Below are positions 1 through 52,557 of a stretch of 52,557 nucleotides of DNA, piece after piece. The DNA lies in IMG/VR virus record IMGVR_UViG_3300037511_000266, positions 1 through 52,557 of that record, one strand, 5' to 3'. The position numbers were made by a program, and so were the translations under genes. The notes under the pieces are model-generated. The model was not told the DNA's origin and ran no database searches. It saw only the letters and a list, made by a program, of their open reading frames with translations. Every line of letters begins with the position of its first letter. Position 1 is the first letter of the stretch. This DNA is from a virus (Duplodnaviria; Caudoviricetes).

Positions 1-12
1 CGGCATGAAGGC

Positions 13-195
13 ATGGACGTGTGGTGTCTGTCCTATCATAAGCACATCACCGACGGTGAGAGGAAAGTTTTGGAGGAGTTTGAACGGCAGCTTGAAGAGA
101 TCCAGACCATTTTGAATATTGCGTTTGGCGACGGCGTGCTAGTGACGCTCGATCGTGAGGGCAACATGGAAGTCGAGGACTACGACCATGATTAG
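13..195 (+). CDS. hypothetical protein (possibly 5'-truncated by window edge)
   Basis: Frame is open back to base 1; acidic C-terminus EVEDYDHD; stop overlaps next start. Confidence 0.55.
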   Translation: MDVWCLSYHKHITDGERKVLEEFERQLEEIQTILNIAFGDGVLVTLDREGNMEVEDYDHD

Positions 196-445
196 GCAAC
201 TCGTCGCACTCGTGGCGGGAATCCTGATTCTCGTACTGGCCTTCGTCTTGGCGATCCCTGTCGTCGTGGGGATGGTGTTAATTTATCTCTGGATGATGTT
301 CCTCGGTGGCCTAATCGGGCTCGGAGGGCTCCTGTTAGGGTGGCTACCGGATTGGCTTGCAAAAACGCCCCAACCACGCAAGACCGCCCCAGACAAAATG
401 CAGGTGAGAAAGCTTAAGTGGTTGATTTTATTGCTCTTCGTATGA
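188..445 (+). CDS. small membrane protein
   Basis: ATG at 188 after GAGG; long hydrophobic stretch (1-2 TM) plus hydrophobic C-terminus. Confidence 0.6.
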   Translation: MIRQLVALVAGILILVLAFVLAIPVVVGMVLIYLWMMFLGGLIGLGGLLLGWLPDWLAKTPQPRKTAPDKMQVRKLKWLILLLFV

Positions 446-461
446 GGCATTTCCCTTGCTA
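445..461 (+). promoter_or_regulatory. sigma54-type -24/-12 promoter upstream of DUF932 gene
   Basis: AGGCATTTCCCTTGCTA: GG(446-447)-N10-GC(458-459); intergenic, ~60 nt before ATG 519. Confidence 0.65.
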
Positions 462-518
462 TAGAACGGAGCCAAGAGTATTTTAGTGGCTCCAACAATC
501 TAAACAAGGGGTGATTCA

Positions 519-1418
519 ATGCAGCAAGAGAGAAAAGATCCGCTACAAAGTGTGATGGCGATAGCCATGCAACGGAACCTGACACCGATGGCCGCGCTCA
601 ATACGCTCGTGCCTTCGGTGTTCACCACGACACGCCGACCAGATTGTACATCCGAGCGGTACAGCGTGGTGCCGACGTCAGAGATCGTCGAGCACATGCA
701 GCTTCGGGGCTGGCAGATTGATAAGGCTGGCGAGTCGCTCGTCCGGTCGTATCGCAAACGGCTGGCTCCCTATGTCGCGCATGTCGTGACCTTCCAGCAT
801 CCTGACTTCCAATTCGGCAAGCTGAAGAAGGGCGATGTGGTGCCGACGATTCTCATGGGCAATTCTCACGACACGTCTACGGCAGTCTGGATGCGGATGG
901 GCATGAAGCGATGCTTCTGCGACAACCAGGCCTGCGTCGAGTTAGGCGAAACCAGCGTGTTTCGCTTCCGTCACCAGGGCGGGGTCGTCAACCTCATGGA
1001 CAAGATCTATGCGTCATTGGAGAAGCTGATGGCGTCGAAAGATATTGTCGGCAAGACGCTCGATCGCTGGGCGTCGATCGACCTGAAAGAAAAGCAGCGG
1101 ATCGATTATTTTGGCCGCGTGCTGGCGCTCCGCACAGACAAGCCGAGCAGCTACGCGGAAATGGGGCTCAGCCTGTTTGATATCGGTCGTCGCCGGCCTG
1201 AGGATCAGAGCAACGATTTGTACACGGTGTATAACGTTGCGCAAGAGCACATGGTACGCGGCTATCGCACCGAGGTTTTGGTGCAGCCGAAAGGCCGCAG
1301 CGAACGGATGGAAGAGCGGTCCCTCGTCCGTCCCTTGTCGTCGACTCGGGCCTTCGTCAAGTTCAACGCCGAACTCTTCGGGCTCACGGCGAAGTACGCC
1401 GACGAAGTGAAGGCGTGA
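519..1418 (+). CDS. DUF932 (DUF945/YubP-like) domain protein
   Basis: Motifs SERYSVVPT, NSHDTST, RCFCDNQ, DLYTVYNVAQEH typical of the family. Confidence 0.85.
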   Translation: MQQERKDPLQSVMAIAMQRNLTPMAALNTLVPSVFTTTRRPDCTSERYSVVPTSEIVEHMQLRGWQIDKAGESLVRSYRKRLAPYVAHVVTFQHPDFQFGKLKKGDVVPTILMGNSHDTSTAVWMRMGMKRCFCDNQACVELGETSVFRFRHQGGVVNLMDKIYASLEKLMASKDIVGKTLDRWASIDLKEKQRIDYFGRVLALRTDKPSSYAEMGLSLFDIGRRRPEDQSNDLYTVYNVAQEHMVRGYRTEVLVQPKGRSERMEERSLVRPLSSTRAFVKFNAELFGLTAKYADEVKA

Positions 1419-1756
1419 GGGTCTGCTACGTATGCGGGAATGGGGTGAAGGCCAATGAGCTTGGCTTTTACCCCGTGACCCACGAGCGATGCCGGCCTGG
1501 ATCGAGCAAGTGGATCGAGTACTTTGAGGCATTGCCGAAATCACAACGTACTGAGGCAGGATGGTTAATCTATAATGCCGCCAAGAAAAAAGTCGCAGAG
1601 ACCAAAGAACGATTTGCGGCCCTCGCAGCCAAGTCAGTTCGTAATGTCCCACCCGATGAAGCTGCACATGGAGTCGGAGGGAAAGTACGCAAGCGTCTTC
1701 GACGAACTCCAAAAACTCGAAAGAGAGTATCCACACGTCATAAAAAATCAGGATAG
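1415..1756 (+). CDS. hypothetical protein, N-terminal CxxC...HxxC Zn-binding motif, basic tail
   Basis: GTGA overlap with upstream stop; CYVC...HERC. Confidence 0.6.
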   Translation: MRVCYVCGNGVKANELGFYPVTHERCRPGSSKWIEYFEALPKSQRTEAGWLIYNAAKKKVAETKERFAALAAKSVRNVPPDEAAHGVGGKVRKRLRRTPKTRKRVSTRHKKSG

Positions 1757-1757
1757 T

Positions 1758-2120
1758 TTGATCGAAGACGAGATTCTGGTCTTGATGACCGTCTATGCCG
1801 CACTCCTCTTTGGAGCCCAGGAAGGAGAAGAGCACATTGCGACACCCAGACAGTTGCGCGATGCGCTCTATGCATTTGGGCAACTTCGTGGCCTCCGTCA
1901 GGTGATCATCGAACATATTTGCAACTGGTTCCCGGCAACGATCTTGCTTACGGAACAAGTCTATTATCAGAACCGTTTCGCACGGCAGGCCTACGTACGA
2001 CGGGCTTCTTGCTTAGGGCCTGAGGAGTTCTTCCTGTATCCTACTGCCCGGGTGGAACACATACGCAATTTAGCTCGGGCGATCTGGAGGGCTGATGTTC
2101 TTCAAACCACCACAGAATAA
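1758..2120 (+). CDS. hypothetical protein (start uncertain)
   Basis: Distal part of ORF 1575-2120; TTG at 1758 follows stop at 1756. Confidence 0.5.
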   Translation: MIEDEILVLMTVYAALLFGAQEGEEHIATPRQLRDALYAFGQLRGLRQVIIEHICNWFPATILLTEQVYYQNRFARQAYVRRASCLGPEEFFLYPTARVEHIRNLARAIWRADVLQTTTE

Positions 2121-2412
2121 AAAGGTGCATGGGCTCGACGCGCTGAAGACCTGGGAGACGACCTACAATTGTATTTGGGATGAGCGGCTCTATCCGGTGA
2201 CCGTCAAGATCGCACATACCGTCCCGGGCTGCGAGATCCTGAGCGTGGACTTCTTGAGTGAGCCGTCGTTTGAGGAGATCCGCATTGCCGATATGGCACG
2301 GCAGAGTATTTGTCAGCAGGCCATCAATGAGTTCTGCAATTATGCAGACAACGCCCATCGTCTGATGAAAAGGACGACCACGGTGGACGACCCCTTTTTC
2401 GAGGAAGCATGA
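2095..2412 (+). CDS. hypothetical protein
   Basis: GGAGGG RBS before ATG; operon packing. Confidence 0.65.
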   Translation: MFFKPPQNKKVHGLDALKTWETTYNCIWDERLYPVTVKIAHTVPGCEILSVDFLSEPSFEEIRIADMARQSICQQAINEFCNYADNAHRLMKRTTTVDDPFFEEA

Positions 2413-2570
2413 ACAGCATCGGGCAATTGTTAGATCGATACTGCCTCGCACGCAAAGTCCGAGACACGAAGACGCAGTTAGAAGTGGCTGACAAAATCGT
2501 TGACGAGGAAGTACCGTCCTTGATACAACGGCTGGCTCAATTCATGATGGATCGCAATGAGCGGTCTTGA
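2409..2570 (+). CDS. 53-aa hypothetical protein (not in ORF track)
   Basis: GAGGA RBS, ATGA overlap; MNSIGQLLDRYCLARK...MMDRNERS fills the gap. Confidence 0.6.
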   Translation: MNSIGQLLDRYCLARKVRDTKTQLEVADKIVDEEVPSLIQRLAQFMMDRNERS

Positions 2571-3111
2571 ATTTGTCCACAAGGTTGAACTCCATGAAAC
2601 CTTTGGCTCCCGCAATAACCGATTCGCGCTCACTGCGCTCGTGGCAGAAACGCTGGCGGTCTATTATTGGTGCGAAGCGTTCTCAGTTGGTCCTCGTCCG
2701 TATCGATTCTGTGTCATCGGCCAGCGAGGTCTGTCGGACTTCGTGGCACAGGCAATCCCAAAAGTGCTTCAGCATGTTGATCGAACGACCGACGCTCTTA
2801 AAGAGACTGAAGGCTTTAAGTTTGGATCCATCATTGCGCTTCGTGAAGCCCTTCGCCTTCGAAGATCAACGGAACAAAGGCGTCCTGAATATATGGATCA
2901 ATGCAACGTCTCGACCTATCGCGCCAAGGCAAACCTGGACAAGTATTATAAGGTTGGCGTCAAGGATGCGAAGACGGAATTTGACATTGAAGGATTTCGA
3001 AGAGGTCAGAAACAAGTCTGGTCTCTTGAAAAGTTTCCTTCCCCTACCACGGTCCTAGATAATTACGCAAGGAGTAAATATGGACGATCAAGCATTGATG
3101 GAAACGGCTGA
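2557..3111 (+). CDS. hypothetical protein, resembles C-terminal domain of DUF2786-type phage proteins
   Basis: Pattern LAVYYWC...VIG...FKFG..ALREAL...GFRRG; weak by-eye similarity. Confidence 0.5.
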   Translation: MSGLEFVHKVELHETFGSRNNRFALTALVAETLAVYYWCEAFSVGPRPYRFCVIGQRGLSDFVAQAIPKVLQHVDRTTDALKETEGFKFGSIIALREALRLRRSTEQRRPEYMDQCNVSTYRAKANLDKYYKVGVKDAKTEFDIEGFRRGQKQVWSLEKFPSPTTVLDNYARSKYGRSSIDGNG

Positions 3112-3766
3112 ACGGGTGATTGATCCATGGTTTGACGTTCTCGATCTGAAGACTCGTGACGAGGGGATCGCACTGCTCAGGAAAGTGGAGGCTCGGGCGC
3201 GTGTCTCCCATCGCTCCGAGGATCGCATCACCGACAAATCCTGGGAGACGACTATTCGTCGCGTCGTATTGGAGCGTGGTGACTGGAGCGTTGCGGAGCA
3301 CGAGAAGGTGACCGTCACGGTCTTCACCGATCGAGGCATCACGCATGAGATCGTACGGCATCGCGTTGGTTCGTATACCCAAGAGTCGACGCGCTTCGTG
3401 AATTATGAAAAGAAAATGGCTCCTAGTTTCCTTTATCCACGGCCCCAGGACGAGGCGCTCGATATGGATTGGCTGGCCGCCATAGCGTCTGCAGAACTCG
3501 CTTATCGCCGGCTGCTTGCAAAGGGTTGGACGCCACAAGAGGCACGCAGTGTGTTCCCTAACGCACTTGGCTCCAAAATCGATATCACGTATAATCTCCG
3601 AAATTGGCGGTACTTCTTTTTGGCTCGGACGTCGAGAGAAGCCCATCCGCAGATGCGGCAGATTACGATTCCTCTCCTCGTAAAGTTTCAGGAATTGATC
3701 CCGATTCTGTATGAGGATATTGTGCCAGCAGAGACACAGCAGCATAATTTCAAGCAGATGCGCTGA
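3080..3766 (+). CDS. thyX: FAD-dependent thymidylate synthase ThyX
   Basis: ThyX motif RHRVGSYTQESTR; PQEARSVFP; NLRNWRYFF..R...AHPQMR; AAGGAG RBS. Confidence 0.95.
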   Translation: MDDQALMETAERVIDPWFDVLDLKTRDEGIALLRKVEARARVSHRSEDRITDKSWETTIRRVVLERGDWSVAEHEKVTVTVFTDRGITHEIVRHRVGSYTQESTRFVNYEKKMAPSFLYPRPQDEALDMDWLAAIASAELAYRRLLAKGWTPQEARSVFPNALGSKIDITYNLRNWRYFFLARTSREAHPQMRQITIPLLVKFQELIPILYEDIVPAETQQHNFKQMR

Positions 3767-3806
3767 AGTATAGTACACGTAGATCTGATTTTGATATCTG
3801 AAAATT

Positions 3807-3883
3807 TGGTGGGTGGCCAAGATGGTAAGGCTCCTGACTGTTAATCAGGTAATCCGTAGGTTCGAACCCTACCCCACCAGCCA
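3807..3883 (+). tRNA. tRNA-Asn (GTT)
   Basis: Acceptor TGGTGGG/CCCACCA, D-arm GCC/GGC, anticodon arm CCTGA-CTGTTAA-TCAGG, T-arm GTAGG-TTCGAAC-CCTAC, discriminator G, encoded CCA. Confidence 0.95.
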
Positions 3884-3899
3884 AGCCGGGAGGTCTATC

Positions 3900-4370
3900 A
3901 TGCTGGCAAAATTGAGAGATCTTCGCATTTACGCCTTCTTCTTCGTGGCACTTCTCTTGCTAGGTATAGGCTCATGTGTCGAACGTGTGGCCTTCGCACA
4001 GAATCGTAGCGTTGACTCCCTAAGGGGAAATACGCATAATGGCTTCTTTGGTCCTGAACGAGACTTTAGTCAACGATTTACCTATAGAAACAACATTGAG
4101 CCCCTTGAAAGCACAAGACAGCGACAGCAGTTCTTCCAAAGTCCTGCCCAAAGCTTCAACCGATCCAGCGGCGGGGGAGGCATCTCAGACGCAGGAGCCT
4201 TGCCCTACTTTGGAGTCGGAGACGAAGCGGGGACCGGGGCGCCCGAAGAAGCCCTTACCTTACCAGGGGCCTTTAGCGCCGAACCAGACCCGGAGCGACA
4301 AAGATGGCTTGATCCGAAAGCGCACTGGCCGTCCGAGGAACAATCAACGTGGTTTTCGTCCCACCGGTAA
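3900..4370 (+). CDS. putative exported protein (signal peptide)
   Basis: GGGAGG RBS; basic N-terminus, hydrophobic core, AFA-Q cleavage-like site; overlaps next ORF by 332 nt. Confidence 0.5.
   Translation: MLAKLRDLRIYAFFFVALLLLGIGSCVERVAFAQNRSVDSLRGNTHNGFFGPERDFSQRFTYRNNIEPLESTRQRQQFFQSPAQSFNRSSGGGGISDAGALPYFGVGDEAGTGAPEEALTLPGAFSAEPDPERQRWLDPKAHWPSEEQSTWFSSHR
3946..3962 (+). promoter_or_regulatory. sigma54-type promoter upstream of AT-hook protein gene
   Basis: TGGCACTTCTCTTGCTA is a full match to TGGCAC-N5-TTGCW, ~78 nt before ATG 4039. Confidence 0.65.
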
Positions 4371-4698
4371 GTACTACGATCTTGTTTTCGAACGCTCACC
4401 ATCCGGTCGTATAGGCCGGCGCTATAAAATTACCTTCACATCCATGTCGAGGCCAGATGCCGTCTTCGAGACGGATCTGATTTCCACGAGCCTCGGCAGC
4501 TTGCTACGCATGGTAGCGCGGGAGATCGGAAAGCTACGGCTACCGATCGCCGCTCGGCATTTCTCACTCACGCTCCAAGCCTATCCCGAATCAACCGAAA
4601 TGGTTGAAGCGAACGTTGGGATTCAGGAAGCGGAGCCCGTCGAAGGCGAACGCCCGTTGACGGTCTTGCCCTCATTCGACGAGGGTTTGGAACTCTAA
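4039..4698 (+). CDS. AT-hook-containing putative DNA-binding protein
   Basis: KRGPGRPKK and RKRTGRPR motifs; AAGGGG upstream; acidic C-terminus. Confidence 0.65.
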   Translation: MASLVLNETLVNDLPIETTLSPLKAQDSDSSSSKVLPKASTDPAAGEASQTQEPCPTLESETKRGPGRPKKPLPYQGPLAPNQTRSDKDGLIRKRTGRPRNNQRGFRPTGKYYDLVFERSPSGRIGRRYKITFTSMSRPDAVFETDLISTSLGSLLRMVAREIGKLRLPIAARHFSLTLQAYPESTEMVEANVGIQEAEPVEGERPLTVLPSFDEGLEL

Positions 4699-4716
4699 CT
4701 TACAACGCGGGGGATC

Positions 4717-5181
4717 ATGAACTTCTTTGTGGGTGCCCATACTTCGTTTCGTGGTAAGGAAAAATCATTAGTGAATGATACAAAGGTCCGCATACTCGAA
4801 AAACTCGGCCACAGTTCTGGACGAGCGAAGCGGTTCCTGAATACGCACAAGCCGCTGAAGGTCATTGAGCACGTTCCTGACAAAGACGGCAACCCTGTCG
4901 GCGTCGAGCGCCACTACCGCGCCATTGTCTTCAAGATGCCGAACGGCTACCGGCTGCAGAACGACGTCGTTCGCGCCATCATCAAAGATCTGAAGTGCGA
5001 CTGGCAGACGGCGAAGTTTCATGCCTACCGCATTGCCGCGCAAGACGTTGTTGGCAATCAGGAAGACTGGCCAGAACTCTTTCCGAAGGAAGAGTCCACG
5101 GCAGAGCCGGCAGTCGTGAGCCCGACAGCCGTCGAGACGAATCAGCCAGTGACCGAAGGAGCCGCACCGCTTCCTGTATGA
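4717..5181 (+). CDS. hypothetical protein
   Basis: GGGGGA RBS; ATGA overlap with helicase. Confidence 0.7.
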   Translation: MNFFVGAHTSFRGKEKSLVNDTKVRILEKLGHSSGRAKRFLNTHKPLKVIEHVPDKDGNPVGVERHYRAIVFKMPNGYRLQNDVVRAIIKDLKCDWQTAKFHAYRIAAQDVVGNQEDWPELFPKEESTAEPAVVSPTAVETNQPVTEGAAPLPV

Positions 5182-6647
5182 GCTACGAGTATGTGTACAA
5201 GCCCTTTGCTCACCAGGCAGAGGGCGTACAGCTATTGCGGGGTCGGAGGTTTTATGGATTCTTCGATGAACCTGGATGTGGAAAGTCAAAGGTGGTCGTC
5301 GACGGATGCAACCTTCTATTTCTGGATCGTGCTGTCTGTGCTGTGGTTGTTGTTTGCCCTAATACCGTCAAAGCCACATGGGCCAATAACTCGTGGGGGC
5401 AAATTAAGATCCACTCTCCGAGCGATTTTCCCTTCGAGGTAATTCGCTTGGACTCGGGCCGGCGATGGCCTGAGCGACAAAGCTACTGGCATTGGAAGAA
5501 TCAACGGCTCGTATGGGTCATCACAAATTATGAAGCACTACGCGCCACGAAAAACGAAACATGGCTCTCGCAGTTCTTAGCTGCGATGTCGCCGGCAGTC
5601 ATGGTGTTAGATGAAAGCACAAAGATCAAAAACCGTACCGCACTCCAAACCAAAGCCGCATTACGAATTGGGCAGCATGCGACTCGACGATATATACTCA
5701 CGGGAACTCCAATTGCTAAGAACCCGCTCGACCTCTATACCCAGTGCAACTTTCTGGATCCCCGCGTGCTCAAGTTCCCGAGCTTCGTCGCATTTCGTAA
5801 TCGTTACGCCAAGATGGGTGGATATATGGTCGGCGGAAGACCTGTCCAAGTTGTCGGCTGGCAGAATTTGGACGAACTCAAAGAGAAAATCAAAGAACAT
5901 AGCCGAATTATTGAAAAGAAAACGGCTCTTCCAGATCTTCCACCAAAACTTTTCACACGCATTGAAGTCCCTCTCTCCCCCGAACAGGAGCGAGCCTACT
6001 TACAGATGCGGGACCACGCTGTTGCGACTGTGCCTGGAACGGTCGGACAAGCCACAGCAACTATTGCGCTTACTAAGGCTCTTCGCCAAACCCAGATCAC
6101 TTCGGGCCATCTCACCATCAAAGACTCCGTTACTGGACAGGACAAAGTAGTGGTCTTTGAGCAGAACCCGAAGACCGATGTGGTGATGGAGTTACTCGAA
6201 GAAATTGAGCACATGGTGGTGTTCTGCATGTTCATCACCGAGATCCAAGAACTCAGCAGCCGGCTTAGAAAGGCCGATATCTCACACGGATTGATCTATG
6301 GCGAAACGAAAAACACAGAGCGGGAAAAGATCCAGCAAGACTATCAAGCCGGGAAGCTTCGCGTGGTGGTTTGCCAGGTTGTCACCGGAGGCATCGGTAT
6401 TACGCTTACTCAAGGTTCAACTGCGGTTTTTCTTACCAATCCGTATTCGTTGGAAGCGCGAGTCCAAGCCGAAGACCGCCTCCACCGACCAAGTGCTGAG
6501 AGACACGATAATGTTACTTACTACGATGTATGCGCCACATATGGTGACGGGAAACCCACCATCGATCATTCCGTTATCAAAGCCCAAGAACAAAAAGAAG
6601 ATCTCTCGAACTACGTCCTAGGACGGACTTTAGAGGAGGTTCTGTGA
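5178..6647 (+). CDS. SNF2-family (SF2) helicase
   Basis: DEPGCGKS, LDEST, LTGTP, GIGITL, QAEDRLHR; start reassigned to ATG 5178. Confidence 0.92.
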   Translation: MSYEYVYKPFAHQAEGVQLLRGRRFYGFFDEPGCGKSKVVVDGCNLLFLDRAVCAVVVVCPNTVKATWANNSWGQIKIHSPSDFPFEVIRLDSGRRWPERQSYWHWKNQRLVWVITNYEALRATKNETWLSQFLAAMSPAVMVLDESTKIKNRTALQTKAALRIGQHATRRYILTGTPIAKNPLDLYTQCNFLDPRVLKFPSFVAFRNRYAKMGGYMVGGRPVQVVGWQNLDELKEKIKEHSRIIEKKTALPDLPPKLFTRIEVPLSPEQERAYLQMRDHAVATVPGTVGQATATIALTKALRQTQITSGHLTIKDSVTGQDKVVVFEQNPKTDVVMELLEEIEHMVVFCMFITEIQELSSRLRKADISHGLIYGETKNTEREKIQQDYQAGKLRVVVCQVVTGGIGITLTQGSTAVFLTNPYSLEARVQAEDRLHRPSAERHDNVTYYDVCATYGDGKPTIDHSVIKAQEQKEDLSNYVLGRTLEEVL

Positions 6648-6811
6648 CTTGTTCGTTTGATCCTCGGATATATGCCTCCATGCCGATAGGGATGTTCCAC
6701 TGCCCTGAATGTGGGGAGATGGTGCTTGCCGGTCTGCCGCATACCCCACCTCTTGATGGGGCACCGATCTTGAAAGAGGAGACGCGCCATGGCTCGGAAG
6801 AAAGCAAGTAG
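6644..6811 (+). CDS. 55-aa Zn-finger-like protein (not in ORF track)
   Basis: GAGGAGG RBS, GTGA overlap; MTCSFDP...PIGMFHCPECGEMVLAGLPH. Confidence 0.65.
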   Translation: MTCSFDPRIYASMPIGMFHCPECGEMVLAGLPHTPPLDGAPILKEETRHGSEESK

Positions 6812-7259
6812 CTGGAAGGACGCCAAGCATACGATCGATCAACGACGCGATGCTATCGCCTCTTATCTCGCAGAGTTTGGTAACGGCGATACGGTCGATC
6901 TCCTGAAGAAGATCGTTGAACTACGCGATGAGGATGCGCGACTCGATGTGCTCAAGCAGCAGATCTCCGAGAAGCTTGAAGCGATCTCACAGACTATCTG
7001 TGACCGCTGGCAAGCTCAAGGGATCTCGTCGATGGATGTTGATGGGATCGGCTCGTTCAGCATCAACACAAAGCTATATGTCTCGGCGGCAGACAAAGAG
7101 AAGTACTTCCAGTGGCTTAAAGATAATGGCCTGGAATCGCTGATCCAGCCGCAAGTCGCACCGAAAACAACGGAATCTCTAGTACGAGAACGGCTTGAGG
7201 AAGGCCAGCCGTGTGACGAAATGGGCCTGAATATTCACTACAAAACATCAATCCGTTAG
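6789..7259 (+). CDS. conserved phage replication-module coiled-coil protein (gp33-like)
   Basis: GAGGAG RBS; coiled coil then DKEKYFQWLKDNG; usual neighbour of SSB/helicase genes. Confidence 0.7.
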   Translation: MARKKASSWKDAKHTIDQRRDAIASYLAEFGNGDTVDLLKKIVELRDEDARLDVLKQQISEKLEAISQTICDRWQAQGISSMDVDGIGSFSINTKLYVSAADKEKYFQWLKDNGLESLIQPQVAPKTTESLVRERLEEGQPCDEMGLNIHYKTSIR

Positions 7260-7268
7260 GAGGTTCGC

Positions 7269-8033
7269 ATGAGTGAATTGGTCGTGCCTGAGAGCAAAGC
7301 CTTAGCGGTGAGCGATGAACTTCTGGCTGCCATGGGAATGACAGCGGAAGAACTCGCCGCTACGCAAGGTGTCATCGGCATGGAGAAAGCCCGTGCCGAA
7401 GACTTTCAGATCCCGCGCTTGCAGATCGCGCAGGCGTTGAGCCCCCAACTGATGCGGACCAAGCCAGAGTACATTCCCGGCTTAATGGTCGGTCAGTATT
7501 TCAACACGGTCACTGGAGAGGTCTACGGCGATGCCATACAGGTGGTTCCCGTGAAGTACAGCTTCAGCCGGCTGAAGTTCACCAATAGCGTTCTCGACTG
7601 CCAATCGAAGAACGGGATTGACGGCGGTCATTACAGCAAGTTCTGTAAGGACTGTGACAAAGCGAAGTGGGGCTCTGGCAAAGACGGCAAAGGGACGGAC
7701 TGCAAAGAGTACCGGAACTGGTTGCTGCTCGATGCAAAGTCAGGCAGCGCCATGAGCATGAGCTTTAAGTCTGCGTCATTGGCGGTAGCGAAGACGTGGG
7801 CCACGCTCATTGCGACTCGGAAGGTCACTGTTGGTGGTGTAAAGGTCGACGCGCCGGCCTATCTGACAGTGTACGAACTCAAGTCTGTCGAGAAGTCTGT
7901 TGGACAGAATACCTTCTTCGTGCCGGTCGTGCGTGTGGTCGGACCTACGCCGATGGACATTGTGAAGGATGCGTCCAATCTCCTGAAGACGTTCCAGGGT
8001 GACCTGAGCGTTGAAGTTGAACAGGGAGAGTAA
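7269..8033 (+). CDS. putative single-stranded DNA-binding/annealing protein with Cys4 Zn site
   Basis: IPRLQIAQALSPQ; C-S-NG..G...CKDC...WGS...GKG..CK; acidic tail; AGGAGG RBS; lies before primase. Confidence 0.65.
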   Translation: MSELVVPESKALAVSDELLAAMGMTAEELAATQGVIGMEKARAEDFQIPRLQIAQALSPQLMRTKPEYIPGLMVGQYFNTVTGEVYGDAIQVVPVKYSFSRLKFTNSVLDCQSKNGIDGGHYSKFCKDCDKAKWGSGKDGKGTDCKEYRNWLLLDAKSGSAMSMSFKSASLAVAKTWATLIATRKVTVGGVKVDAPAYLTVYELKSVEKSVGQNTFFVPVVRVVGPTPMDIVKDASNLLKTFQGDLSVEVEQGE

Positions 8034-9673
8034 TGAGCGAAATCGTTCACATTGAACGGTTCGCGTCTCTCTTTGCCGGTCTTACACGAGCGAAGGGTCG
8101 GTATGTCTCTACGACCGACCCTTCGAAACTCGTGGTCGGAGATAAGGCCAAAGGTAAAGCGACGACGATCACTGAGCAAGTGACGTTCGAAGACTATCGC
8201 CGGCATGTGCTAGGTGAAATTAGTCTTGGCGTCGTGCCGGTGCGCGACGACGGCACCTGCGTCTTTGGCGCAATTGACGTTGACCAATATACCGGTCTTG
8301 ACCATGCGGCGATCGTCCGCAGGTTGGCTGAGCTAAATATCAACGCCTACGTGTGCCGCAGCAAGAGCGGTGGGGCGCATATTTATACCTTTGTGCATGA
8401 GCCTGGATGCGCGGCTCAAGCCATGATTGCCTACCTTAAAAAGCTGCGCACTGATTTAGGAATTGATTACCGCAAAGCTCGAGAAATTTTTCCGAAACAG
8501 GTGAAGCAGTCCGGTGGGATCGGCAACTGGATTAACCTTCCTTACTTTGGAGATACACCCAGACGTGCCGTCAAGATCGACGGTACTGATTACACTTTCC
8601 AAGAATTTGTCGAAAGTGCTGTCCGTCTGGATGCCGCGAAGATCTCGCAGGCCCCTACGTCCGATGAAAACTTGGTGGTGACAGAACTCCCACCCTGCCT
8701 TGAGAGGCTGATTCAGGACGGTATTCCTGCGGGACAGCGGAACGAAGCTCTCTTCAACTTTACCGTGTTCGCTGCCAAGAAACATCAGCTTGATCGTCCG
8801 AAAACAATCAAGATGTTGGACGTCATCAACATGCGCGTCTGTCAGCCACCCGTCCCAAGCCAGGAGTTGAAGACGACGCTCAATAGCGTACTGCAACATG
8901 AATATAACTATCGCTGCCAGCAATCGCCGCTTGTTGACTGCTGTGATAAAGCCGTCTGCGCCACCAGACCCTACGGTCCAAGTGCTTCGATGCGCCCGGG
9001 CAATATTCCTGAGATCGAACGCATTGAGATTCGCGGTGACTCGGAAGAGGAGACACGCTATCACGTCAAGCTTGCGAACGTTCCGACCACGGTCACCTGC
9101 GACTCCTCGTCTCTGTTGGACTATACGGTTTTTCGTAAGCGTGTCATGGATAAGGCACATACGCTCTTATCGGGTGACGTTAAGAAGAAAGACTGGGATG
9201 CGTACATTACCGCTCGATTCGCCGCTCTTGCGGAGACTGTGCGGGTGGCCCCTGAAGGCTCCAAGCTAGGCATGTTGCAAACAATTCTCGATGATTGGAT
9301 CCAGACATATTTTACGACCGATCCTGAACAATTCCGTCTAGGTCGTCCGTATGTCGAGAATGGTGCTGTGTTCGTCAAGCTCGGAGACGTTGGCCCTCGG
9401 CTCAAGAAATCAGACAACAAGCTAGGGCTTCAACAAATCGTCGTGTTTTTGGAGAATAGCGGCTGGGAAAAAGTGACGAAGACCGTTGATGGTCGTGCCT
9501 ACGACAACGTATGGACGAAGACCTCCCCGGGCACCGATCTTGCGAACGAGCAGAAAGTCGTGGTCATTGAATCAACATCTGGCGAGGTCGTTCTCGAAAC
9601 ACCGAAGGATGTGCCGGCCAGCACTTTTGAGGAGTACGACAGTTGGGATCGTTTCAAGTCAGACGCAGACTAA
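8033..9673 (+). CDS. archaeo-eukaryotic primase with PriCT-like domain
   Basis: GAIDVD (motif I), SKSGGAHIY (motif II), EIFPKQ, GNWINLPY, LPPCL...GQRNEALF. Confidence 0.85.
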   Translation: MSEIVHIERFASLFAGLTRAKGRYVSTTDPSKLVVGDKAKGKATTITEQVTFEDYRRHVLGEISLGVVPVRDDGTCVFGAIDVDQYTGLDHAAIVRRLAELNINAYVCRSKSGGAHIYTFVHEPGCAAQAMIAYLKKLRTDLGIDYRKAREIFPKQVKQSGGIGNWINLPYFGDTPRRAVKIDGTDYTFQEFVESAVRLDAAKISQAPTSDENLVVTELPPCLERLIQDGIPAGQRNEALFNFTVFAAKKHQLDRPKTIKMLDVINMRVCQPPVPSQELKTTLNSVLQHEYNYRCQQSPLVDCCDKAVCATRPYGPSASMRPGNIPEIERIEIRGDSEEETRYHVKLANVPTTVTCDSSSLLDYTVFRKRVMDKAHTLLSGDVKKKDWDAYITARFAALAETVRVAPEGSKLGMLQTILDDWIQTYFTTDPEQFRLGRPYVENGAVFVKLGDVGPRLKKSDNKLGLQQIVVFLENSGWEKVTKTVDGRAYDNVWTKTSPGTDLANEQKVVVIESTSGEVVLETPKDVPASTFEEYDSWDRFKSDAD

Positions 9674-10110
9674 GATGGCCATATTGGTTGGAGTATCACC
9701 ATTGGCGCTATCTCATCCGGTTCTGTTTTATCGGAATGTTTCAGCGTGCATGGCGCGGCTGGGCTGACAAAGATACGTGGAGTTTTGATCACTACCTGGC
9801 GCGTGTGACCGCACAAGGCCTGCGGCGGATGGCCGAGAACGCTCATGGTGTACCGTGGTTTATTTTTGAGGATAACCCACATCTCGACGAGAAAGACCAC
9901 CACAATCTGGCGCTGCTGCTTTGGAAGAAATGGCTCACAGATAAAGCAGAATGGTTTGAATGGTACGACGCGGAAGACATCGGGCTGCATCCCAGCATGA
10001 CCGATCTCGAGAAAAAGCAGGCGCTCGATTTCTGGGACAAACGCGAGAAACACTTTAACGAGGTCGTGCTTCCCGATTTTTACAAACGCTGGGGCAATCT
10101 CTGGGACTGA
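9643..10110 (+). CDS. Trp-rich hypothetical phage protein
   Basis: GAGGAG RBS before TTG; QRAWRGWADKDTWSFDHYL; TGATG coupling downstream. Confidence 0.65.
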   Translation: MGSFQVRRRLRWPYWLEYHHWRYLIRFCFIGMFQRAWRGWADKDTWSFDHYLARVTAQGLRRMAENAHGVPWFIFEDNPHLDEKDHHNLALLLWKKWLTDKAEWFEWYDAEDIGLHPSMTDLEKKQALDFWDKREKHFNEVVLPDFYKRWGNLWD

Positions 10111-11621
10111 TGCAACACCGAATTAAAATATTTGGCCCTCCCGGCACAGGCAAGACGAAGTACTGTCTCGACCTGTTATGTGAACACTTGGAAGCCGGCG
10201 ATCGTGTCCTGTTCTGTGCCTTTACAAAGGCTGCGCAGATTGAGGCCCAGGAGCGCCTGATCAAGATGTTTGGTGAAGTGCCTGAACATGCCAAGGTTTC
10301 TACACTTCATGCGCTCTGTTTTCACGCGCTCAATATGAGCCGTGACTTAATGGCTGACACCATGGGCGTTCGCCGGAAATTTTTTGAGTCGATTGGCGTC
10401 CGAGGCACGCGAGGAGAGATCCGCGAGCAAGCTGAGAAGGCGCTTGAACTCTATTCCCGTAACCGTAACGTTGAAAGCGAGGAGTATTTTGATGCGAGCG
10501 ACGAGCCTTTCTCGGATCCGCAAAGGACGATCATTATCGCCAACGCATACCAACGTTGGAAAAAAGACCAAGGTTACGTGGATTTCACCGATCTCATCAC
10601 CAGAGTCGCCAACGGTGAAGGGACCTTCCCCACCTGGGACGTCGTTATCATCGACGAAGCGCAAGACTTAACTCCTCTTCAATGGCGGCTAGCTGAGAGG
10701 CTCTATGAACAGGCGAGCACCGTCTATGTGGTGGGTGACGACGATCAAACGATTTACGGGTTTCTTGGCGCTAATGTGCGTAATTTTCTTTCTTGGCCTT
10801 GTGATGCCCAGCGTGTGCTGGATTACACGCATCGGCTCCCGAAAAACATCCTCGATTACTCGCTATTCCTGGCCAAGCGAATTCAATGCCGTCAACCCAA
10901 AACAGTCAAAGGGGATCCTAGAGTCGGCATGATTTGGGACGAGATCGATGTGCTAGAGAATTTGTACTACGGCACGACATCGTCTGAACTCTATCTCGTT
11001 CGTAACGAGTATATGAAGCGGCGTATTCAAAAGCTATTGATTGAACGAGCCATACCTTTTAGTGGGAAGTTTTCTCCGTTCACCGATACCACATGCTATG
11101 GAGGCCGCGCTTTCAATGCCGTCAGACTCCTCACGCAATGGCGCGAGTCGAGGCTCCAATTCCGTGACTGGAGAACAATTAAGTCGTTATTGTCACCAAG
11201 CTTGGTCGAATATATCGAGGGGAAATTTGTTGCAGCTAAAGAATTCCACCCTGACGGCATACCCACACTAACCTCGATCTTTAAGGAGCCGTTAAATAAG
11301 CGAGGGTTTTGGGAAGAGTTTCTACCCTCTCTCGACTCAAAACTCGCAGCTTGCTTCAAGGTGGCGATCGAACAGTTTGGGATGGACCGTTGTCTGAATC
11401 CTACACTGGAACTTTGCACGATCCATAAAGCAAAAGGCAAAGAAGCTAACCGCGTCTTTGTCTGCAGCGCCGTGACCGACAAGATCTACCGAAAGATCCT
11501 CGACTTCGATGACAGCGAACATCGCGTCTTTTATGTCGCTATTACCCGAGCCAAAGAAGAACTCTATCTCATCAACGATGAGGAAGCCGGCTTGGACGCT
11601 TATCCGTTTCCTAAACCTTAA
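10110..11621 (+). CDS. UvrD/Rep-like SF1 helicase
   Basis: GPPGTGKT, DEAQD, VGDDDQTIY, TIHKAKGKEA, YVAITRAK. Confidence 0.93.
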   Translation: MQHRIKIFGPPGTGKTKYCLDLLCEHLEAGDRVLFCAFTKAAQIEAQERLIKMFGEVPEHAKVSTLHALCFHALNMSRDLMADTMGVRRKFFESIGVRGTRGEIREQAEKALELYSRNRNVESEEYFDASDEPFSDPQRTIIIANAYQRWKKDQGYVDFTDLITRVANGEGTFPTWDVVIIDEAQDLTPLQWRLAERLYEQASTVYVVGDDDQTIYGFLGANVRNFLSWPCDAQRVLDYTHRLPKNILDYSLFLAKRIQCRQPKTVKGDPRVGMIWDEIDVLENLYYGTTSSELYLVRNEYMKRRIQKLLIERAIPFSGKFSPFTDTTCYGGRAFNAVRLLTQWRESRLQFRDWRTIKSLLSPSLVEYIEGKFVAAKEFHPDGIPTLTSIFKEPLNKRGFWEEFLPSLDSKLAACFKVAIEQFGMDRCLNPTLELCTIHKAKGKEANRVFVCSAVTDKIYRKILDFDDSEHRVFYVAITRAKEELYLINDEEAGLDAYPFPKP

Positions 11622-11632
11622 AGGAGTGTGAC

Positions 11633-12370
11633 ATGTTTCCGAGAATCTATTTATCGCCAACGACCCTGAACATGGTGAAAGACTGTCACCGCTGCATGTG
11701 GGACCACATCCTGTGGAAACAGAAACGTCCGCAAGGACCGTTTCCGACGTTGCCCCGAGCGGTCGATGATGTGATGAAAAGCTATTGCGATCGGTTCCGT
11801 GGTGGCCTCAACCCCTCACTCAAGCGCCTGGCGCAGATTCACCCTGAGTTGGGTGAGTATGTGCTTCACCAGGATCAACGCTGGATGAACATCCTGCGGG
11901 ACTGGAAAGGCGGCATCACGAAAGACATTACACTCGACATCCCTGGTGGCGGCAAGCAGCAATACCGAATCAGCGGAAGCCTGGACGACGTGCTCGTGCG
12001 TGAGAGCGACGGAGCACTAGCCACGATCGACGGGAAGAGCAAGGCCAAGAAACCGGAGGACGGGGAAGGCGAGAAGTACTACGGCTCGCAGATGGACACG
12101 TACGAGTGGCTCTTCAAGTCAGCCGGCTTTCCGACATCGGAACGGGCGTTCTTGTGGTACGTGATTCCTGTCTCGTTGGAAGACCGGGATCCAGAGTTGC
12201 CAACGTTTCAGATCATCTTCGATCAGTACATTCAGATCATGAAGACCGATGCCAAGCGGTGTGAGGTTCAGATCGAGGAAGTTCACAAGATGATTTGCGA
12301 GCATCCTGATCGGACGAAGCCGCCGACGTCTTCTCCGTCCTGTGAGTATTGCAACTGGGCGGGGAGGTAA
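11633..12370 (+). CDS. PD-(D/E)xK exonuclease (Cas4/AddB-like, Cys-clustered)
   Basis: LSPT..CHRC, GSLDD..IDGKS, QMDTY, CEYC. Confidence 0.85.
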   Translation: MFPRIYLSPTTLNMVKDCHRCMWDHILWKQKRPQGPFPTLPRAVDDVMKSYCDRFRGGLNPSLKRLAQIHPELGEYVLHQDQRWMNILRDWKGGITKDITLDIPGGGKQQYRISGSLDDVLVRESDGALATIDGKSKAKKPEDGEGEKYYGSQMDTYEWLFKSAGFPTSERAFLWYVIPVSLEDRDPELPTFQIIFDQYIQIMKTDAKRCEVQIEEVHKMICEHPDRTKPPTSSPSCEYCNWAGR

Positions 12371-12372
12371 TT

Positions 12373-12519
12373 ATGCGAGGGCTCGCCTGTTTTGGTTGGT
12401 TCATCGCGTCAATCGCGCTCGGTGTGTATAGCTCTTCGACATCACTGGCCGTCTTTTGCTGGTGGGCCGGCTATTCCTATGGCATGTATTGGTACGACCA
12501 GTCAGGACCAAAACGATGA
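12373..12519 (+). CDS. 48-aa membrane peptide (not in ORF track)
   Basis: GGAGGT RBS; MRGLACFGWFIASIALGVY...; ATGA coupling. Confidence 0.55.
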   Translation: MRGLACFGWFIASIALGVYSSSTSLAVFCWWAGYSYGMYWYDQSGPKR

Positions 12520-12827
12520 ACACCATTGTCTTAGCCAACGAAAGCGAAACCATGAGAGTCATTGTCTTAGCCGGCGACTACAAACAGTTTAGACGTTGGT
12601 GTGAAGATACCGGGTTCCCTCCATATCCGTTTAAGTACGAGGACACGACAGGTCGACGTTGGCAGGCCGTCTACTGTGACCCGCAAGGCTACAACCTGAA
12701 GGGAGTCAAGTACGACGCCTATATTAAAACCGGTAGGTGGTACGAGAACACGACCGAACTCATTCAGATCTTCCATATTGAAAAGTGCTTGCGACAGAAA
12801 AGGGCTAATGGACTATCAGCTTCCTAA
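12516..12827 (+). CDS. hypothetical protein
   Basis: ATGA overlap; VIVLAGDYKQFRRW. Confidence 0.6.
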   Translation: MNTIVLANESETMRVIVLAGDYKQFRRWCEDTGFPPYPFKYEDTTGRRWQAVYCDPQGYNLKGVKYDAYIKTGRWYENTTELIQIFHIEKCLRQKRANGLSAS

Positions 12828-14661
12828 ACCGTTTCCGCTGGAACGGTACAAGAAAGTCTATCTCGACATCGAGACGACGGGCTTCGAAATGTACCACGGG
12901 GATACCGTCATTGGTGTCTCCCTGGGAGTGGAGATCGACGAGCGGAACTGCCGCATGGCCTACTTCCCGCTCGCCCACCGCGACGGACCCAACCTTGAGA
13001 AAGCCCTCTTTTATCGCTGGCTGAATCAAGAGCTACGCGGCAAGGAGATTGTTGGCCACAACATCGGCGGCTTCGACTTGCCCTTCCTGCGGCGTGAAGG
13101 CTGCAACCTGATTGAGCACAACAGTTTCCGCGACACGATGCACGCAGCCATCCTCGATGATCCTGCGGCAATTGGCGGCTATTCGCTCGATGCCGTGGCC
13201 AAACGCTATCTCGGTGATCAGCAGAAGATTAAAGGTCTGGATAAGGAAAATCTTGCAGCCATTCATCCTGCGATCGTGGGGAAATATGCGGAGCAAGATA
13301 CACGCCTATGCTGGATGCTTGAGCCCGTTCTCTACGGCTTTTTGAAAAGAAAAGAACTTCTAAACATATTTGACATCGAGAGCCGCACGATTCGTCCCGT
13401 CGTGGAGATGATGGCGAACGGTCTTCTGTTTGACTGGGAGAAAGCAAGGAAGTGGATTGATCTCGCACGTAAAGACCTCCAACAGGTTGAGAGTGAATTG
13501 GCCGGCGTGAATTATAACTCCGGTCAGCAACTTCAAAAGAAGTGCGACGAGCTAGGTGTCTCGTATCCGTGGAACTGGAAGTGTCCCAGCGTGACGTGCG
13601 AAGAAAGCTTCCCGAGCTACCAGCAAGAAGGTCAGGTCTTTATGTGCTGGAAGTGTAAGGTTGAAATGGTGAAAGCCTCGCCGCACTTCGGTAAGAAGTT
13701 TATGAAGGTTATGAGTCACCCGTTCGTGAAACAGGTGATGAAGGCGCGACAGCTTCACAAGCTCCTCAACACCTTCCTTATTCCATGGGTAGAACACATC
13801 AACCCGCAAGACCCGATCCTTCGATACACGCTTAACCAGTTGCGTGACCGAGACGAAAACGGCGGTACGAAGGGTGCTGTATCGGGCCGCTTCTCGTGCG
13901 CTGGGTTGGGGGCGGGGGCTCAGCCGCAGCAAATCTGGAGTGTTGAGAATCAAGCCGCTGAGATCGGTGAAGATTACCTGCTCCGCTCCCTGATAATCCC
14001 CGCTAGCGGAAAACAGTTCGCATCGCTCGATGCGTCCCAAATTGAGTTTCGGTTGTTCGCTCATTATTCAGACAATGCGGATTTGATTCGTGAGTACAAC
14101 GAGAATCCCAAGGTGGACTTCCATGCGCTCGTTGCCGAAAAAGTCTTGAAGGGACTGCTGCCGAGAAAGAAAGCCAAGAACGTCAACTTCGGCACCCTGT
14201 ACAACATGGGCGTTCCGAAATTCGCCCGGGAGCTTAACATCTCCCTCAAGGAAGCGCAAGAGATGTTTGATACGTACAATCAATACTTTCCAGCCGCCAA
14301 AGAGTTACGCGACAAGGAAAAACGTAAAGCCGCCTGCGGGTTACCCACCATTACGTTGAAGGGCCGGCGCTTTGATTGGACCGACCCCGAAATGAAAAAG
14401 AAATGCTACGTCGCCTTGAATCGCCTGATCCAAGGCTCGGCAGCGGACATTATGAAGTTGGCGCTCGTGAAGGCTTATGACGGTGGTTACTTCGATACGA
14501 TGCGCCTGACCGTTCACGACGAAGTTGATGGAGACATTACCACTGTCGAGCAGATTAACGATTTGAAGACTGACCTAGAAAAACCGGAGTTCCTCGACAA
14601 CGCGCTCAAGGTGCCGTTGGTCTGGGAGCCGACCGTGGGTCCGTCATGGAGTGGGAAATGA
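12808..14661 (+). CDS. polA: family A DNA polymerase with 3'-5' exonuclease domain
   Basis: ExoI DIETTG, ExoII GHNIGGFD, ExoIII YAEQD; motif A DASQIEFR, motif B RKKAKNVNFGTLY, motif C VHDE. Confidence 0.95.
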   Translation: MDYQLPKPFPLERYKKVYLDIETTGFEMYHGDTVIGVSLGVEIDERNCRMAYFPLAHRDGPNLEKALFYRWLNQELRGKEIVGHNIGGFDLPFLRREGCNLIEHNSFRDTMHAAILDDPAAIGGYSLDAVAKRYLGDQQKIKGLDKENLAAIHPAIVGKYAEQDTRLCWMLEPVLYGFLKRKELLNIFDIESRTIRPVVEMMANGLLFDWEKARKWIDLARKDLQQVESELAGVNYNSGQQLQKKCDELGVSYPWNWKCPSVTCEESFPSYQQEGQVFMCWKCKVEMVKASPHFGKKFMKVMSHPFVKQVMKARQLHKLLNTFLIPWVEHINPQDPILRYTLNQLRDRDENGGTKGAVSGRFSCAGLGAGAQPQQIWSVENQAAEIGEDYLLRSLIIPASGKQFASLDASQIEFRLFAHYSDNADLIREYNENPKVDFHALVAEKVLKGLLPRKKAKNVNFGTLYNMGVPKFARELNISLKEAQEMFDTYNQYFPAAKELRDKEKRKAACGLPTITLKGRRFDWTDPEMKKKCYVALNRLIQGSAADIMKLALVKAYDGGYFDTMRLTVHDEVDGDITTVEQINDLKTDLEKPEFLDNALKVPLVWEPTVGPSWSGK

Positions 14662-14933
14662 CATTGACGTTTTGGCTGGTTGAGTTAAGGCCGGCATTCG
14701 AGGGACATCCGCCGTTTCCGCCGACATATTACGCCGGCTATCGAGACGGCATCCACGAAGTGATGACGACCGATCCGAACCGCGCAGCACGTTTCATGTA
14801 CCGCTATGACGCGCATGTCGTGGCGCAGAAACTTCTGCCGACCAAAAGCTGCATCTGGATGGCCACGGAGCACATCTTTCTGGATGAAGACACCTTCACT
14901 TACTCCAGTCCTGAAGATATGCCCCAGGCCTAG
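14658..14933 (+). CDS. hypothetical protein
   Basis: ATGA overlap with polA stop. Confidence 0.6.
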   Translation: MTLTFWLVELRPAFEGHPPFPPTYYAGYRDGIHEVMTTDPNRAARFMYRYDAHVVAQKLLPTKSCIWMATEHIFLDEDTFTYSSPEDMPQA

Positions 14934-14949
14934 GGCACCGATATTGCTA
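14933..14949 (+). promoter_or_regulatory. sigma54-type promoter upstream of DUF550/nrdJ
   Basis: GGGCACCGATATTGCTA: GG(14934-5)-N10-GC(14946-7), immediately after stop 14933. Confidence 0.6.
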
Positions 14950-15017
14950 TGAAGACGGTACGAATTAAGACGATTGCCGGTCCTATGGACTGCATCATAA
15001 CCGGGAGCAAAGAACCA

Positions 15018-15431
15018 ATGCATGAGACACAAGAGACGATAGGGAAGTGGGCCATTGAGAAATTCGGACGACCCAGGCCGTTGGCCGTGTTACGTCGCTC
15101 CGTGGACGAGCTACTCGAAGCGATCGAGTTGACCGTCGTCGAGAATGAAGCCACGCGCACGATGTTCAAAGCGATGCGCCTGGGCTTGAAGCATCTGGAC
15201 AATTATGAGTTGGGACCAGACGTCGTACATCGACTGACCCCTGAAATTATGATGGAACTCGCTGACTCGGAGATCGTGAACAAGCACGCCGCAGAAAGCA
15301 TGCATTGTGATCTCCAGAGTTTCATCGATAAGAAGATGGAGATCAATCGAGCGCGGCTATGGAAAATGAACGGCGACGGAACAGGCCAGCACACCGAAGA
15401 GAAACACGACGAGCGGGAGACGAATCCATAA
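15018..15431 (+). CDS. DUF550 / MazG-like dNTP pyrophosphohydrolase
   Basis: WAIEKFG, E..E, ELADSEI, KMEINRARLW..NGDG..QH; start 15018 favoured (GGGAG upstream) over 14949. Confidence 0.7.
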   Translation: MHETQETIGKWAIEKFGRPRPLAVLRRSVDELLEAIELTVVENEATRTMFKAMRLGLKHLDNYELGPDVVHRLTPEIMMELADSEIVNKHAAESMHCDLQSFIDKKMEINRARLWKMNGDGTGQHTEEKHDERETNP

Positions 15432-17401
15432 TGAAAGAAGTCATCGGTAAGCATCAGTCAGAGAACTTCGTAATTGCCAACCCACACCCCATGACCATGC
15501 TGGGGGAAGTGACGTACTGGCGCACGTACTCGAGAAACTTGTGGGATGAGAATCGGAAGGAACGCTGGCATGAAACCGTCCGCAGGGTCGTCAACGGATG
15601 TTTCCATACACTTCGGCTTCACTGTGCGATTTCCAATCGCCCCTGGTCAGAGGAGCGTGCTCAACGGACAGCCGTGGAGATGTTTGATCGAATCTATAAC
15701 TTCAAGTTCACCCCACCTGGACGTGGGCTCTACGCTATGGGCACCGAAGCTGTTCCTGCTCATGGCGGGGCAGTTCTTAACAATTGCGCGTTCCTATCGA
15801 CGCGCAACCCGACTCCTGAAGTCTTTGCCTACCTCATGAACCTCACGATGCTGGGCGTGGGTGTGGGCTATGACACCCTGGGTGCCGGCAAAGTTCGTAT
15901 CAACCGACCGACTCTGGTCGAATATAACAAGACGATCGACGACACCCGCGAGGGTTGGATCGATAGCGTGGCCATGCTGCTGTCCACCTACTTCGGATCC
16001 AACAGTCCGACCGTCGTGTTCAACTACGACCAGATTCGCAAAGCCGGGACTCCTATTAAACGTTTCGGGGGAGTAAGCAGTGGACCTGAACCGTTGAAGC
16101 GTCTACATGATTCGCTGCGCTGGCTTTGCGATCAATACGCGGGAAAGTATATCGACAGTGCCTTCATTGTCGATTGCTGCAATATGATTGGCCGCTGTGT
16201 TGTTGCTGGCAACGTGCGCCGGTCAGCACAGATTGCCGTGGGAGAGCCCGATGATTCTGAGTTCCTCTATCTCAAGACCGACATGGGAAAGGTGGCCGAT
16301 TATCGGGCCTTCTCAAACAACTCCATACGAGCCCATGTGGGTATGGACTACACAGAGTCCGCACAGCTTACAGCGAAGTACGGTGAACCCGGCTACCTGT
16401 GGCTGGATAACTGTCGAATGTATGGACGTATGAATGGGATGCTCCCAGAGCGCACGGACTTTCTGGCGATGGGAACGAACCCTTGCAGTGAACAGACCTT
16501 AGAGGATGGAGAGCTATGTTGCTTGGTGGAGACCTATCCCAGTCATCACGAGACGTTAGACGACTACTTGAAGACGCTGAAATTAGCGTACCTCTACGCG
16601 AAGAGCGTAACGCTCGTCCCTACCGGCTTTCAGCAGACCGACGAGATCATCGCACGGAACCGCCGCATTGGCTGCTCGATGAGCGGGGTGACTCAAGCCA
16701 TTCAAAAGTTTGGTGGCAGTGAATTCATCCGCTGGTGCAACCGGGGCTACGACTTCTTGACAGGGTTGGACGCCTCTTACTCAGACTGGTTGGCCGTGCC
16801 CGAGTCGATCAAGAGGACGTCTGTCAAGCCTTCAGGGACCGTCTCAATTCTCGCAAACGTGGCTCCGGGTATCCACCATCCACACAGCGAGTTCTACATT
16901 CGCCGTGTAAGGTTCACGGCGAATAGTCCGATCCTGACGGTACTGGACAAGGCTGGCTATAACGTCGTGCCCGATGTCTATGGCCAAGAAGCCGGCAAGC
17001 CGGCGAACACGATGGTTGTCGAGTTTCCGGTGCATGAGCCCTACTTCACAAAAGGCAAAGCACAAGTAGGAATGTGGCAGCAGCTTGAACTAGCGGCTCT
17101 GATGCAGAAGTACTGGGCCGATAATCAAGTGAGCATTACGGTTCACTTCACTGAAGCAGAAGCCAAAGAGATCCCACTGGCGCTTGAGATCTATCAGCAT
17201 AAGCTGAAGAGCGTTAGCTTCTTGCCGTACAACCCGCACGAGATCTACAAGCTGGCTCCCTACGAGGAGATCAGCCAAGAGGTCTATGCGAAGAAGGTCA
17301 GGCACCTTTCTCGCATATCGCTGCCGTACGAGATCGTCGATGTGAACCAGGAAACAGTCAAAGGGTGTGACGCGGATTCATGCGAGTTACCGAAGAAATA
17401 A
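15431..17401 (+). CDS. nrdJ: class II (B12-dependent, monomeric RTPR-type) ribonucleotide reductase
   Basis: PPGRGL, LNNCAF, AGNVRRSA, TNPCSE, VKPSGTVS, C-terminal CDADSC; no beta subunit gene. Confidence 0.93.
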   Translation: MKEVIGKHQSENFVIANPHPMTMLGEVTYWRTYSRNLWDENRKERWHETVRRVVNGCFHTLRLHCAISNRPWSEERAQRTAVEMFDRIYNFKFTPPGRGLYAMGTEAVPAHGGAVLNNCAFLSTRNPTPEVFAYLMNLTMLGVGVGYDTLGAGKVRINRPTLVEYNKTIDDTREGWIDSVAMLLSTYFGSNSPTVVFNYDQIRKAGTPIKRFGGVSSGPEPLKRLHDSLRWLCDQYAGKYIDSAFIVDCCNMIGRCVVAGNVRRSAQIAVGEPDDSEFLYLKTDMGKVADYRAFSNNSIRAHVGMDYTESAQLTAKYGEPGYLWLDNCRMYGRMNGMLPERTDFLAMGTNPCSEQTLEDGELCCLVETYPSHHETLDDYLKTLKLAYLYAKSVTLVPTGFQQTDEIIARNRRIGCSMSGVTQAIQKFGGSEFIRWCNRGYDFLTGLDASYSDWLAVPESIKRTSVKPSGTVSILANVAPGIHHPHSEFYIRRVRFTANSPILTVLDKAGYNVVPDVYGQEAGKPANTMVVEFPVHEPYFTKGKAQVGMWQQLELAALMQKYWADNQVSITVHFTEAEAKEIPLALEIYQHKLKSVSFLPYNPHEIYKLAPYEEISQEVYAKKVRHLSRISLPYEIVDVNQETVKGCDADSCELPKK

Positions 17402-17441
17402 CGAGCGGATACTTAGTTCCGCCCGAAGCAGCGGAGGGGTT

Positions 17442-17690
17442 ATGGCGGTTTCTAAATCGAAACAACAAGCAGCGACGATTACACAAGACCCTGAAGAGAT
17501 TGTACCGAGGGCCGTTCTTGCACAGAGTATCAAAAGCATCTCTGCGTCGATGGAGAAATTACTCTCGGGGGGTCTCAATGAGCGGGCCATCACATGTCTT
17601 GTCCATGAGTTGTCTGGTGTCGGAAAACCGGATATTAGAAGCGTCCTTGCTTCCCTTCGGACCTTAGAGAAGGAGTATTGCCGTGGGTGA
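17442..17690 (+). CDS. hypothetical protein
   Basis: GGAGGGG RBS before ATG 17442. Confidence 0.65.
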   Translation: MAVSKSKQQAATITQDPEEIVPRAVLAQSIKSISASMEKLLSGGLNERAITCLVHELSGVGKPDIRSVLASLRTLEKEYCRG

Positions 17691-17922
17691 ATCTACCTTC
17701 AGCTTCGAAACACGTAACTCGATTTACAACGTAATCGTTCGCCCCAACGGCGATGTTGAAGTGACGAAGACCGCTGAGATCAACCCCAAGAGCCAGTTCA
17801 ATGCGCTCGGGCAGACGCGAGTCGCTACCGGCTTTGCGTTCCACGGTCACACGAAGCGGATGGTCTTCTACGGGGCCGATGGACAGACTTGGCAGACGTC
17901 CGAAGTGACGAGGTTCTTATGA
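17683..17922 (+). CDS. hypothetical protein
   Basis: AAGGAG RBS; FETRNSIY...TSEVT. Confidence 0.65.
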   Translation: MGESTFSFETRNSIYNVIVRPNGDVEVTKTAEINPKSQFNALGQTRVATGFAFHGHTKRMVFYGADGQTWQTSEVTRFL

Positions 17923-18032
17923 TGCAGGTTTTGCTAGGGGCCGGTCTTCTCAGTGTGGGTATCTTCCTCGCAGTCCTTGCTGTGGCCTTAATAGTCACTG
18001 GCGTCCACGTTGTTGCGGATGTCGTCCAATGA
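17919..18032 (+). CDS. 37-aa single-TM peptide (not in ORF track)
   Basis: GAGG RBS, ATGA overlaps at both ends; MMQVLLGAGLLSVGIFLAVLAVALIV. Confidence 0.55.
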   Translation: MMQVLLGAGLLSVGIFLAVLAVALIVTGVHVVADVVQ

Positions 18033-18247
18033 GCGGCGGAATCGAACGGATGCATGACGAGGAACGAGGCGAGGCCTTCGAGATCTTTAAGAAGAAGTTA
18101 CAAGGTATGTCCTTCCATGATCTCGATCGCTTGGTTGGTCTTGCGTGGTCCGTGGTGCATACCTTTAACAGCACGAGCTATTCGCCGGCTTACTTTGCAA
18201 AGAGCGTCGAGCAGCTTGAGCGGCAGCTACAGAAGGTGACCCGATGA
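18029..18247 (+). CDS. hypothetical protein
   Basis: ATGA coupling chain. Confidence 0.6.
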   Translation: MSGGIERMHDEERGEAFEIFKKKLQGMSFHDLDRLVGLAWSVVHTFNSTSYSPAYFAKSVEQLERQLQKVTR

Positions 18248-18444
18248 AAGCTATCTATGTGAAGACAATCCGCGAGCAGATGCTTGAGCATATTGATCTT
18301 GCCGAGAAAGCGAACAGAACGATTCTAAAGTTCGTACTCACTCGGGGCGAATGGGAAACGTTCAAGGCCGAAACACATATGCCGAACGTAAATCCGACGA
18401 GTGTCTTGTATGCCGGCATTCCTGTGGAAGTGGAGAACCAATGA
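18244..18444 (+). CDS. hypothetical protein
   Basis: ATGA coupling, AAGG RBS. Confidence 0.65.
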   Translation: MKAIYVKTIREQMLEHIDLAEKANRTILKFVLTRGEWETFKAETHMPNVNPTSVLYAGIPVEVENQ

Positions 18445-18944
18445 AACCGGAGAATAAGTTTCGTGTTTGGTTTCTCGCCAGGCTGAAATTGTTTGTCCAG
18501 GGTCTCAGCCCACAGGCGACGTTTGTGAGTCAGAAGCATGCGGACTATGCCAGTGGAGGAGTGCTCGATCAAGATGTGGCGATCAACGGATACGATTTCT
18601 GGGTGGAGTTCAAGCTCATTCCAACGCTACAGAAGGCTCGCAAGCTTGCTGTTTCCGACCTTCAGAAGGTCGAACTACGCCGACGTCTCTTCGCGGGTGT
18701 CCCGGGAGTCTTGGTTGTTGGCCTGCCTCTTGGCCCCAGAAACGGATACGACGTCGCGGTATTTGTTGGGGAGGTACCCGAAACGGTGTGCCGAGGCGAT
18801 TTCCGACCAGCTTCGGACGCATATCGCGTTCTCTACAATCTGGCTGCGTCATATGCGGAACAGGCCCACAACAAATTTAGAGCGGTCAAGTTGGTTCATC
18901 TCGCTGCGAAAGAAGAAAGCGATCAATGTCAGGCTGGCTGCTAG
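18441..18944 (+). CDS. VRR-NUC/Holliday-junction-resolvase-like PD-(D/E)xK nuclease
   Basis: MKPENKF, GVLD, WVEFK, SDLQ; start at ATG 18441. Confidence 0.7.
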   Translation: MKPENKFRVWFLARLKLFVQGLSPQATFVSQKHADYASGGVLDQDVAINGYDFWVEFKLIPTLQKARKLAVSDLQKVELRRRLFAGVPGVLVVGLPLGPRNGYDVAVFVGEVPETVCRGDFRPASDAYRVLYNLAASYAEQAHNKFRAVKLVHLAAKEESDQCQAGC

Positions 18945-19192
18945 TCGTCATCATGACATCGACGATCGGCTTCGGTGCCGGCGAGCCAACGGTCTTCTTC
19001 GGGCCTAAACTCTATGACGATTTCGACACCTGTATGAAGCGTGGTGAGAAGGCCGCGCTGTGGCTGCACCAAGATTTTATCACTGTCAGATGGGAGTGTC
19101 TCGATGATGAAGCCAGAAGAAATTTCCAAGTTGAACCGGACGATCAAATTCCAGCGGAAGGCGATCGAGGATCTGAACAAAAGGATCTCTGA
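18926..19192 (+). CDS. putative exported small protein with Cys pair
   Basis: Hydrophobic N-terminus; FDTC...WEC. Confidence 0.55.
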   Translation: MSGWLLVVIMTSTIGFGAGEPTVFFGPKLYDDFDTCMKRGEKAALWLHQDFITVRWECLDDEARRNFQVEPDDQIPAEGDRGSEQKDL

Positions 19193-19346
19193 ACTCGAAG
19201 AAGAACGTTCCCTGTTCCGCGAACACTTTGCCACGCGGTTCAAGTGGTGGTTTCAATTGATCAGTGAAAATCAAAGCCCAAAGCTTACATGGCTTGCTGA
19301 GAACGACGCCATGTGGCTACGGCGGTTTAAGATCTGGAGTTTCTAG
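19104..19346 (+). CDS. coiled-coil hypothetical protein
   Basis: GGGAG RBS; heptad pattern. Confidence 0.55.
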   Translation: MMKPEEISKLNRTIKFQRKAIEDLNKRISELEEERSLFREHFATRFKWWFQLISENQSPKLTWLAENDAMWLRRFKIWSF

Positions 19347-19825
19347 TGAAGAAGTCATTTCGATTGATCCATGCAGCGTTTTGGACAGCCTTCATTGTAT
19401 TTAGCCTTGTGGGCCTCCTGGCATTCATCTCAGGTTGTGGTTCTGAGAATGCTCCGCAGACGTCGTGTAGTGGAGCGGAGTGTGACGCGAAGGCCAACTG
19501 CCTGAAGAGCACAAGCCCCCAATGCAAGCCAGCCCCGCCTCCTCCACCACCTTCGCCCACGCCTCGGATTGACGGCGGCTGCACCTTGGCCTGGGATCCG
19601 TACCCCATTACCGGAGCCCTATTCGTGGTCTATGAAGGGACAGATCCAGATCCATTTACGAACCATCTGCACCTGTACAGTACATCGGTGAATAACGCGA
19701 CATGCGTGCAGATCGGCACGGCAACGGACGGACTCATTCACTATTTTACGGTGACGGCCTTAGTCGGCGGGGTCGAGAGCAATGCGCCTGCACCGGTCTC
19801 AAGAATCATTGACGGATATAACTAG
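19346..19825 (+). CDS. lipoprotein with Cys-rich/polyPro linker and fibronectin type III-like domain
   Basis: Signal with ISG-C lipobox; PPPPPP; TLAWDP...YFTVTA..GVES. Confidence 0.7.
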   Translation: MKKSFRLIHAAFWTAFIVFSLVGLLAFISGCGSENAPQTSCSGAECDAKANCLKSTSPQCKPAPPPPPPSPTPRIDGGCTLAWDPYPITGALFVVYEGTDPDPFTNHLHLYSTSVNNATCVQIGTATDGLIHYFTVTALVGGVESNAPAPVSRIIDGYN

Positions 19826-19843
19826 TAAGGGTATATACTTAAG

Positions 19844-20014
19844 ATGCGTGTCGAAATTCTGCAAGAGCCCTGTCGGAAATGCGGCGGGACTCTGACACCT
19901 GAGCATGTGCCAGGTGAAACACTCTACCACTGGGCGAAGTGCATCAACTGCGGCAAACGGGAGAAATGGCTACGTGAGAGAGTACAACGTCAAGGAACTC
20001 CCGACCGCACATGA
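19844..20014 (+). CDS. 56-aa Zn-ribbon protein (not in ORF track)
   Basis: CRKCGG...CINCG. Confidence 0.6.
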   Translation: MRVEILQEPCRKCGGTLTPEHVPGETLYHWAKCINCGKREKWLRERVQRQGTPDRT

Positions 20015-20348
20015 TGGCGTCGTGCCGACCGGCGAGATCGGCGTCGTCTGGATGGAAGGCCGATGGGAACGCAACGGACAGAGACTCTTATGTCCACTCT
20101 CACGATTGATCTTACGGCATCAACCGAAATGCATGAGTTGGATGCAGGCAGCCGCGCAAGTCACCGGTTGGACGCTCGCTCGTACCTTAGCTTTCAAACT
20201 CACCATGGGCAAAGCCCCGCTAAAGATTGGAGCCCAGAATGCTGAAGCAGCCAAAGGTCATACCGACGCCGTTCTTTACGATCTCTTGTTCAAGCTTTCT
20301 CGGAAAACGTATCGCCCAAGGACCGATCAAGAACTACCAAATCCATAA
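19974..20348 (+). CDS. hypothetical protein
   Basis: GTG at 19974 after GGGAG; distal part of ORF 19905-20348. Confidence 0.5.
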   Translation: MREYNVKELPTAHDGVVPTGEIGVVWMEGRWERNGQRLLCPLSRLILRHQPKCMSWMQAAAQVTGWTLARTLAFKLTMGKAPLKIGAQNAEAAKGHTDAVLYDLLFKLSRKTYRPRTDQELPNP

Positions 20349-20429
20349 CGACTGCTATGTCCTTGATCAAGACGCCTATTTGTTTTGGACAGCCTCCACA
20401 GCTAAATTTCTGAACCGGAGCTATTAATC

Positions 20430-21443
20430 ATGCATCAACACCGTCCTTGTCCTGGCCCTCATGGGAGCGGACACTCGCTGTTTGACCCGAGCAAGCTGCA
20501 CGTCATCACCACCATCTCTAACCCTGTACGGTACGCTTCGCGCTATCAACTGTACAAAGACTTCGCGCATCACATGCTGGAGTCTGGGGTGGATCTGTGG
20601 ACGGTCGAGCTAGCCTATGGCGATCGATCGTTTGAAGTCACATCCCCTGATAATCCCCGGCACGTTCAACTTCGCACGAAAGATGAGATCTGGCACAAAG
20701 AGAACACGCTGAACATCGGCATCCAACGCCTGCCGGTCGACTGGGAGTACGTCGCCTGGATTGATGCGGATATCAAGTTCGTACGTCCTGACTGGGTGCA
20801 GGAAACGATTCAGCAGTTACAGCATCACCACTTCGTACAGATGTGGGAGACCGCCATCGATCTCGGCCCTCATAATCAAGCCCTCGGCCTCCATCACAGC
20901 TTCATGAGCCGCTACGTGCAGACGGGACAGTTGCCCAATGACTATGCGCCACCGGACTCCTACTACTACGATTACGACGGTAAAGGGTATATCGGTCATC
21001 CCGGCTATGCCTGGGCCGCTGATCGAGAAGGCCTCGAAGCTGTTGGCGGTTTGATTGACACGGCCATCCTCGGCGCTGCCGATCATCATATGGCGCACGG
21101 GCTGGTTGGCTCGATTCATCGCTCGCACCCCAGAGGCTTGAACCCCGGCTATACCAAGAAATTGTATGAGTGGCAGGCGCGTGCTGAACGCTACGTGCGA
21201 CGTGACGTGGGCTACGTGGCCGGCTCCATCATGCATCATTGGCACGGGCGCAAGAAGGATCGACGCTATCACGATCGGTGGCAGATCCTCACGAAGAATC
21301 AGTACAACCCGGATATCGATCTGAAGCGCGATTATCAAGGCGTCTATCAACTTCATGATACCGGTTCGCCTCGCAGCATTCAGTTGCGCGACGACGTGCG
21401 CCGGTACTTCCGCGTGCGGAACGAAGACAGTATCGATCTATAA
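20430..21443 (+). CDS. putative GT-A-fold glycosyltransferase
   Basis: WHKENTLN..AWIDADI (DxD), GHPGYAWA, ILGAADHHM, HHWHG. Confidence 0.7.
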   Translation: MHQHRPCPGPHGSGHSLFDPSKLHVITTISNPVRYASRYQLYKDFAHHMLESGVDLWTVELAYGDRSFEVTSPDNPRHVQLRTKDEIWHKENTLNIGIQRLPVDWEYVAWIDADIKFVRPDWVQETIQQLQHHHFVQMWETAIDLGPHNQALGLHHSFMSRYVQTGQLPNDYAPPDSYYYDYDGKGYIGHPGYAWAADREGLEAVGGLIDTAILGAADHHMAHGLVGSIHRSHPRGLNPGYTKKLYEWQARAERYVRRDVGYVAGSIMHHWHGRKKDRRYHDRWQILTKNQYNPDIDLKRDYQGVYQLHDTGSPRSIQLRDDVRRYFRVRNEDSIDL

Positions 21444-21447
21444 GGAA

Positions 21448-21679
21448 GACGCAGGGTGGCCCGAATCACGGAAGACGGGCATAGAGGAGACGCGCCAAGA
21501 GCCGTTCCAGTTGCCAGCCCTTTTTGCTGGAGTTCGCTTGGTCCCTGCGACCTGATTGCCTGGTTCGACAGCAAGCGAGGTGTTTATGGCTGACAGGGGA
21601 CCGGATGAACCTGGGCCAGGCAACAATGGCGTGCGCTGGCTCCCGACGCAGCGATTAAAAAGGTATCGGGGGCAACAAT
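21448..21679 (+). ncRNA. candidate structured ncRNA / cis-regulatory RNA
   Basis: ORF-free gap with several 5-11 bp helices and two H-type pseudoknots; G-U pairs favour + strand. Confidence 0.55.
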
Positions 21680-21680
21680 T

Positions 21681-21860
21681 ATGAAATGCCGTTTTGGATG
21701 CGAGATAGATCCAGCGAGACTCACCAAGGTCTTTTACCCTGACGGCTGTTGGTGTTTCCCCAACGATCACGAGCAGTGGCTCTGCCCACAACATACGATC
21801 AAAGGGCTTCAAAATAATGAGGGCTATACCCTCGAAGGATTTCTCCATGGCCATGTTTGA
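21681..21860 (+). CDS. 59-aa Cys/His-rich protein (not in ORF track)
   Basis: GGGGG RBS; CRFGC...GCWC...LCPQH. Confidence 0.6.
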   Translation: MKCRFGCEIDPARLTKVFYPDGCWCFPNDHEQWLCPQHTIKGLQNNEGYTLEGFLHGHV

Positions 21861-21895
21861 ACGGCCAGGGCATTATTCTTGAAAGGCGGGGTAGC

Positions 21896-22375
21896 ATGGT
21901 TGACTTCCGACGAGTGAAATGGGACCACCGGTTCTTGGATTTAGCCGAACACATTGCCCAATGGTCGAAAGATCCCTCGACCAAAGTGGGCGCGGTGCTC
22001 GTGCAAGGCAATCAGGTCGTAGGCCTGGGGTATAACGGCTTCCCCCGGGGCGTCGACGATACCGAAGAACGATACAAGAACCGCGAGTTGAAGTACAAGC
22101 TGGTCGTCCATGCCGAGGTCAATGCGATCCTCATGGCTGGGCCGAACGCGAAAGGTGGCACGTTATACGTGTGGCCGTCCTTCATGCTGCCGCCGATCTG
22201 TACGGAGTGCTGCAAGATTGCCATCCAGGCCGGCGTGGCTGAGATCGTGGGCTATAAGATCGATGAGGACAAGCTGAGCGAAGCGCAGTTGCGGTGGCGA
22301 GACTCGATTCTCGTGTCTCGTGAAATGTGTGATGAGGCCAAAATCCGATATAGAGGGGTATTCAAGACAGTATGA
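21896..22375 (+). CDS. dCMP deaminase
   Basis: SKDPSTKVGA, GYNGFPRG, HAEVNA, PICTECCK. Confidence 0.92.
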   Translation: MVDFRRVKWDHRFLDLAEHIAQWSKDPSTKVGAVLVQGNQVVGLGYNGFPRGVDDTEERYKNRELKYKLVVHAEVNAILMAGPNAKGGTLYVWPSFMLPPICTECCKIAIQAGVAEIVGYKIDEDKLSEAQLRWRDSILVSREMCDEAKIRYRGVFKTV

Positions 22376-22650
22376 ATTCTCTTGAGCATGCATACCGTAC
22401 GTGGTCTTTCAGTAATCCGCAAGTCTTCGAACTGTATGAACGGTTCGCTCAGGAAGCATTTGCGAGAGGTAAGAAGTTTTCGATCAGTCTTTTGACCGAG
22501 CGCATTCGATGGGAAATCCAAATGGGTTGGGAGAAAGACCAGGAAGGTTTCAAGATCAATAACAATTACAGAGCCTACATAGCCAGGGATCTGCTCGACA
22601 GTCACCCTGAGTATGGAGAGTTCTTACAAGTTAGGACTACCAAAGCATGA
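22372..22650 (+). CDS. conserved phage hypothetical protein
   Basis: NPQVF..ERIRWE..FKINNNYRAYIAR pattern. Confidence 0.7.
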   Translation: MNSLEHAYRTWSFSNPQVFELYERFAQEAFARGKKFSISLLTERIRWEIQMGWEKDQEGFKINNNYRAYIARDLLDSHPEYGEFLQVRTTKA

Positions 22651-23246
22651 AGATCGCATTTACCGGAGCCGGGGGAACCGGCAAAACTACACTGGCCACC
22701 TACGTCGCAGAGAAGTGGGGCATTCCCTACGTGGGCTCTGTCGCCCGGGAAGTCATGAAGGATATGGGTGTGGAGAGCGAGACGGCTCAGAACGAAATGA
22801 GTGAGGCTGCGCTCTTCGAGCTACAGCATGCGATCTACTTGAGACGCAAGGCGAAGCTCGAAGAGTACCCACACTTTGTGACCGACCGGCTCGCGCTGGA
22901 CAATTACGTCTACGGCTTGCGCCGATGCGGACGGGCGCTGACAGAGGATGCCAGGAAGGAATGGTACGAAGGTGTGGAGGCGGATCTGTACAGCTTCGAT
23001 CTGGTGTTCTACACCCCCACTGGCTTGTTCGCTTCCGTGGACGACGGCATCAGGCAAACCGATGTCGCCCACAATACCCTGGTTGACAGTGCGATTTATG
23101 GACTGCTCTGCAAGCTGGCCTTCGATCGCATGGCCTGTCACGTCTACGTCCTGCAGATGGCCGACCTCAAGCGGCGGAAGGATTTCATTGACCGGCTGGC
23201 TGCAGAGGTGGCTGAAGTGACGATGGGTAAACGCAGCGATGCTTAG
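22647..23246 (+). CDS. AAA_28/NadR-like P-loop nucleotide kinase
   Basis: IAFTGAGGTGKTT, TDR..D.Y.Y, DLVFY.P, DDGIR. Confidence 0.8.
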   Translation: MKIAFTGAGGTGKTTLATYVAEKWGIPYVGSVAREVMKDMGVESETAQNEMSEAALFELQHAIYLRRKAKLEEYPHFVTDRLALDNYVYGLRRCGRALTEDARKEWYEGVEADLYSFDLVFYTPTGLFASVDDGIRQTDVAHNTLVDSAIYGLLCKLAFDRMACHVYVLQMADLKRRKDFIDRLAAEVAEVTMGKRSDA

Positions 23247-23436
23247 ATACGCCGCATATCTCGCATTAGGTGTTTGGTGGCTCATGGCGTTCGATCGCCG
23301 GGGTGAGCACATCCTGATTGAGACACGCTATGAGGTCACCTGTCAGACGTACGAAAAGATCTTGAAGCGCGTGCCACATCTCAAAGTCACGACATGCGCG
23401 TACAAAGCGAAGCCTGATGAAACGGAGGTCGGATGA
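23239..23436 (+). CDS. small protein with N-terminal hydrophobic segment
   Basis: Operon packing. Confidence 0.55.
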   Translation: MLRYAAYLALGVWWLMAFDRRGEHILIETRYEVTCQTYEKILKRVPHLKVTTCAYKAKPDETEVG

Positions 23437-23627
23437 TCCACGTTACTATCGACGAGCCGAAGGATGACGAGATCGTCATCTACGCTTTCAAGAACGGCAA
23501 CCAGCGACTATGTAGCGCCCGTTGCGTAGTGAGTGAGGAAGCATTTAGCCATGCATCCAAGGATTTAGTCGGTGGGTTGATCCTGTCGGATCTCCGCAAT
23601 GCGTTCCGATATAGAGGATTAATATGA
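23433..23627 (+). CDS. hypothetical protein
   Basis: GGAGG RBS, ATGA coupling. Confidence 0.6.
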   Translation: MIHVTIDEPKDDEIVIYAFKNGNQRLCSARCVVSEEAFSHASKDLVGGLILSDLRNAFRYRGLI

Positions 23628-23905
23628 TCCCCTGGGAGTCTCGAGACCCGAAGATGAAAGTGCCGACACAATTCGGCTTTAACCCGGACTCGGCAGTTGC
23701 TCGACGTGTATTGGCTATGGAGGCGTGGTACGACTATCTTATCAATGAATGGATTCCCGGCCAACCAGACTACAAAGAACTCATGGCGTACTTCATCGGG
23801 CCGGCGAAGTACGACCCACTGCTCTTTGTGGTAGGCATTAAGAAAGTTACTTCATGTTCAGAAACGTCAGAGCCGCCCCACCCCCTGCCGTCGCCGCAGC
23901 CGTAA
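23624..23905 (+). CDS. hypothetical protein, last gene of left arm
   Basis: GAGGA RBS, ATGA coupling. Confidence 0.6.
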   Translation: MIPWESRDPKMKVPTQFGFNPDSAVARRVLAMEAWYDYLINEWIPGQPDYKELMAYFIGPAKYDPLLFVVGIKKVTSCSETSEPPHPLPSPQP

Positions 23906-24197
23906 CGATCGCCCAGAACAGTTTCCACAAGTTGCCGACCTTCCCGTTAAGCTCGTGGACCTTCGTGACGAGCCCGGGCTCATTCGGCTTGCCGTAGATA
24001 TGTTCCTGCATGGTGAGGAAGTCGGTATGGATTCGCTGATCAAGCGCCTTGTGCTCCTGCATATCCGCGAGCACGCGGTTGAGCATGGCTTGATTTTCTC
24101 GGAAGAGGATGATGGTATCGTGTAGGGTGCGTGTGACAGCCTCTACGTCTTTCGAGAGTGAGCTTATGAGAACTTCGGCTGATGGTATGTGATCCAT
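23847..24197 (-). CDS. coiled-coil protein with C-terminal TM (holin/XhlA-like candidate)
   Basis: Heptads then LWKLFWAIVTAAATAGGGAALTFL; start M at 24197 after GGGG. Confidence 0.6.
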   Translation of the reverse strand: MDHIPSAEVLISSLSKDVEAVTRTLHDTIILFRENQAMLNRVLADMQEHKALDQRIHTDFLTMQEHIYGKPNEPGLVTKVHELNGKVGNLWKLFWAIVTAAATAGGGAALTFLNMK

Positions 24198-24262
24198 GGC
24201 GTACCCCAGGTTAAAACTTTGGGGCACGCAGCCCCACCCACAAGCTAAGTATAATACCTTAT

Positions 24263-25174
24263 TTAGGGAATGTCACTAGGCTGCTGTCTGCCTACTGCCG
24301 GCACAACTTGGTGATTTCCTGATACTTCCCTGACATCCTCCAAGCGTTCTAAAGGAAATTTGCGCTGAATAGTCGGCACGTTGGAGGCAGTCGGTGCGGA
24401 GAGTGTTATAACTGCCGCCCCGGCGACAAGGGTCGAATCGAGCGCGAGAGCCGCAGTGGGAGCGGATAACGTGATGACATTCGCGCTAGCCGTCAATGTG
24501 GTGTTTGTGATGAGTGTCTCAACCGAGAAGTTGTCCACATACATGTAGCTGTGCGGACCGGCTCCACTGATAGGGTCAGGCCAACAGTGAATCGCCGCGC
24601 CAGCTACCCCGGAGGAAAAAGAAGAGTCGGTCACCGTTCGCTCGGTCATGTCACCGAAATGGCCGGTAATGAGCCATTTAATCGTCGTACCGCTTACGAT
24701 GATGTAGGCATCATAGAGAAACCCTGACGAGTACGCGGAGCCGTTGACATAGGAGTCCAGGTCAGTTCGCGTACCTCCGACGAGCTTATACAAATAGCAT
24801 GTAGCAACTGAACCGTTACCTAGCACTTCAATAAAGTACCCGCTCTTCGCTCCCGACTGTAGACGAGCACCAAGCGCACTGCACTCCCATGGCGAGCCGC
24901 AGATAATTTGCCCAATGACTTTATAGTCGTTGACTCCGGTCAGTGACGAGTTAATGACGCGCCCGACCAAATAAGTATTCTGTCCTCCTGTGGTGAAGGA
25001 CAGATTCATATGCATGATCTGGAATGAATGGTTGGTTAGCAGACTATTCGAAGTCGTACCGGACTGATAGGCCCAGTCGTTCGAGCCGCTGGCCTGCTCA
25101 ACACTCTGCCACGAGGCGAGGTCCGTATCCGATCCACCAGTGTTGGTGAAGTTATCGGTAAAGAGCGTAGACAT
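24263..25174 (-). CDS. virion lectin-like (ConA beta-sandwich) protein with two ITLSAP repeats
   Basis: FTDNF...VDNFSVET domain; C-terminal TLTASANVITLSAP repeats. Confidence 0.7.
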   Translation of the reverse strand: MSTLFTDNFTNTGGSDTDLASWQSVEQASGSNDWAYQSGTTSNSLLTNHSFQIMHMNLSFTTGGQNTYLVGRVINSSLTGVNDYKVIGQIICGSPWECSALGARLQSGAKSGYFIEVLGNGSVATCYLYKLVGGTRTDLDSYVNGSAYSSGFLYDAYIIVSGTTIKWLITGHFGDMTERTVTDSSFSSGVAGAAIHCWPDPISGAGPHSYMYVDNFSVETLITNTTLTASANVITLSAPTAALALDSTLVAGAAVITLSAPTASNVPTIQRKFPLERLEDVREVSGNHQVVPAVGRQQPSDIP

Positions 25175-27048
25175 TATAGGAACTGCTCAGTTACTAACTC
25201 GAATGTGAACGTTCCGTTGTGCGAGCCGTCGTTGTTGATGATCTTGATATGCAGCTTGGACGTCGCATCCTCGTCTTCATACATGAACGGCAGCCGGTCA
25301 GTATAGATCCGACTGTTCAACGTGGCATCGATTGCCGTCGCTTTGTATAGGAGATCTCCTGCTAAGAACGTACTCTTCGAGTAGATCTCGACATCATAGG
25401 TGCCGGTCATCGTGCCGCCTGTCTCTGTGATCTTAAGCTTCGAGACCAGACCTCGATTAACATAGGCCGCAAGGTTGAAGGTCTGCGAGCTACTGGAGCT
25501 TACCGCGTTGCCAGCACTGATGAAGTCTTTCTTCTGAGTCCCAGTACCGGTCACCTTCACGTAGTAGCCCAGCAAGAAGACCCGCACGTTGGCATGGCCA
25601 GAGCCCGAGGCGGTCACGAGCGATTCATAGCCCAGCGTAGGCGTCGTGTTGCCGTCATCCCCAGGAAGGATCAGCGTAGCGACGTCGTCATACTCATGCG
25701 AGCCACCCCAGACGGTATAGGCCTTAGCCGGCGAAGATACGCTGCCGTACTGCTTGAACTTGACGTTGACCGTCGAACCAGGCGTCGTATCCCAGAACTG
25801 CACTCGCAGGACCAGGCCTGCCAAGCCTTGAGGAGCGTCCGTAATCGTATTTGAGCCTGAGGGGCCGAGATCGTTCTGCACATAGGCACCATCGGTCCCG
25901 ATCGCAAGTCGCTCCTCAACCATCGTTGGGTTGGCGAGCATGACAAGTTTGGAGAGCACTTGAGAGCCAAGGTCACCGCCGCTCCCGCTGCCGAGGGTTT
26001 GATAGGTCGAACCGTCGTTGGTGAACTCCCAGACGTCATCGGTTTCGTTCCAGCGAATGTCTACGTCAGGCGACGTGCCACGATCCACGCCAAATGAGCC
26101 ATTAGAGGAAGGCGCACCAGCAGTACCGTAATTAACTTGGAAACTAGAATTGTCAGTTCCGAGGTCAGTGTTTTGAGCATGTGAGCCTCCCGCTCCACCT
26201 GCTGTGGCCCAGGTGCGGTGATCAGTCACCGTCGAGATCGAGCCGCTCGCGGTAACCACAGTAAAGAGGGGAATCTTGCCGCTCGTATATCCAGAAGTGT
26301 TCTTGGTGATTGCTCCGGTTGACGTGTTGAGTTCTACATAGTTCGTCGCATTGTCGGTCAGACCGATTGTGCCGGCAGCCGTGTGAGAAATAACGTTGTC
26401 GTTACGGACGTATCCTTCTTTATATCCAAAGGTGAGGCCTGTCGTTGTACCAGTGTCCTGCGCGTACTGGCCATCCAGGTAGGACGTCCCGGTTGAAATG
26501 GCATCGAGCCGATCAGAGAGCGACAGGAATGGACCGCCTCCACCAGATAAGCATGCCGCGTAGTCATCGCCATCTAAAAGAATATCCGCCGTCGAGTTAT
26601 AGAAGGCGACCGAGGAGACAACATGCGTTGAAGCGTCCCATGCAAATTGCCATACCGTATCGAGCGTCAAAGTATCAGTAACAGTCGGAACGCCTCCGCT
26701 AGGAACGTTCACATAGAGGGTGCCTGTGGAAAATGCGAGGAGCGAGATCGTAGAACTACCAGTAGCTTTGCGAAGCTCATTACCATTCCAGTATGCACCT
26801 GCAGCAACAGTGAGCAAGTAGCTCGGGCCGCTTAATGTCGCGGCGACAGGCTTGTAACTCGCCTTGCCAAAGATGCCGTTCCGATCGTACAGTTCGTTGA
26901 CCCGCTGATCCTGAATACCGCCAAGGGCCGTCCCGACAGAGGCGTCGAGGGCGTTGAGCGCGGACTCAATGGTCGTGAAGTTAGACTCGGTATCAGCGAT
27001 GTAGGTCGTCGAACCGCCGAAGACTTTTACCAGGGAGACTGTTGCCAT
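25174..27048 (-). CDS. tail fibre / receptor-binding protein
   Basis: G/S/T-rich; IRWNETDDVWEFTNDG fibre motif; lies after tail tip genes. Confidence 0.75.
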   Translation of the reverse strand: MATVSLVKVFGGSTTYIADTESNFTTIESALNALDASVGTALGGIQDQRVNELYDRNGIFGKASYKPVAATLSGPSYLLTVAAGAYWNGNELRKATGSSTISLLAFSTGTLYVNVPSGGVPTVTDTLTLDTVWQFAWDASTHVVSSVAFYNSTADILLDGDDYAACLSGGGGPFLSLSDRLDAISTGTSYLDGQYAQDTGTTTGLTFGYKEGYVRNDNVISHTAAGTIGLTDNATNYVELNTSTGAITKNTSGYTSGKIPLFTVVTASGSISTVTDHRTWATAGGAGGSHAQNTDLGTDNSSFQVNYGTAGAPSSNGSFGVDRGTSPDVDIRWNETDDVWEFTNDGSTYQTLGSGSGGDLGSQVLSKLVMLANPTMVEERLAIGTDGAYVQNDLGPSGSNTITDAPQGLAGLVLRVQFWDTTPGSTVNVKFKQYGSVSSPAKAYTVWGGSHEYDDVATLILPGDDGNTTPTLGYESLVTASGSGHANVRVFLLGYYVKVTGTGTQKKDFISAGNAVSSSSSQTFNLAAYVNRGLVSKLKITETGGTMTGTYDVEIYSKSTFLAGDLLYKATAIDATLNSRIYTDRLPFMYEDEDATSKLHIKIINNDGSHNGTFTFELVTEQFL

Positions 27049-27057
27049 GACTGCTCC

Positions 27058-27585
27058 TTATGGGACCACGATTACATAGACTAGATTACCAGAGGCGTCA
27101 TACTTACCTAAAGTCCCGTAAGGTAGAGTACCATATTTATAGCCTCCGTTCAGTGCGGCAGTACCTAATTCCGTGAAATTTAAGGCTCTGTAGACCGAGC
27201 CATATGTCTCTGGCGTCCCGAGCGCAATGGATCCGTCTTCATCGTATGTGACTTCGATGACAACGACTTGCCCATCAACGATCGAGGCAAGGCCGACGAT
27301 CTCATAGGGCCGGTTGATGTCGAGCCGCACGAGGCGGATCTTTGTCCCGGGACCGGCTTTATGAACACTATGGGAGGCGTCAGAGATCGGCACAGCTTTG
27401 ACCACGGTATTCGCGTCAGGCCTCGTGCCGTCGCCGCCAAGGTCTACGTCCATGACCCAGAGATAATCTCTGAGCGCATAGTCGTACCAGCGATAGGCCG
27501 GCGTGATTGCCGTAGCGACGATCTCGTTATACCCTCGGTTCATCCGAGAGTCGATTAATTGTATGAGCGGTTTCTGAATCGCCAT
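27058..27585 (-). CDS. tail tip protein
   Basis: Coupled TAATG operon in tail module. Confidence 0.6.
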   Translation of the reverse strand: MAIQKPLIQLIDSRMNRGYNEIVATAITPAYRWYDYALRDYLWVMDVDLGGDGTRPDANTVVKAVPISDASHSVHKAGPGTKIRLVRLDINRPYEIVGLASIVDGQVVVIEVTYDEDGSIALGTPETYGSVYRALNFTELGTAALNGGYKYGTLPYGTLGKYDASGNLVYVIVVP

Positions 27586-29147
27586 TAGACCACCGTCCGG
27601 TAACAGTTCAGCGTCATGGTTGAGACGTCATTAGAGCCACGAGTAATGGAACGACTGACACTTTCAACCCAGACCTTGACGCTAGAGGAGAGTTGGATAA
27701 TATCTCCCGGCTCAATACGTGGATCGTAGCGCAGGATGACGGTGCGCGGCTGCTCTTTCATAACCTCAAAGTTGAGTTGGTTAATCGCAAGCGGCTGCGC
27801 TTGTTCCACCGTTGAGATGAAATCGTTTCGTATATCAACTTCCCGTTCTTGCCAGAACTCGGTATCCGATTTAATGGCAATCGTCTGCTGTTCAAGGTAG
27901 ACAAGCTCGTAGGGCGTGCCCCAGATCTCATAGACGCCAGTACCGAGACACATCATGATCAATAAGATAGCTACGAGCGCAATGGTCTGAAAGATTCGCC
28001 CGAAGGGGATGGTAAAGCCTGTGCTGTAGCCGAAGCCTGCGGCCTCGACGATGTCTCCGATATACGTCGCGGCAAAGTAAAACGCGATCATGGCCGTCGC
28101 CAACAACGGAGCCCACACACTCACATCCACATCAATACGAACGTGGAACTCGTCAAACTTCGTCATACTCTCAGAGCAGAAGGAAATCAGACCGCTATTA
28201 GCACTCTGCTTGACAAGCATGCGAGGATTATCCGAACGGGTCTTATGATCATCGCTGTAATAGACATCAATACTCTGAGACTCACGAAAGAAGCCTGTCG
28301 TGACTATCGCTGAGCCGAGGAGTTGATCCGGTCCATCGACTCGAGAAAGCGTGTTCGAGAGATAGGTTAAGATGACTTTATTGTTCGTCTCAGCCGACGC
28401 GCCCTTAGAATCATACCGGCGCAAATAATTATCATTCGACAACGCTTGGGTAATTCGGTCTTGCGATGTGTAATACAGCGAAAGCTGTCCTTTACCGTTG
28501 AACCATGGCACCGCATTAATCCCGAAGGCGAGTTCAGACAAGGCGTCCCACGGGGGATAATTGACGACTTGGTTACTGTTCTTATCGAAGAGCACACCCC
28601 AAGGATCCGCCACAGCAAACTCAGGCGGCTCAAGCAGCATTACATCTTCAGCAATGTTCCTGAACATTTCACCCCAGTCCGATCCGACGGTGTAGCTGTT
28701 TGATGTAATGCTCCGACGCTTCCATGCTTGGTTGTTGGCACGGCTAAAGACCTGGAACGAGCCGACAATCGTTTCACCACGTTGGAACTGCCAGCTATAG
28801 GTGCCTTCAACGGTGCCGCTGAATGTGACCAACCATTCAGCTTCGTCTAATCCTTCGAAGCCTTCGTACAAACGGATGATACGCCCCTGCTTCAGTGCTG
28901 CCTTCAGCGTCCCACTGTCTGGGTGAAACAAGAGATCAGGTGTATCGCTGAAGTTGACTGTCAAACGATCAAAGTTATAGTCAATCGATATCACGTAGGA
29001 GGTAAGATCGACCGGTGTCTGCCCATACGTGCCCTCGATAATCTCAGCCCATGAGTCGGCGTCAGGACTAAATGACAAGAGCTTCCACTTGGGGAAGATC
29101 TGCTCCCGACCGAGATAGCTGTCATAATTTGCGCTGGTCGTAATCAC
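27585..29147 (-). CDS. baseplate hub/Tal-like tail tip protein with hydrophobic hairpin
   Basis: PWDALSELA..WFNGKGQL and DPRIEPGDII hub-like motifs; two long hydrophobic segments. Confidence 0.65.
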   Translation of the reverse strand: MITTSANYDSYLGREQIFPKWKLLSFSPDADSWAEIIEGTYGQTPVDLTSYVISIDYNFDRLTVNFSDTPDLLFHPDSGTLKAALKQGRIIRLYEGFEGLDEAEWLVTFSGTVEGTYSWQFQRGETIVGSFQVFSRANNQAWKRRSITSNSYTVGSDWGEMFRNIAEDVMLLEPPEFAVADPWGVLFDKNSNQVVNYPPWDALSELAFGINAVPWFNGKGQLSLYYTSQDRITQALSNDNYLRRYDSKGASAETNNKVILTYLSNTLSRVDGPDQLLGSAIVTTGFFRESQSIDVYYSDDHKTRSDNPRMLVKQSANSGLISFCSESMTKFDEFHVRIDVDVSVWAPLLATAMIAFYFAATYIGDIVEAAGFGYSTGFTIPFGRIFQTIALVAILLIMMCLGTGVYEIWGTPYELVYLEQQTIAIKSDTEFWQEREVDIRNDFISTVEQAQPLAINQLNFEVMKEQPRTVILRYDPRIEPGDIIQLSSSVKVWVESVSRSITRGSNDVSTMTLNCYRTVV

Positions 29148-29749
29148 TAGGCTTCTCCGACAATCCTGAACTGCAACACCATCGTTCCCGGGCAGTAGCC
29201 GTGGCGTGCGGCGATATAATCAAATTCAAAATCTCCAGCCCCTTGGCCGGCTGAGCCGGTCAGCGACAGCGTGAGGGTTTCAATCACAATGTTGTAAACC
29301 TTGGACGTCCTGTCCCTTGGTTCCCAGTGGATATACTGCCCGTTAGTCGGCGGATTCGTGTAGTAATCTTGCAGAGCTAAGAAGAAATCCATCTTCACAC
29401 GGGAGATCGTGTCGCTTCCGTTCCAGCGTTCTTGAATAGCCACATCACGCGAGACTCCAAGCCAACCGATCAGCATGTTATCTGTTAAGGTAGCTTGCGC
29501 AAACGCACGAGGACGTTTATCCAATGGTGAGGTATTGAAATTCGTATAGACATCTGGGTTCGATTCGTAAATGATCGGCGCAAAGTCGCTAGTCGGATAG
29601 ACCAAACGGCGAAGCTGTGAGTCCGACGTCATGGCCGGGTTCGAGCCTGTTACCGCGAGAATCGCTGCCGGCTTAATATCCGTCGTGGTTGTGACTACCG
29701 GAGTCGCATCACCGACCGTAAATGTTAGGGAACCAGTTATTGTCGCCAT
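29147..29749 (-). CDS. distal tail-like protein
   Basis: Position and size. Confidence 0.5.
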   Translation of the reverse strand: MATITGSLTFTVGDATPVVTTTTDIKPAAILAVTGSNPAMTSDSQLRRLVYPTSDFAPIIYESNPDVYTNFNTSPLDKRPRAFAQATLTDNMLIGWLGVSRDVAIQERWNGSDTISRVKMDFFLALQDYYTNPPTNGQYIHWEPRDRTSKVYNIVIETLTLSLTGSAGQGAGDFEFDYIAARHGYCPGTMVLQFRIVGEA

Positions 29750-30960
29750 TAGGACGTCACCTTTGTTTCGTCATACGAAACGGTTAGAGTCTCGACTGCT
29801 GCAGCCACCGTTGGTTTTAAGACGATCTCGACACGGCCATTGACTTCGCTAAGCTGACTCGGCTTGGATACGAGGCCAGCATCAGGGCTGCACGAGATAC
29901 TGACCTTCTTTAGCCCACCGGCTTCGCCTTTCGTGCCAAGCAAATTCGATATGAAATGCACTTCAGTCTCATTCGACAAACGAGTAATCGCTACAGGGAC
30001 GGTGACCATTGTCATCGCCGGCCTGGGCGCATAGATCTCCAGAGCGTTTTGTGCAGCACCATTGGTCGCGTCAGCTTTAATGCGTACTGCGGCGAGCTTC
30101 TTTCTGCGTGTGTCGAAGCAGATTCGGGCCATGCGATCGTTCCCACCGATGTTCTGCATCTCGGTGAGAAGCTCGATTCGGTTACTCGCATAATTATACT
30201 TAAGTATACTCTGCCTGTCAGCCGTCTGTCCCGATATGGTATTAGCGAATAAGGCCCACATCCGCTGCTCGTCCTCATAACCCGTGCCCCAGGCAAACGA
30301 TTCGGGAGCAGGATGGTAGTACACTTCTGTCGCTGGCGTTGAGCTAGGCCATGCACCGGAGGTCGAATAATCCCACACACTAATACGTGGGCCACCCATT
30401 AAAGTGAGGACAGTAATCAACTTCGCCTCGGGGGCCAAGGCAAACCCGAAGTTCGTGCCGGCGAGAATTGGTATCTGTGTATTTGTGAGAATAGGATTTG
30501 CCAGCATGTCGGACGTGGCATACATATTCGGCAATAGGACTTCAGTAATTCCATACACGGCTGGAAAGGGTAGAAAGCCAGTATGTCCCGCCCAGATCTT
30601 GCCGAGGCCTCCATTGAAGGCTTGATCTGTGAGGAATGTGGCTAAGGCGGCACCAGGCAACCGATCAGAAGATACGATCTCCCCAGTCTCAGGACTAATG
30701 ATGTATGACCAGAACTCCCAACCTGGAAAGTAGGCAATATTATTAACCGTGACCAAACGATAGACGTCAGCCGCTTGATCATAAACGAATGCTTCAATGT
30801 CCTGAATGGACTCCATATAAGGAAAGGACGTATTGCACATCGTCGTCGCATTATATTGAGCGGTCGGAAATAGCGTCTTCCAAGGCGTCGTGTCCACAGA
30901 CCAGTTGCTACAACTACGGTAGCTTAGAAAATTTGGATTACGAACCAGAAGTTCAAGCAT
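29749..30960 (-). CDS. virion protein (beta-rich, C-terminal Ig-like)
   Basis: Tail operon; beta-propeller-like composition. Confidence 0.55.
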   Translation of the reverse strand: MLELLVRNPNFLSYRSCSNWSVDTTPWKTLFPTAQYNATTMCNTSFPYMESIQDIEAFVYDQAADVYRLVTVNNIAYFPGWEFWSYIISPETGEIVSSDRLPGAALATFLTDQAFNGGLGKIWAGHTGFLPFPAVYGITEVLLPNMYATSDMLANPILTNTQIPILAGTNFGFALAPEAKLITVLTLMGGPRISVWDYSTSGAWPSSTPATEVYYHPAPESFAWGTGYEDEQRMWALFANTISGQTADRQSILKYNYASNRIELLTEMQNIGGNDRMARICFDTRRKKLAAVRIKADATNGAAQNALEIYAPRPAMTMVTVPVAITRLSNETEVHFISNLLGTKGEAGGLKKVSISCSPDAGLVSKPSQLSEVNGRVEIVLKPTVAAAVETLTVSYDETKVTS

Positions 30961-31922
30961 TAATATCCAGTCGAAACGGTAATCGTCTGACTGCCTCCAA
31001 CAAAGTCGGCCCTGCCTGGACCACAGTATGTGTTCGTCGCCACGCCGCTATAATCCGTCAGCGTGACAGTCTCTTTTAAATGCCCTTCGGCTGTCGTCAA
31101 TTCCCAATGGACAGGCCAATTAGGGACGGGTTCATTCCTATCGCCCAGGAGCGTGACACTTAAATCATCCTCACGATATCGCTTCCGGTTACTACCCATG
31201 GTAATTGACGAGACACTGCTTGGTGCCACGTCAAACGTGTAGATCTGCATGCGGCTGTCAGAGGCGCGGAACGACCAAATATTTTTATTGAACGGATCGA
31301 TAAAGAAGCATTTCGACTTCTCTATGTACGATTCATACGTCGCGCCAGTGTAGAGATTGAGAAACCGCACGACACCGGTTGTGCCATTGTCTGCATCGAT
31401 ACCGACAAACCACCCATCAGGAGTGATCATGATTCTGTCGGAAAGATATGTCAGGATGCCGGTCGTGTTGACAGAGGCCTGCAGAGTGCCTGTCGCGTTG
31501 TCGTATTTGTTGTAGCCGTGGCTGAGATAACCGTGGTAGTAACTATTCCCCCATACGACTGGAGCGATAACGCCATCGGGAAAGAGTATTCCCGTATGAG
31601 TCACTCGTGAATGATCTGAAGGGTCATACTTCAATCCGACTGTGTTTTGATGGACGTTGCCTAAACCTGACCCGTTCTCCATGGTGAACACGCGATCGAG
31701 ATCGAGGTCATAGCCCCAAAATTGCGTGTTCACGCCACCACCACCGCAGCATCGTACCGCTGAACCGTCACGAAAGATCTTGTAGATGTTGCCGAACTCT
31801 TGGGTATAGAGAACGCAATCGTATCTTTTCAGATAAAAACCAAACGATTCTAAGGATAGATCGAGCGTCCCCGAGGCGGGAAGCGTTGTCGGATTTGCTG
31901 CTTCGTAGATCTTAATAAGCAT
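30960..31922 (-). CDS. virion protein with C-terminal Big_1-like Ig domain
   Basis: VTLLGDRNEPVPNWPVHW...TDYSGVAT; start at 31922 (TAATG overlap). Confidence 0.6.
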   Translation of the reverse strand: MLIKIYEAANPTTLPASGTLDLSLESFGFYLKRYDCVLYTQEFGNIYKIFRDGSAVRCCGGGGVNTQFWGYDLDLDRVFTMENGSGLGNVHQNTVGLKYDPSDHSRVTHTGILFPDGVIAPVVWGNSYYHGYLSHGYNKYDNATGTLQASVNTTGILTYLSDRIMITPDGWFVGIDADNGTTGVVRFLNLYTGATYESYIEKSKCFFIDPFNKNIWSFRASDSRMQIYTFDVAPSSVSSITMGSNRKRYREDDLSVTLLGDRNEPVPNWPVHWELTTAEGHLKETVTLTDYSGVATNTYCGPGRADFVGGSQTITVSTGY

Positions 31923-32191
31923 TAGACGGCCATTGATTCGTAAACCTTGATTCGATCCCATTGGGTATCGAGCAAGTTGGATGTTGGTGCAGTATAGATC
32001 GCTGTGGCATAACCGTCAGCATCGGTCTCGTTTTGAATGTGTGACAACGACCCAAAGGCGGCTGTCTCGACGTTTGAATCGACCCCGACAAGATCCCACC
32101 AGATACAGCGGTTGGGATTACCTTTGTACGTAATCGTGCCACCACCTTTAATCTTCTGAACTGTCGAGGCTAGAGTAATTGTCGCTCCCAT
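31922..32191 (-). CDS. small Ig-like virion protein
   Basis: GSLS...TDADGYATAIYTAP. Confidence 0.6.
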   Translation of the reverse strand: MGATITLASTVQKIKGGGTITYKGNPNRCIWWDLVGVDSNVETAAFGSLSHIQNETDADGYATAIYTAPTSNLLDTQWDRIKVYESMAV

Positions 32192-32193
32192 GA

Positions 32194-35100
32194 TTACGCC
32201 GGCTGAATCTGTAGGGCTTCATTAACCGAACGTGTCACGAGCGCATCGATCTGTGTCTCGTTCAGCGAGCCGCCAGAAGCCATGCCTTCAACCGCCCGGG
32301 CAATACGAGCCAATAGGACGTTCGTGGGGACGAGTGCATTTTGTAAGCTCTCACCGATCTGTCCGATGGGAATCTGAGTCTCACCGCCGATCAAACCTCG
32401 CACCTGCTCAGAGCTTTGAATTCCGACAGTCGGATTCCCCGCCGTGCTCGACGTATTATTCTTCTGCAGTACTTGGCCTAAGAGAAATGAGGCCAGCAAT
32501 GCGAAGCCGGCTAAAAACGCAGGCCCGAGTGTTGAGACCATGTTAGGCGCAATGGTCCTTGCGAGATCGTCAAATGCGTTTTGGAAGCTCTTCTCCAAAC
32601 CCTGTGTCAGATTCTTCAATGAGTCTTTGAAGAGTTGGTCGGATACGCCTTTAAACAACTGCGCGAAGTTCGTACGCTTACCTTCAAACGCATCGGTGAG
32701 CGCCGTCGCAAGACCGTTGACAACACCACGAACAGCGTTACCGATTGCCGCATCGGCCACCTTTCGATCGTTGGCTTGATTAGCAACCTTGATATATTCT
32801 TTCAACCGTTCTTTGAGATCGTAGACAGCACCGCCGGCAGCGACAAACGCCTCCGTTAGTGCCTGGATCTGTTCTGGATTGCCCGAGGCAATAGCCTTAT
32901 CCAGCAAATTACTTGTCGTCGTCAGGCGTTGCTCGGCCTCACCAATGTTCGCTTCAAGCTTCGTAACGACGGTCTGGATCTCGGCGCGGCCTGCTTCAAG
33001 ATCGGTACGCGGTAGCTGGCGTTTAGCATTAACGACTTCCTGCTGAGCCGTATCGAGCGCCTGCTGGTTCTTCTGGAAAATTATGCCAACAAGTGCGGCC
33101 TGCTTTTCAAGGACCAACTGCTTCTCTCGTTCGACCCTCAAGCCTTCCGTCGTGATCTGTAACTGCTCTTGGGCGTCGAGACGTAGCCCATTCGCCACGG
33201 CGGTACGTTTCTCCAAGAGCGCGATCGTCAACTGCTTGTTGAGTTCGAGTGTCGCGAGACGCGCAATATCGTCAGCTTTGTTTCGAGCCGACTCTAGCTC
33301 TTCCAGCGCGGCTTTCTCTTTAACCGTATCCTTCTCTTCCTGTGCCACCTTAAGGTGTGCTTCAGCGTCAGCGATCAACTTCGCACCGACCTGTGTTTGC
33401 GCCTTGTAGGCGGCATTCGCACGGTCCTCAATGATCGCTGCGGCGTCGTTATGCGGGTCGACTTCGGTCTTCCGTAACTCGAGTTTCGCGGATTCTGCCG
33501 TCGTCTTGAAATGCTCGAAACCTTTAGTGAGGACGGCAAGCTGCGTGTCAAGGTTCTTGATTGTTTGGTCGGCAATGTCGCTGTTCACTTGAGCGACATT
33601 GTTCTCCAGTTCAAGGAAGTCCGCTTTCGCGCCGGTCACGAACGCTTCGATATTCTTGCCGATAAACTTCGTGACCTCGTTGGCCGTCGTCTTCAAGCCA
33701 AGGATTGCCGTGCCGATATGGTCAAAGCCTTGTGCTGTGAGTTGCGCGTCTCGTTGCAACGCGACAAGGTTGGCTTGAATCGTGGCAGCAACCGCCGCTT
33801 CAGCCGCAGTACGAATCGCACGATAATAGCGGTCCCATGCCGAGATGAGCGTATTGATTGCGTGCGTCTGCTTTTGCTGATCCTCTTCGGTAACGTTGAA
33901 CAGACCCCGCGTAGGCTGCTCCGTCGCTGCAGGCTGATTCAATTGGAAGTTGGCTTGCCCTTGGCCAACGATTTGCGCACCTAACAGTTCTTGCCTGTTC
34001 GCATTGAGCCGAAGACCGAAGCTTCCAACCGACTTAATCAGCGGGTCTAGAGCCGCGTGAACCTTATTGAACGCAGCCTCGACACCATTACTCCAATCGT
34101 TAATTGTCCCCTTCGATGCAGAGAGTGCCGACGGTAAGTTACCCGTTGTCGTAAAGAGCACATCTTTGATACGTGTGAGCAGCGGGGCACTCGCACTGTA
34201 GGTATCGATGAGGAGCCGGCGCACGTTCTCAAGCTGCTGCGTCTGGACAGTCAGAAGGTCATTCTCAGCCTTAATAGCGAACGCGGTACCCGGGCCTGAA
34301 CTCTTCCCCAGGTCTTCGATATTCTTTCGCGTATTCGCAATCGTGTCTTCGAGGAACGCTTGTTGCTCCTTAAGCTGCTTGACCGCTGGATCTAATTCAA
34401 ACGCACCGGTAAATAGCCGGCTGACTTCTTTCAGAACGGGCGGCAGTAAGCCGAGCAAATTCACGATGCTCTGAACGGCAGCGATCATCGTTTCGAGCGA
34501 GGTCTCGACCAGCGCGATGAAGTCAATGAACTGTGTATTGTTCGTCTTTGTTTGGTTGCCAAGGCCTAAGAGATCTTGAGTGGCCTTCCCAACAGTTCCA
34601 AGGACGTCGCCGGCAGCTTTGCCGATCGCGGCCAGTAATCCAACAATCTGAACCTTATTAGTATTCAGATAGTCAGTGAATTGCCGAATCTGGCTAACAA
34701 GCTGTGCATAAAATTGATCCAGACCCAGCCGGCCAATTTGTCGAATCGTCGTGTCGAGGCCGTTTTTCGCAGCGGTGAAGACTTGTTGGATCTCGGTCGT
34801 TGCCGCACGAGCACCGACGAGGATACTCTCCAGGGGTTTCAAGCTGCCGGTAATGCGGATCTGCTGGCCAATGTCTTTGATGTCCGCGCCGAACGCTTTC
34901 AGTAATTGTGACAGTGCGGCGCTGGTCCGCACGTTGCCGTTTAAGAAGTCTCGAATTTCTTGCTGGACCTGAATCGTTGAGGCCTGACCTTGTGTCAACA
35001 GAAGGATCTGTGAGGTCAGTTCAGCGAGCAGCGGAAGCTCTTCACGACGGATGATAATGCCGCGTTGAGCAAACGTGTTGTAGGCTAGCTGTAAATCGAT

Positions 35101-35613
35101 AGCCGAGGCGAAATATTTCGAGGAGAGTTTCTCGAGATCGACGAACGTCTGCTTCGTGGCTTCCAAGTTCCGATGGAAGACTTGTTCGTACGTTTGACCG
35201 GACAGCTTCGATTGATCCGCCAGGTTGGTAATAGCGGCTGCCGTCCCGATCGTCGCCCGTTGGAAGTCATCGATGTTCGTGACGCCTTTCTTAAAGACGT
35301 CGACGAGGGCTTCACCGGTAGCCTTGGCAATATCATACAGAGCTTGAAACGCCGTAACGGCGAGACCAATGGAAATCGCGCCGGCCTGGCCAGCCCCCTG
35401 CAATCCTTGAAGCGCCCCGGAGAGTTTCTGCGTCTGTGCGGTTTGGTTACTGACGGCAGTAGTATTTTCCTTCGCAGCCGCGACGAGCTTCGCGTGGTCG
35501 TCCTTCAGCTTGCCGAGTTGCGTGCTAAGCTGATCGGCAGCCTTCTTCGACTCCAACATCGAAGCGGTAAATTCTTTTGTCGCTGCTTCAAGGGTTATGT
35601 TTACGTCTGCCAC
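32194..35613 (-). CDS. tail tape measure protein
   Basis: 1139 aa, Ala/Leu/Gln-rich helical, follows tail chaperones. Confidence 0.9.
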   Translation of the reverse strand: MADVNITLEAATKEFTASMLESKKAADQLSTQLGKLKDDHAKLVAAAKENTTAVSNQTAQTQKLSGALQGLQGAGQAGAISIGLAVTAFQALYDIAKATGEALVDVFKKGVTNIDDFQRATIGTAAAITNLADQSKLSGQTYEQVFHRNLEATKQTFVDLEKLSSKYFASAIDLQLAYNTFAQRGIIIRREELPLLAELTSQILLLTQGQASTIQVQQEIRDFLNGNVRTSAALSQLLKAFGADIKDIGQQIRITGSLKPLESILVGARAATTEIQQVFTAAKNGLDTTIRQIGRLGLDQFYAQLVSQIRQFTDYLNTNKVQIVGLLAAIGKAAGDVLGTVGKATQDLLGLGNQTKTNNTQFIDFIALVETSLETMIAAVQSIVNLLGLLPPVLKEVSRLFTGAFELDPAVKQLKEQQAFLEDTIANTRKNIEDLGKSSGPGTAFAIKAENDLLTVQTQQLENVRRLLIDTYSASAPLLTRIKDVLFTTTGNLPSALSASKGTINDWSNGVEAAFNKVHAALDPLIKSVGSFGLRLNANRQELLGAQIVGQGQANFQLNQPAATEQPTRGLFNVTEEDQQKQTHAINTLISAWDRYYRAIRTAAEAAVAATIQANLVALQRDAQLTAQGFDHIGTAILGLKTTANEVTKFIGKNIEAFVTGAKADFLELENNVAQVNSDIADQTIKNLDTQLAVLTKGFEHFKTTAESAKLELRKTEVDPHNDAAAIIEDRANAAYKAQTQVGAKLIADAEAHLKVAQEEKDTVKEKAALEELESARNKADDIARLATLELNKQLTIALLEKRTAVANGLRLDAQEQLQITTEGLRVEREKQLVLEKQAALVGIIFQKNQQALDTAQQEVVNAKRQLPRTDLEAGRAEIQTVVTKLEANIGEAEQRLTTTSNLLDKAIASGNPEQIQALTEAFVAAGGAVYDLKERLKEYIKVANQANDRKVADAAIGNAVRGVVNGLATALTDAFEGKRTNFAQLFKGVSDQLFKDSLKNLTQGLEKSFQNAFDDLARTIAPNMVSTLGPAFLAGFALLASFLLGQVLQKNNTSSTAGNPTVGIQSSEQVRGLIGGETQIPIGQIGESLQNALVPTNVLLARIARAVEGMASGGSLNETQIDALVTRSVNEALQIQPA

Positions 35614-36357
35614 GTTTCACCGTTTCCTTCGGTGCGAAGCCACCAAACCCTGAGAGGAGTGCCGCTGCGTCTCTTTTAAGGTTGGTGCCTTTCACCTTCC
35701 GCAATTGCTTCAAGAGACTTTCTTGATAGTGCCGCAGGATCTTTGGCTGCTTGCCGCTAAACCCCGCTTCAATTGCGTGTACTGCTCCCGCTGCGATCGC
35801 GCCAGAAAATGTAATCGTATCGTACGTCCGATTCTCATACGCCGCATTGGTCAACGCTTTGACCACTGAGATCGGATACTCTTCCAGCAGTTGACGAAGC
35901 GAGTGCCCTCGACTGACAAGCAGTTCTAAGCTTGCGTCGAAGGACTGTCGATCGCCGTCGTCGTCTCCACCGCGCTGCTGGTCTTCGCGGCTAGCGTTCC
36001 GAAAAAACCGTTCAGGTGTTGCAGGTTCGCCTTCATGATCAAGAGCACCGCGACAAGGCCCTGCGTGTACGGCATCTTCTCGATAAACTTCTGATCGACG
36101 TTACAGGAAATAGTGATGATGGCCGGCGCATGCTCAATGAACGGAGCCAGGAACTCCATGACGCCTTGGCCAAGGCTCATCATGTTCGTCGAGGACAGCG
36201 TTTTCGCGAACTCGTCCCACGAAATATTCTTCGAAGCGTATTCTTTGGAGATGATCGTCATGACCCGGGAGAGTTTACTGAACTGAACGATGTTCCATTC
36301 CTTAATGACGAGCCCTTCGAACTCTACACTTTCAAGTAGTGACAACAGCCCTTCCAT
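35588..36357 (-). CDS. tail assembly chaperone, -1 frameshifted long form (gpGT-like)
   Basis: -1 shift at T TTT TTC gives open frame FFRNASRED...PISVVKALTNAA, joining ORF 35588-35866. Confidence 0.8.
35926..36357 (-). CDS. tail assembly chaperone (gpG-like)
   Basis: Between tail tube and TMP; GAGG RBS. Confidence 0.8.
   Translation of the reverse strand: MEGLLSLLESVEFEGLVIKEWNIVQFSKLSRVMTIISKEYASKNISWDEFAKTLSSTNMMSLGQGVMEFLAPFIEHAPAIITISCNVDQKFIEKMPYTQGLVAVLLIMKANLQHLNGFFGTLAAKTSSAVETTTAIDSPSTQA
36001..36007 (-). other. programmed -1 ribosomal frameshift site TTTTTTC
   Basis: GGT TTT TTC in chaperone frame; X XXY YYZ heptamer. Confidence 0.8.
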
Positions 36358-36396
36358 GGCGGATGAACCTCTTTAGTTTGGGAGATTAGGAGGAGA

Positions 36397-36437
36397 GGCA
36401 GGCTGTATACTTTTAGGTATACAGCCTGTCGTTTTTT
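36397..36437 (+). terminator. intrinsic terminator-like hairpin (U-tract on + strand)
   Basis: CAGGCTGTATAC-TTTTAG-GTATACAGCCTG then TCGTTTTTT. Confidence 0.6.
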
Positions 36438-36451
36438 GTCAACCTTTAAGT

Positions 36452-37624
36452 CTACTGCGTGTCGTACACCAGGATCCGACCGTACGGATAAGTCGGAGTA
36501 TTGTCCGTATCGTCCAGCACCACCAACTCAAACGGCACCTTCATGAACTCTTGGTCGTTCAATGAGAGGTTACCCTTGCTGTTGATCTGGCACTTGGGAA
36601 TTTCGATATCGAACGACAACCCACGACCGCTCTGCGGATGCACTTCCAACCGAGCAGAGCCTTCGACCGATCCGACCATCACGAAGTTGGTGATCTGCGC
36701 AGAGACCGTAGGATACGTGAAGCTCACCATGATCTCTTCGCCATCAACCAACGCACCACCCGAAACGCCACGCACACGCGCATCTGAATCCGCCGTGCCG
36801 AGGTCAATCGCGTAGTCCGTGTTCTCCACAAGCGCCCCACGACCGATGCTGTTCAGCGTAGCCGGGGTTGCAGGAGAAGCTGCCGTCTGCTCGATCTTGA
36901 CCCAATAAGCACTGACTCCATTGACCGTGGTCTTAGCCCAGTCAGTCGGAGCCGTCCAGGTCACGCTCGCATCAGCAGAAAGATCTGCCGTGCCTGAAGT
37001 GGACAGGGTGCTCCAAGTGGATCCGTTCCAGTACTTCCAAGTCACTGACGTATAGCCGCTGGAAGCGGTCTGCACATCAACGACCACTTTCTTGAAGATG
37101 CTGTTCTTCTTGCCGATATAAAGAATATCGTTGTCATCAGCAAGCGCAGCGAACGGCGTGCCAGCCGAGGTATCGGCTTCAACGCTGTTGTTGACATACG
37201 TGCTGCCGTTATACAGGTAGCAGTAGTCCAAGAACTGCCGAGCCGAGTACGAAGTGATCGGGCCTTTCTTGGTGAGCGACACGAAGCTGTAGCTCGTCCC
37301 AAGCTGGGCTTTGTGATCAACTACCGCAGTCGTGCCAGCGGACTGGTTCACAACATTGTCGCCCTTGAAGAAGAGCTTGAAGTTGTTGACTACCGGCTCA
37401 TCGAGCGCGAACTCAATCGAGATCGACTCCTGCAGCGCGATAACCTTGTCCTTCCGACGCAACCCGGGGCGATTCGTATAATGCTCCAGGTAGTTCGTGT
37501 CTCGTCCGATCGACACATCGACCATGTTGCCAAGGTCGACTTCGCCCGTCCCGTCGTTGAAAAACAACTTAATACCACCGGGAACGGTATAGTTGTCGGT
37601 ATCATGAATTTGCGGCATGGACAA
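36452..37624 (-). CDS. major tail (tube) protein with inserted domain
   Basis: DLGN...HY...EFALDE tube N-part; IEIPKC..GNLSL..EF C-part; AGGAGG RBS. Confidence 0.8.
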   Translation of the reverse strand: MSMPQIHDTDNYTVPGGIKLFFNDGTGEVDLGNMVDVSIGRDTNYLEHYTNRPGLRRKDKVIALQESISIEFALDEPVVNNFKLFFKGDNVVNQSAGTTAVVDHKAQLGTSYSFVSLTKKGPITSYSARQFLDYCYLYNGSTYVNNSVEADTSAGTPFAALADDNDILYIGKKNSIFKKVVVDVQTASSGYTSVTWKYWNGSTWSTLSTSGTADLSADASVTWTAPTDWAKTTVNGVSAYWVKIEQTAASPATPATLNSIGRGALVENTDYAIDLGTADSDARVRGVSGGALVDGEEIMVSFTYPTVSAQITNFVMVGSVEGSARLEVHPQSGRGLSFDIEIPKCQINSKGNLSLNDQEFMKVPFELVVLDDTDNTPTYPYGRILVYDTQ

Positions 37625-37629
37625 ACCTC

Positions 37630-38094
37630 CTATTGAAATGCGTTTCCGCGATCGTGCCTGTACTCCACGTCAAAGGTGGAGTTCAGGAGTCCTATAGAGT
37701 CATTTGATATGATTCTATCGTACGTAATTTCCACTACGTTTACAAGGCCATTTTTCGACAATCCGACGCTATTATGGAACATGCCATGCAGCTTGCCGGC
37801 GCAGTATTCCATGAACGCCTGAGCGTCTGTAAATTGGTTGTTTTCGCTGTCCTTCATGGTGATATTAAAGAAGATCTGAATCATCAGACGCATCTTGGCA
37901 ATCGCCACGCGGTTGCTGTAGGACCGTTCTTCTGGAGCAATTTCAAAGAGATAGGCAGCCGGTAGCTCGACGGCCATGAGGTCGTCAGGTACCCTAGCAA
38001 ACTTCCTTACGGTCTGAAGCTCAGGGATAACTACTGGTAAGACCTCGATCAGCTTATCAAGGACTCCCGCTCGTACAGTCACCGGATACGGCAT
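37630..38094 (-). CDS. tail terminator-like protein
   Basis: Position before tube; ELPAAYL; F.VEY.H. Confidence 0.65.
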   Translation of the reverse strand: MPYPVTVRAGVLDKLIEVLPVVIPELQTVRKFARVPDDLMAVELPAAYLFEIAPEERSYSNRVAIAKMRLMIQIFFNITMKDSENNQFTDAQAFMEYCAGKLHGMFHNSVGLSKNGLVNVVEITYDRIISNDSIGLLNSTFDVEYRHDRGNAFQ

Positions 38095-38696
38095 TACGAT
38101 AACCTCTTGTCAAGCTCGGCCTGAATGATTCCAGCCATGATCGCCTTGGCGCGTGGCTCAATGTCTCGTTGTACGTTGACTCTCGCCGGCACCGTCACCG
38201 AGTTGCGCATCAAGAACAACGGCTGCGTTTTCTGTCCCGGCAAGCGGCCCCACAGCACGCCGTTGTGGGTGAACTTCTTCGTAATCAGAGAACTCTTTGC
38301 CGGCAGGATAGGCCGTTTATCGCCACCAACCGGAGCCCCGGGAAACGGCACGGCAAGGGCCTGCGCTCGCTTCGGACGAATAATGGTACTGACCCTTCCG
38401 TCATCGGAGAAATGCACCGAGGCGTAGGGGACGTTGATTCCGATCGACGCTTTCACAGCCCCATCGCCATCGATGGTAGCCCGTCGCGCCACCGTCTTCG
38501 CCTCCATCTTGCCGGTATTTCGAGCAAGACGATTGGCGCTCGTATTCGCCCCGCCCATATATCGCTGGACAATCATGTCCCGAATTTCTCGAGTCGCTCG
38601 ATTCACCGCACGCAGTAAGGTCTGCGAATCGAGAAACGCTTCCGCTCGCTTAATGAGCCGATCCCAGCGAGCCGAGTATCGAACTTCATTGGCCAT
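38094..38696 (-). CDS. neck/tail completion protein (HK97 gp10-like)
   Basis: RNTGKM...NVPYASVH...IRPKRAQAL. Confidence 0.65.
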   Translation of the reverse strand: MANEVRYSARWDRLIKRAEAFLDSQTLLRAVNRATREIRDMIVQRYMGGANTSANRLARNTGKMEAKTVARRATIDGDGAVKASIGINVPYASVHFSDDGRVSTIIRPKRAQALAVPFPGAPVGGDKRPILPAKSSLITKKFTHNGVLWGRLPGQKTQPLFLMRNSVTVPARVNVQRDIEPRAKAIMAGIIQAELDKRLS

Positions 38697-39289
38697 TAAA
38701 TATTCCTGTACCGAATCTTCGTGATCACATCCAGCACGTCAGGCAACAACCATTTGTTGCTGATCTTGTGAATCGTGCCGTTACTGAGCGTCACATTATC
38801 GAGACCGATCGTCTTTCGGTTTTTGAACAAGTAGACGACTTGCTGTGTCGCCGCTTGCTGAATGAAATCGGGAATGTTACAACCTGAGTCATCCGCTGGA
38901 ACAAAGCCACCGACATACGTCACCTTCAGCATCTCATCGCCTCCGATGAAGACGCCAAACGTCGAATAGATCTTGTTCTTATAGTCAGATGGATCAACGA
39001 CGTACTCGCTCGTTGATAACGTGGTGCCGTTGGTAGCGAAGTCGTAATACGGCGCATAGACAATTGAGGTCACCGACACAATCGGAGGATTCTTCACCAG
39101 GATCCGAGGCGTACCGCCGTTGTGGATTTCAACAAACGTGGACTTAAATAGCTTCCGATTCGCGGCGGCTTCGAACCTTTGGGACACGCCGAGAATGAGT
39201 TCGTCGAGCAAGCCGTCGAATGAGTTTGTCCCCGCTATATCTTCGAGCAGCGTCTTGACTGCTTCTTTCGTCGTCAGAATATTCGCCAT
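38696..39289 (-). CDS. head-tail adaptor protein
   Basis: LTTKEAVK.LL..D.LL..LI..VS..FE...NR; VTYVGGF..IP..IQQA. Confidence 0.8.
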   Translation of the reverse strand: MANILTTKEAVKTLLEDIAGTNSFDGLLDELILGVSQRFEAAANRKLFKSTFVEIHNGGTPRILVKNPPIVSVTSIVYAPYYDFATNGTTLSTSEYVVDPSDYKNKIYSTFGVFIGGDEMLKVTYVGGFVPADDSGCNIPDFIQQAATQQVVYLFKNRKTIGLDNVTLSNGTIHKISNKWLLPDVLDVITKIRYRNI

Positions 39290-39358
39290 AGTAGTCGCAC
39301 TCCGTTAATTGCTCATCGAGGAGAGCCCCGATCCGAGACTTCCGCACATTAGCCATGA

Positions 39359-39619
39359 TTATTTCTTTGCGTCTGCTACGCCCTTCTTCAGTGCTGCCAT
39401 CAAGGACTCAGAGATGTTCTTGCTGTCAGTGCCGAAGATCATCGGAGACGCAACAACGACGCCACCTAAACCGGCGATCATTAAGTTCACATCACAGCCA
39501 AACAGAGCCAACGTACCTGCGACAGCCGCGCCCATCGTCGTACCGATCGCGGTCGAGACCTTGTTCACGACAATGCGGTCCCAAGCCCACTCCAGCAATT
39601 GCGATAAAACTGTATTCAT
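39359..39619 (-). CDS. putative holin
   Basis: 86 aa, two hydrophobic segments, basic C-terminus, AAAGGAG RBS, downstream of endolysin. Confidence 0.55.
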   Translation of the reverse strand: MNTVLSQLLEWAWDRIVVNKVSTAIGTTMGAAVAGTLALFGCDVNLMIAGLGGVVVASPMIFGTDSKNISESLMAALKKGVADAKK

Positions 39620-39632
39620 GTTTGCGTCTCCT

Positions 39633-39770
39633 TTAAAATTTGAACCCTATACCAGGGGTAATCTGGTTGTAGTTAGGGTCTGATTGTTTCGGTTCCACAA
39701 TTGAAGGGGCTTTGCCGATCAAGACAAAGTGATCCTTCAATAACTTCCACACCCGTTTAAGTATTCGCAT
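39633..39770 (-). CDS. 45-aa cationic amphipathic peptide in lysis cassette
   Basis: MRILKRVWKLLKDHF...TPGIGFKF; fills gap between endolysin and holin. Confidence 0.5.
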   Translation of the reverse strand: MRILKRVWKLLKDHFVLIGKAPSIVEPKQSDPNYNQITPGIGFKF

Positions 39771-40188
39771 AAATCCAGATGCGCTCTTCATAGGTCGGCA
39801 GTTGGCGCTCCACATCAAAATGGAGGAAGGTCTTGGCGAGTCCCACTCGCATCCCCGCGAGTAGCGTCGTGCAGACAGCTTTCGCCTTCTGGTCACCAGT
39901 CCATCCAATCGTTGAAATGTCAGCCGCTCGTGACTTTCCGACCCATATCTTTGAGCACGTTGCTGGATCTCCTGCTAAATGCGTTGAGTTAGGCCTCCCA
40001 CCGACTTCCGCGTTATGCTTCGCACATCGCGCTGCTGACGTGATCTTCAGCGGTATCCCCATTTGCACACGAAGAATTTCCAGCTTATGTACCAAGTCCT
40101 CAGCAATATCCTCGGGCTTGGATCCAAAGCCGCAGCCGCACTTACACGTAAACTCAGCAATGTCGAAATGGGGATAGTTGAACAACAT
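39757..40188 (-). CDS. endolysin, peptidase M15A family
   Basis: EFTCKCGCG, ITSAARC..HN..VGG..NSTHL.G, AADI, LHFDV. Confidence 0.88.
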   Translation of the reverse strand: MLFNYPHFDIAEFTCKCGCGFGSKPEDIAEDLVHKLEILRVQMGIPLKITSAARCAKHNAEVGGRPNSTHLAGDPATCSKIWVGKSRAADISTIGWTGDQKAKAVCTTLLAGMRVGLAKTFLHFDVERQLPTYEERIWIYANT

Positions 40189-40353
40189 TTACTTCACCGC
40201 GCACGAGCCCGAGCACTTCGTCTCATCCCAATATTCAATATAGTGATGGCACCACTGATAGCCGTCCCGAGACGGCAGACAGTCTTTCGAATGGACGTAT
40301 CCTGCACAACCAGACAGCACCGCGTACAATGCGAGCAAGAGAGCTAGTTTCAT
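40189..40353 (-). CDS. small Cys-rich lipoprotein (o-spanin-like candidate)
   Basis: MKLALLLALYAVLSG-C lipobox; GGAG RBS. Confidence 0.65.
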   Translation of the reverse strand: MKLALLLALYAVLSGCAGYVHSKDCLPSRDGYQWCHHYIEYWDETKCSGSCAVK

Positions 40354-40673
40354 GAGAGTTTCTCCAAGACGGACCATTCTTTGATCTGCAGTTCGCTGAC
40401 AATCTTCCCGTCAGAGACCCGAGTCACCTGCACCTGCGTCTCCGTCTTGCCGGCCACGAGTTCCGAGGCATCAAAGACGTATTCCGCCATCCCATCATTG
40501 GCTCCGGTCAGGTTGGTCATGTTCCGTAAATTGATCGTCCCGTCCTGGGCCTTCACTACGATCGCTGCGTTGTACACGCCATCGAACGGAACGAGCTTCT
40601 TTCCGGTCGACTTATCGATAATGACGACACGAATTTTCGCACCGGTATCACCGGCTACAAAGTCATATGGCAT
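40350..40673 (-). CDS. BppU N-terminal-like beta-sandwich virion protein
   Basis: GDTG..IRVVIID...G.AEYVF...L..G....QVQV. Confidence 0.6.
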   Translation of the reverse strand: MPYDFVAGDTGAKIRVVIIDKSTGKKLVPFDGVYNAAIVVKAQDGTINLRNMTNLTGANDGMAEYVFDASELVAGKTETQVQVTRVSDGKIVSELQIKEWSVLEKLS

Positions 40674-40695
40674 AGTACACCCAGACTAGCATAAA

Positions 40696-42912
40696 TTACC
40701 TAGGGTCAGCTACTAAGATTTCGTCTTGTTTCCACGCAGTTAGTGCATCGTGTTGCGTGGTGGGTGCGACGACGGCATGTTCCTCCGTCGTAAAGGCGAT
40801 CCGCACGTCAGGATCTTTCGTGAGTACCGGTACGGGGGCTTGATGCGATGTCTCGAAGGCCACCCGTGCATCATGCGTCTGTACCAATCGTCCGAAGAGT
40901 TGCTGCTTGAGTGTCACGATCGGCGCTGACAAGACCAGCGTGTTAGGTGATACGAGCAGCACATAGTCGACCGTAGCGAAGAGGTCGGCTGCCGGGGCGG
41001 TAATTGTGATGACATTGCTCAGGACGGGGATCTCAAGATCCATCACCGCCTGAGGCGCGAAGAGAGTAATGACTGCCGCGCTCGCATGGACAGTGACACT
41101 CGTAGACACTGTCGCTGTCCCCGCTGACAGACTAATCGTATTACTTCCCGCTGCCAGGGAGATTGAAGGTATGGCTGTCGCCGTAGGAGCCGAAAGCGTA
41201 AGGGTGTTCGATTGTGCCGGGATCTCTAAATGAACAGTCGGAGCCGGCGCAGTAATCGTGATGACGTTGATGCCTGCGAGCAGAGCACCGCTGCCGGCTG
41301 AGATAATGTCCGCGTCAGGAGCAGTCAACGTGATGACATTGGCACTCGCCACAAGTGTTTTAGCCGGCACAATTATCGCGCTAGGAGCCGAGAGCGTGAT
41401 TGTATTCGTGCTAGCCGCGAGGGTAACCGCTACTGACTGACTCTGAGCCGGGGCTGAGAGGGTAATGACGTTCGATCCAGCCGCGAGCGTGACAGAACCA
41501 ACCACAAGAGTCGCAGCAGGAGCCGACAGTGTAATTGTGTTGGATCCAGCCGCAAGGAATGCCTCGGCAAGCTGACTCTGAGCCGGGGCTGATAGTGTAA
41601 TGAGGTTAGTGGTAACCGGGAAAGTCAGATTAACAGCCGGGACGGACGGTGCCGACAGTGTAATGGTATTCGTACCAGCCGATAGAGTGATTTCGACGAG
41701 TTGGCTTTGAGCCGGGGCTGATACCGTAATCGTGTTTGTGCCAGCAGCTAATGTAACGGCTCCGACCACAACGGCAGCAGCGGGAGCCGAGACTGTAATA
41801 GTGTTCGATCCAGCAGCAAGGGTCGTCTCGGCTAGCTGACTTTGCGCCGGGGCTGAAAGTGTGATGGTGCTAGCACCAGCCGCTAACGTAACAGCGGCAA
41901 GCTGAGACTGAGCCGGGGCCGAAAGGGTAATGACGTTTGCGCTAGCCGCTAGCGTGATCTCAGCAAGCTGACTTTGAGCCGGCGCGGAAAGAGTAATGAC
42001 ATTCGTGCTGACCGGGAACGTTAGATTAACTGCCGCGCTCGGTGCTGACAACGTAATGGTATTGCTACTAGCCGCCAATGTGACAGCCGTAGCAACCGCA
42101 GCGGTCGGCGCTGTGAGAGTAATAGTCGTATCGAGGACTAACGTCTGAGCAGAGAAGTTATCAAGACCTTCAAAAGAAGCGTCACCGCTCAGAACACCAG
42201 CGTAGCCTGGCCCACTAACCTGGGTGTCCGTCGTTTCAAGGACTTTGATCCAGTCACTCGTGCCGTCGTAACGAATCAGACCCGTGATCGTTGAGCCTTT
42301 GCATTGAATAGCGATCCAGTCGCCAGTAGCTAATTGCCTCGGTATATTCGTGCTGACAAGACCGCTAAAAGCCCCGTTAACAGAAAGAGCCAATCCTGCG
42401 TCGAGCGTACTGATAACCGGGACAACGGCGAACTGATAGAGATTCGGCGTGAAGGTGTTGGGATTCTGAATACGTGCATGCACACCGAACGTACCATTGG
42501 CGTCACCAACAATCTGTGCGGCAACAAAGACGTCCGCTCCAAACTGCTGTGCTGTGTAATACGAGCCGGCGTAGTTATTACCACCCGTCTTCGCATTGAT
42601 CAGTTGGTTACTGAGAATCTTATGTTGCGCCGGCCAACCAATGACTGGGTAGGTATCATTCCAGTTGGTCGGCTGAGGGCCTTCGTCAGCGCGATTAAAG
42701 TCGTCGACCAAGGCGGGAAGGGAGGCGTCGTTATCGACACCAGGCTCTAAAGTAACATTGCCGGGGACAATCGTCGCGTCGGGAACCTGAAGATAAATGA
42801 CGCAGGCATCAGCAACGAGCGTAACGTCGCCAAGCGAATAGTTACGATCGTCATTTGTACCGTCGAGATTTACGGCATTGTTTTTGACGTCGTTGAGTAG
42901 TAGGTCGGCCAT
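40696..42912 (-). CDS. fibre protein: lectin-like domain plus ~19 tandem ~21-aa repeats
   Basis: DDFNRAD...LDNFSA domain; repeats TLAAGSNTITLSAPAQSQLAE. Confidence 0.8.
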   Translation of the reverse strand: MADLLLNDVKNNAVNLDGTNDDRNYSLGDVTLVADACVIYLQVPDATIVPGNVTLEPGVDNDASLPALVDDFNRADEGPQPTNWNDTYPVIGWPAQHKILSNQLINAKTGGNNYAGSYYTAQQFGADVFVAAQIVGDANGTFGVHARIQNPNTFTPNLYQFAVVPVISTLDAGLALSVNGAFSGLVSTNIPRQLATGDWIAIQCKGSTITGLIRYDGTSDWIKVLETTDTQVSGPGYAGVLSGDASFEGLDNFSAQTLVLDTTITLTAPTAAVATAVTLAASSNTITLSAPSAAVNLTFPVSTNVITLSAPAQSQLAEITLAASANVITLSAPAQSQLAAVTLAAGASTITLSAPAQSQLAETTLAAGSNTITVSAPAAAVVVGAVTLAAGTNTITVSAPAQSQLVEITLSAGTNTITLSAPSVPAVNLTFPVTTNLITLSAPAQSQLAEAFLAAGSNTITLSAPAATLVVGSVTLAAGSNVITLSAPAQSQSVAVTLAASTNTITLSAPSAIIVPAKTLVASANVITLTAPDADIISAGSGALLAGINVITITAPAPTVHLEIPAQSNTLTLSAPTATAIPSISLAAGSNTISLSAGTATVSTSVTVHASAAVITLFAPQAVMDLEIPVLSNVITITAPAADLFATVDYVLLVSPNTLVLSAPIVTLKQQLFGRLVQTHDARVAFETSHQAPVPVLTKDPDVRIAFTTEEHAVVAPTTQHDALTAWKQDEILVADPR
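40905..42135 (-). repeat. degenerate in-frame tandem repeat (~60-72 nt units)
   Basis: 19 copies of [IL]T[LIV][ST]AP-like core counted by eye; recurring GCCGGGGCT on + strand. Confidence 0.85.
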
Positions 42913-43257
42913 TTAGACCCCCACTAAGTTATTTGCGGATACGCCTCCAACGTCAGGTGTGCCATCTTTATAAGTCACGACCCAATAGATGTAGCTAGGA
43001 GAGACATAGAAGCGATAGATGCCGTTCGCATCCGAGGTTGTGCACCCCGTGATCATTGGCATGCCGCCGAGTATATTGAAGAGGTAAATCATGCACGCGC
43101 CGAGGACGTTTCCTGACGAGTCTCGCGTGATACCCGCGATAATAAAATCTTGGTCCGCGAGTGTCGGAGAAGGCGGGGGAAGCGAACGGACTGCCGGCAT
43201 TGTTTTCACAACGTTCGGCACTCCGTTCTGTGCTTGTAGTGCGCTAAAGGGAGGCAC
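42913..43257 (-). CDS. small beta-sandwich (carboxypeptidase regulatory-like) virion protein
   Basis: IAGITRDSSGNVLG...TTSDANGIYRF. Confidence 0.6.
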   Translation of the reverse strand: MPPFSALQAQNGVPNVVKTMPAVRSLPPPSPTLADQDFIIAGITRDSSGNVLGACMIYLFNILGGMPMITGCTTSDANGIYRFYVSPSYIYWVVTYKDGTPDVGGVSANNLVGV

Positions 43258-43272
43258 TTGGAGCGCCTCCTC

Positions 43273-43809
43273 TTAGTTCCGAGAGAAAATATAGACGATT
43301 CTAGGTGTGATCGAGTTTGTCGTACTCGCTGTCTTTTGGATCTGGATCGCACCGTTGACTGATGTATCGACACCGGTAGCCGCCGTTCCACCGAACGTAA
43401 AGACGTTGGGGTTGGCTGTACCAGAGGACACACCACCACCGAAGGCCCAAATACCAGAGCCAGTCATTGATGTGACTGAAGCCGCTGCACCGGTTACTGC
43501 CTGAATCAAGAGATCGAACATGAGGTAGAAACCGCAGGCCGCGATTGTCACCGTACCCTGCGTCAACGACACACCGAGGGCGACTGAGCCCGTGGTGTAG
43601 GTCGGAGTGACGATCATCGTGCCGCCTGTCAGTGAGCCAGTGCCTCCTGCGCGGACGCAATAAATTTTGCCGGCTTTGGGGTCGTTCGCATAGATCGGAG
43701 TCCACGTCGCCGCTGTCCAGAGGGCTTCGATACTGGTAGACGACAGTGCCGTCGCAAGGCCTACCGGGGGATCAATGAAGGGGCCGTCATGAAATAGTTG
43801 CTTTGCCAT
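43273..43809 (-). CDS. virion structural protein
   Basis: T/G/S-rich beta protein in head module. Confidence 0.65.
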   Translation of the reverse strand: MAKQLFHDGPFIDPPVGLATALSSTSIEALWTAATWTPIYANDPKAGKIYCVRAGGTGSLTGGTMIVTPTYTTGSVALGVSLTQGTVTIAACGFYLMFDLLIQAVTGAAASVTSMTGSGIWAFGGGVSSGTANPNVFTFGGTAATGVDTSVNGAIQIQKTASTTNSITPRIVYIFSRN

Positions 43810-43810
43810 G

Positions 43811-44095
43811 TTATTTCTCTCCCTCGACAGTTTGCGCGTGTAGCATTAACCGTCGATCGACTTCCGTTGTGACCATCTGCAATAACTGATGAACCTTAAT
43901 TAACTCTTGAAAATTGGCCTCTACTCCATCAACGGCCATCCCCACATCTCCGTTCCTCAACTGGAACAGGCCGATGACTATCGCGCAATCTGAGTCATGC
44001 ACTCCCGCGATTTTAATGCGCCGTTTCGAGGCAACCGTTGGATGTTCAACATATGCTGGATTGACCACCAGCCCGGTATGCGCCTTCACACTCAT
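43811..44095 (-). CDS. hypothetical protein
   Basis: Operon packing. Confidence 0.6.
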   Translation of the reverse strand: MSVKAHTGLVVNPAYVEHPTVASKRRIKIAGVHDSDCAIVIGLFQLRNGDVGMAVDGVEANFQELIKVHQLLQMVTTEVDRRLMLHAQTVEGEK

Positions 44096-44322
44096 GCTAA
44101 CTGCCCCGGGATAGAAGGCTTCTCACTCGGCTCTTGCGTCAACGTGTTCAGTAATTGAGTGACCATGTTACGTAGCTCGTCCTTTGATCGTGACCAGATG
44201 GTAACCGTCTGGTCTGTGTTCATGTGTAAGCGTAAACCGAAGAAGGGACCGTCTGGTTTTGTTCGCTGCACCATCTCAGAGCGTATGGTAGCCGTCTCGC
44301 AACTATAGATATGCAGCGTCAC
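44092..44322 (-). CDS. hypothetical protein
   Basis: GTG 44322 after GGAG; distal part of ORF 44092-44442. Confidence 0.5.
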   Translation of the reverse strand: MTLHIYSCETATIRSEMVQRTKPDGPFFGLRLHMNTDQTVTIWSRSKDELRNMVTQLLNTLTQEPSEKPSIPGQLA

Positions 44323-44339
44323 GAAAACCCAACTCCAAA

Positions 44340-44786
44340 TTACGCGAGTTTCAGAACTGCTCCACTGGCCGCTGCCGCCCACTGAACCGTGATGTTGCCA
44401 CCGTTCGTCGGAGTGTCCGTCAAATCGTAGAAGGCAATACACGGGTTCGCGCTATCAGCACCGCCAGCATCTCTGTAGAGCACTGCTCCACCAACCGTCT
44501 GACCGGAGGCTAGTGCGGAGAACACAGTGTCGTCCGCATCGAGATAGGCGAAGTCGTTCGTGTTGTCTTGTGTTACGACTTTCGTGGTGAGTGTCTGCCG
44601 GGAATACCCAGAGACGGAGATCTCATGATCGATCGGATCGTTCGCCCCACCGTTGTCGACGAAGTCATGATCAGGATCGAACGTGTAGGTTGACTTGACA
44701 AGCATGACTTTCAGCGTCGAGCCGTCGAGATCGATCGTATTCTTCGCAATTTCAGCTTTCGCTTTGTTATAGACACCGTTCGCCAT
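44340..44786 (-). CDS. 148-aa fibre-subunit-type structural protein
   Basis: LKVML...EIS.SGY.RQTL...DADD..F..L...GAVLY...D...TNGGNITVQW pattern; GAGGAG RBS. Confidence 0.75.
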   Translation of the reverse strand: MANGVYNKAKAEIAKNTIDLDGSTLKVMLVKSTYTFDPDHDFVDNGGANDPIDHEISVSGYSRQTLTTKVVTQDNTNDFAYLDADDTVFSALASGQTVGGAVLYRDAGGADSANPCIAFYDLTDTPTNGGNITVQWAAAASGAVLKLA

Positions 44787-44812
44787 GAGAATTTACTCCT
44801 CTAGATATGGAG

Positions 44813-44832
44813 GGCTGGGCCGAAGCCCAGCC
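44813..44832 (-). terminator. stable C(UUCG)G hairpin after second decoration gene
   Basis: GGCTGGGC-TTCG-GCCCAGCC; no U-tract. Confidence 0.55.
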
Positions 44833-44838
44833 TTACTG

Positions 44839-45573
44839 TTAGACCGTGAATGCGTGAGTAGGACCGTTCGAGTTGAGGTACTGGCCTCCGATAAATACAA
44901 ACAAGACGCTGTACTCGACCCATGCGCCTGTCAGTGTCGGAACCGCACGGATGTACCGCTTGATATTCTCGGTCGTGAACCGCAGCACGCCAGTCCGAAT
45001 ACGATGCTGGTCATCTGCGCCGTCACTGACCGGGAACGCGGCTCCATCGAGATCCTCCCAAGTGGTCCCATCTGCACTATGCTGAATCTTGCAATCGAGC
45101 GTTGTCGAAGTATCGTCATACGCACCCAGTGACAACACGACGAGCCCTTCACTGTAGCCGGCATGATCGACGGTGTAGCCGTTAAAATCCTGCGCAAGCG
45201 GTGTGGAGGGAATCGTGGTACTTGATACGTTGCTCGCTCCTGTGCTCGTGCTGGGCAATGACGCCACAGCGACAGCCGAGAAGCCTGCATCGTTGTTTAG
45301 TGCGGTAACGAGAGCCGCTGCCGTAATTGGCACGTACACGCCGCTCGACACTTCCAAGTCAAGCTGAATCGCGTGACTCGTGACAGTGATGGCTAGAGCA
45401 TGCGTGAGTGTTCGCAGAGCGGGTTGGGCAAACGTCGCATCAGTGATCGAGTCATCTTTGGCTGTGATCGTAAATGCGGCATTCCCCGTTCCAAAGGTAT
45501 GGGTGCCGAGAATTCCGCGAGAACCCACGGCACCGAGAACTGAGACTACCTTATATGCGAGATCGTCCTTCAT
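44839..45573 (-). CDS. capsid decoration/cement-like protein with inserted domain (paralog 2)
   Basis: C-part VDHAGYSE..KIQHSADG..GAAF..KRYIR matches paralog 1. Confidence 0.7.
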   Translation of the reverse strand: MKDDLAYKVVSVLGAVGSRGILGTHTFGTGNAAFTITAKDDSITDATFAQPALRTLTHALAITVTSHAIQLDLEVSSGVYVPITAAALVTALNNDAGFSAVAVASLPSTSTGASNVSSTTIPSTPLAQDFNGYTVDHAGYSEGLVVLSLGAYDDTSTTLDCKIQHSADGTTWEDLDGAAFPVSDGADDQHRIRTGVLRFTTENIKRYIRAVPTLTGAWVEYSVLFVFIGGQYLNSNGPTHAFTV

Positions 45574-45583
45574 CGGACTTCCC

Positions 45584-45997
45584 TTACTTAACGAACGTGG
45601 CGGTCTTCACCGTCTGCGGGTTATACTGTCCCCCGTACAACATGACCGTGCAGCCGAACGGCGCTCTAGCCACTCCGACCACAGCGACAATCTTGATGTA
45701 CCGCTTGACGTTGTTCCCATCGAGCTTCAACCGACCAATCTGAACGGAGCCGTCCGTAGTATCGGTCAAGGATGTGAACGCGGCTCCAGTCACGTCGGCG
45801 TAAGCATCAAGGGCTCCGTCGTCGTCTGAATGCTGCACCTTGACTGCAAGAGTGCCCGTGGACGTGAACTGTCCAGCCGCCAAGGTCACTAACGCTTCAC
45901 GGTAGCCAGCGGTATCGATAGCCGCACCAGTGATGGTACCGACTTCGCACCCACCCGCTCCGAGGACTGCGACTACATTTTCTTCCAACTGAATCAT
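45584..45997 (-). CDS. capsid decoration/cement-like protein (paralog 1)
   Basis: Directly after MCP; IDTAGYRE..KVQHSDD..GAAF..KRYIK; GGGAGG RBS. Confidence 0.75.
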   Translation of the reverse strand: MIQLEENVVAVLGAGGCEVGTITGAAIDTAGYREALVTLAAGQFTSTGTLAVKVQHSDDDGALDAYADVTGAAFTSLTDTTDGSVQIGRLKLDGNNVKRYIKIVAVVGVARAPFGCTVMLYGGQYNPQTVKTATFVK

Positions 45998-46029
45998 TGT
46001 GAGATCCTCCCTTATTGCTGATTCGAGAA

Positions 46030-46055
46030 TAGTGGGAGTGTTGCCACTCCCACTA
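46030..46055 (-). terminator. stable GCAA-tetraloop hairpin after MCP
   Basis: TAGTGGGAGTG-GCAA-CACTCCCACTA; no clear U-tract. Confidence 0.55.
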
Positions 46056-46067
46056 CTTCATTTTCGA

Positions 46068-47309
46068 TTAGGAACTCAGGTTCGTGGGCAGCCCAGTTCC
46101 GATGCAGAAGCTCTCTTTGTGCCGAACCATCACGTCCACTTCCTGAACAAACCGAATCCAGGTCTGGTTCGTGGTGAAGGCAGTCGAAGCTTCCTGCGAG
46201 GCCATGATCGTCAGACCTTCCCAAACACCAACAATCAACTCGGCCCAGTTACCGAAGTAGACCTTCGTTGCATTGCTGACGGTGGGGATGTTGGTCGTCG
46301 ACACCCAGGGATAGCCGATGTACGACGCCAATTGGTTCTGAGTGATCGGATCCGCCACAAACTCACCAGCGCCGTCTTCCGAACCGGCACCTTGACGAGC
46401 TTGCTGCATCTGCTTACGAACGCGGGGATTGAACGCGAAGCCTAAACGACCCTTGAGGGCGTTGTTGTCCGCGAGCTTCTCTTCCAGTTCGTACAGCGCA
46501 CTCCAAATCTTCACTTTCTTATCGATCGTGGACATATCGTAGGACAGGACGCCCGTGATGTTGTCCAGACCAAGGGGCTGAGCCGCAGAGCCGGTCCCGC
46601 TCAAGCACGCAGTATCGATTGCAGACGCCATCGCGTAGGCAACGTCATTGCGGACGAGAGTCTCGATGGACGGGTTGCTCATGCGAAGCAAGCGGTTGCT
46701 CAGCTTCACAATCGCGCCGGCCATGTGCGGGAACATCTGATTCTGTCGGAGTGACAGATCAGTCTGGGCCAAACCAGAAGTATTATCTTCGCCCAACCAA
46801 GCCACCGTCGCACCCCCAGCCTGTCCGGGGACTTCAACCGGTGAACCGGTCAACCCTTCGATGTACGTGACACCGAGGGTCTTCACAATCAAGTTAGCGC
46901 GGAGCAACTCGATGAAATCACCGAGCACCTGCACCGGCACCACATAACCACCCGCGCTGTCGACTTCCGTCGAGAGCGTGTTGGTCTTGGCGATACCATC
47001 CCGAGTGCGAGCAGTGTTTTGGAACACTTCGCGCTCGAAACCAGCACCGTTCCAGTTCTTCGTCGCAATCGCGTTGATGGCGCGAATGAGCGAGAACTTG
47101 TTCTTATCGGCTTCCAGACCAGGAAGGGACGTGATTTTGCTGGAGACGGACTTCTTGACTTCCTCCATACCAGCTTTCACCGCAGTCAACTCCTCCTGCA
47201 TCTTCTTCAACTCAGCAGAAAGGCCTGCCACGGCTTCGCTGTTATCAGCGAGAATTGCCTTGTCAAGCTTCCCTTGCAACTCTTCCAGTTTCTTCACCAG
47301 TTCTTCCAT
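46068..47309 (-). CDS. major capsid protein, HK97 family
   Basis: N-terminal coiled-coil delta domain; AGGYVVP, WLGE, LSGTG..QPLG, YFGNW. Confidence 0.95.
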   Translation of the reverse strand: MEELVKKLEELQGKLDKAILADNSEAVAGLSAELKKMQEELTAVKAGMEEVKKSVSSKITSLPGLEADKNKFSLIRAINAIATKNWNGAGFEREVFQNTARTRDGIAKTNTLSTEVDSAGGYVVPVQVLGDFIELLRANLIVKTLGVTYIEGLTGSPVEVPGQAGGATVAWLGEDNTSGLAQTDLSLRQNQMFPHMAGAIVKLSNRLLRMSNPSIETLVRNDVAYAMASAIDTACLSGTGSAAQPLGLDNITGVLSYDMSTIDKKVKIWSALYELEEKLADNNALKGRLGFAFNPRVRKQMQQARQGAGSEDGAGEFVADPITQNQLASYIGYPWVSTTNIPTVSNATKVYFGNWAELIVGVWEGLTIMASQEASTAFTTNQTWIRFVQEVDVMVRHKESFCIGTGLPTNLSS

Positions 47310-47391
47310 CGTCGCTTCCTCCCTTAAAACCGGCGAGATGTTCGCCGGTAGAATTTACTAACGAAAACTACGTAGACCTTGAGCAAAAATT

Positions 47392-48327
47392 TTATCGAGC
47401 CACTTTCTTCGTCATGGTCTCGAGCATCTCAAGAGCTTTCTTCGCAATCTCACCGGCAGAACCGGGTGCGTTCTTCAGCGCGGCAGTCGCGGCAGCGGGA
47501 TCATTTTTCGTGATCGCGGATTGCACGGCCTGCAGCATTGACGTCATGCTCTCAAGCGTCTTGCTCGCAGATTCACCAGTCGTGGCTTGAGCCTTGAGTA
47601 ACGTCTCAAGTGCTTCGAGTCTCTTCTCTAGTGCCGCGAGTTGTTCTTTCATCTCAGGGTCTTCCTCGTCGTTCGCAAGAGTTTTAGTGGCAACGCCACC
47701 ATCAGTGTTTATACTTACAGTATTTTCTGTAGGCAAATCAAGTGGTACGTCCAAACTTTTTGCGAGGACTTCCTCAAACTCCAAGTCCGTCATCGATCCA
47801 GACTTCACCGCCGTAATCAGAGCCTTGCTGTCAGCCGGCACCGGAACGATTGATACCTCAAGCAATTCAAGGGCTTTGTACAGCCGACCGATGATTTGAT
47901 TGTCGTCGTTCTTGATCCACTCCGCTTCTTTCACCCGAGCACCGATCGAGACGCCCTTGATGAAGCCCTTCGTGATCAGCTTGTACACGGTGTCGGCAAA
48001 TGCATAAGTTTCCGCATCTGCGAATTCGAACACCATCTCCAATTGATTTTTTCCATTGACGTACATGTCAACGGCTTTGCCAATTGGCAGTGCAAAACTG
48101 TCATGTGCCCAGAGCACGAGCGGATTCTTTTTGTAATTGGAAAGATCGATCCCATCGACTTTCACAATGTCCCCTTGACGATCGCCTTTGCCGCTCGCCG
48201 CGATGACACGAATCTGTCGCTTGTCAGCAAGCGTCTTATCCGCGCTGAGTATGATTTCCGAGTTGAGTAATTTACGAACTTGCTTCTTGTCCATCACATC
48301 CTCCTTAAATCTCAGTGTCGTCTTCAT
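47392..48327 (-). CDS. HK97-family prohead protease
   Basis: DRQGDIV, NPLVLWAHD..PIGK, GVSIG, LLEVSIVPVPA. Confidence 0.93.
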   Translation of the reverse strand: MKTTLRFKEDVMDKKQVRKLLNSEIILSADKTLADKRQIRVIAASGKGDRQGDIVKVDGIDLSNYKKNPLVLWAHDSFALPIGKAVDMYVNGKNQLEMVFEFADAETYAFADTVYKLITKGFIKGVSIGARVKEAEWIKNDDNQIIGRLYKALELLEVSIVPVPADSKALITAVKSGSMTDLEFEEVLAKSLDVPLDLPTENTVSINTDGGVATKTLANDEEDPEMKEQLAALEKRLEALETLLKAQATTGESASKTLESMTSMLQAVQSAITKNDPAAATAALKNAPGSAGEIAKKALEMLETMTKKVAR

Positions 48328-49681
48328 AGCCCTTCGACGCTGGCGCTTTCGGCGCGTTCGAGGGTTTCGGTTTACCTGCGCCTTGCGGCTGACCAGGAGG
48401 AACAGGGGGAGCCGGGAGCGGCAACAATTTTCCGTTGTCGTCGATCGGAAACACGTTGTTGGTCACAAACCGCGCATTGCCGGCATCGGTCTTTGGAATG
48501 TTCAGTTCAAAACGATCGATCATTTCGTTGAGGGACGCGCCCATCTGCCACAGCTTAAAGGCCATGTCGATCTTCTCGTTGACCTCGGCTTGCAGCGCAT
48601 CCACTTTCGAGACGTCAAACTTCAAGTAGATGTTGCCGGTAGAAGTCAGTGAGAAGAGTTGCGCCCACATGATGTGCTCAAGTAAGCGCATCTTCGGCAC
48701 GAGCGTCTTGACCCAGAACTCTCGAGACTGGACTTTCGCGACAGCGAAGTTGACACCTTCCCACACACCCAGTTCGAGCTTCGGCACTTTGTAGCACGCG
48801 AGGATCTCATCGCGGTTCCAGTGCTTCTGCTGCAAGAACTCCATATCTTTCTGCGAGGGCACGAGTTGCTTGTACTTAGCCCCACCTTCCAGAATGGCCA
48901 TCATGTGCGCTTTGTTGACGCCCCCATGATGATCTTGGAACTGCTGCTTCATGCGATTGAACGTTTCGTCAGAGAGTTCTTCGTCGATCTCGATCACACC
49001 ACCAGGGAGCGCCGAGTTCATGAAGAAGGCCTTGTTGTACTGCGAGGCCATGTTGTCTTGATCGATACCCAACTGCGCGGCTTGGATCGGAGACAGACCG
49101 CGAATCGGATCATAGGGGTTGTACATCTTGAAGAAGACCACTTCCCACGTATTAAACGGAATCGTCTTCCCGTCAGAGGTATCGTACTTCCAGCCGACAA
49201 TTTTGCTGGCTGTGTTGATGATCGGTTCAAACATCGGGCCGGCATACGGAATGATGCCTGCGGGAATGGCCGTAGGCTCTTTGCGATCGAGTACCCACAT
49301 GCATTCGCCCCAGAGCAGCAAATGAATCAACGTTGCTTCAATCAACTGCTGCAAGCCCATCTGATCGTTTGGCTTCTGAAAGAGCCGGTCCCACTTGGCG
49401 GAATCTTGGGGACTCGCGACTTGGTCTCGGCTGTTCATCCACATGATCGGCGTGCCCGAGATGTTCATGGCGATCGATTCAATCGCCCCGCGTACCCACG
49501 GATTCGATGCATAGGGATCGGTGACTTTGTTGCCGCCGACAACTTGCAGGAAGGTCTTCGAGCGAGTGGTCCCGAGGAACTGCCACTCTGAGTCAGAGAA
49601 TCGAGGAATTAGCGGAATCGACTTGCGGGTCGTTGGTGCTAAAAGGAAGGCCGCAAGACTTTGCCCAAGACGCTTAAGCAT
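48305..49681 (-). CDS. portal protein, HK97 family
   Basis: PNDQM, LLWGEC, GLSPI, F.NSALPGG, ILEGG, DMEFL, YKVP. Confidence 0.95.
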   Translation of the reverse strand: MLKRLGQSLAAFLLAPTTRKSIPLIPRFSDSEWQFLGTTRSKTFLQVVGGNKVTDPYASNPWVRGAIESIAMNISGTPIMWMNSRDQVASPQDSAKWDRLFQKPNDQMGLQQLIEATLIHLLLWGECMWVLDRKEPTAIPAGIIPYAGPMFEPIINTASKIVGWKYDTSDGKTIPFNTWEVVFFKMYNPYDPIRGLSPIQAAQLGIDQDNMASQYNKAFFMNSALPGGVIEIDEELSDETFNRMKQQFQDHHGGVNKAHMMAILEGGAKYKQLVPSQKDMEFLQQKHWNRDEILACYKVPKLELGVWEGVNFAVAKVQSREFWVKTLVPKMRLLEHIMWAQLFSLTSTGNIYLKFDVSKVDALQAEVNEKIDMAFKLWQMGASLNEMIDRFELNIPKTDAGNARFVTNNVFPIDDNGKLLPLPAPPVPPGQPQGAGKPKPSNAPKAPASKGYEDDTEI

Positions 49682-51077
49682 AAATAAACCTCACCCGAGG
49701 TTGCTTACGTTCAACGATCAGCCAGGTCAGTGCAAACACAAGAGCGTCTACACGGTCAGGAGAGTAGCCCTTCTTCAACGTCTCTTCAGGGTTGAAGGTG
49801 ACCATCTGCTCTTCGAGTTTCTCGAAGTACTGACAGTGTGTGACGCGATGCTGCTCGTACAACGCACCTACCGGCTCAGCACGAAGGCGCTTACCCCGGG
49901 AGGAATGGAGTTGTGTAAACTTGATGGTGTCCCCGCCGCGAGCCTGTCGCAACGTATATTCCACTAGGTCACCACCATTATTGACTTCACCTAATACTCT
50001 ATCCGCTTTCCATTTACGGTACAAGTGAATTACGAGGTCGGCCCACTCGTTGGGCTTGTAGTGGCCGCTGGCGTCTTCGAGGACGTCTGCCTTTTTACCG
50101 TCATCGTACGTGCCAGCAACGACAATACCTGTCTCGTTGGATCCTTCTCCTGCGCTGACTGCAGGATCGACCGCCACAGCAACTCTGTCATAGTCATCAA
50201 TCGCCCTATGCCCTTCTGAGCGATGGAGGATGTCATCCTCTCGGAAAATCGCTCCGTCGATCGAATCGAGGTACATCCCCTCGATTTCTTGTTTACCGAG
50301 GCGCGTGCCTTGGTAGCGTTCGATAATGGCCTTGATGAAGCTCTCAGGCAGGTTCTTGCGGTTGTCCAACATGCTGCCACGAGTAATGCGGCAGTTGGCG
50401 AGCTTCATGATGCGTTTGACGAACGGTGTCGGCTTCGGGGTCGTGGTGATCACAGTTTGTGGGTGCCGGCCAAGCCGCATGCCGAACTGCAGCATGTCCC
50501 ACGTATCTTCCTGCTTCCACGCAGCTAGCTCATCGCACCACGCGATTTCATGCTGAGGTCCACGTAACCGCTCCGCTTCTTCGGCTGAATACATAATGGC
50601 CTGTGCGCCATTAGGCCAGATCAGCCGGCGTTTCGACGGTTCGTACTTCGGCAAGAAATCGTCGGGGCAGATAGAGACCAGTCCCGATTCACCGCACGCC
50701 ATAACGTCTCGCACGTCGGCAGCCGTAGGACCAACGAGGGCGACTCGCTTGACGCCATCGTCTTCGACTTTCCCTCGCACCCACTCGGCTCCTGTTCTGG
50801 TCTTGCCGAACCCTCGTCCTGCCAAGAGCAGCCAGAAGTCCCAGTCATCAGGCCTCGGGGGGAGTTGGTTGTCCCGTGCCCAGAGGAGCCACGTCTTGCG
50901 TGCTTCCTCCCTCTCCTCGTCCGTCAGACAGTCGAGCAGTTCTTTCCGCTGCTGCTCGGTCAATTGCGTCAGCGAGTTTGTCTCGGAAGGTGCGTTTCTC
51001 ACGTTTCTCTTCTTCGTTTGGAGTGTTGTTCTCAGTCTTCTCGGTTTGATCGAGATACTGTTTGCCAAGATGGACAA
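49674..51077 (-). CDS. terL: terminase large subunit (true start probably GTG 51002 or TTG 50963)
   Basis: LAGRGFGKT, LRGPQH..WCDE, TTTP, AVDPA, EVNNGG, SPDRVDA. Confidence 0.95.
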   Translation of the reverse strand: MSILANSISIKPRRLRTTLQTKKRNVRNAPSETNSLTQLTEQQRKELLDCLTDEEREEARKTWLLWARDNQLPPRPDDWDFWLLLAGRGFGKTRTGAEWVRGKVEDDGVKRVALVGPTAADVRDVMACGESGLVSICPDDFLPKYEPSKRRLIWPNGAQAIMYSAEEAERLRGPQHEIAWCDELAAWKQEDTWDMLQFGMRLGRHPQTVITTTPKPTPFVKRIMKLANCRITRGSMLDNRKNLPESFIKAIIERYQGTRLGKQEIEGMYLDSIDGAIFREDDILHRSEGHRAIDDYDRVAVAVDPAVSAGEGSNETGIVVAGTYDDGKKADVLEDASGHYKPNEWADLVIHLYRKWKADRVLGEVNNGGDLVEYTLRQARGGDTIKFTQLHSSRGKRLRAEPVGALYEQHRVTHCQYFEKLEEQMVTFNPEETLKKGYSPDRVDALVFALTWLIVERKQPRVRFIYA

Positions 51078-51465
51078 GCATGCGTTCGCTGCCCATGGCT
51101 GCCGCGTCCCACTGCATCAACCGGAGACGGGCCTTCGCTCGTTGCTGGCCACGCGCCCATGCGCCTTGAATAGCCGTCGAGCCGTTGAAGTGTTCTTTCG
51201 TCAGACCACAGATGGCGATGATTTCTTCGGGAGCGCACATCAAAGAACCCAAACGCTCAATGATCACGAGATCGCGTTCCGAGGGTGCGACCGGATCGTC
51301 CAAGACGGCCACATCCATAGCGTAGACACGCTCCGAGAGGGGTAGCGAAGCCTCCGGTGGTAGGAGGACCGCAATCCGATCAAGCGGCCTCAAGAACGTG
51401 TTGGATCTGCCGCGTCCCTGAGCGCCCGGGCTAGCCGGTTCAACGCTGACTGGTTCGTTAGCCAT
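50848..51465 (-). CDS. terS: terminase small subunit
   Basis: HTH-like EEII.ICG; LRLMQW..A..G..RMLVHLGKQYLDQ; precedes and overlaps TerL. Confidence 0.75.
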   Translation of the reverse strand: MANEPVSVEPASPGAQGRGRSNTFLRPLDRIAVLLPPEASLPLSERVYAMDVAVLDDPVAPSERDLVIIERLGSLMCAPEEIIAICGLTKEHFNGSTAIQGAWARGQQRAKARLRLMQWDAAAMGSERMLVHLGKQYLDQTEKTENNTPNEEEKREKRTFRDKLADAIDRAAAERTARLSDGRGEGGSTQDVAPLGTGQPTPPEA

Positions 51466-52180
51466 TTTCCCGGTTCACGTAGTCAGCGGTTTGAAACAGG
51501 AACTCATCAATCTGCAGGGTGAGGGTCGACGGCGCGCCGGCATCAAAGATGCCCATGTAGAGCCCGGGCACATACATGGCATTCAGGTTGGAAAGCTTGC
51601 CGTGCGTGTGGTAGTTGCCGTTGATGCTGGCGACAACGATGTCGTTGTTGATCGTGATCTCGATCATGTACCACGTACTATCAGCAATGGCGACACCCAT
51701 GTCCGTGTCGTTGTTTTCAATCTGCAGTTGGAAGTTGGTCTTCCCGAAGCCGGCATAGACGTCCGTCTGGACCGTGCCGTTGCCGTCCGCGTACTGGAGG
51801 CCAAACTGGATACCGGTGTTCGTCAGATCGGTCGTAATGTCCGCTGGCGTCTTGAAGGCCAGCGCGACACGTCGCACGTCTTTCGCGGCACAGACCGCCG
51901 CATGGTCAAAACTACTGTCCGAGCCCGGGTACGGATTTAACTGCATCCACGCATCGCCGTAGCCAGCGACTCCATCGAACGAGGCCTTCAGACCGAGCAC
52001 GCCCGGATGCCCCGGCACCGCTGCTTGATACAGCACCAACGGATTGACCGGCGCGTTCCCCGTGGTCGTCACGACGCGAAAGCCGGCAGTGCCGAGCAAT
52101 GCCGTCGTAATCCCACCCGTCATGAAGTCGTCATAGATCGTCGCCATCGGTTTGTTGGGAATGCGCGTCAAATTAAGCAT
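51458..52180 (-). CDS. ConA/lectin-like beta-sandwich protein
   Basis: YDDFM..HPGVL..DSTWY.IEI..LQIDEF; AAGGA RBS at ATG 52180. Confidence 0.65.
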   Translation of the reverse strand: MLNLTRIPNKPMATIYDDFMTGGITTALLGTAGFRVVTTTGNAPVNPLVLYQAAVPGHPGVLGLKASFDGVAGYGDAWMQLNPYPGSDSSFDHAAVCAAKDVRRVALAFKTPADITTDLTNTGIQFGLQYADGNGTVQTDVYAGFGKTNFQLQIENNDTDMGVAIADSTWYMIEITINNDIVVASINGNYHTHGKLSNLNAMYVPGLYMGIFDAGAPSTLTLQIDEFLFQTADYVNRENG

Positions 52181-52304
52181 TGTGTATTTCCTTCTCCATC
52201 CGTTTGAGCCGATCGAGGAGTTTCGGCTTCCACATCGGAGCCCCACCCATCTTGTGTGGCTTGCACATTTTGCAAGATCGGCGTTTGGCTCGGTAGACCT
52301 TCAT
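52173..52304 (-). CDS. 43-aa basic CxxC-KPHK protein (not in ORF track)
   Basis: MKVYRAKRRSCKMCKPHKMGG...; starts 10 nt after -10 box; stop overlaps next start. Confidence 0.6.
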   Translation of the reverse strand: MKVYRAKRRSCKMCKPHKMGGAPMWKPKLLDRLKRMEKEIHNA

Positions 52305-52313
52305 ACGTAGTTC

Positions 52314-52341
52314 ATTCTAAGTAATTCCTGGGGATTGTCAA
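52314..52341 (-). promoter_or_regulatory. sigma70-type promoter heading the structural arm
   Basis: TTGACA-N16-TAGAAT on - strand. Confidence 0.7.
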
Positions 52342-52465
52342 CTCATTCCTCGTGTTTCGTGGTGCGTGGCTCGTTTTGGGGGTCTTTCCCGGCATTTTTC
52401 CTGTGTTTATGTGAGCAGGTGGGCGCTATGGCCGGCCTACCCTCCGAAAAATTTTCCGAGCCGCA

Positions 52466-52482
52466 CGGCATGGTCGTTGCTA
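52466..52482 (+). promoter_or_regulatory. sigma54-type promoter, rightward
   Basis: CGGCATGGTCGTTGCTA: GG(52467-8)-N10-GC(52479-80). Confidence 0.6.
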
Positions 52483-52499
52483 TAGCAAGATCCGTGCCT
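52483..52499 (-). promoter_or_regulatory. sigma54-type promoter, leftward
   Basis: - strand AGGCACGGATCTTGCTA; shares palindrome TTGCTATAGCAA with the rightward site. Confidence 0.65.
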
Positions 52500-52557
52500 C
52501 GTGTCGCGTTCACGATTGTACGAACTGTTCGAGAATGTGCGCGAGTGTTCGGGAATG

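Follow-up and report, generated by a model that had tools for sequence, protein, structure and literature searches.

Candidate sigma-54-type promoters heading gene blocks in an uncultured soil phage and its relatives

Sigma-54-type boxes in the window and its relatives

The DNA-metabolism blocks of an uncultured phage are headed by boxes of the sigma-54 -24/-12 type, which we regard as candidate promoters that would be read by the host sigma-54 holoenzyme and fired by a host activator, an explanation that takes about half of our confidence. The whole stretch of DNA analysed (52,557 nucleotides, hereafter the window) comes from IMG/VR as a phage contig whose completeness is estimated at 78%. 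Its sequence was detected in soil metagenomes, and no RNA run containing it was found among the matches listed. Two full-length relatives, G011 (100% complete) and G012 (95% complete), have DUF932 proteins with 43-46% identity to that of the window. The box pattern was defined on the window and afterwards tested on these diverged relatives. The features of the window are compiled in Table 1.

Table 1. Boxes of the window and neighbouring features
Feature	Position	Strand	Remarks
IHF-consensus site WATCAANNNNTTR	415..427	-	19 bp upstream of the 446 box
Sigma-54-type box GGCATTTCCCTTGCTA	446..461	+	Exact match; heads the DUF932 block
DUF932 gene	519..1418	+	First gene after the 446 box; Pfam DUF932, E 9.5e-23; orthologues in G011 and G012
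tRNA-Asn (GTT) gene	3807..3883	+	Rfam tRNA 61.6 bits, ARAGORN agrees; between ThyX and the 3947 box
Lipoprotein-like ORF	3900..4370	+	From translation: MLAKLRDLRIYAFFFVALLLLGIGSC; Shine-Dalgarno GGAGG
Sigma-54-type box TGGCACTTCTCTTGCTA	3947..3962	+	Sole perfect TGGCAC-N5-TTGCW in the window
AT-hook-bearing ORF, GRP repeats	4039..4698	+	From translation; has Shine-Dalgarno
Sigma-54-type box GGCACCGATATTGCTA	14934..14949	+	Exact match; adjoins the stop of ORF 14646-14933
phrog_9147 gene, revised (probable) start	15018..15431	+	PHROG match
Class II ribonucleotide reductase (RNR) gene	15359-17401		After the phrog_9147 gene; RNR domains including a B12-type insertion domain
Sigma-70-type promoter TTGACA-16-TAGAAT	52314..52341	-	11/12 matches; before the packaging and structural operon
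66-nt block, DNA-level element	52395..52460	-	Aligned, kept in six relatives; flanked by the boxes on one side and the terS promoter on the other
Sigma-54-type box, left half of mirror pair	52467..52482	+	Exact match; directed away from terS
Sigma-54-type box, right half of mirror pair	52483..52498	-	Exact match; directed towards terS

The five GGCAY-N5-TTGCTA sites reported in the initial annotation are all found where it placed them (446+, 3947+, 14934+, 52467+ and 52483-52498 on the minus strand). Their rarity by chance also holds, with 0.02 expected in dinucleotide shuffles, none of which reaches five in 100. The pattern GGCAY-N5-TTGCW gives five sites versus 0.44 expected per genome in a first-order Markov model (maximum 3 in 200). 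The exact pattern is thus enriched over the shuffles, but the a priori textbook consensus TGGCAC-N5-TTGCW shows marginal enrichment on the window alone: four sites with at most one mismatch versus 1.47 expected, a count reached by 5 of 100 shuffles, and 25 sites with at most two mismatches versus 25.07 expected. Because of this weaker support on the window alone, the real support for the boxes comes from the relatives.

Both relatives carry boxes at orthologous places. G011 has seven forward and none reverse, and G012 ten forward and one reverse (17 of 18 on the coding strand), versus a simulated expectation of 0.4-0.5 per genome; the reversed-pattern control gives no hit on either strand of G011 and a single reverse one in G012. 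Boxes before the DUF932 gene (8854 in G011 and 10186 in G012, equivalent to 446) and at the junction of ThyX with the next gene, the AT-hook gene in the window (12407 and 13711, respectively), are common to all three genomes. Conservation at these two promoters is limited to the two box blocks and the spacers vary, reading TTCCC, CCCGT and CTGGT before DUF932 and TTCTC, TGGTC and CGTTA at the AT-hook junction. No further conserved positions were found beyond the two blocks. The boxes fit the sigma-54 consensus at all defining positions and in spacing (bipartite GG-N10-GC), and their assignment to sigma-54-type -24/-12 elements is sound as far as sequence can show; T at -1 is absent in four of the five window boxes. 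The boxes are real, but they do not form the phage-wide set first described, being found only in the non-structural arm and upstream of terS. The weaker site proposed at 1933 does exist, inside ORF 1575-2120, but no box of score at least 14 is present at the equivalent place in either G011 or G012.

Left-arm boxes and their downstream genes

The co-orientation with downstream genes noticed for the left-arm sites of the window holds across the left arms of all three genomes, for each of their 12 boxes. For 11 of these boxes a start with Shine-Dalgarno (ORF of at least 50 aa) lies at most 140 nt after the box, versus a background of 48% (P = 0.002). The 446 box begins immediately after a stop codon (443-445) and is separated by 57 nt from ATG 519, which is preceded by the Shine-Dalgarno AAGGGG. 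The IHF-consensus site upstream of it is one of only two such matches in the window. Four boxes, those of the DUF932 promoter in the window, G011 and G012 plus G012:850, have an IHF consensus 19-31 bp upstream of the box start, out of nine matches found in 154 kb. A shared enhancer-like repeat was looked for upstream of the boxes and none was found.

The placement of the boxes in intergenic gaps or at gene boundaries has to be amended for the 3947 box, which is not in a plain gap: a tRNA-Asn gene precedes it and the box lies inside the ORF that starts at ATG 3900, where it is spelled by the signal-peptide codons (V-A-L-L-L-L) of a lipoprotein-like product with no Pfam match. The box is likewise within the signal peptide of the G011 homologue (12378-12728) and is found 11 nt upstream of the ATG of the G012 homologue, spacers and coding context differing from those of the window. 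The AT-hook ORF overlaps the lipoprotein-like ORF in a different frame. Its carboxyl-terminal part is conserved in G011 and it has no match in Pfam or PHROG.

The 14934 box has no counterpart at the equivalent place in G011 or G012. The name DUF550 given to the gene that follows could not be confirmed, as it has no Pfam match and hits phrog_9147 instead. Since the phrog_9147 match covers the long ORF only from residue 24 onwards, the true start is probably ATG 15018; alignment of the G012 orthologue begins at residue 22. Another box, inside the coding sequence close to the 3' end of the RNR gene, is partly conserved and still kept across relatives.

If the boxes are promoters, sigma-54 holoenzyme would dock at each of them to form a closed complex, to be opened by a host AAA+ enhancer-binding protein. 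That protein would act either from solution or from an upstream-bound position, in which case IHF bending would bring it over. Transcription would begin some 12 nt past the GC, near 471, 3972 and 14959, the second of these lying upstream of the AT-hook ORF. The units driven from these predicted starts would be the DUF932 block, a replication block comprising the AT-hook ORF, SNF2, primase, UvrD and PolA, and the ribonucleotide reductase block. The lack of conservation of the 14934 box and the position of the 3947 box within a coding region count against the promoter reading, as do the T at -1 missing from most window boxes, the negative search for an enhancer-like repeat and the marginal enrichment of the textbook consensus.

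The mirror pair upstream of terS

The last two sites of the initial annotation are not separate sites, being the halves of one 32-bp imperfect palindrome (52467-52498). The left half faces towards early genes missing from the contig, and boxes directed away from terS prevail in the relatives (three in L025, three in L026 and five of six in L030). All terS-proximal boxes face away in G011 and L025, while one of six faces terS in G012 (63742-). The structural operon is served by its own conserved sigma-70-type promoter, and in the relatives inspection by eye finds TTGAC(A/G) elements accompanied by -10-like hexamers upstream of terS. No consensus RNA structure was found for the 66-nt block of this region. 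The mirror pair could let the holoenzyme dock in either direction where the structural operon borders on the early genes; its outward half is the one prevailing in relatives.

The 32-bp mirror arrangement is present in 23 other viral contigs and in one bacterial contig (1 in 596 Gb of genomes) and is close to virus-specific. The phages carrying these 23 palindromes have only common replication and portal genes in common with the window lineage. T stands at -1 in 44 of their 46 half-sites and position 6 is a purine in 45 of them, both in agreement with the sigma-54 consensus; the window pair lacks the T at -1 usual in the other viral pairs. The consensus-like flanks of unrelated box phages (31-55% GC) are at positions that the search patterns left free. 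Because such flanks recur in phages sharing only common genes with the lineage, the reader of the boxes is probably a host factor. A reader other than sigma-54, such as a DNA-binding protein of the phage or some divergent sigma-like factor, would make the -24/-12 likeness a coincidence and is very unlikely: the consensus is matched at every defining position, in spacing and into these flanks, there are two conserved blocks only, and the window proteins scanned include no member of a sigma, RNA polymerase or helix-turn-helix family. Recurrent (C/G)GAT(C/A) spacers (at 1934, 6760, 9530, 14934 and 52498) and -24-like half-motifs without a -12 block in G012 speak in its favour.

Some boxes abut one another, either as tandem or as mirrored pairs, with offsets of 16-17 bp. 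Simple promoters would not need such pairs, which fit a titration or roadblock role equally. We nevertheless find it doubtful that the boxes bind host sigma-54 or its holoenzyme with a main role other than phage mRNA initiation, be it as a sponge, replicating phage DNA soaking up scarce sigma-54 to silence the host sigma-54 stress regulons, or as roadblocks, stable closed complexes insulating or blocking between transcription units. Such roles agree with the viral bias of the mirror pair, with offsets that pack docking sites densely and make two polymerases at once impossible, with the dense arrays of other phages (L008 has 19 boxes in 14 kb, and L014 has 8 within 800 bp), and with the holoenzyme binding DNA in an inactive state, mostly at intragenic sites in E. 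coli, as described in PMC4591121. However, a sponge has no need of the common orientation of the left-arm boxes, and before DNA replication the lineage, with its dispersed single boxes, would offer too few sites to work as a strong sponge. The proximity of 11 of the 12 left-arm boxes to a start codon, and an IHF site that suits activation by looping, argue against both roles.

Search for an activator

The initial annotation saw no activator and the searches agree with it. PF00158 has no match in the window and no GAFTGA-like peptide exists in its six frames; the profile search for Sigma54_activat was negative in the window, G011 and G012, from which Sigma54_activ_2 and RpoN domains are also absent. 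The 13 phage records searched have no sigma-54 activator, which would also suit a sponge or roadblock, and an RpoN domain was found in none of the phage records searched.

An unrecognised phage activator of non-GAFTGA type, made early or injected, would open the holoenzyme at these promoters without a host enhancer-binding protein. We consider this unlikely. In its favour, canonical activators are absent while most early ORFs belong to no family (8 of the 10 G011 ORFs scanned have no Pfam match, and many window ORFs likewise). It also has a possible parallel in Htm, an AAA+ protein of a T4-like phage with an enhancer-binding-like structure and no GAFTGA, whose action on sigma-54 polymerase is put forward in the 2026 preprint (10.64898/2026.10.06.757011) as the authors' hypothesis only. 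Against it, tblastn of all ORFs between the lineage and unrelated box phages yields few shared proteins, within the reach of BLAST, which misses remote similarity. These are SNF2, PolA, RNR, ThyX and portal, plus two further matches. One is a weak match of 42-43 residues that involves the window prohead-protease ORF (Pfam Peptidase_S78) as well as its G011 counterpart; the other is an uncharacterised ORF of G011 and G012 that L010 and L021 also carry. The promoters labelled as highly active in the YuA record, an annotation, also argue against a dedicated phage activator.

Comparison with known systems

The idea is not wholly new. Three '-24/-12 consensus' promoters, described as highly active, are annotated in the record of Pseudomonas phage YuA (Yuavirus, NC_010116.1). 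According to PMC10914365, YuA is a siphovirus without its own RNA polymerase that depends on sigma-70 and sigma-54; the paper also reports a sigma-54-like promoter with a mapped start. The reported use of sigma-54-type promoters beside sigma-70 ones resembles the arrangement proposed for the window lineage. As for the window phage, a sigma-54 activator is not among the annotations of the record. The PolA of YuA is also a distant relative (26.5% identical). The YuA sites are in the structural region (38.4, 40.9 and 47.2 kb) and are weak matches by the score used here, AGGCACAACACTGGCG being the best one in the first fragment, whereas the window boxes head non-structural blocks and those of the lineage, which include a mirror pair, are strong and kept across relatives.

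Bacterial enhancer-dependent sigma-54 promoters with an IHF site include nifH, glnHp2 and Pu. The window-lineage boxes resemble bacterial RpoN promoters in the GG-N10-GC box with TGGCAC-N5-TTGCW-like blocks, in being directed at a gene start 40-90 nt away, and in the IHF consensus that four of them have about 45-57 nt upstream of the predicted start. They differ in belonging to a phage replicon without an activator gene or a recognisable upstream activator-binding repeat, and some abut as tandem or mirror pairs. An activator AAA+ domain alone is reported to fire sigma-54 promoters without an enhancer (PMC3844500), which, together with the YuA promoters, suits the view that factors of the host can be sufficient. 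Conserved intragenic sigma-54 sites described in E. coli and Salmonella (PMC4591121; PMC3844500) are reminiscent of the 3947 and RNR 3'-end boxes, but they are chromosomal, in hosts with known activators, while the window boxes are in a phage genome. Other uncultured box phages share with the window back-to-back 16-bp boxes around TTGCTATAGCAA at a gene-cassette border and the lack of an activator. Their boxes are clustered (11 of 12 within 3 kb in G002), in contrast to the mostly single, dispersed and gene-proximal boxes of the window lineage.

Our preferred reading remains that of genuine promoters. Since the boxes head DNA-metabolism blocks and yet the phages encode no activator, expression of those blocks probably relies on an activator supplied by the host.

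Conservation of sigma-54-type boxes

The initial annotation listed five GGCAY-N5-TTGCTA sites with the GG-N10-GC spacing of the sigma-54 -24/-12 element (hereafter boxes). All five are present (see table), and the comparison with shuffled sequence that it proposed gives 0.02 expected sites. The last two sites are the halves of a single 32-bp imperfect palindrome. One window box is a perfect TGGCAC-N5-TTGCW and two others have one mismatch. For this textbook consensus the window alone holds 4 sites with at most 1 mismatch against 1.47 expected, a marginal enrichment, and no excess over expectation at up to 2 mismatches. Since the motif was picked post hoc, the case must rest on independent data.

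Conservation in relatives, also named initially as a check, is found in two full-length related phage genomes, G011 and G012. The pattern GGCAY-N5-TTGCW, defined on the window and then applied to them, occurs 7 times in G011 (7 forward) and 11 times in G012 (10 forward), against 0 and 1 matches of the reversed pattern; Markov simulations predict 0.4-0.5 boxes per genome, and none of the 200 exceeds 3. No box is found in the more distant TerL relatives G014 (100% complete), G015 and the fragment G013, indicating that the trait belongs to the lineage of the window, G011 and G012. The boxes are real and conserved and, judged by sequence, behave like sigma-54 promoters. Near-consensus boxes are also seen in the window, two of them having in common the 13-mer GGCACCGATCTTG, and spacers of the form (C/G)GAT(C/A) recur among several boxes.

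Genome organization and relatives

The window is a linear IMG/VR record of 52,557 bp with 53% GC, 78% complete according to CheckV. A run search finds its positions 1-6000 in 7 DNA runs of soil metagenomes and lists no RNA run, and megablast of positions 1-25000 gives no match to named phages. A plus-strand arm faces a minus-strand packaging and structural operon. The TerL search yields 15 viral loci related to the window, with identities of 70-83% for 12 of them, and the gene order TerS, TerL, portal, protease, capsid is common to these loci. G011 (67,785 bp, 100% complete) has overlapping ends that imply a circular map; G012 has 64,094 bp and is 95% complete. The window arm from DUF932 onward is collinear with both genomes, at protein identities of ~25% to 75%, and the window lacks their ~9-10 kb of early genes left of DUF932 as well as a stretch right of the palindrome. 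The G011 record is listed as linear, but ~145 bp recur at its two ends, so that the assembly is either circular or terminally redundant; this region also holds GATGCTAGAG-type units in tandem.

A single-protein DUF932 search of viral contigs finds no relative, and a profile built from the three DUF932 proteins matches only G011, G012 and two distant loci. Likewise, a single-protein TerL search of genomes has no match, and a TerL profile collects 448 relatives whose taxonomy is too mixed for naming a host; the best cellular relatives (46-54% identity) are mostly Alphaproteobacteria MAGs, with Dehalococcoidia and others. Rfam finds nothing but the tRNA in the whole window.

Coordinates of boxes and associated features in the window and related phage sequences
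Feature	Sequence	Position	Strand
Arm encoding DUF932, ThyX, SNF2 helicase, AEP primase with PriCT domain, Pam3 gp33-like and gp34-like proteins, PD-(D/E)XK nuclease, UvrD helicase, DNA polymerase A, class II ribonucleotide reductase, dCMP deaminase, AAA_28 P-loop protein	window	1-23,905	+
Packaging and structural operon: TerL, portal, S78 protease, HK97-type capsid, M15 peptidase	window	~52,246 down to 24,263	-
Box before DUF932	window	446	+
Box before DUF932	G011	8854
Box before DUF932	G012	10186
Stem-loop GGAGCCA...TGGCTCC	window	468-491
tRNA-Asn (GTT) gene	window	3807-3883
Box after ThyX	window	3947	+
Box after ThyX	G011	12407
Box after ThyX	G012	13711
Overlapping ORF pair	window	3900-4698
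Overlapping ORF pair	L039 (G011 locus)	12378-13116
Overlapping ORF pair	L040 (G012 locus)	13738-14443
Box upstream of ATG 15018	window	14934	+
Near-consensus box	window	6760-6775
Near-consensus box	window	9530-9545
Near-consensus box, near 3' end of reductase gene	window	17300-17315
Near-consensus box	window	37148-37163	-
262-aa ORF	window	51458-52246	-
66-nt block	window	52395-52460	-
Mirror pair, outward half (box 52467)	window	52467-52482	+
Mirror pair, half towards terS (box 52498)	window	52483-52498	-
Iteron array	G011 (L026)	65450-65750 (~2040-2340)
Iteron array	L025	2700-2880
Iteron array	L029	300-440
Iteron array	L031	1-230
GATGCTAGAG-type tandem array and ~145-bp end repeat	G011	67500-67785 and 1-145

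Position of the boxes and promoter-like features

The DUF932 start is preceded by a box at 60-74 nt in all three genomes. The DUF932 proteins are only 43-46% identical, and these boxes have in common only GGCAT and TTGC, their spacers being different. A second box follows ThyX in each genome. In the window and G011 this box is embedded in the signal-peptide coding sequence of a small lipoprotein-like ORF, and in G012 it is 11 nt ahead of the start of that ORF. Synonymous positions vary there while all box positions are kept, a pattern that speaks for selection acting on the DNA motif as such. According to PMC4591121, sigma-54 sites that are intragenic and conserved can be real promoters. Box 14934 has no counterpart in G011 or G012. 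Near the 3' end of the reductase gene, G012 has an exact box, G011 one with a single mismatch and the window a degenerate one.

Single boxes in the plus-strand arms of the three genomes are co-oriented with the genes in 12 of 12 cases. A Shine-Dalgarno start of an ORF of at least 50 aa follows within 140 nt for 11 of these 12, compared to a background of 48% when these arms are sampled in 7-nt steps (P = 0.002). Downstream of box 14934, alignments with phrog_9147 and with the orthologue in G012 indicate ATG 15018 as the probable real start; the gap that precedes it is then 84 bp long and opens with the box. Terminator-like hairpins, read by eye, precede several boxes in the relatives. The IHF consensus WATCAANNNNTTR has 9 matches in 154 kb (the three genomes plus the TerL-related locus L025), 4 of which precede the start of a box by 19-31 bp, among them one at each of the three DUF932 promoters; the window has only two matches, one of them at its DUF932 promoter. 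No enhancer-like element common to the boxes was found among shared upstream 9-mers, the CTTGCA-N5-TGCAAG palindrome and short inverted repeats near boxes. Outside the two blocks only T at -1 is conserved (13/23 boxes). The lack of any further conserved position indicates a bipartite element like sigma-54 promoters and not a long phage-polymerase promoter; reading by a factor other than sigma-54 is the most improbable of the alternatives considered here.

Several features neighbor these boxes. A stem-loop whose 5' edge nearly coincides with the start site predicted for the 446 promoter could act as a stabilising 5' hairpin. A tRNA-Asn gene separates ThyX from the 3947 box, and since the ORF listed from 3813 begins inside it, that start is spurious. 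In all three genomes two long ORFs, coding for a lipoprotein-like or secreted small protein and for an AT-hook protein, overlap by ~275-350 nt in different frames, both of them open, suggestive of gene overprinting or of a programmed frameshift.

The region upstream of terS

The mirror pair is ~125 bp from a predicted strong promoter of the sigma-70 type (TTGACA-16-TAGAAT) directed at the structural operon. Between them is a 66-nt block with the pattern GGAAAATTT... GCGC..C..CT..AAT...A.AG.AAAAA, kept in six relatives (the window, the TerL-related loci L025, L029 and L031, L026 of G011 and L030 of G012). It has no consensus RNA fold and may be a packaging (cos/pac) or protein-binding site. Boxes upstream of terS are present in 4 of the 6 relatives with enough upstream sequence (window, L025, G011, G012); none is found in L029 or L031, the latter ending ~240 bp upstream of the block. 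They point away from terS in 3/3 cases in L025, 3/3 in G011 and 5/6 in G012, so that the outward half of the window pair has the prevailing orientation. Those of L025, G011 and G012 are abutting tandem units with offsets of 16-17 bp. In G011 a run of ~15 CTACGTAG iterons separates the outward boxes from small early genes; the window contig stops 59 bp past the mirror pair, before the iteron region. Immediately past outward-facing boxes stand arrays of ~5-15 iterons with CTACGTAG (or TACGTA) as their basic palindrome; similar arrays are seen in L025, L029 and L031. They may serve as an origin, as an array of operators or as an enhancer. Only the window has a 262-aa ORF, assigned to no family, that separates terS from its promoter; tblastn finds no homologue in L025, L026 or L030, whose upstream region is present.

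Mirror-paired and tandem boxes in other phages

In the window palindrome two boxes stand back to back around TTGCTATAGCAA. The same mirror pattern, GGCAY-N5-TTGCTATAGCAA-N5-RTGCC, recurs in 23 further viral contigs, with GC contents of 31-55% and lengths of up to 231 kb, and in one contig of cellular genomes in 596 Gb. The positions that the pattern leaves free fit the sigma-54 consensus YTGGCACG-N4-TTGCW: the half-sites have T at -1 in 44/46 cases, T at -2 in 34/46 and a purine at position 6 in 45/46. Spacers are complementary at 19/115 positions across the 23 pairs, which implies that the mirror pair is not maintained as a hairpin. The window pair itself has 3/5 complementary spacer positions (GGTCG vs GGATC) and a predicted fold of -19.9 kcal/mol (z -3.2). 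An intrinsic terminator or structured RNA hairpin was considered for this palindrome and rejected, as no T-run follows the stem and the spacers of the 23 others do not pair.

Boxes are clustered in one short region in four near-complete genomes with mirror pairs, and some viral contigs have dense box arrays. The tandem pattern occurs at 31 viral loci and 47 genome loci, for which a hand estimate with uniform base frequencies gives ~17 chance matches in the genome collection. Tandem abutting boxes are seen several times in a single cellular genome, a Myxococcota MAG (L183, L203, L205), and likewise in Planctomycetota MAGs (L209, L210, L213). Mirror-paired and tandem layouts occur commonly in viral contigs and hardly at all in cellular genomes, a bias that points to a use of sigma-54 docking sites not described in the literature searched. 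We rate a docking, sponge or roadblock role of the boxes as unlikely, next to the gene-facing orientation of the single boxes in the arms.

All ORFs of at least 50 aa from the window, G011 and G012 were compared by tblastn to unrelated box-bearing phages (G002, G005, G008, L001-L023). Proteins in common are SNF2, PolA, RNR, ThyX and portal. In addition, the window prohead-protease ORF (Pfam Peptidase_S78) and its G011 counterpart have a weak match of 42-43 residues to L008, and one G011/G012 ORF also matches L010 and L021. Since these phages have little in common with the window lineage beyond replication genes and portal, a conserved host factor is the likeliest reader of the motif. We consider it probable that this reader is the host sigma-54.

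Search for an activator

Sigma-54 promoters are silent until an ATP-driven activator answers a signal, which in bacteria can be nitrogen status or membrane or RNA damage, among others. The search for the Sigma54_activat domain suggested initially shows PF00158 to be absent from the window, as well as from 12 further records, among which are six of 95-100% completeness, while every control genome gave a match. Sigma54_activ_2 (PF14532) is absent from five records including the window, G011 and G012, and five records, the window among them, have neither the DNA-binding nor the core-binding domain of RpoN. The earlier statement that no ORF has a GAFTGA motif holds, no GAFTGA-like peptide being present in the window or in G012. 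A 'GAFTG' in a 62-aa ORF of G011 was discarded as activator loop because it is not conserved. Pfam assigns only DUF6915 and GP88 among 10 G011 ORFs, and neither this analysis nor the all-ORF tblastn against box-bearing phages provides a candidate for a novel activator. A phage AAA+ protein acting on sigma-54 polymerase is put forward as a hypothesis in a 2026 preprint (10.64898/2026.10.06.757011). That a phage protein of unrecognised kind activates the boxes seems to us a doubtful alternative, rated marginally below the docking role. Working promoters fired by a host activator, the reading to which gene orientation and ORF starts lend themselves, have in our estimate an even chance. According to PMC3844500, the AAA+ domain of an activator alone fires sigma-54 promoters and the enhancer is not needed.

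The Pseudomonas phage YuA (Yuavirus, NC_010116.1) is a precedent for phage sigma-54 promoters. PMC10914365 states that YuA relies on sigma-70 and sigma-54 and, citing Ceyssens 2008, describes a sigma-54-like promoter with a mapped start site. The GenBank record notes three promoters with 'high activity (2000 MU), -24/-12 consensus', all in the structural region, which are weak matches by the score used here. The genome features of the YuA type, putative -24/-12 promoters with no RNA polymerase or activator of the phage's own among the proteins scanned, are present in the window. The window PolA has 26.5% identity to YuA gp21 and 28-29% to PolA of Pseudanabaena and Dinoroseobacter siphoviruses, values that leave only a remote kinship to these phages. 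The literature searched on phage sigma-54 promoters has no paper on conserved promoter sets or mirror-paired boxes.

Implications for infection

A bolder scheme, which we regard as a long shot, is that many unrelated uncultured phages, this soil lineage included, would have captured the host sigma-54 polymerase without an activator of their own. Their promoters would be opened by an undescribed mechanism. It may involve a small factor made by the phage, or a DNA layout of abutting or mirror-paired boxes in which an AT-rich TATA core directly following the -12 GC allows the holoenzyme to melt DNA without a classical AAA+ enhancer-binding protein. Host stress regulons would, in addition, be deprived of sigma-54 by these sites.

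The boxes are short, portable parts, directly testable in surrogate hosts, and the presence of rpoN could serve as a predictor of host range. If they are sigma-54 promoters, phage transcription could continue despite a shut-off of sigma-70. Placing replication and nucleotide-metabolism genes on such promoters without an activator of its own would tie infection by the phage to the physiological state of the host, a new control point in soil phage-host dynamics.
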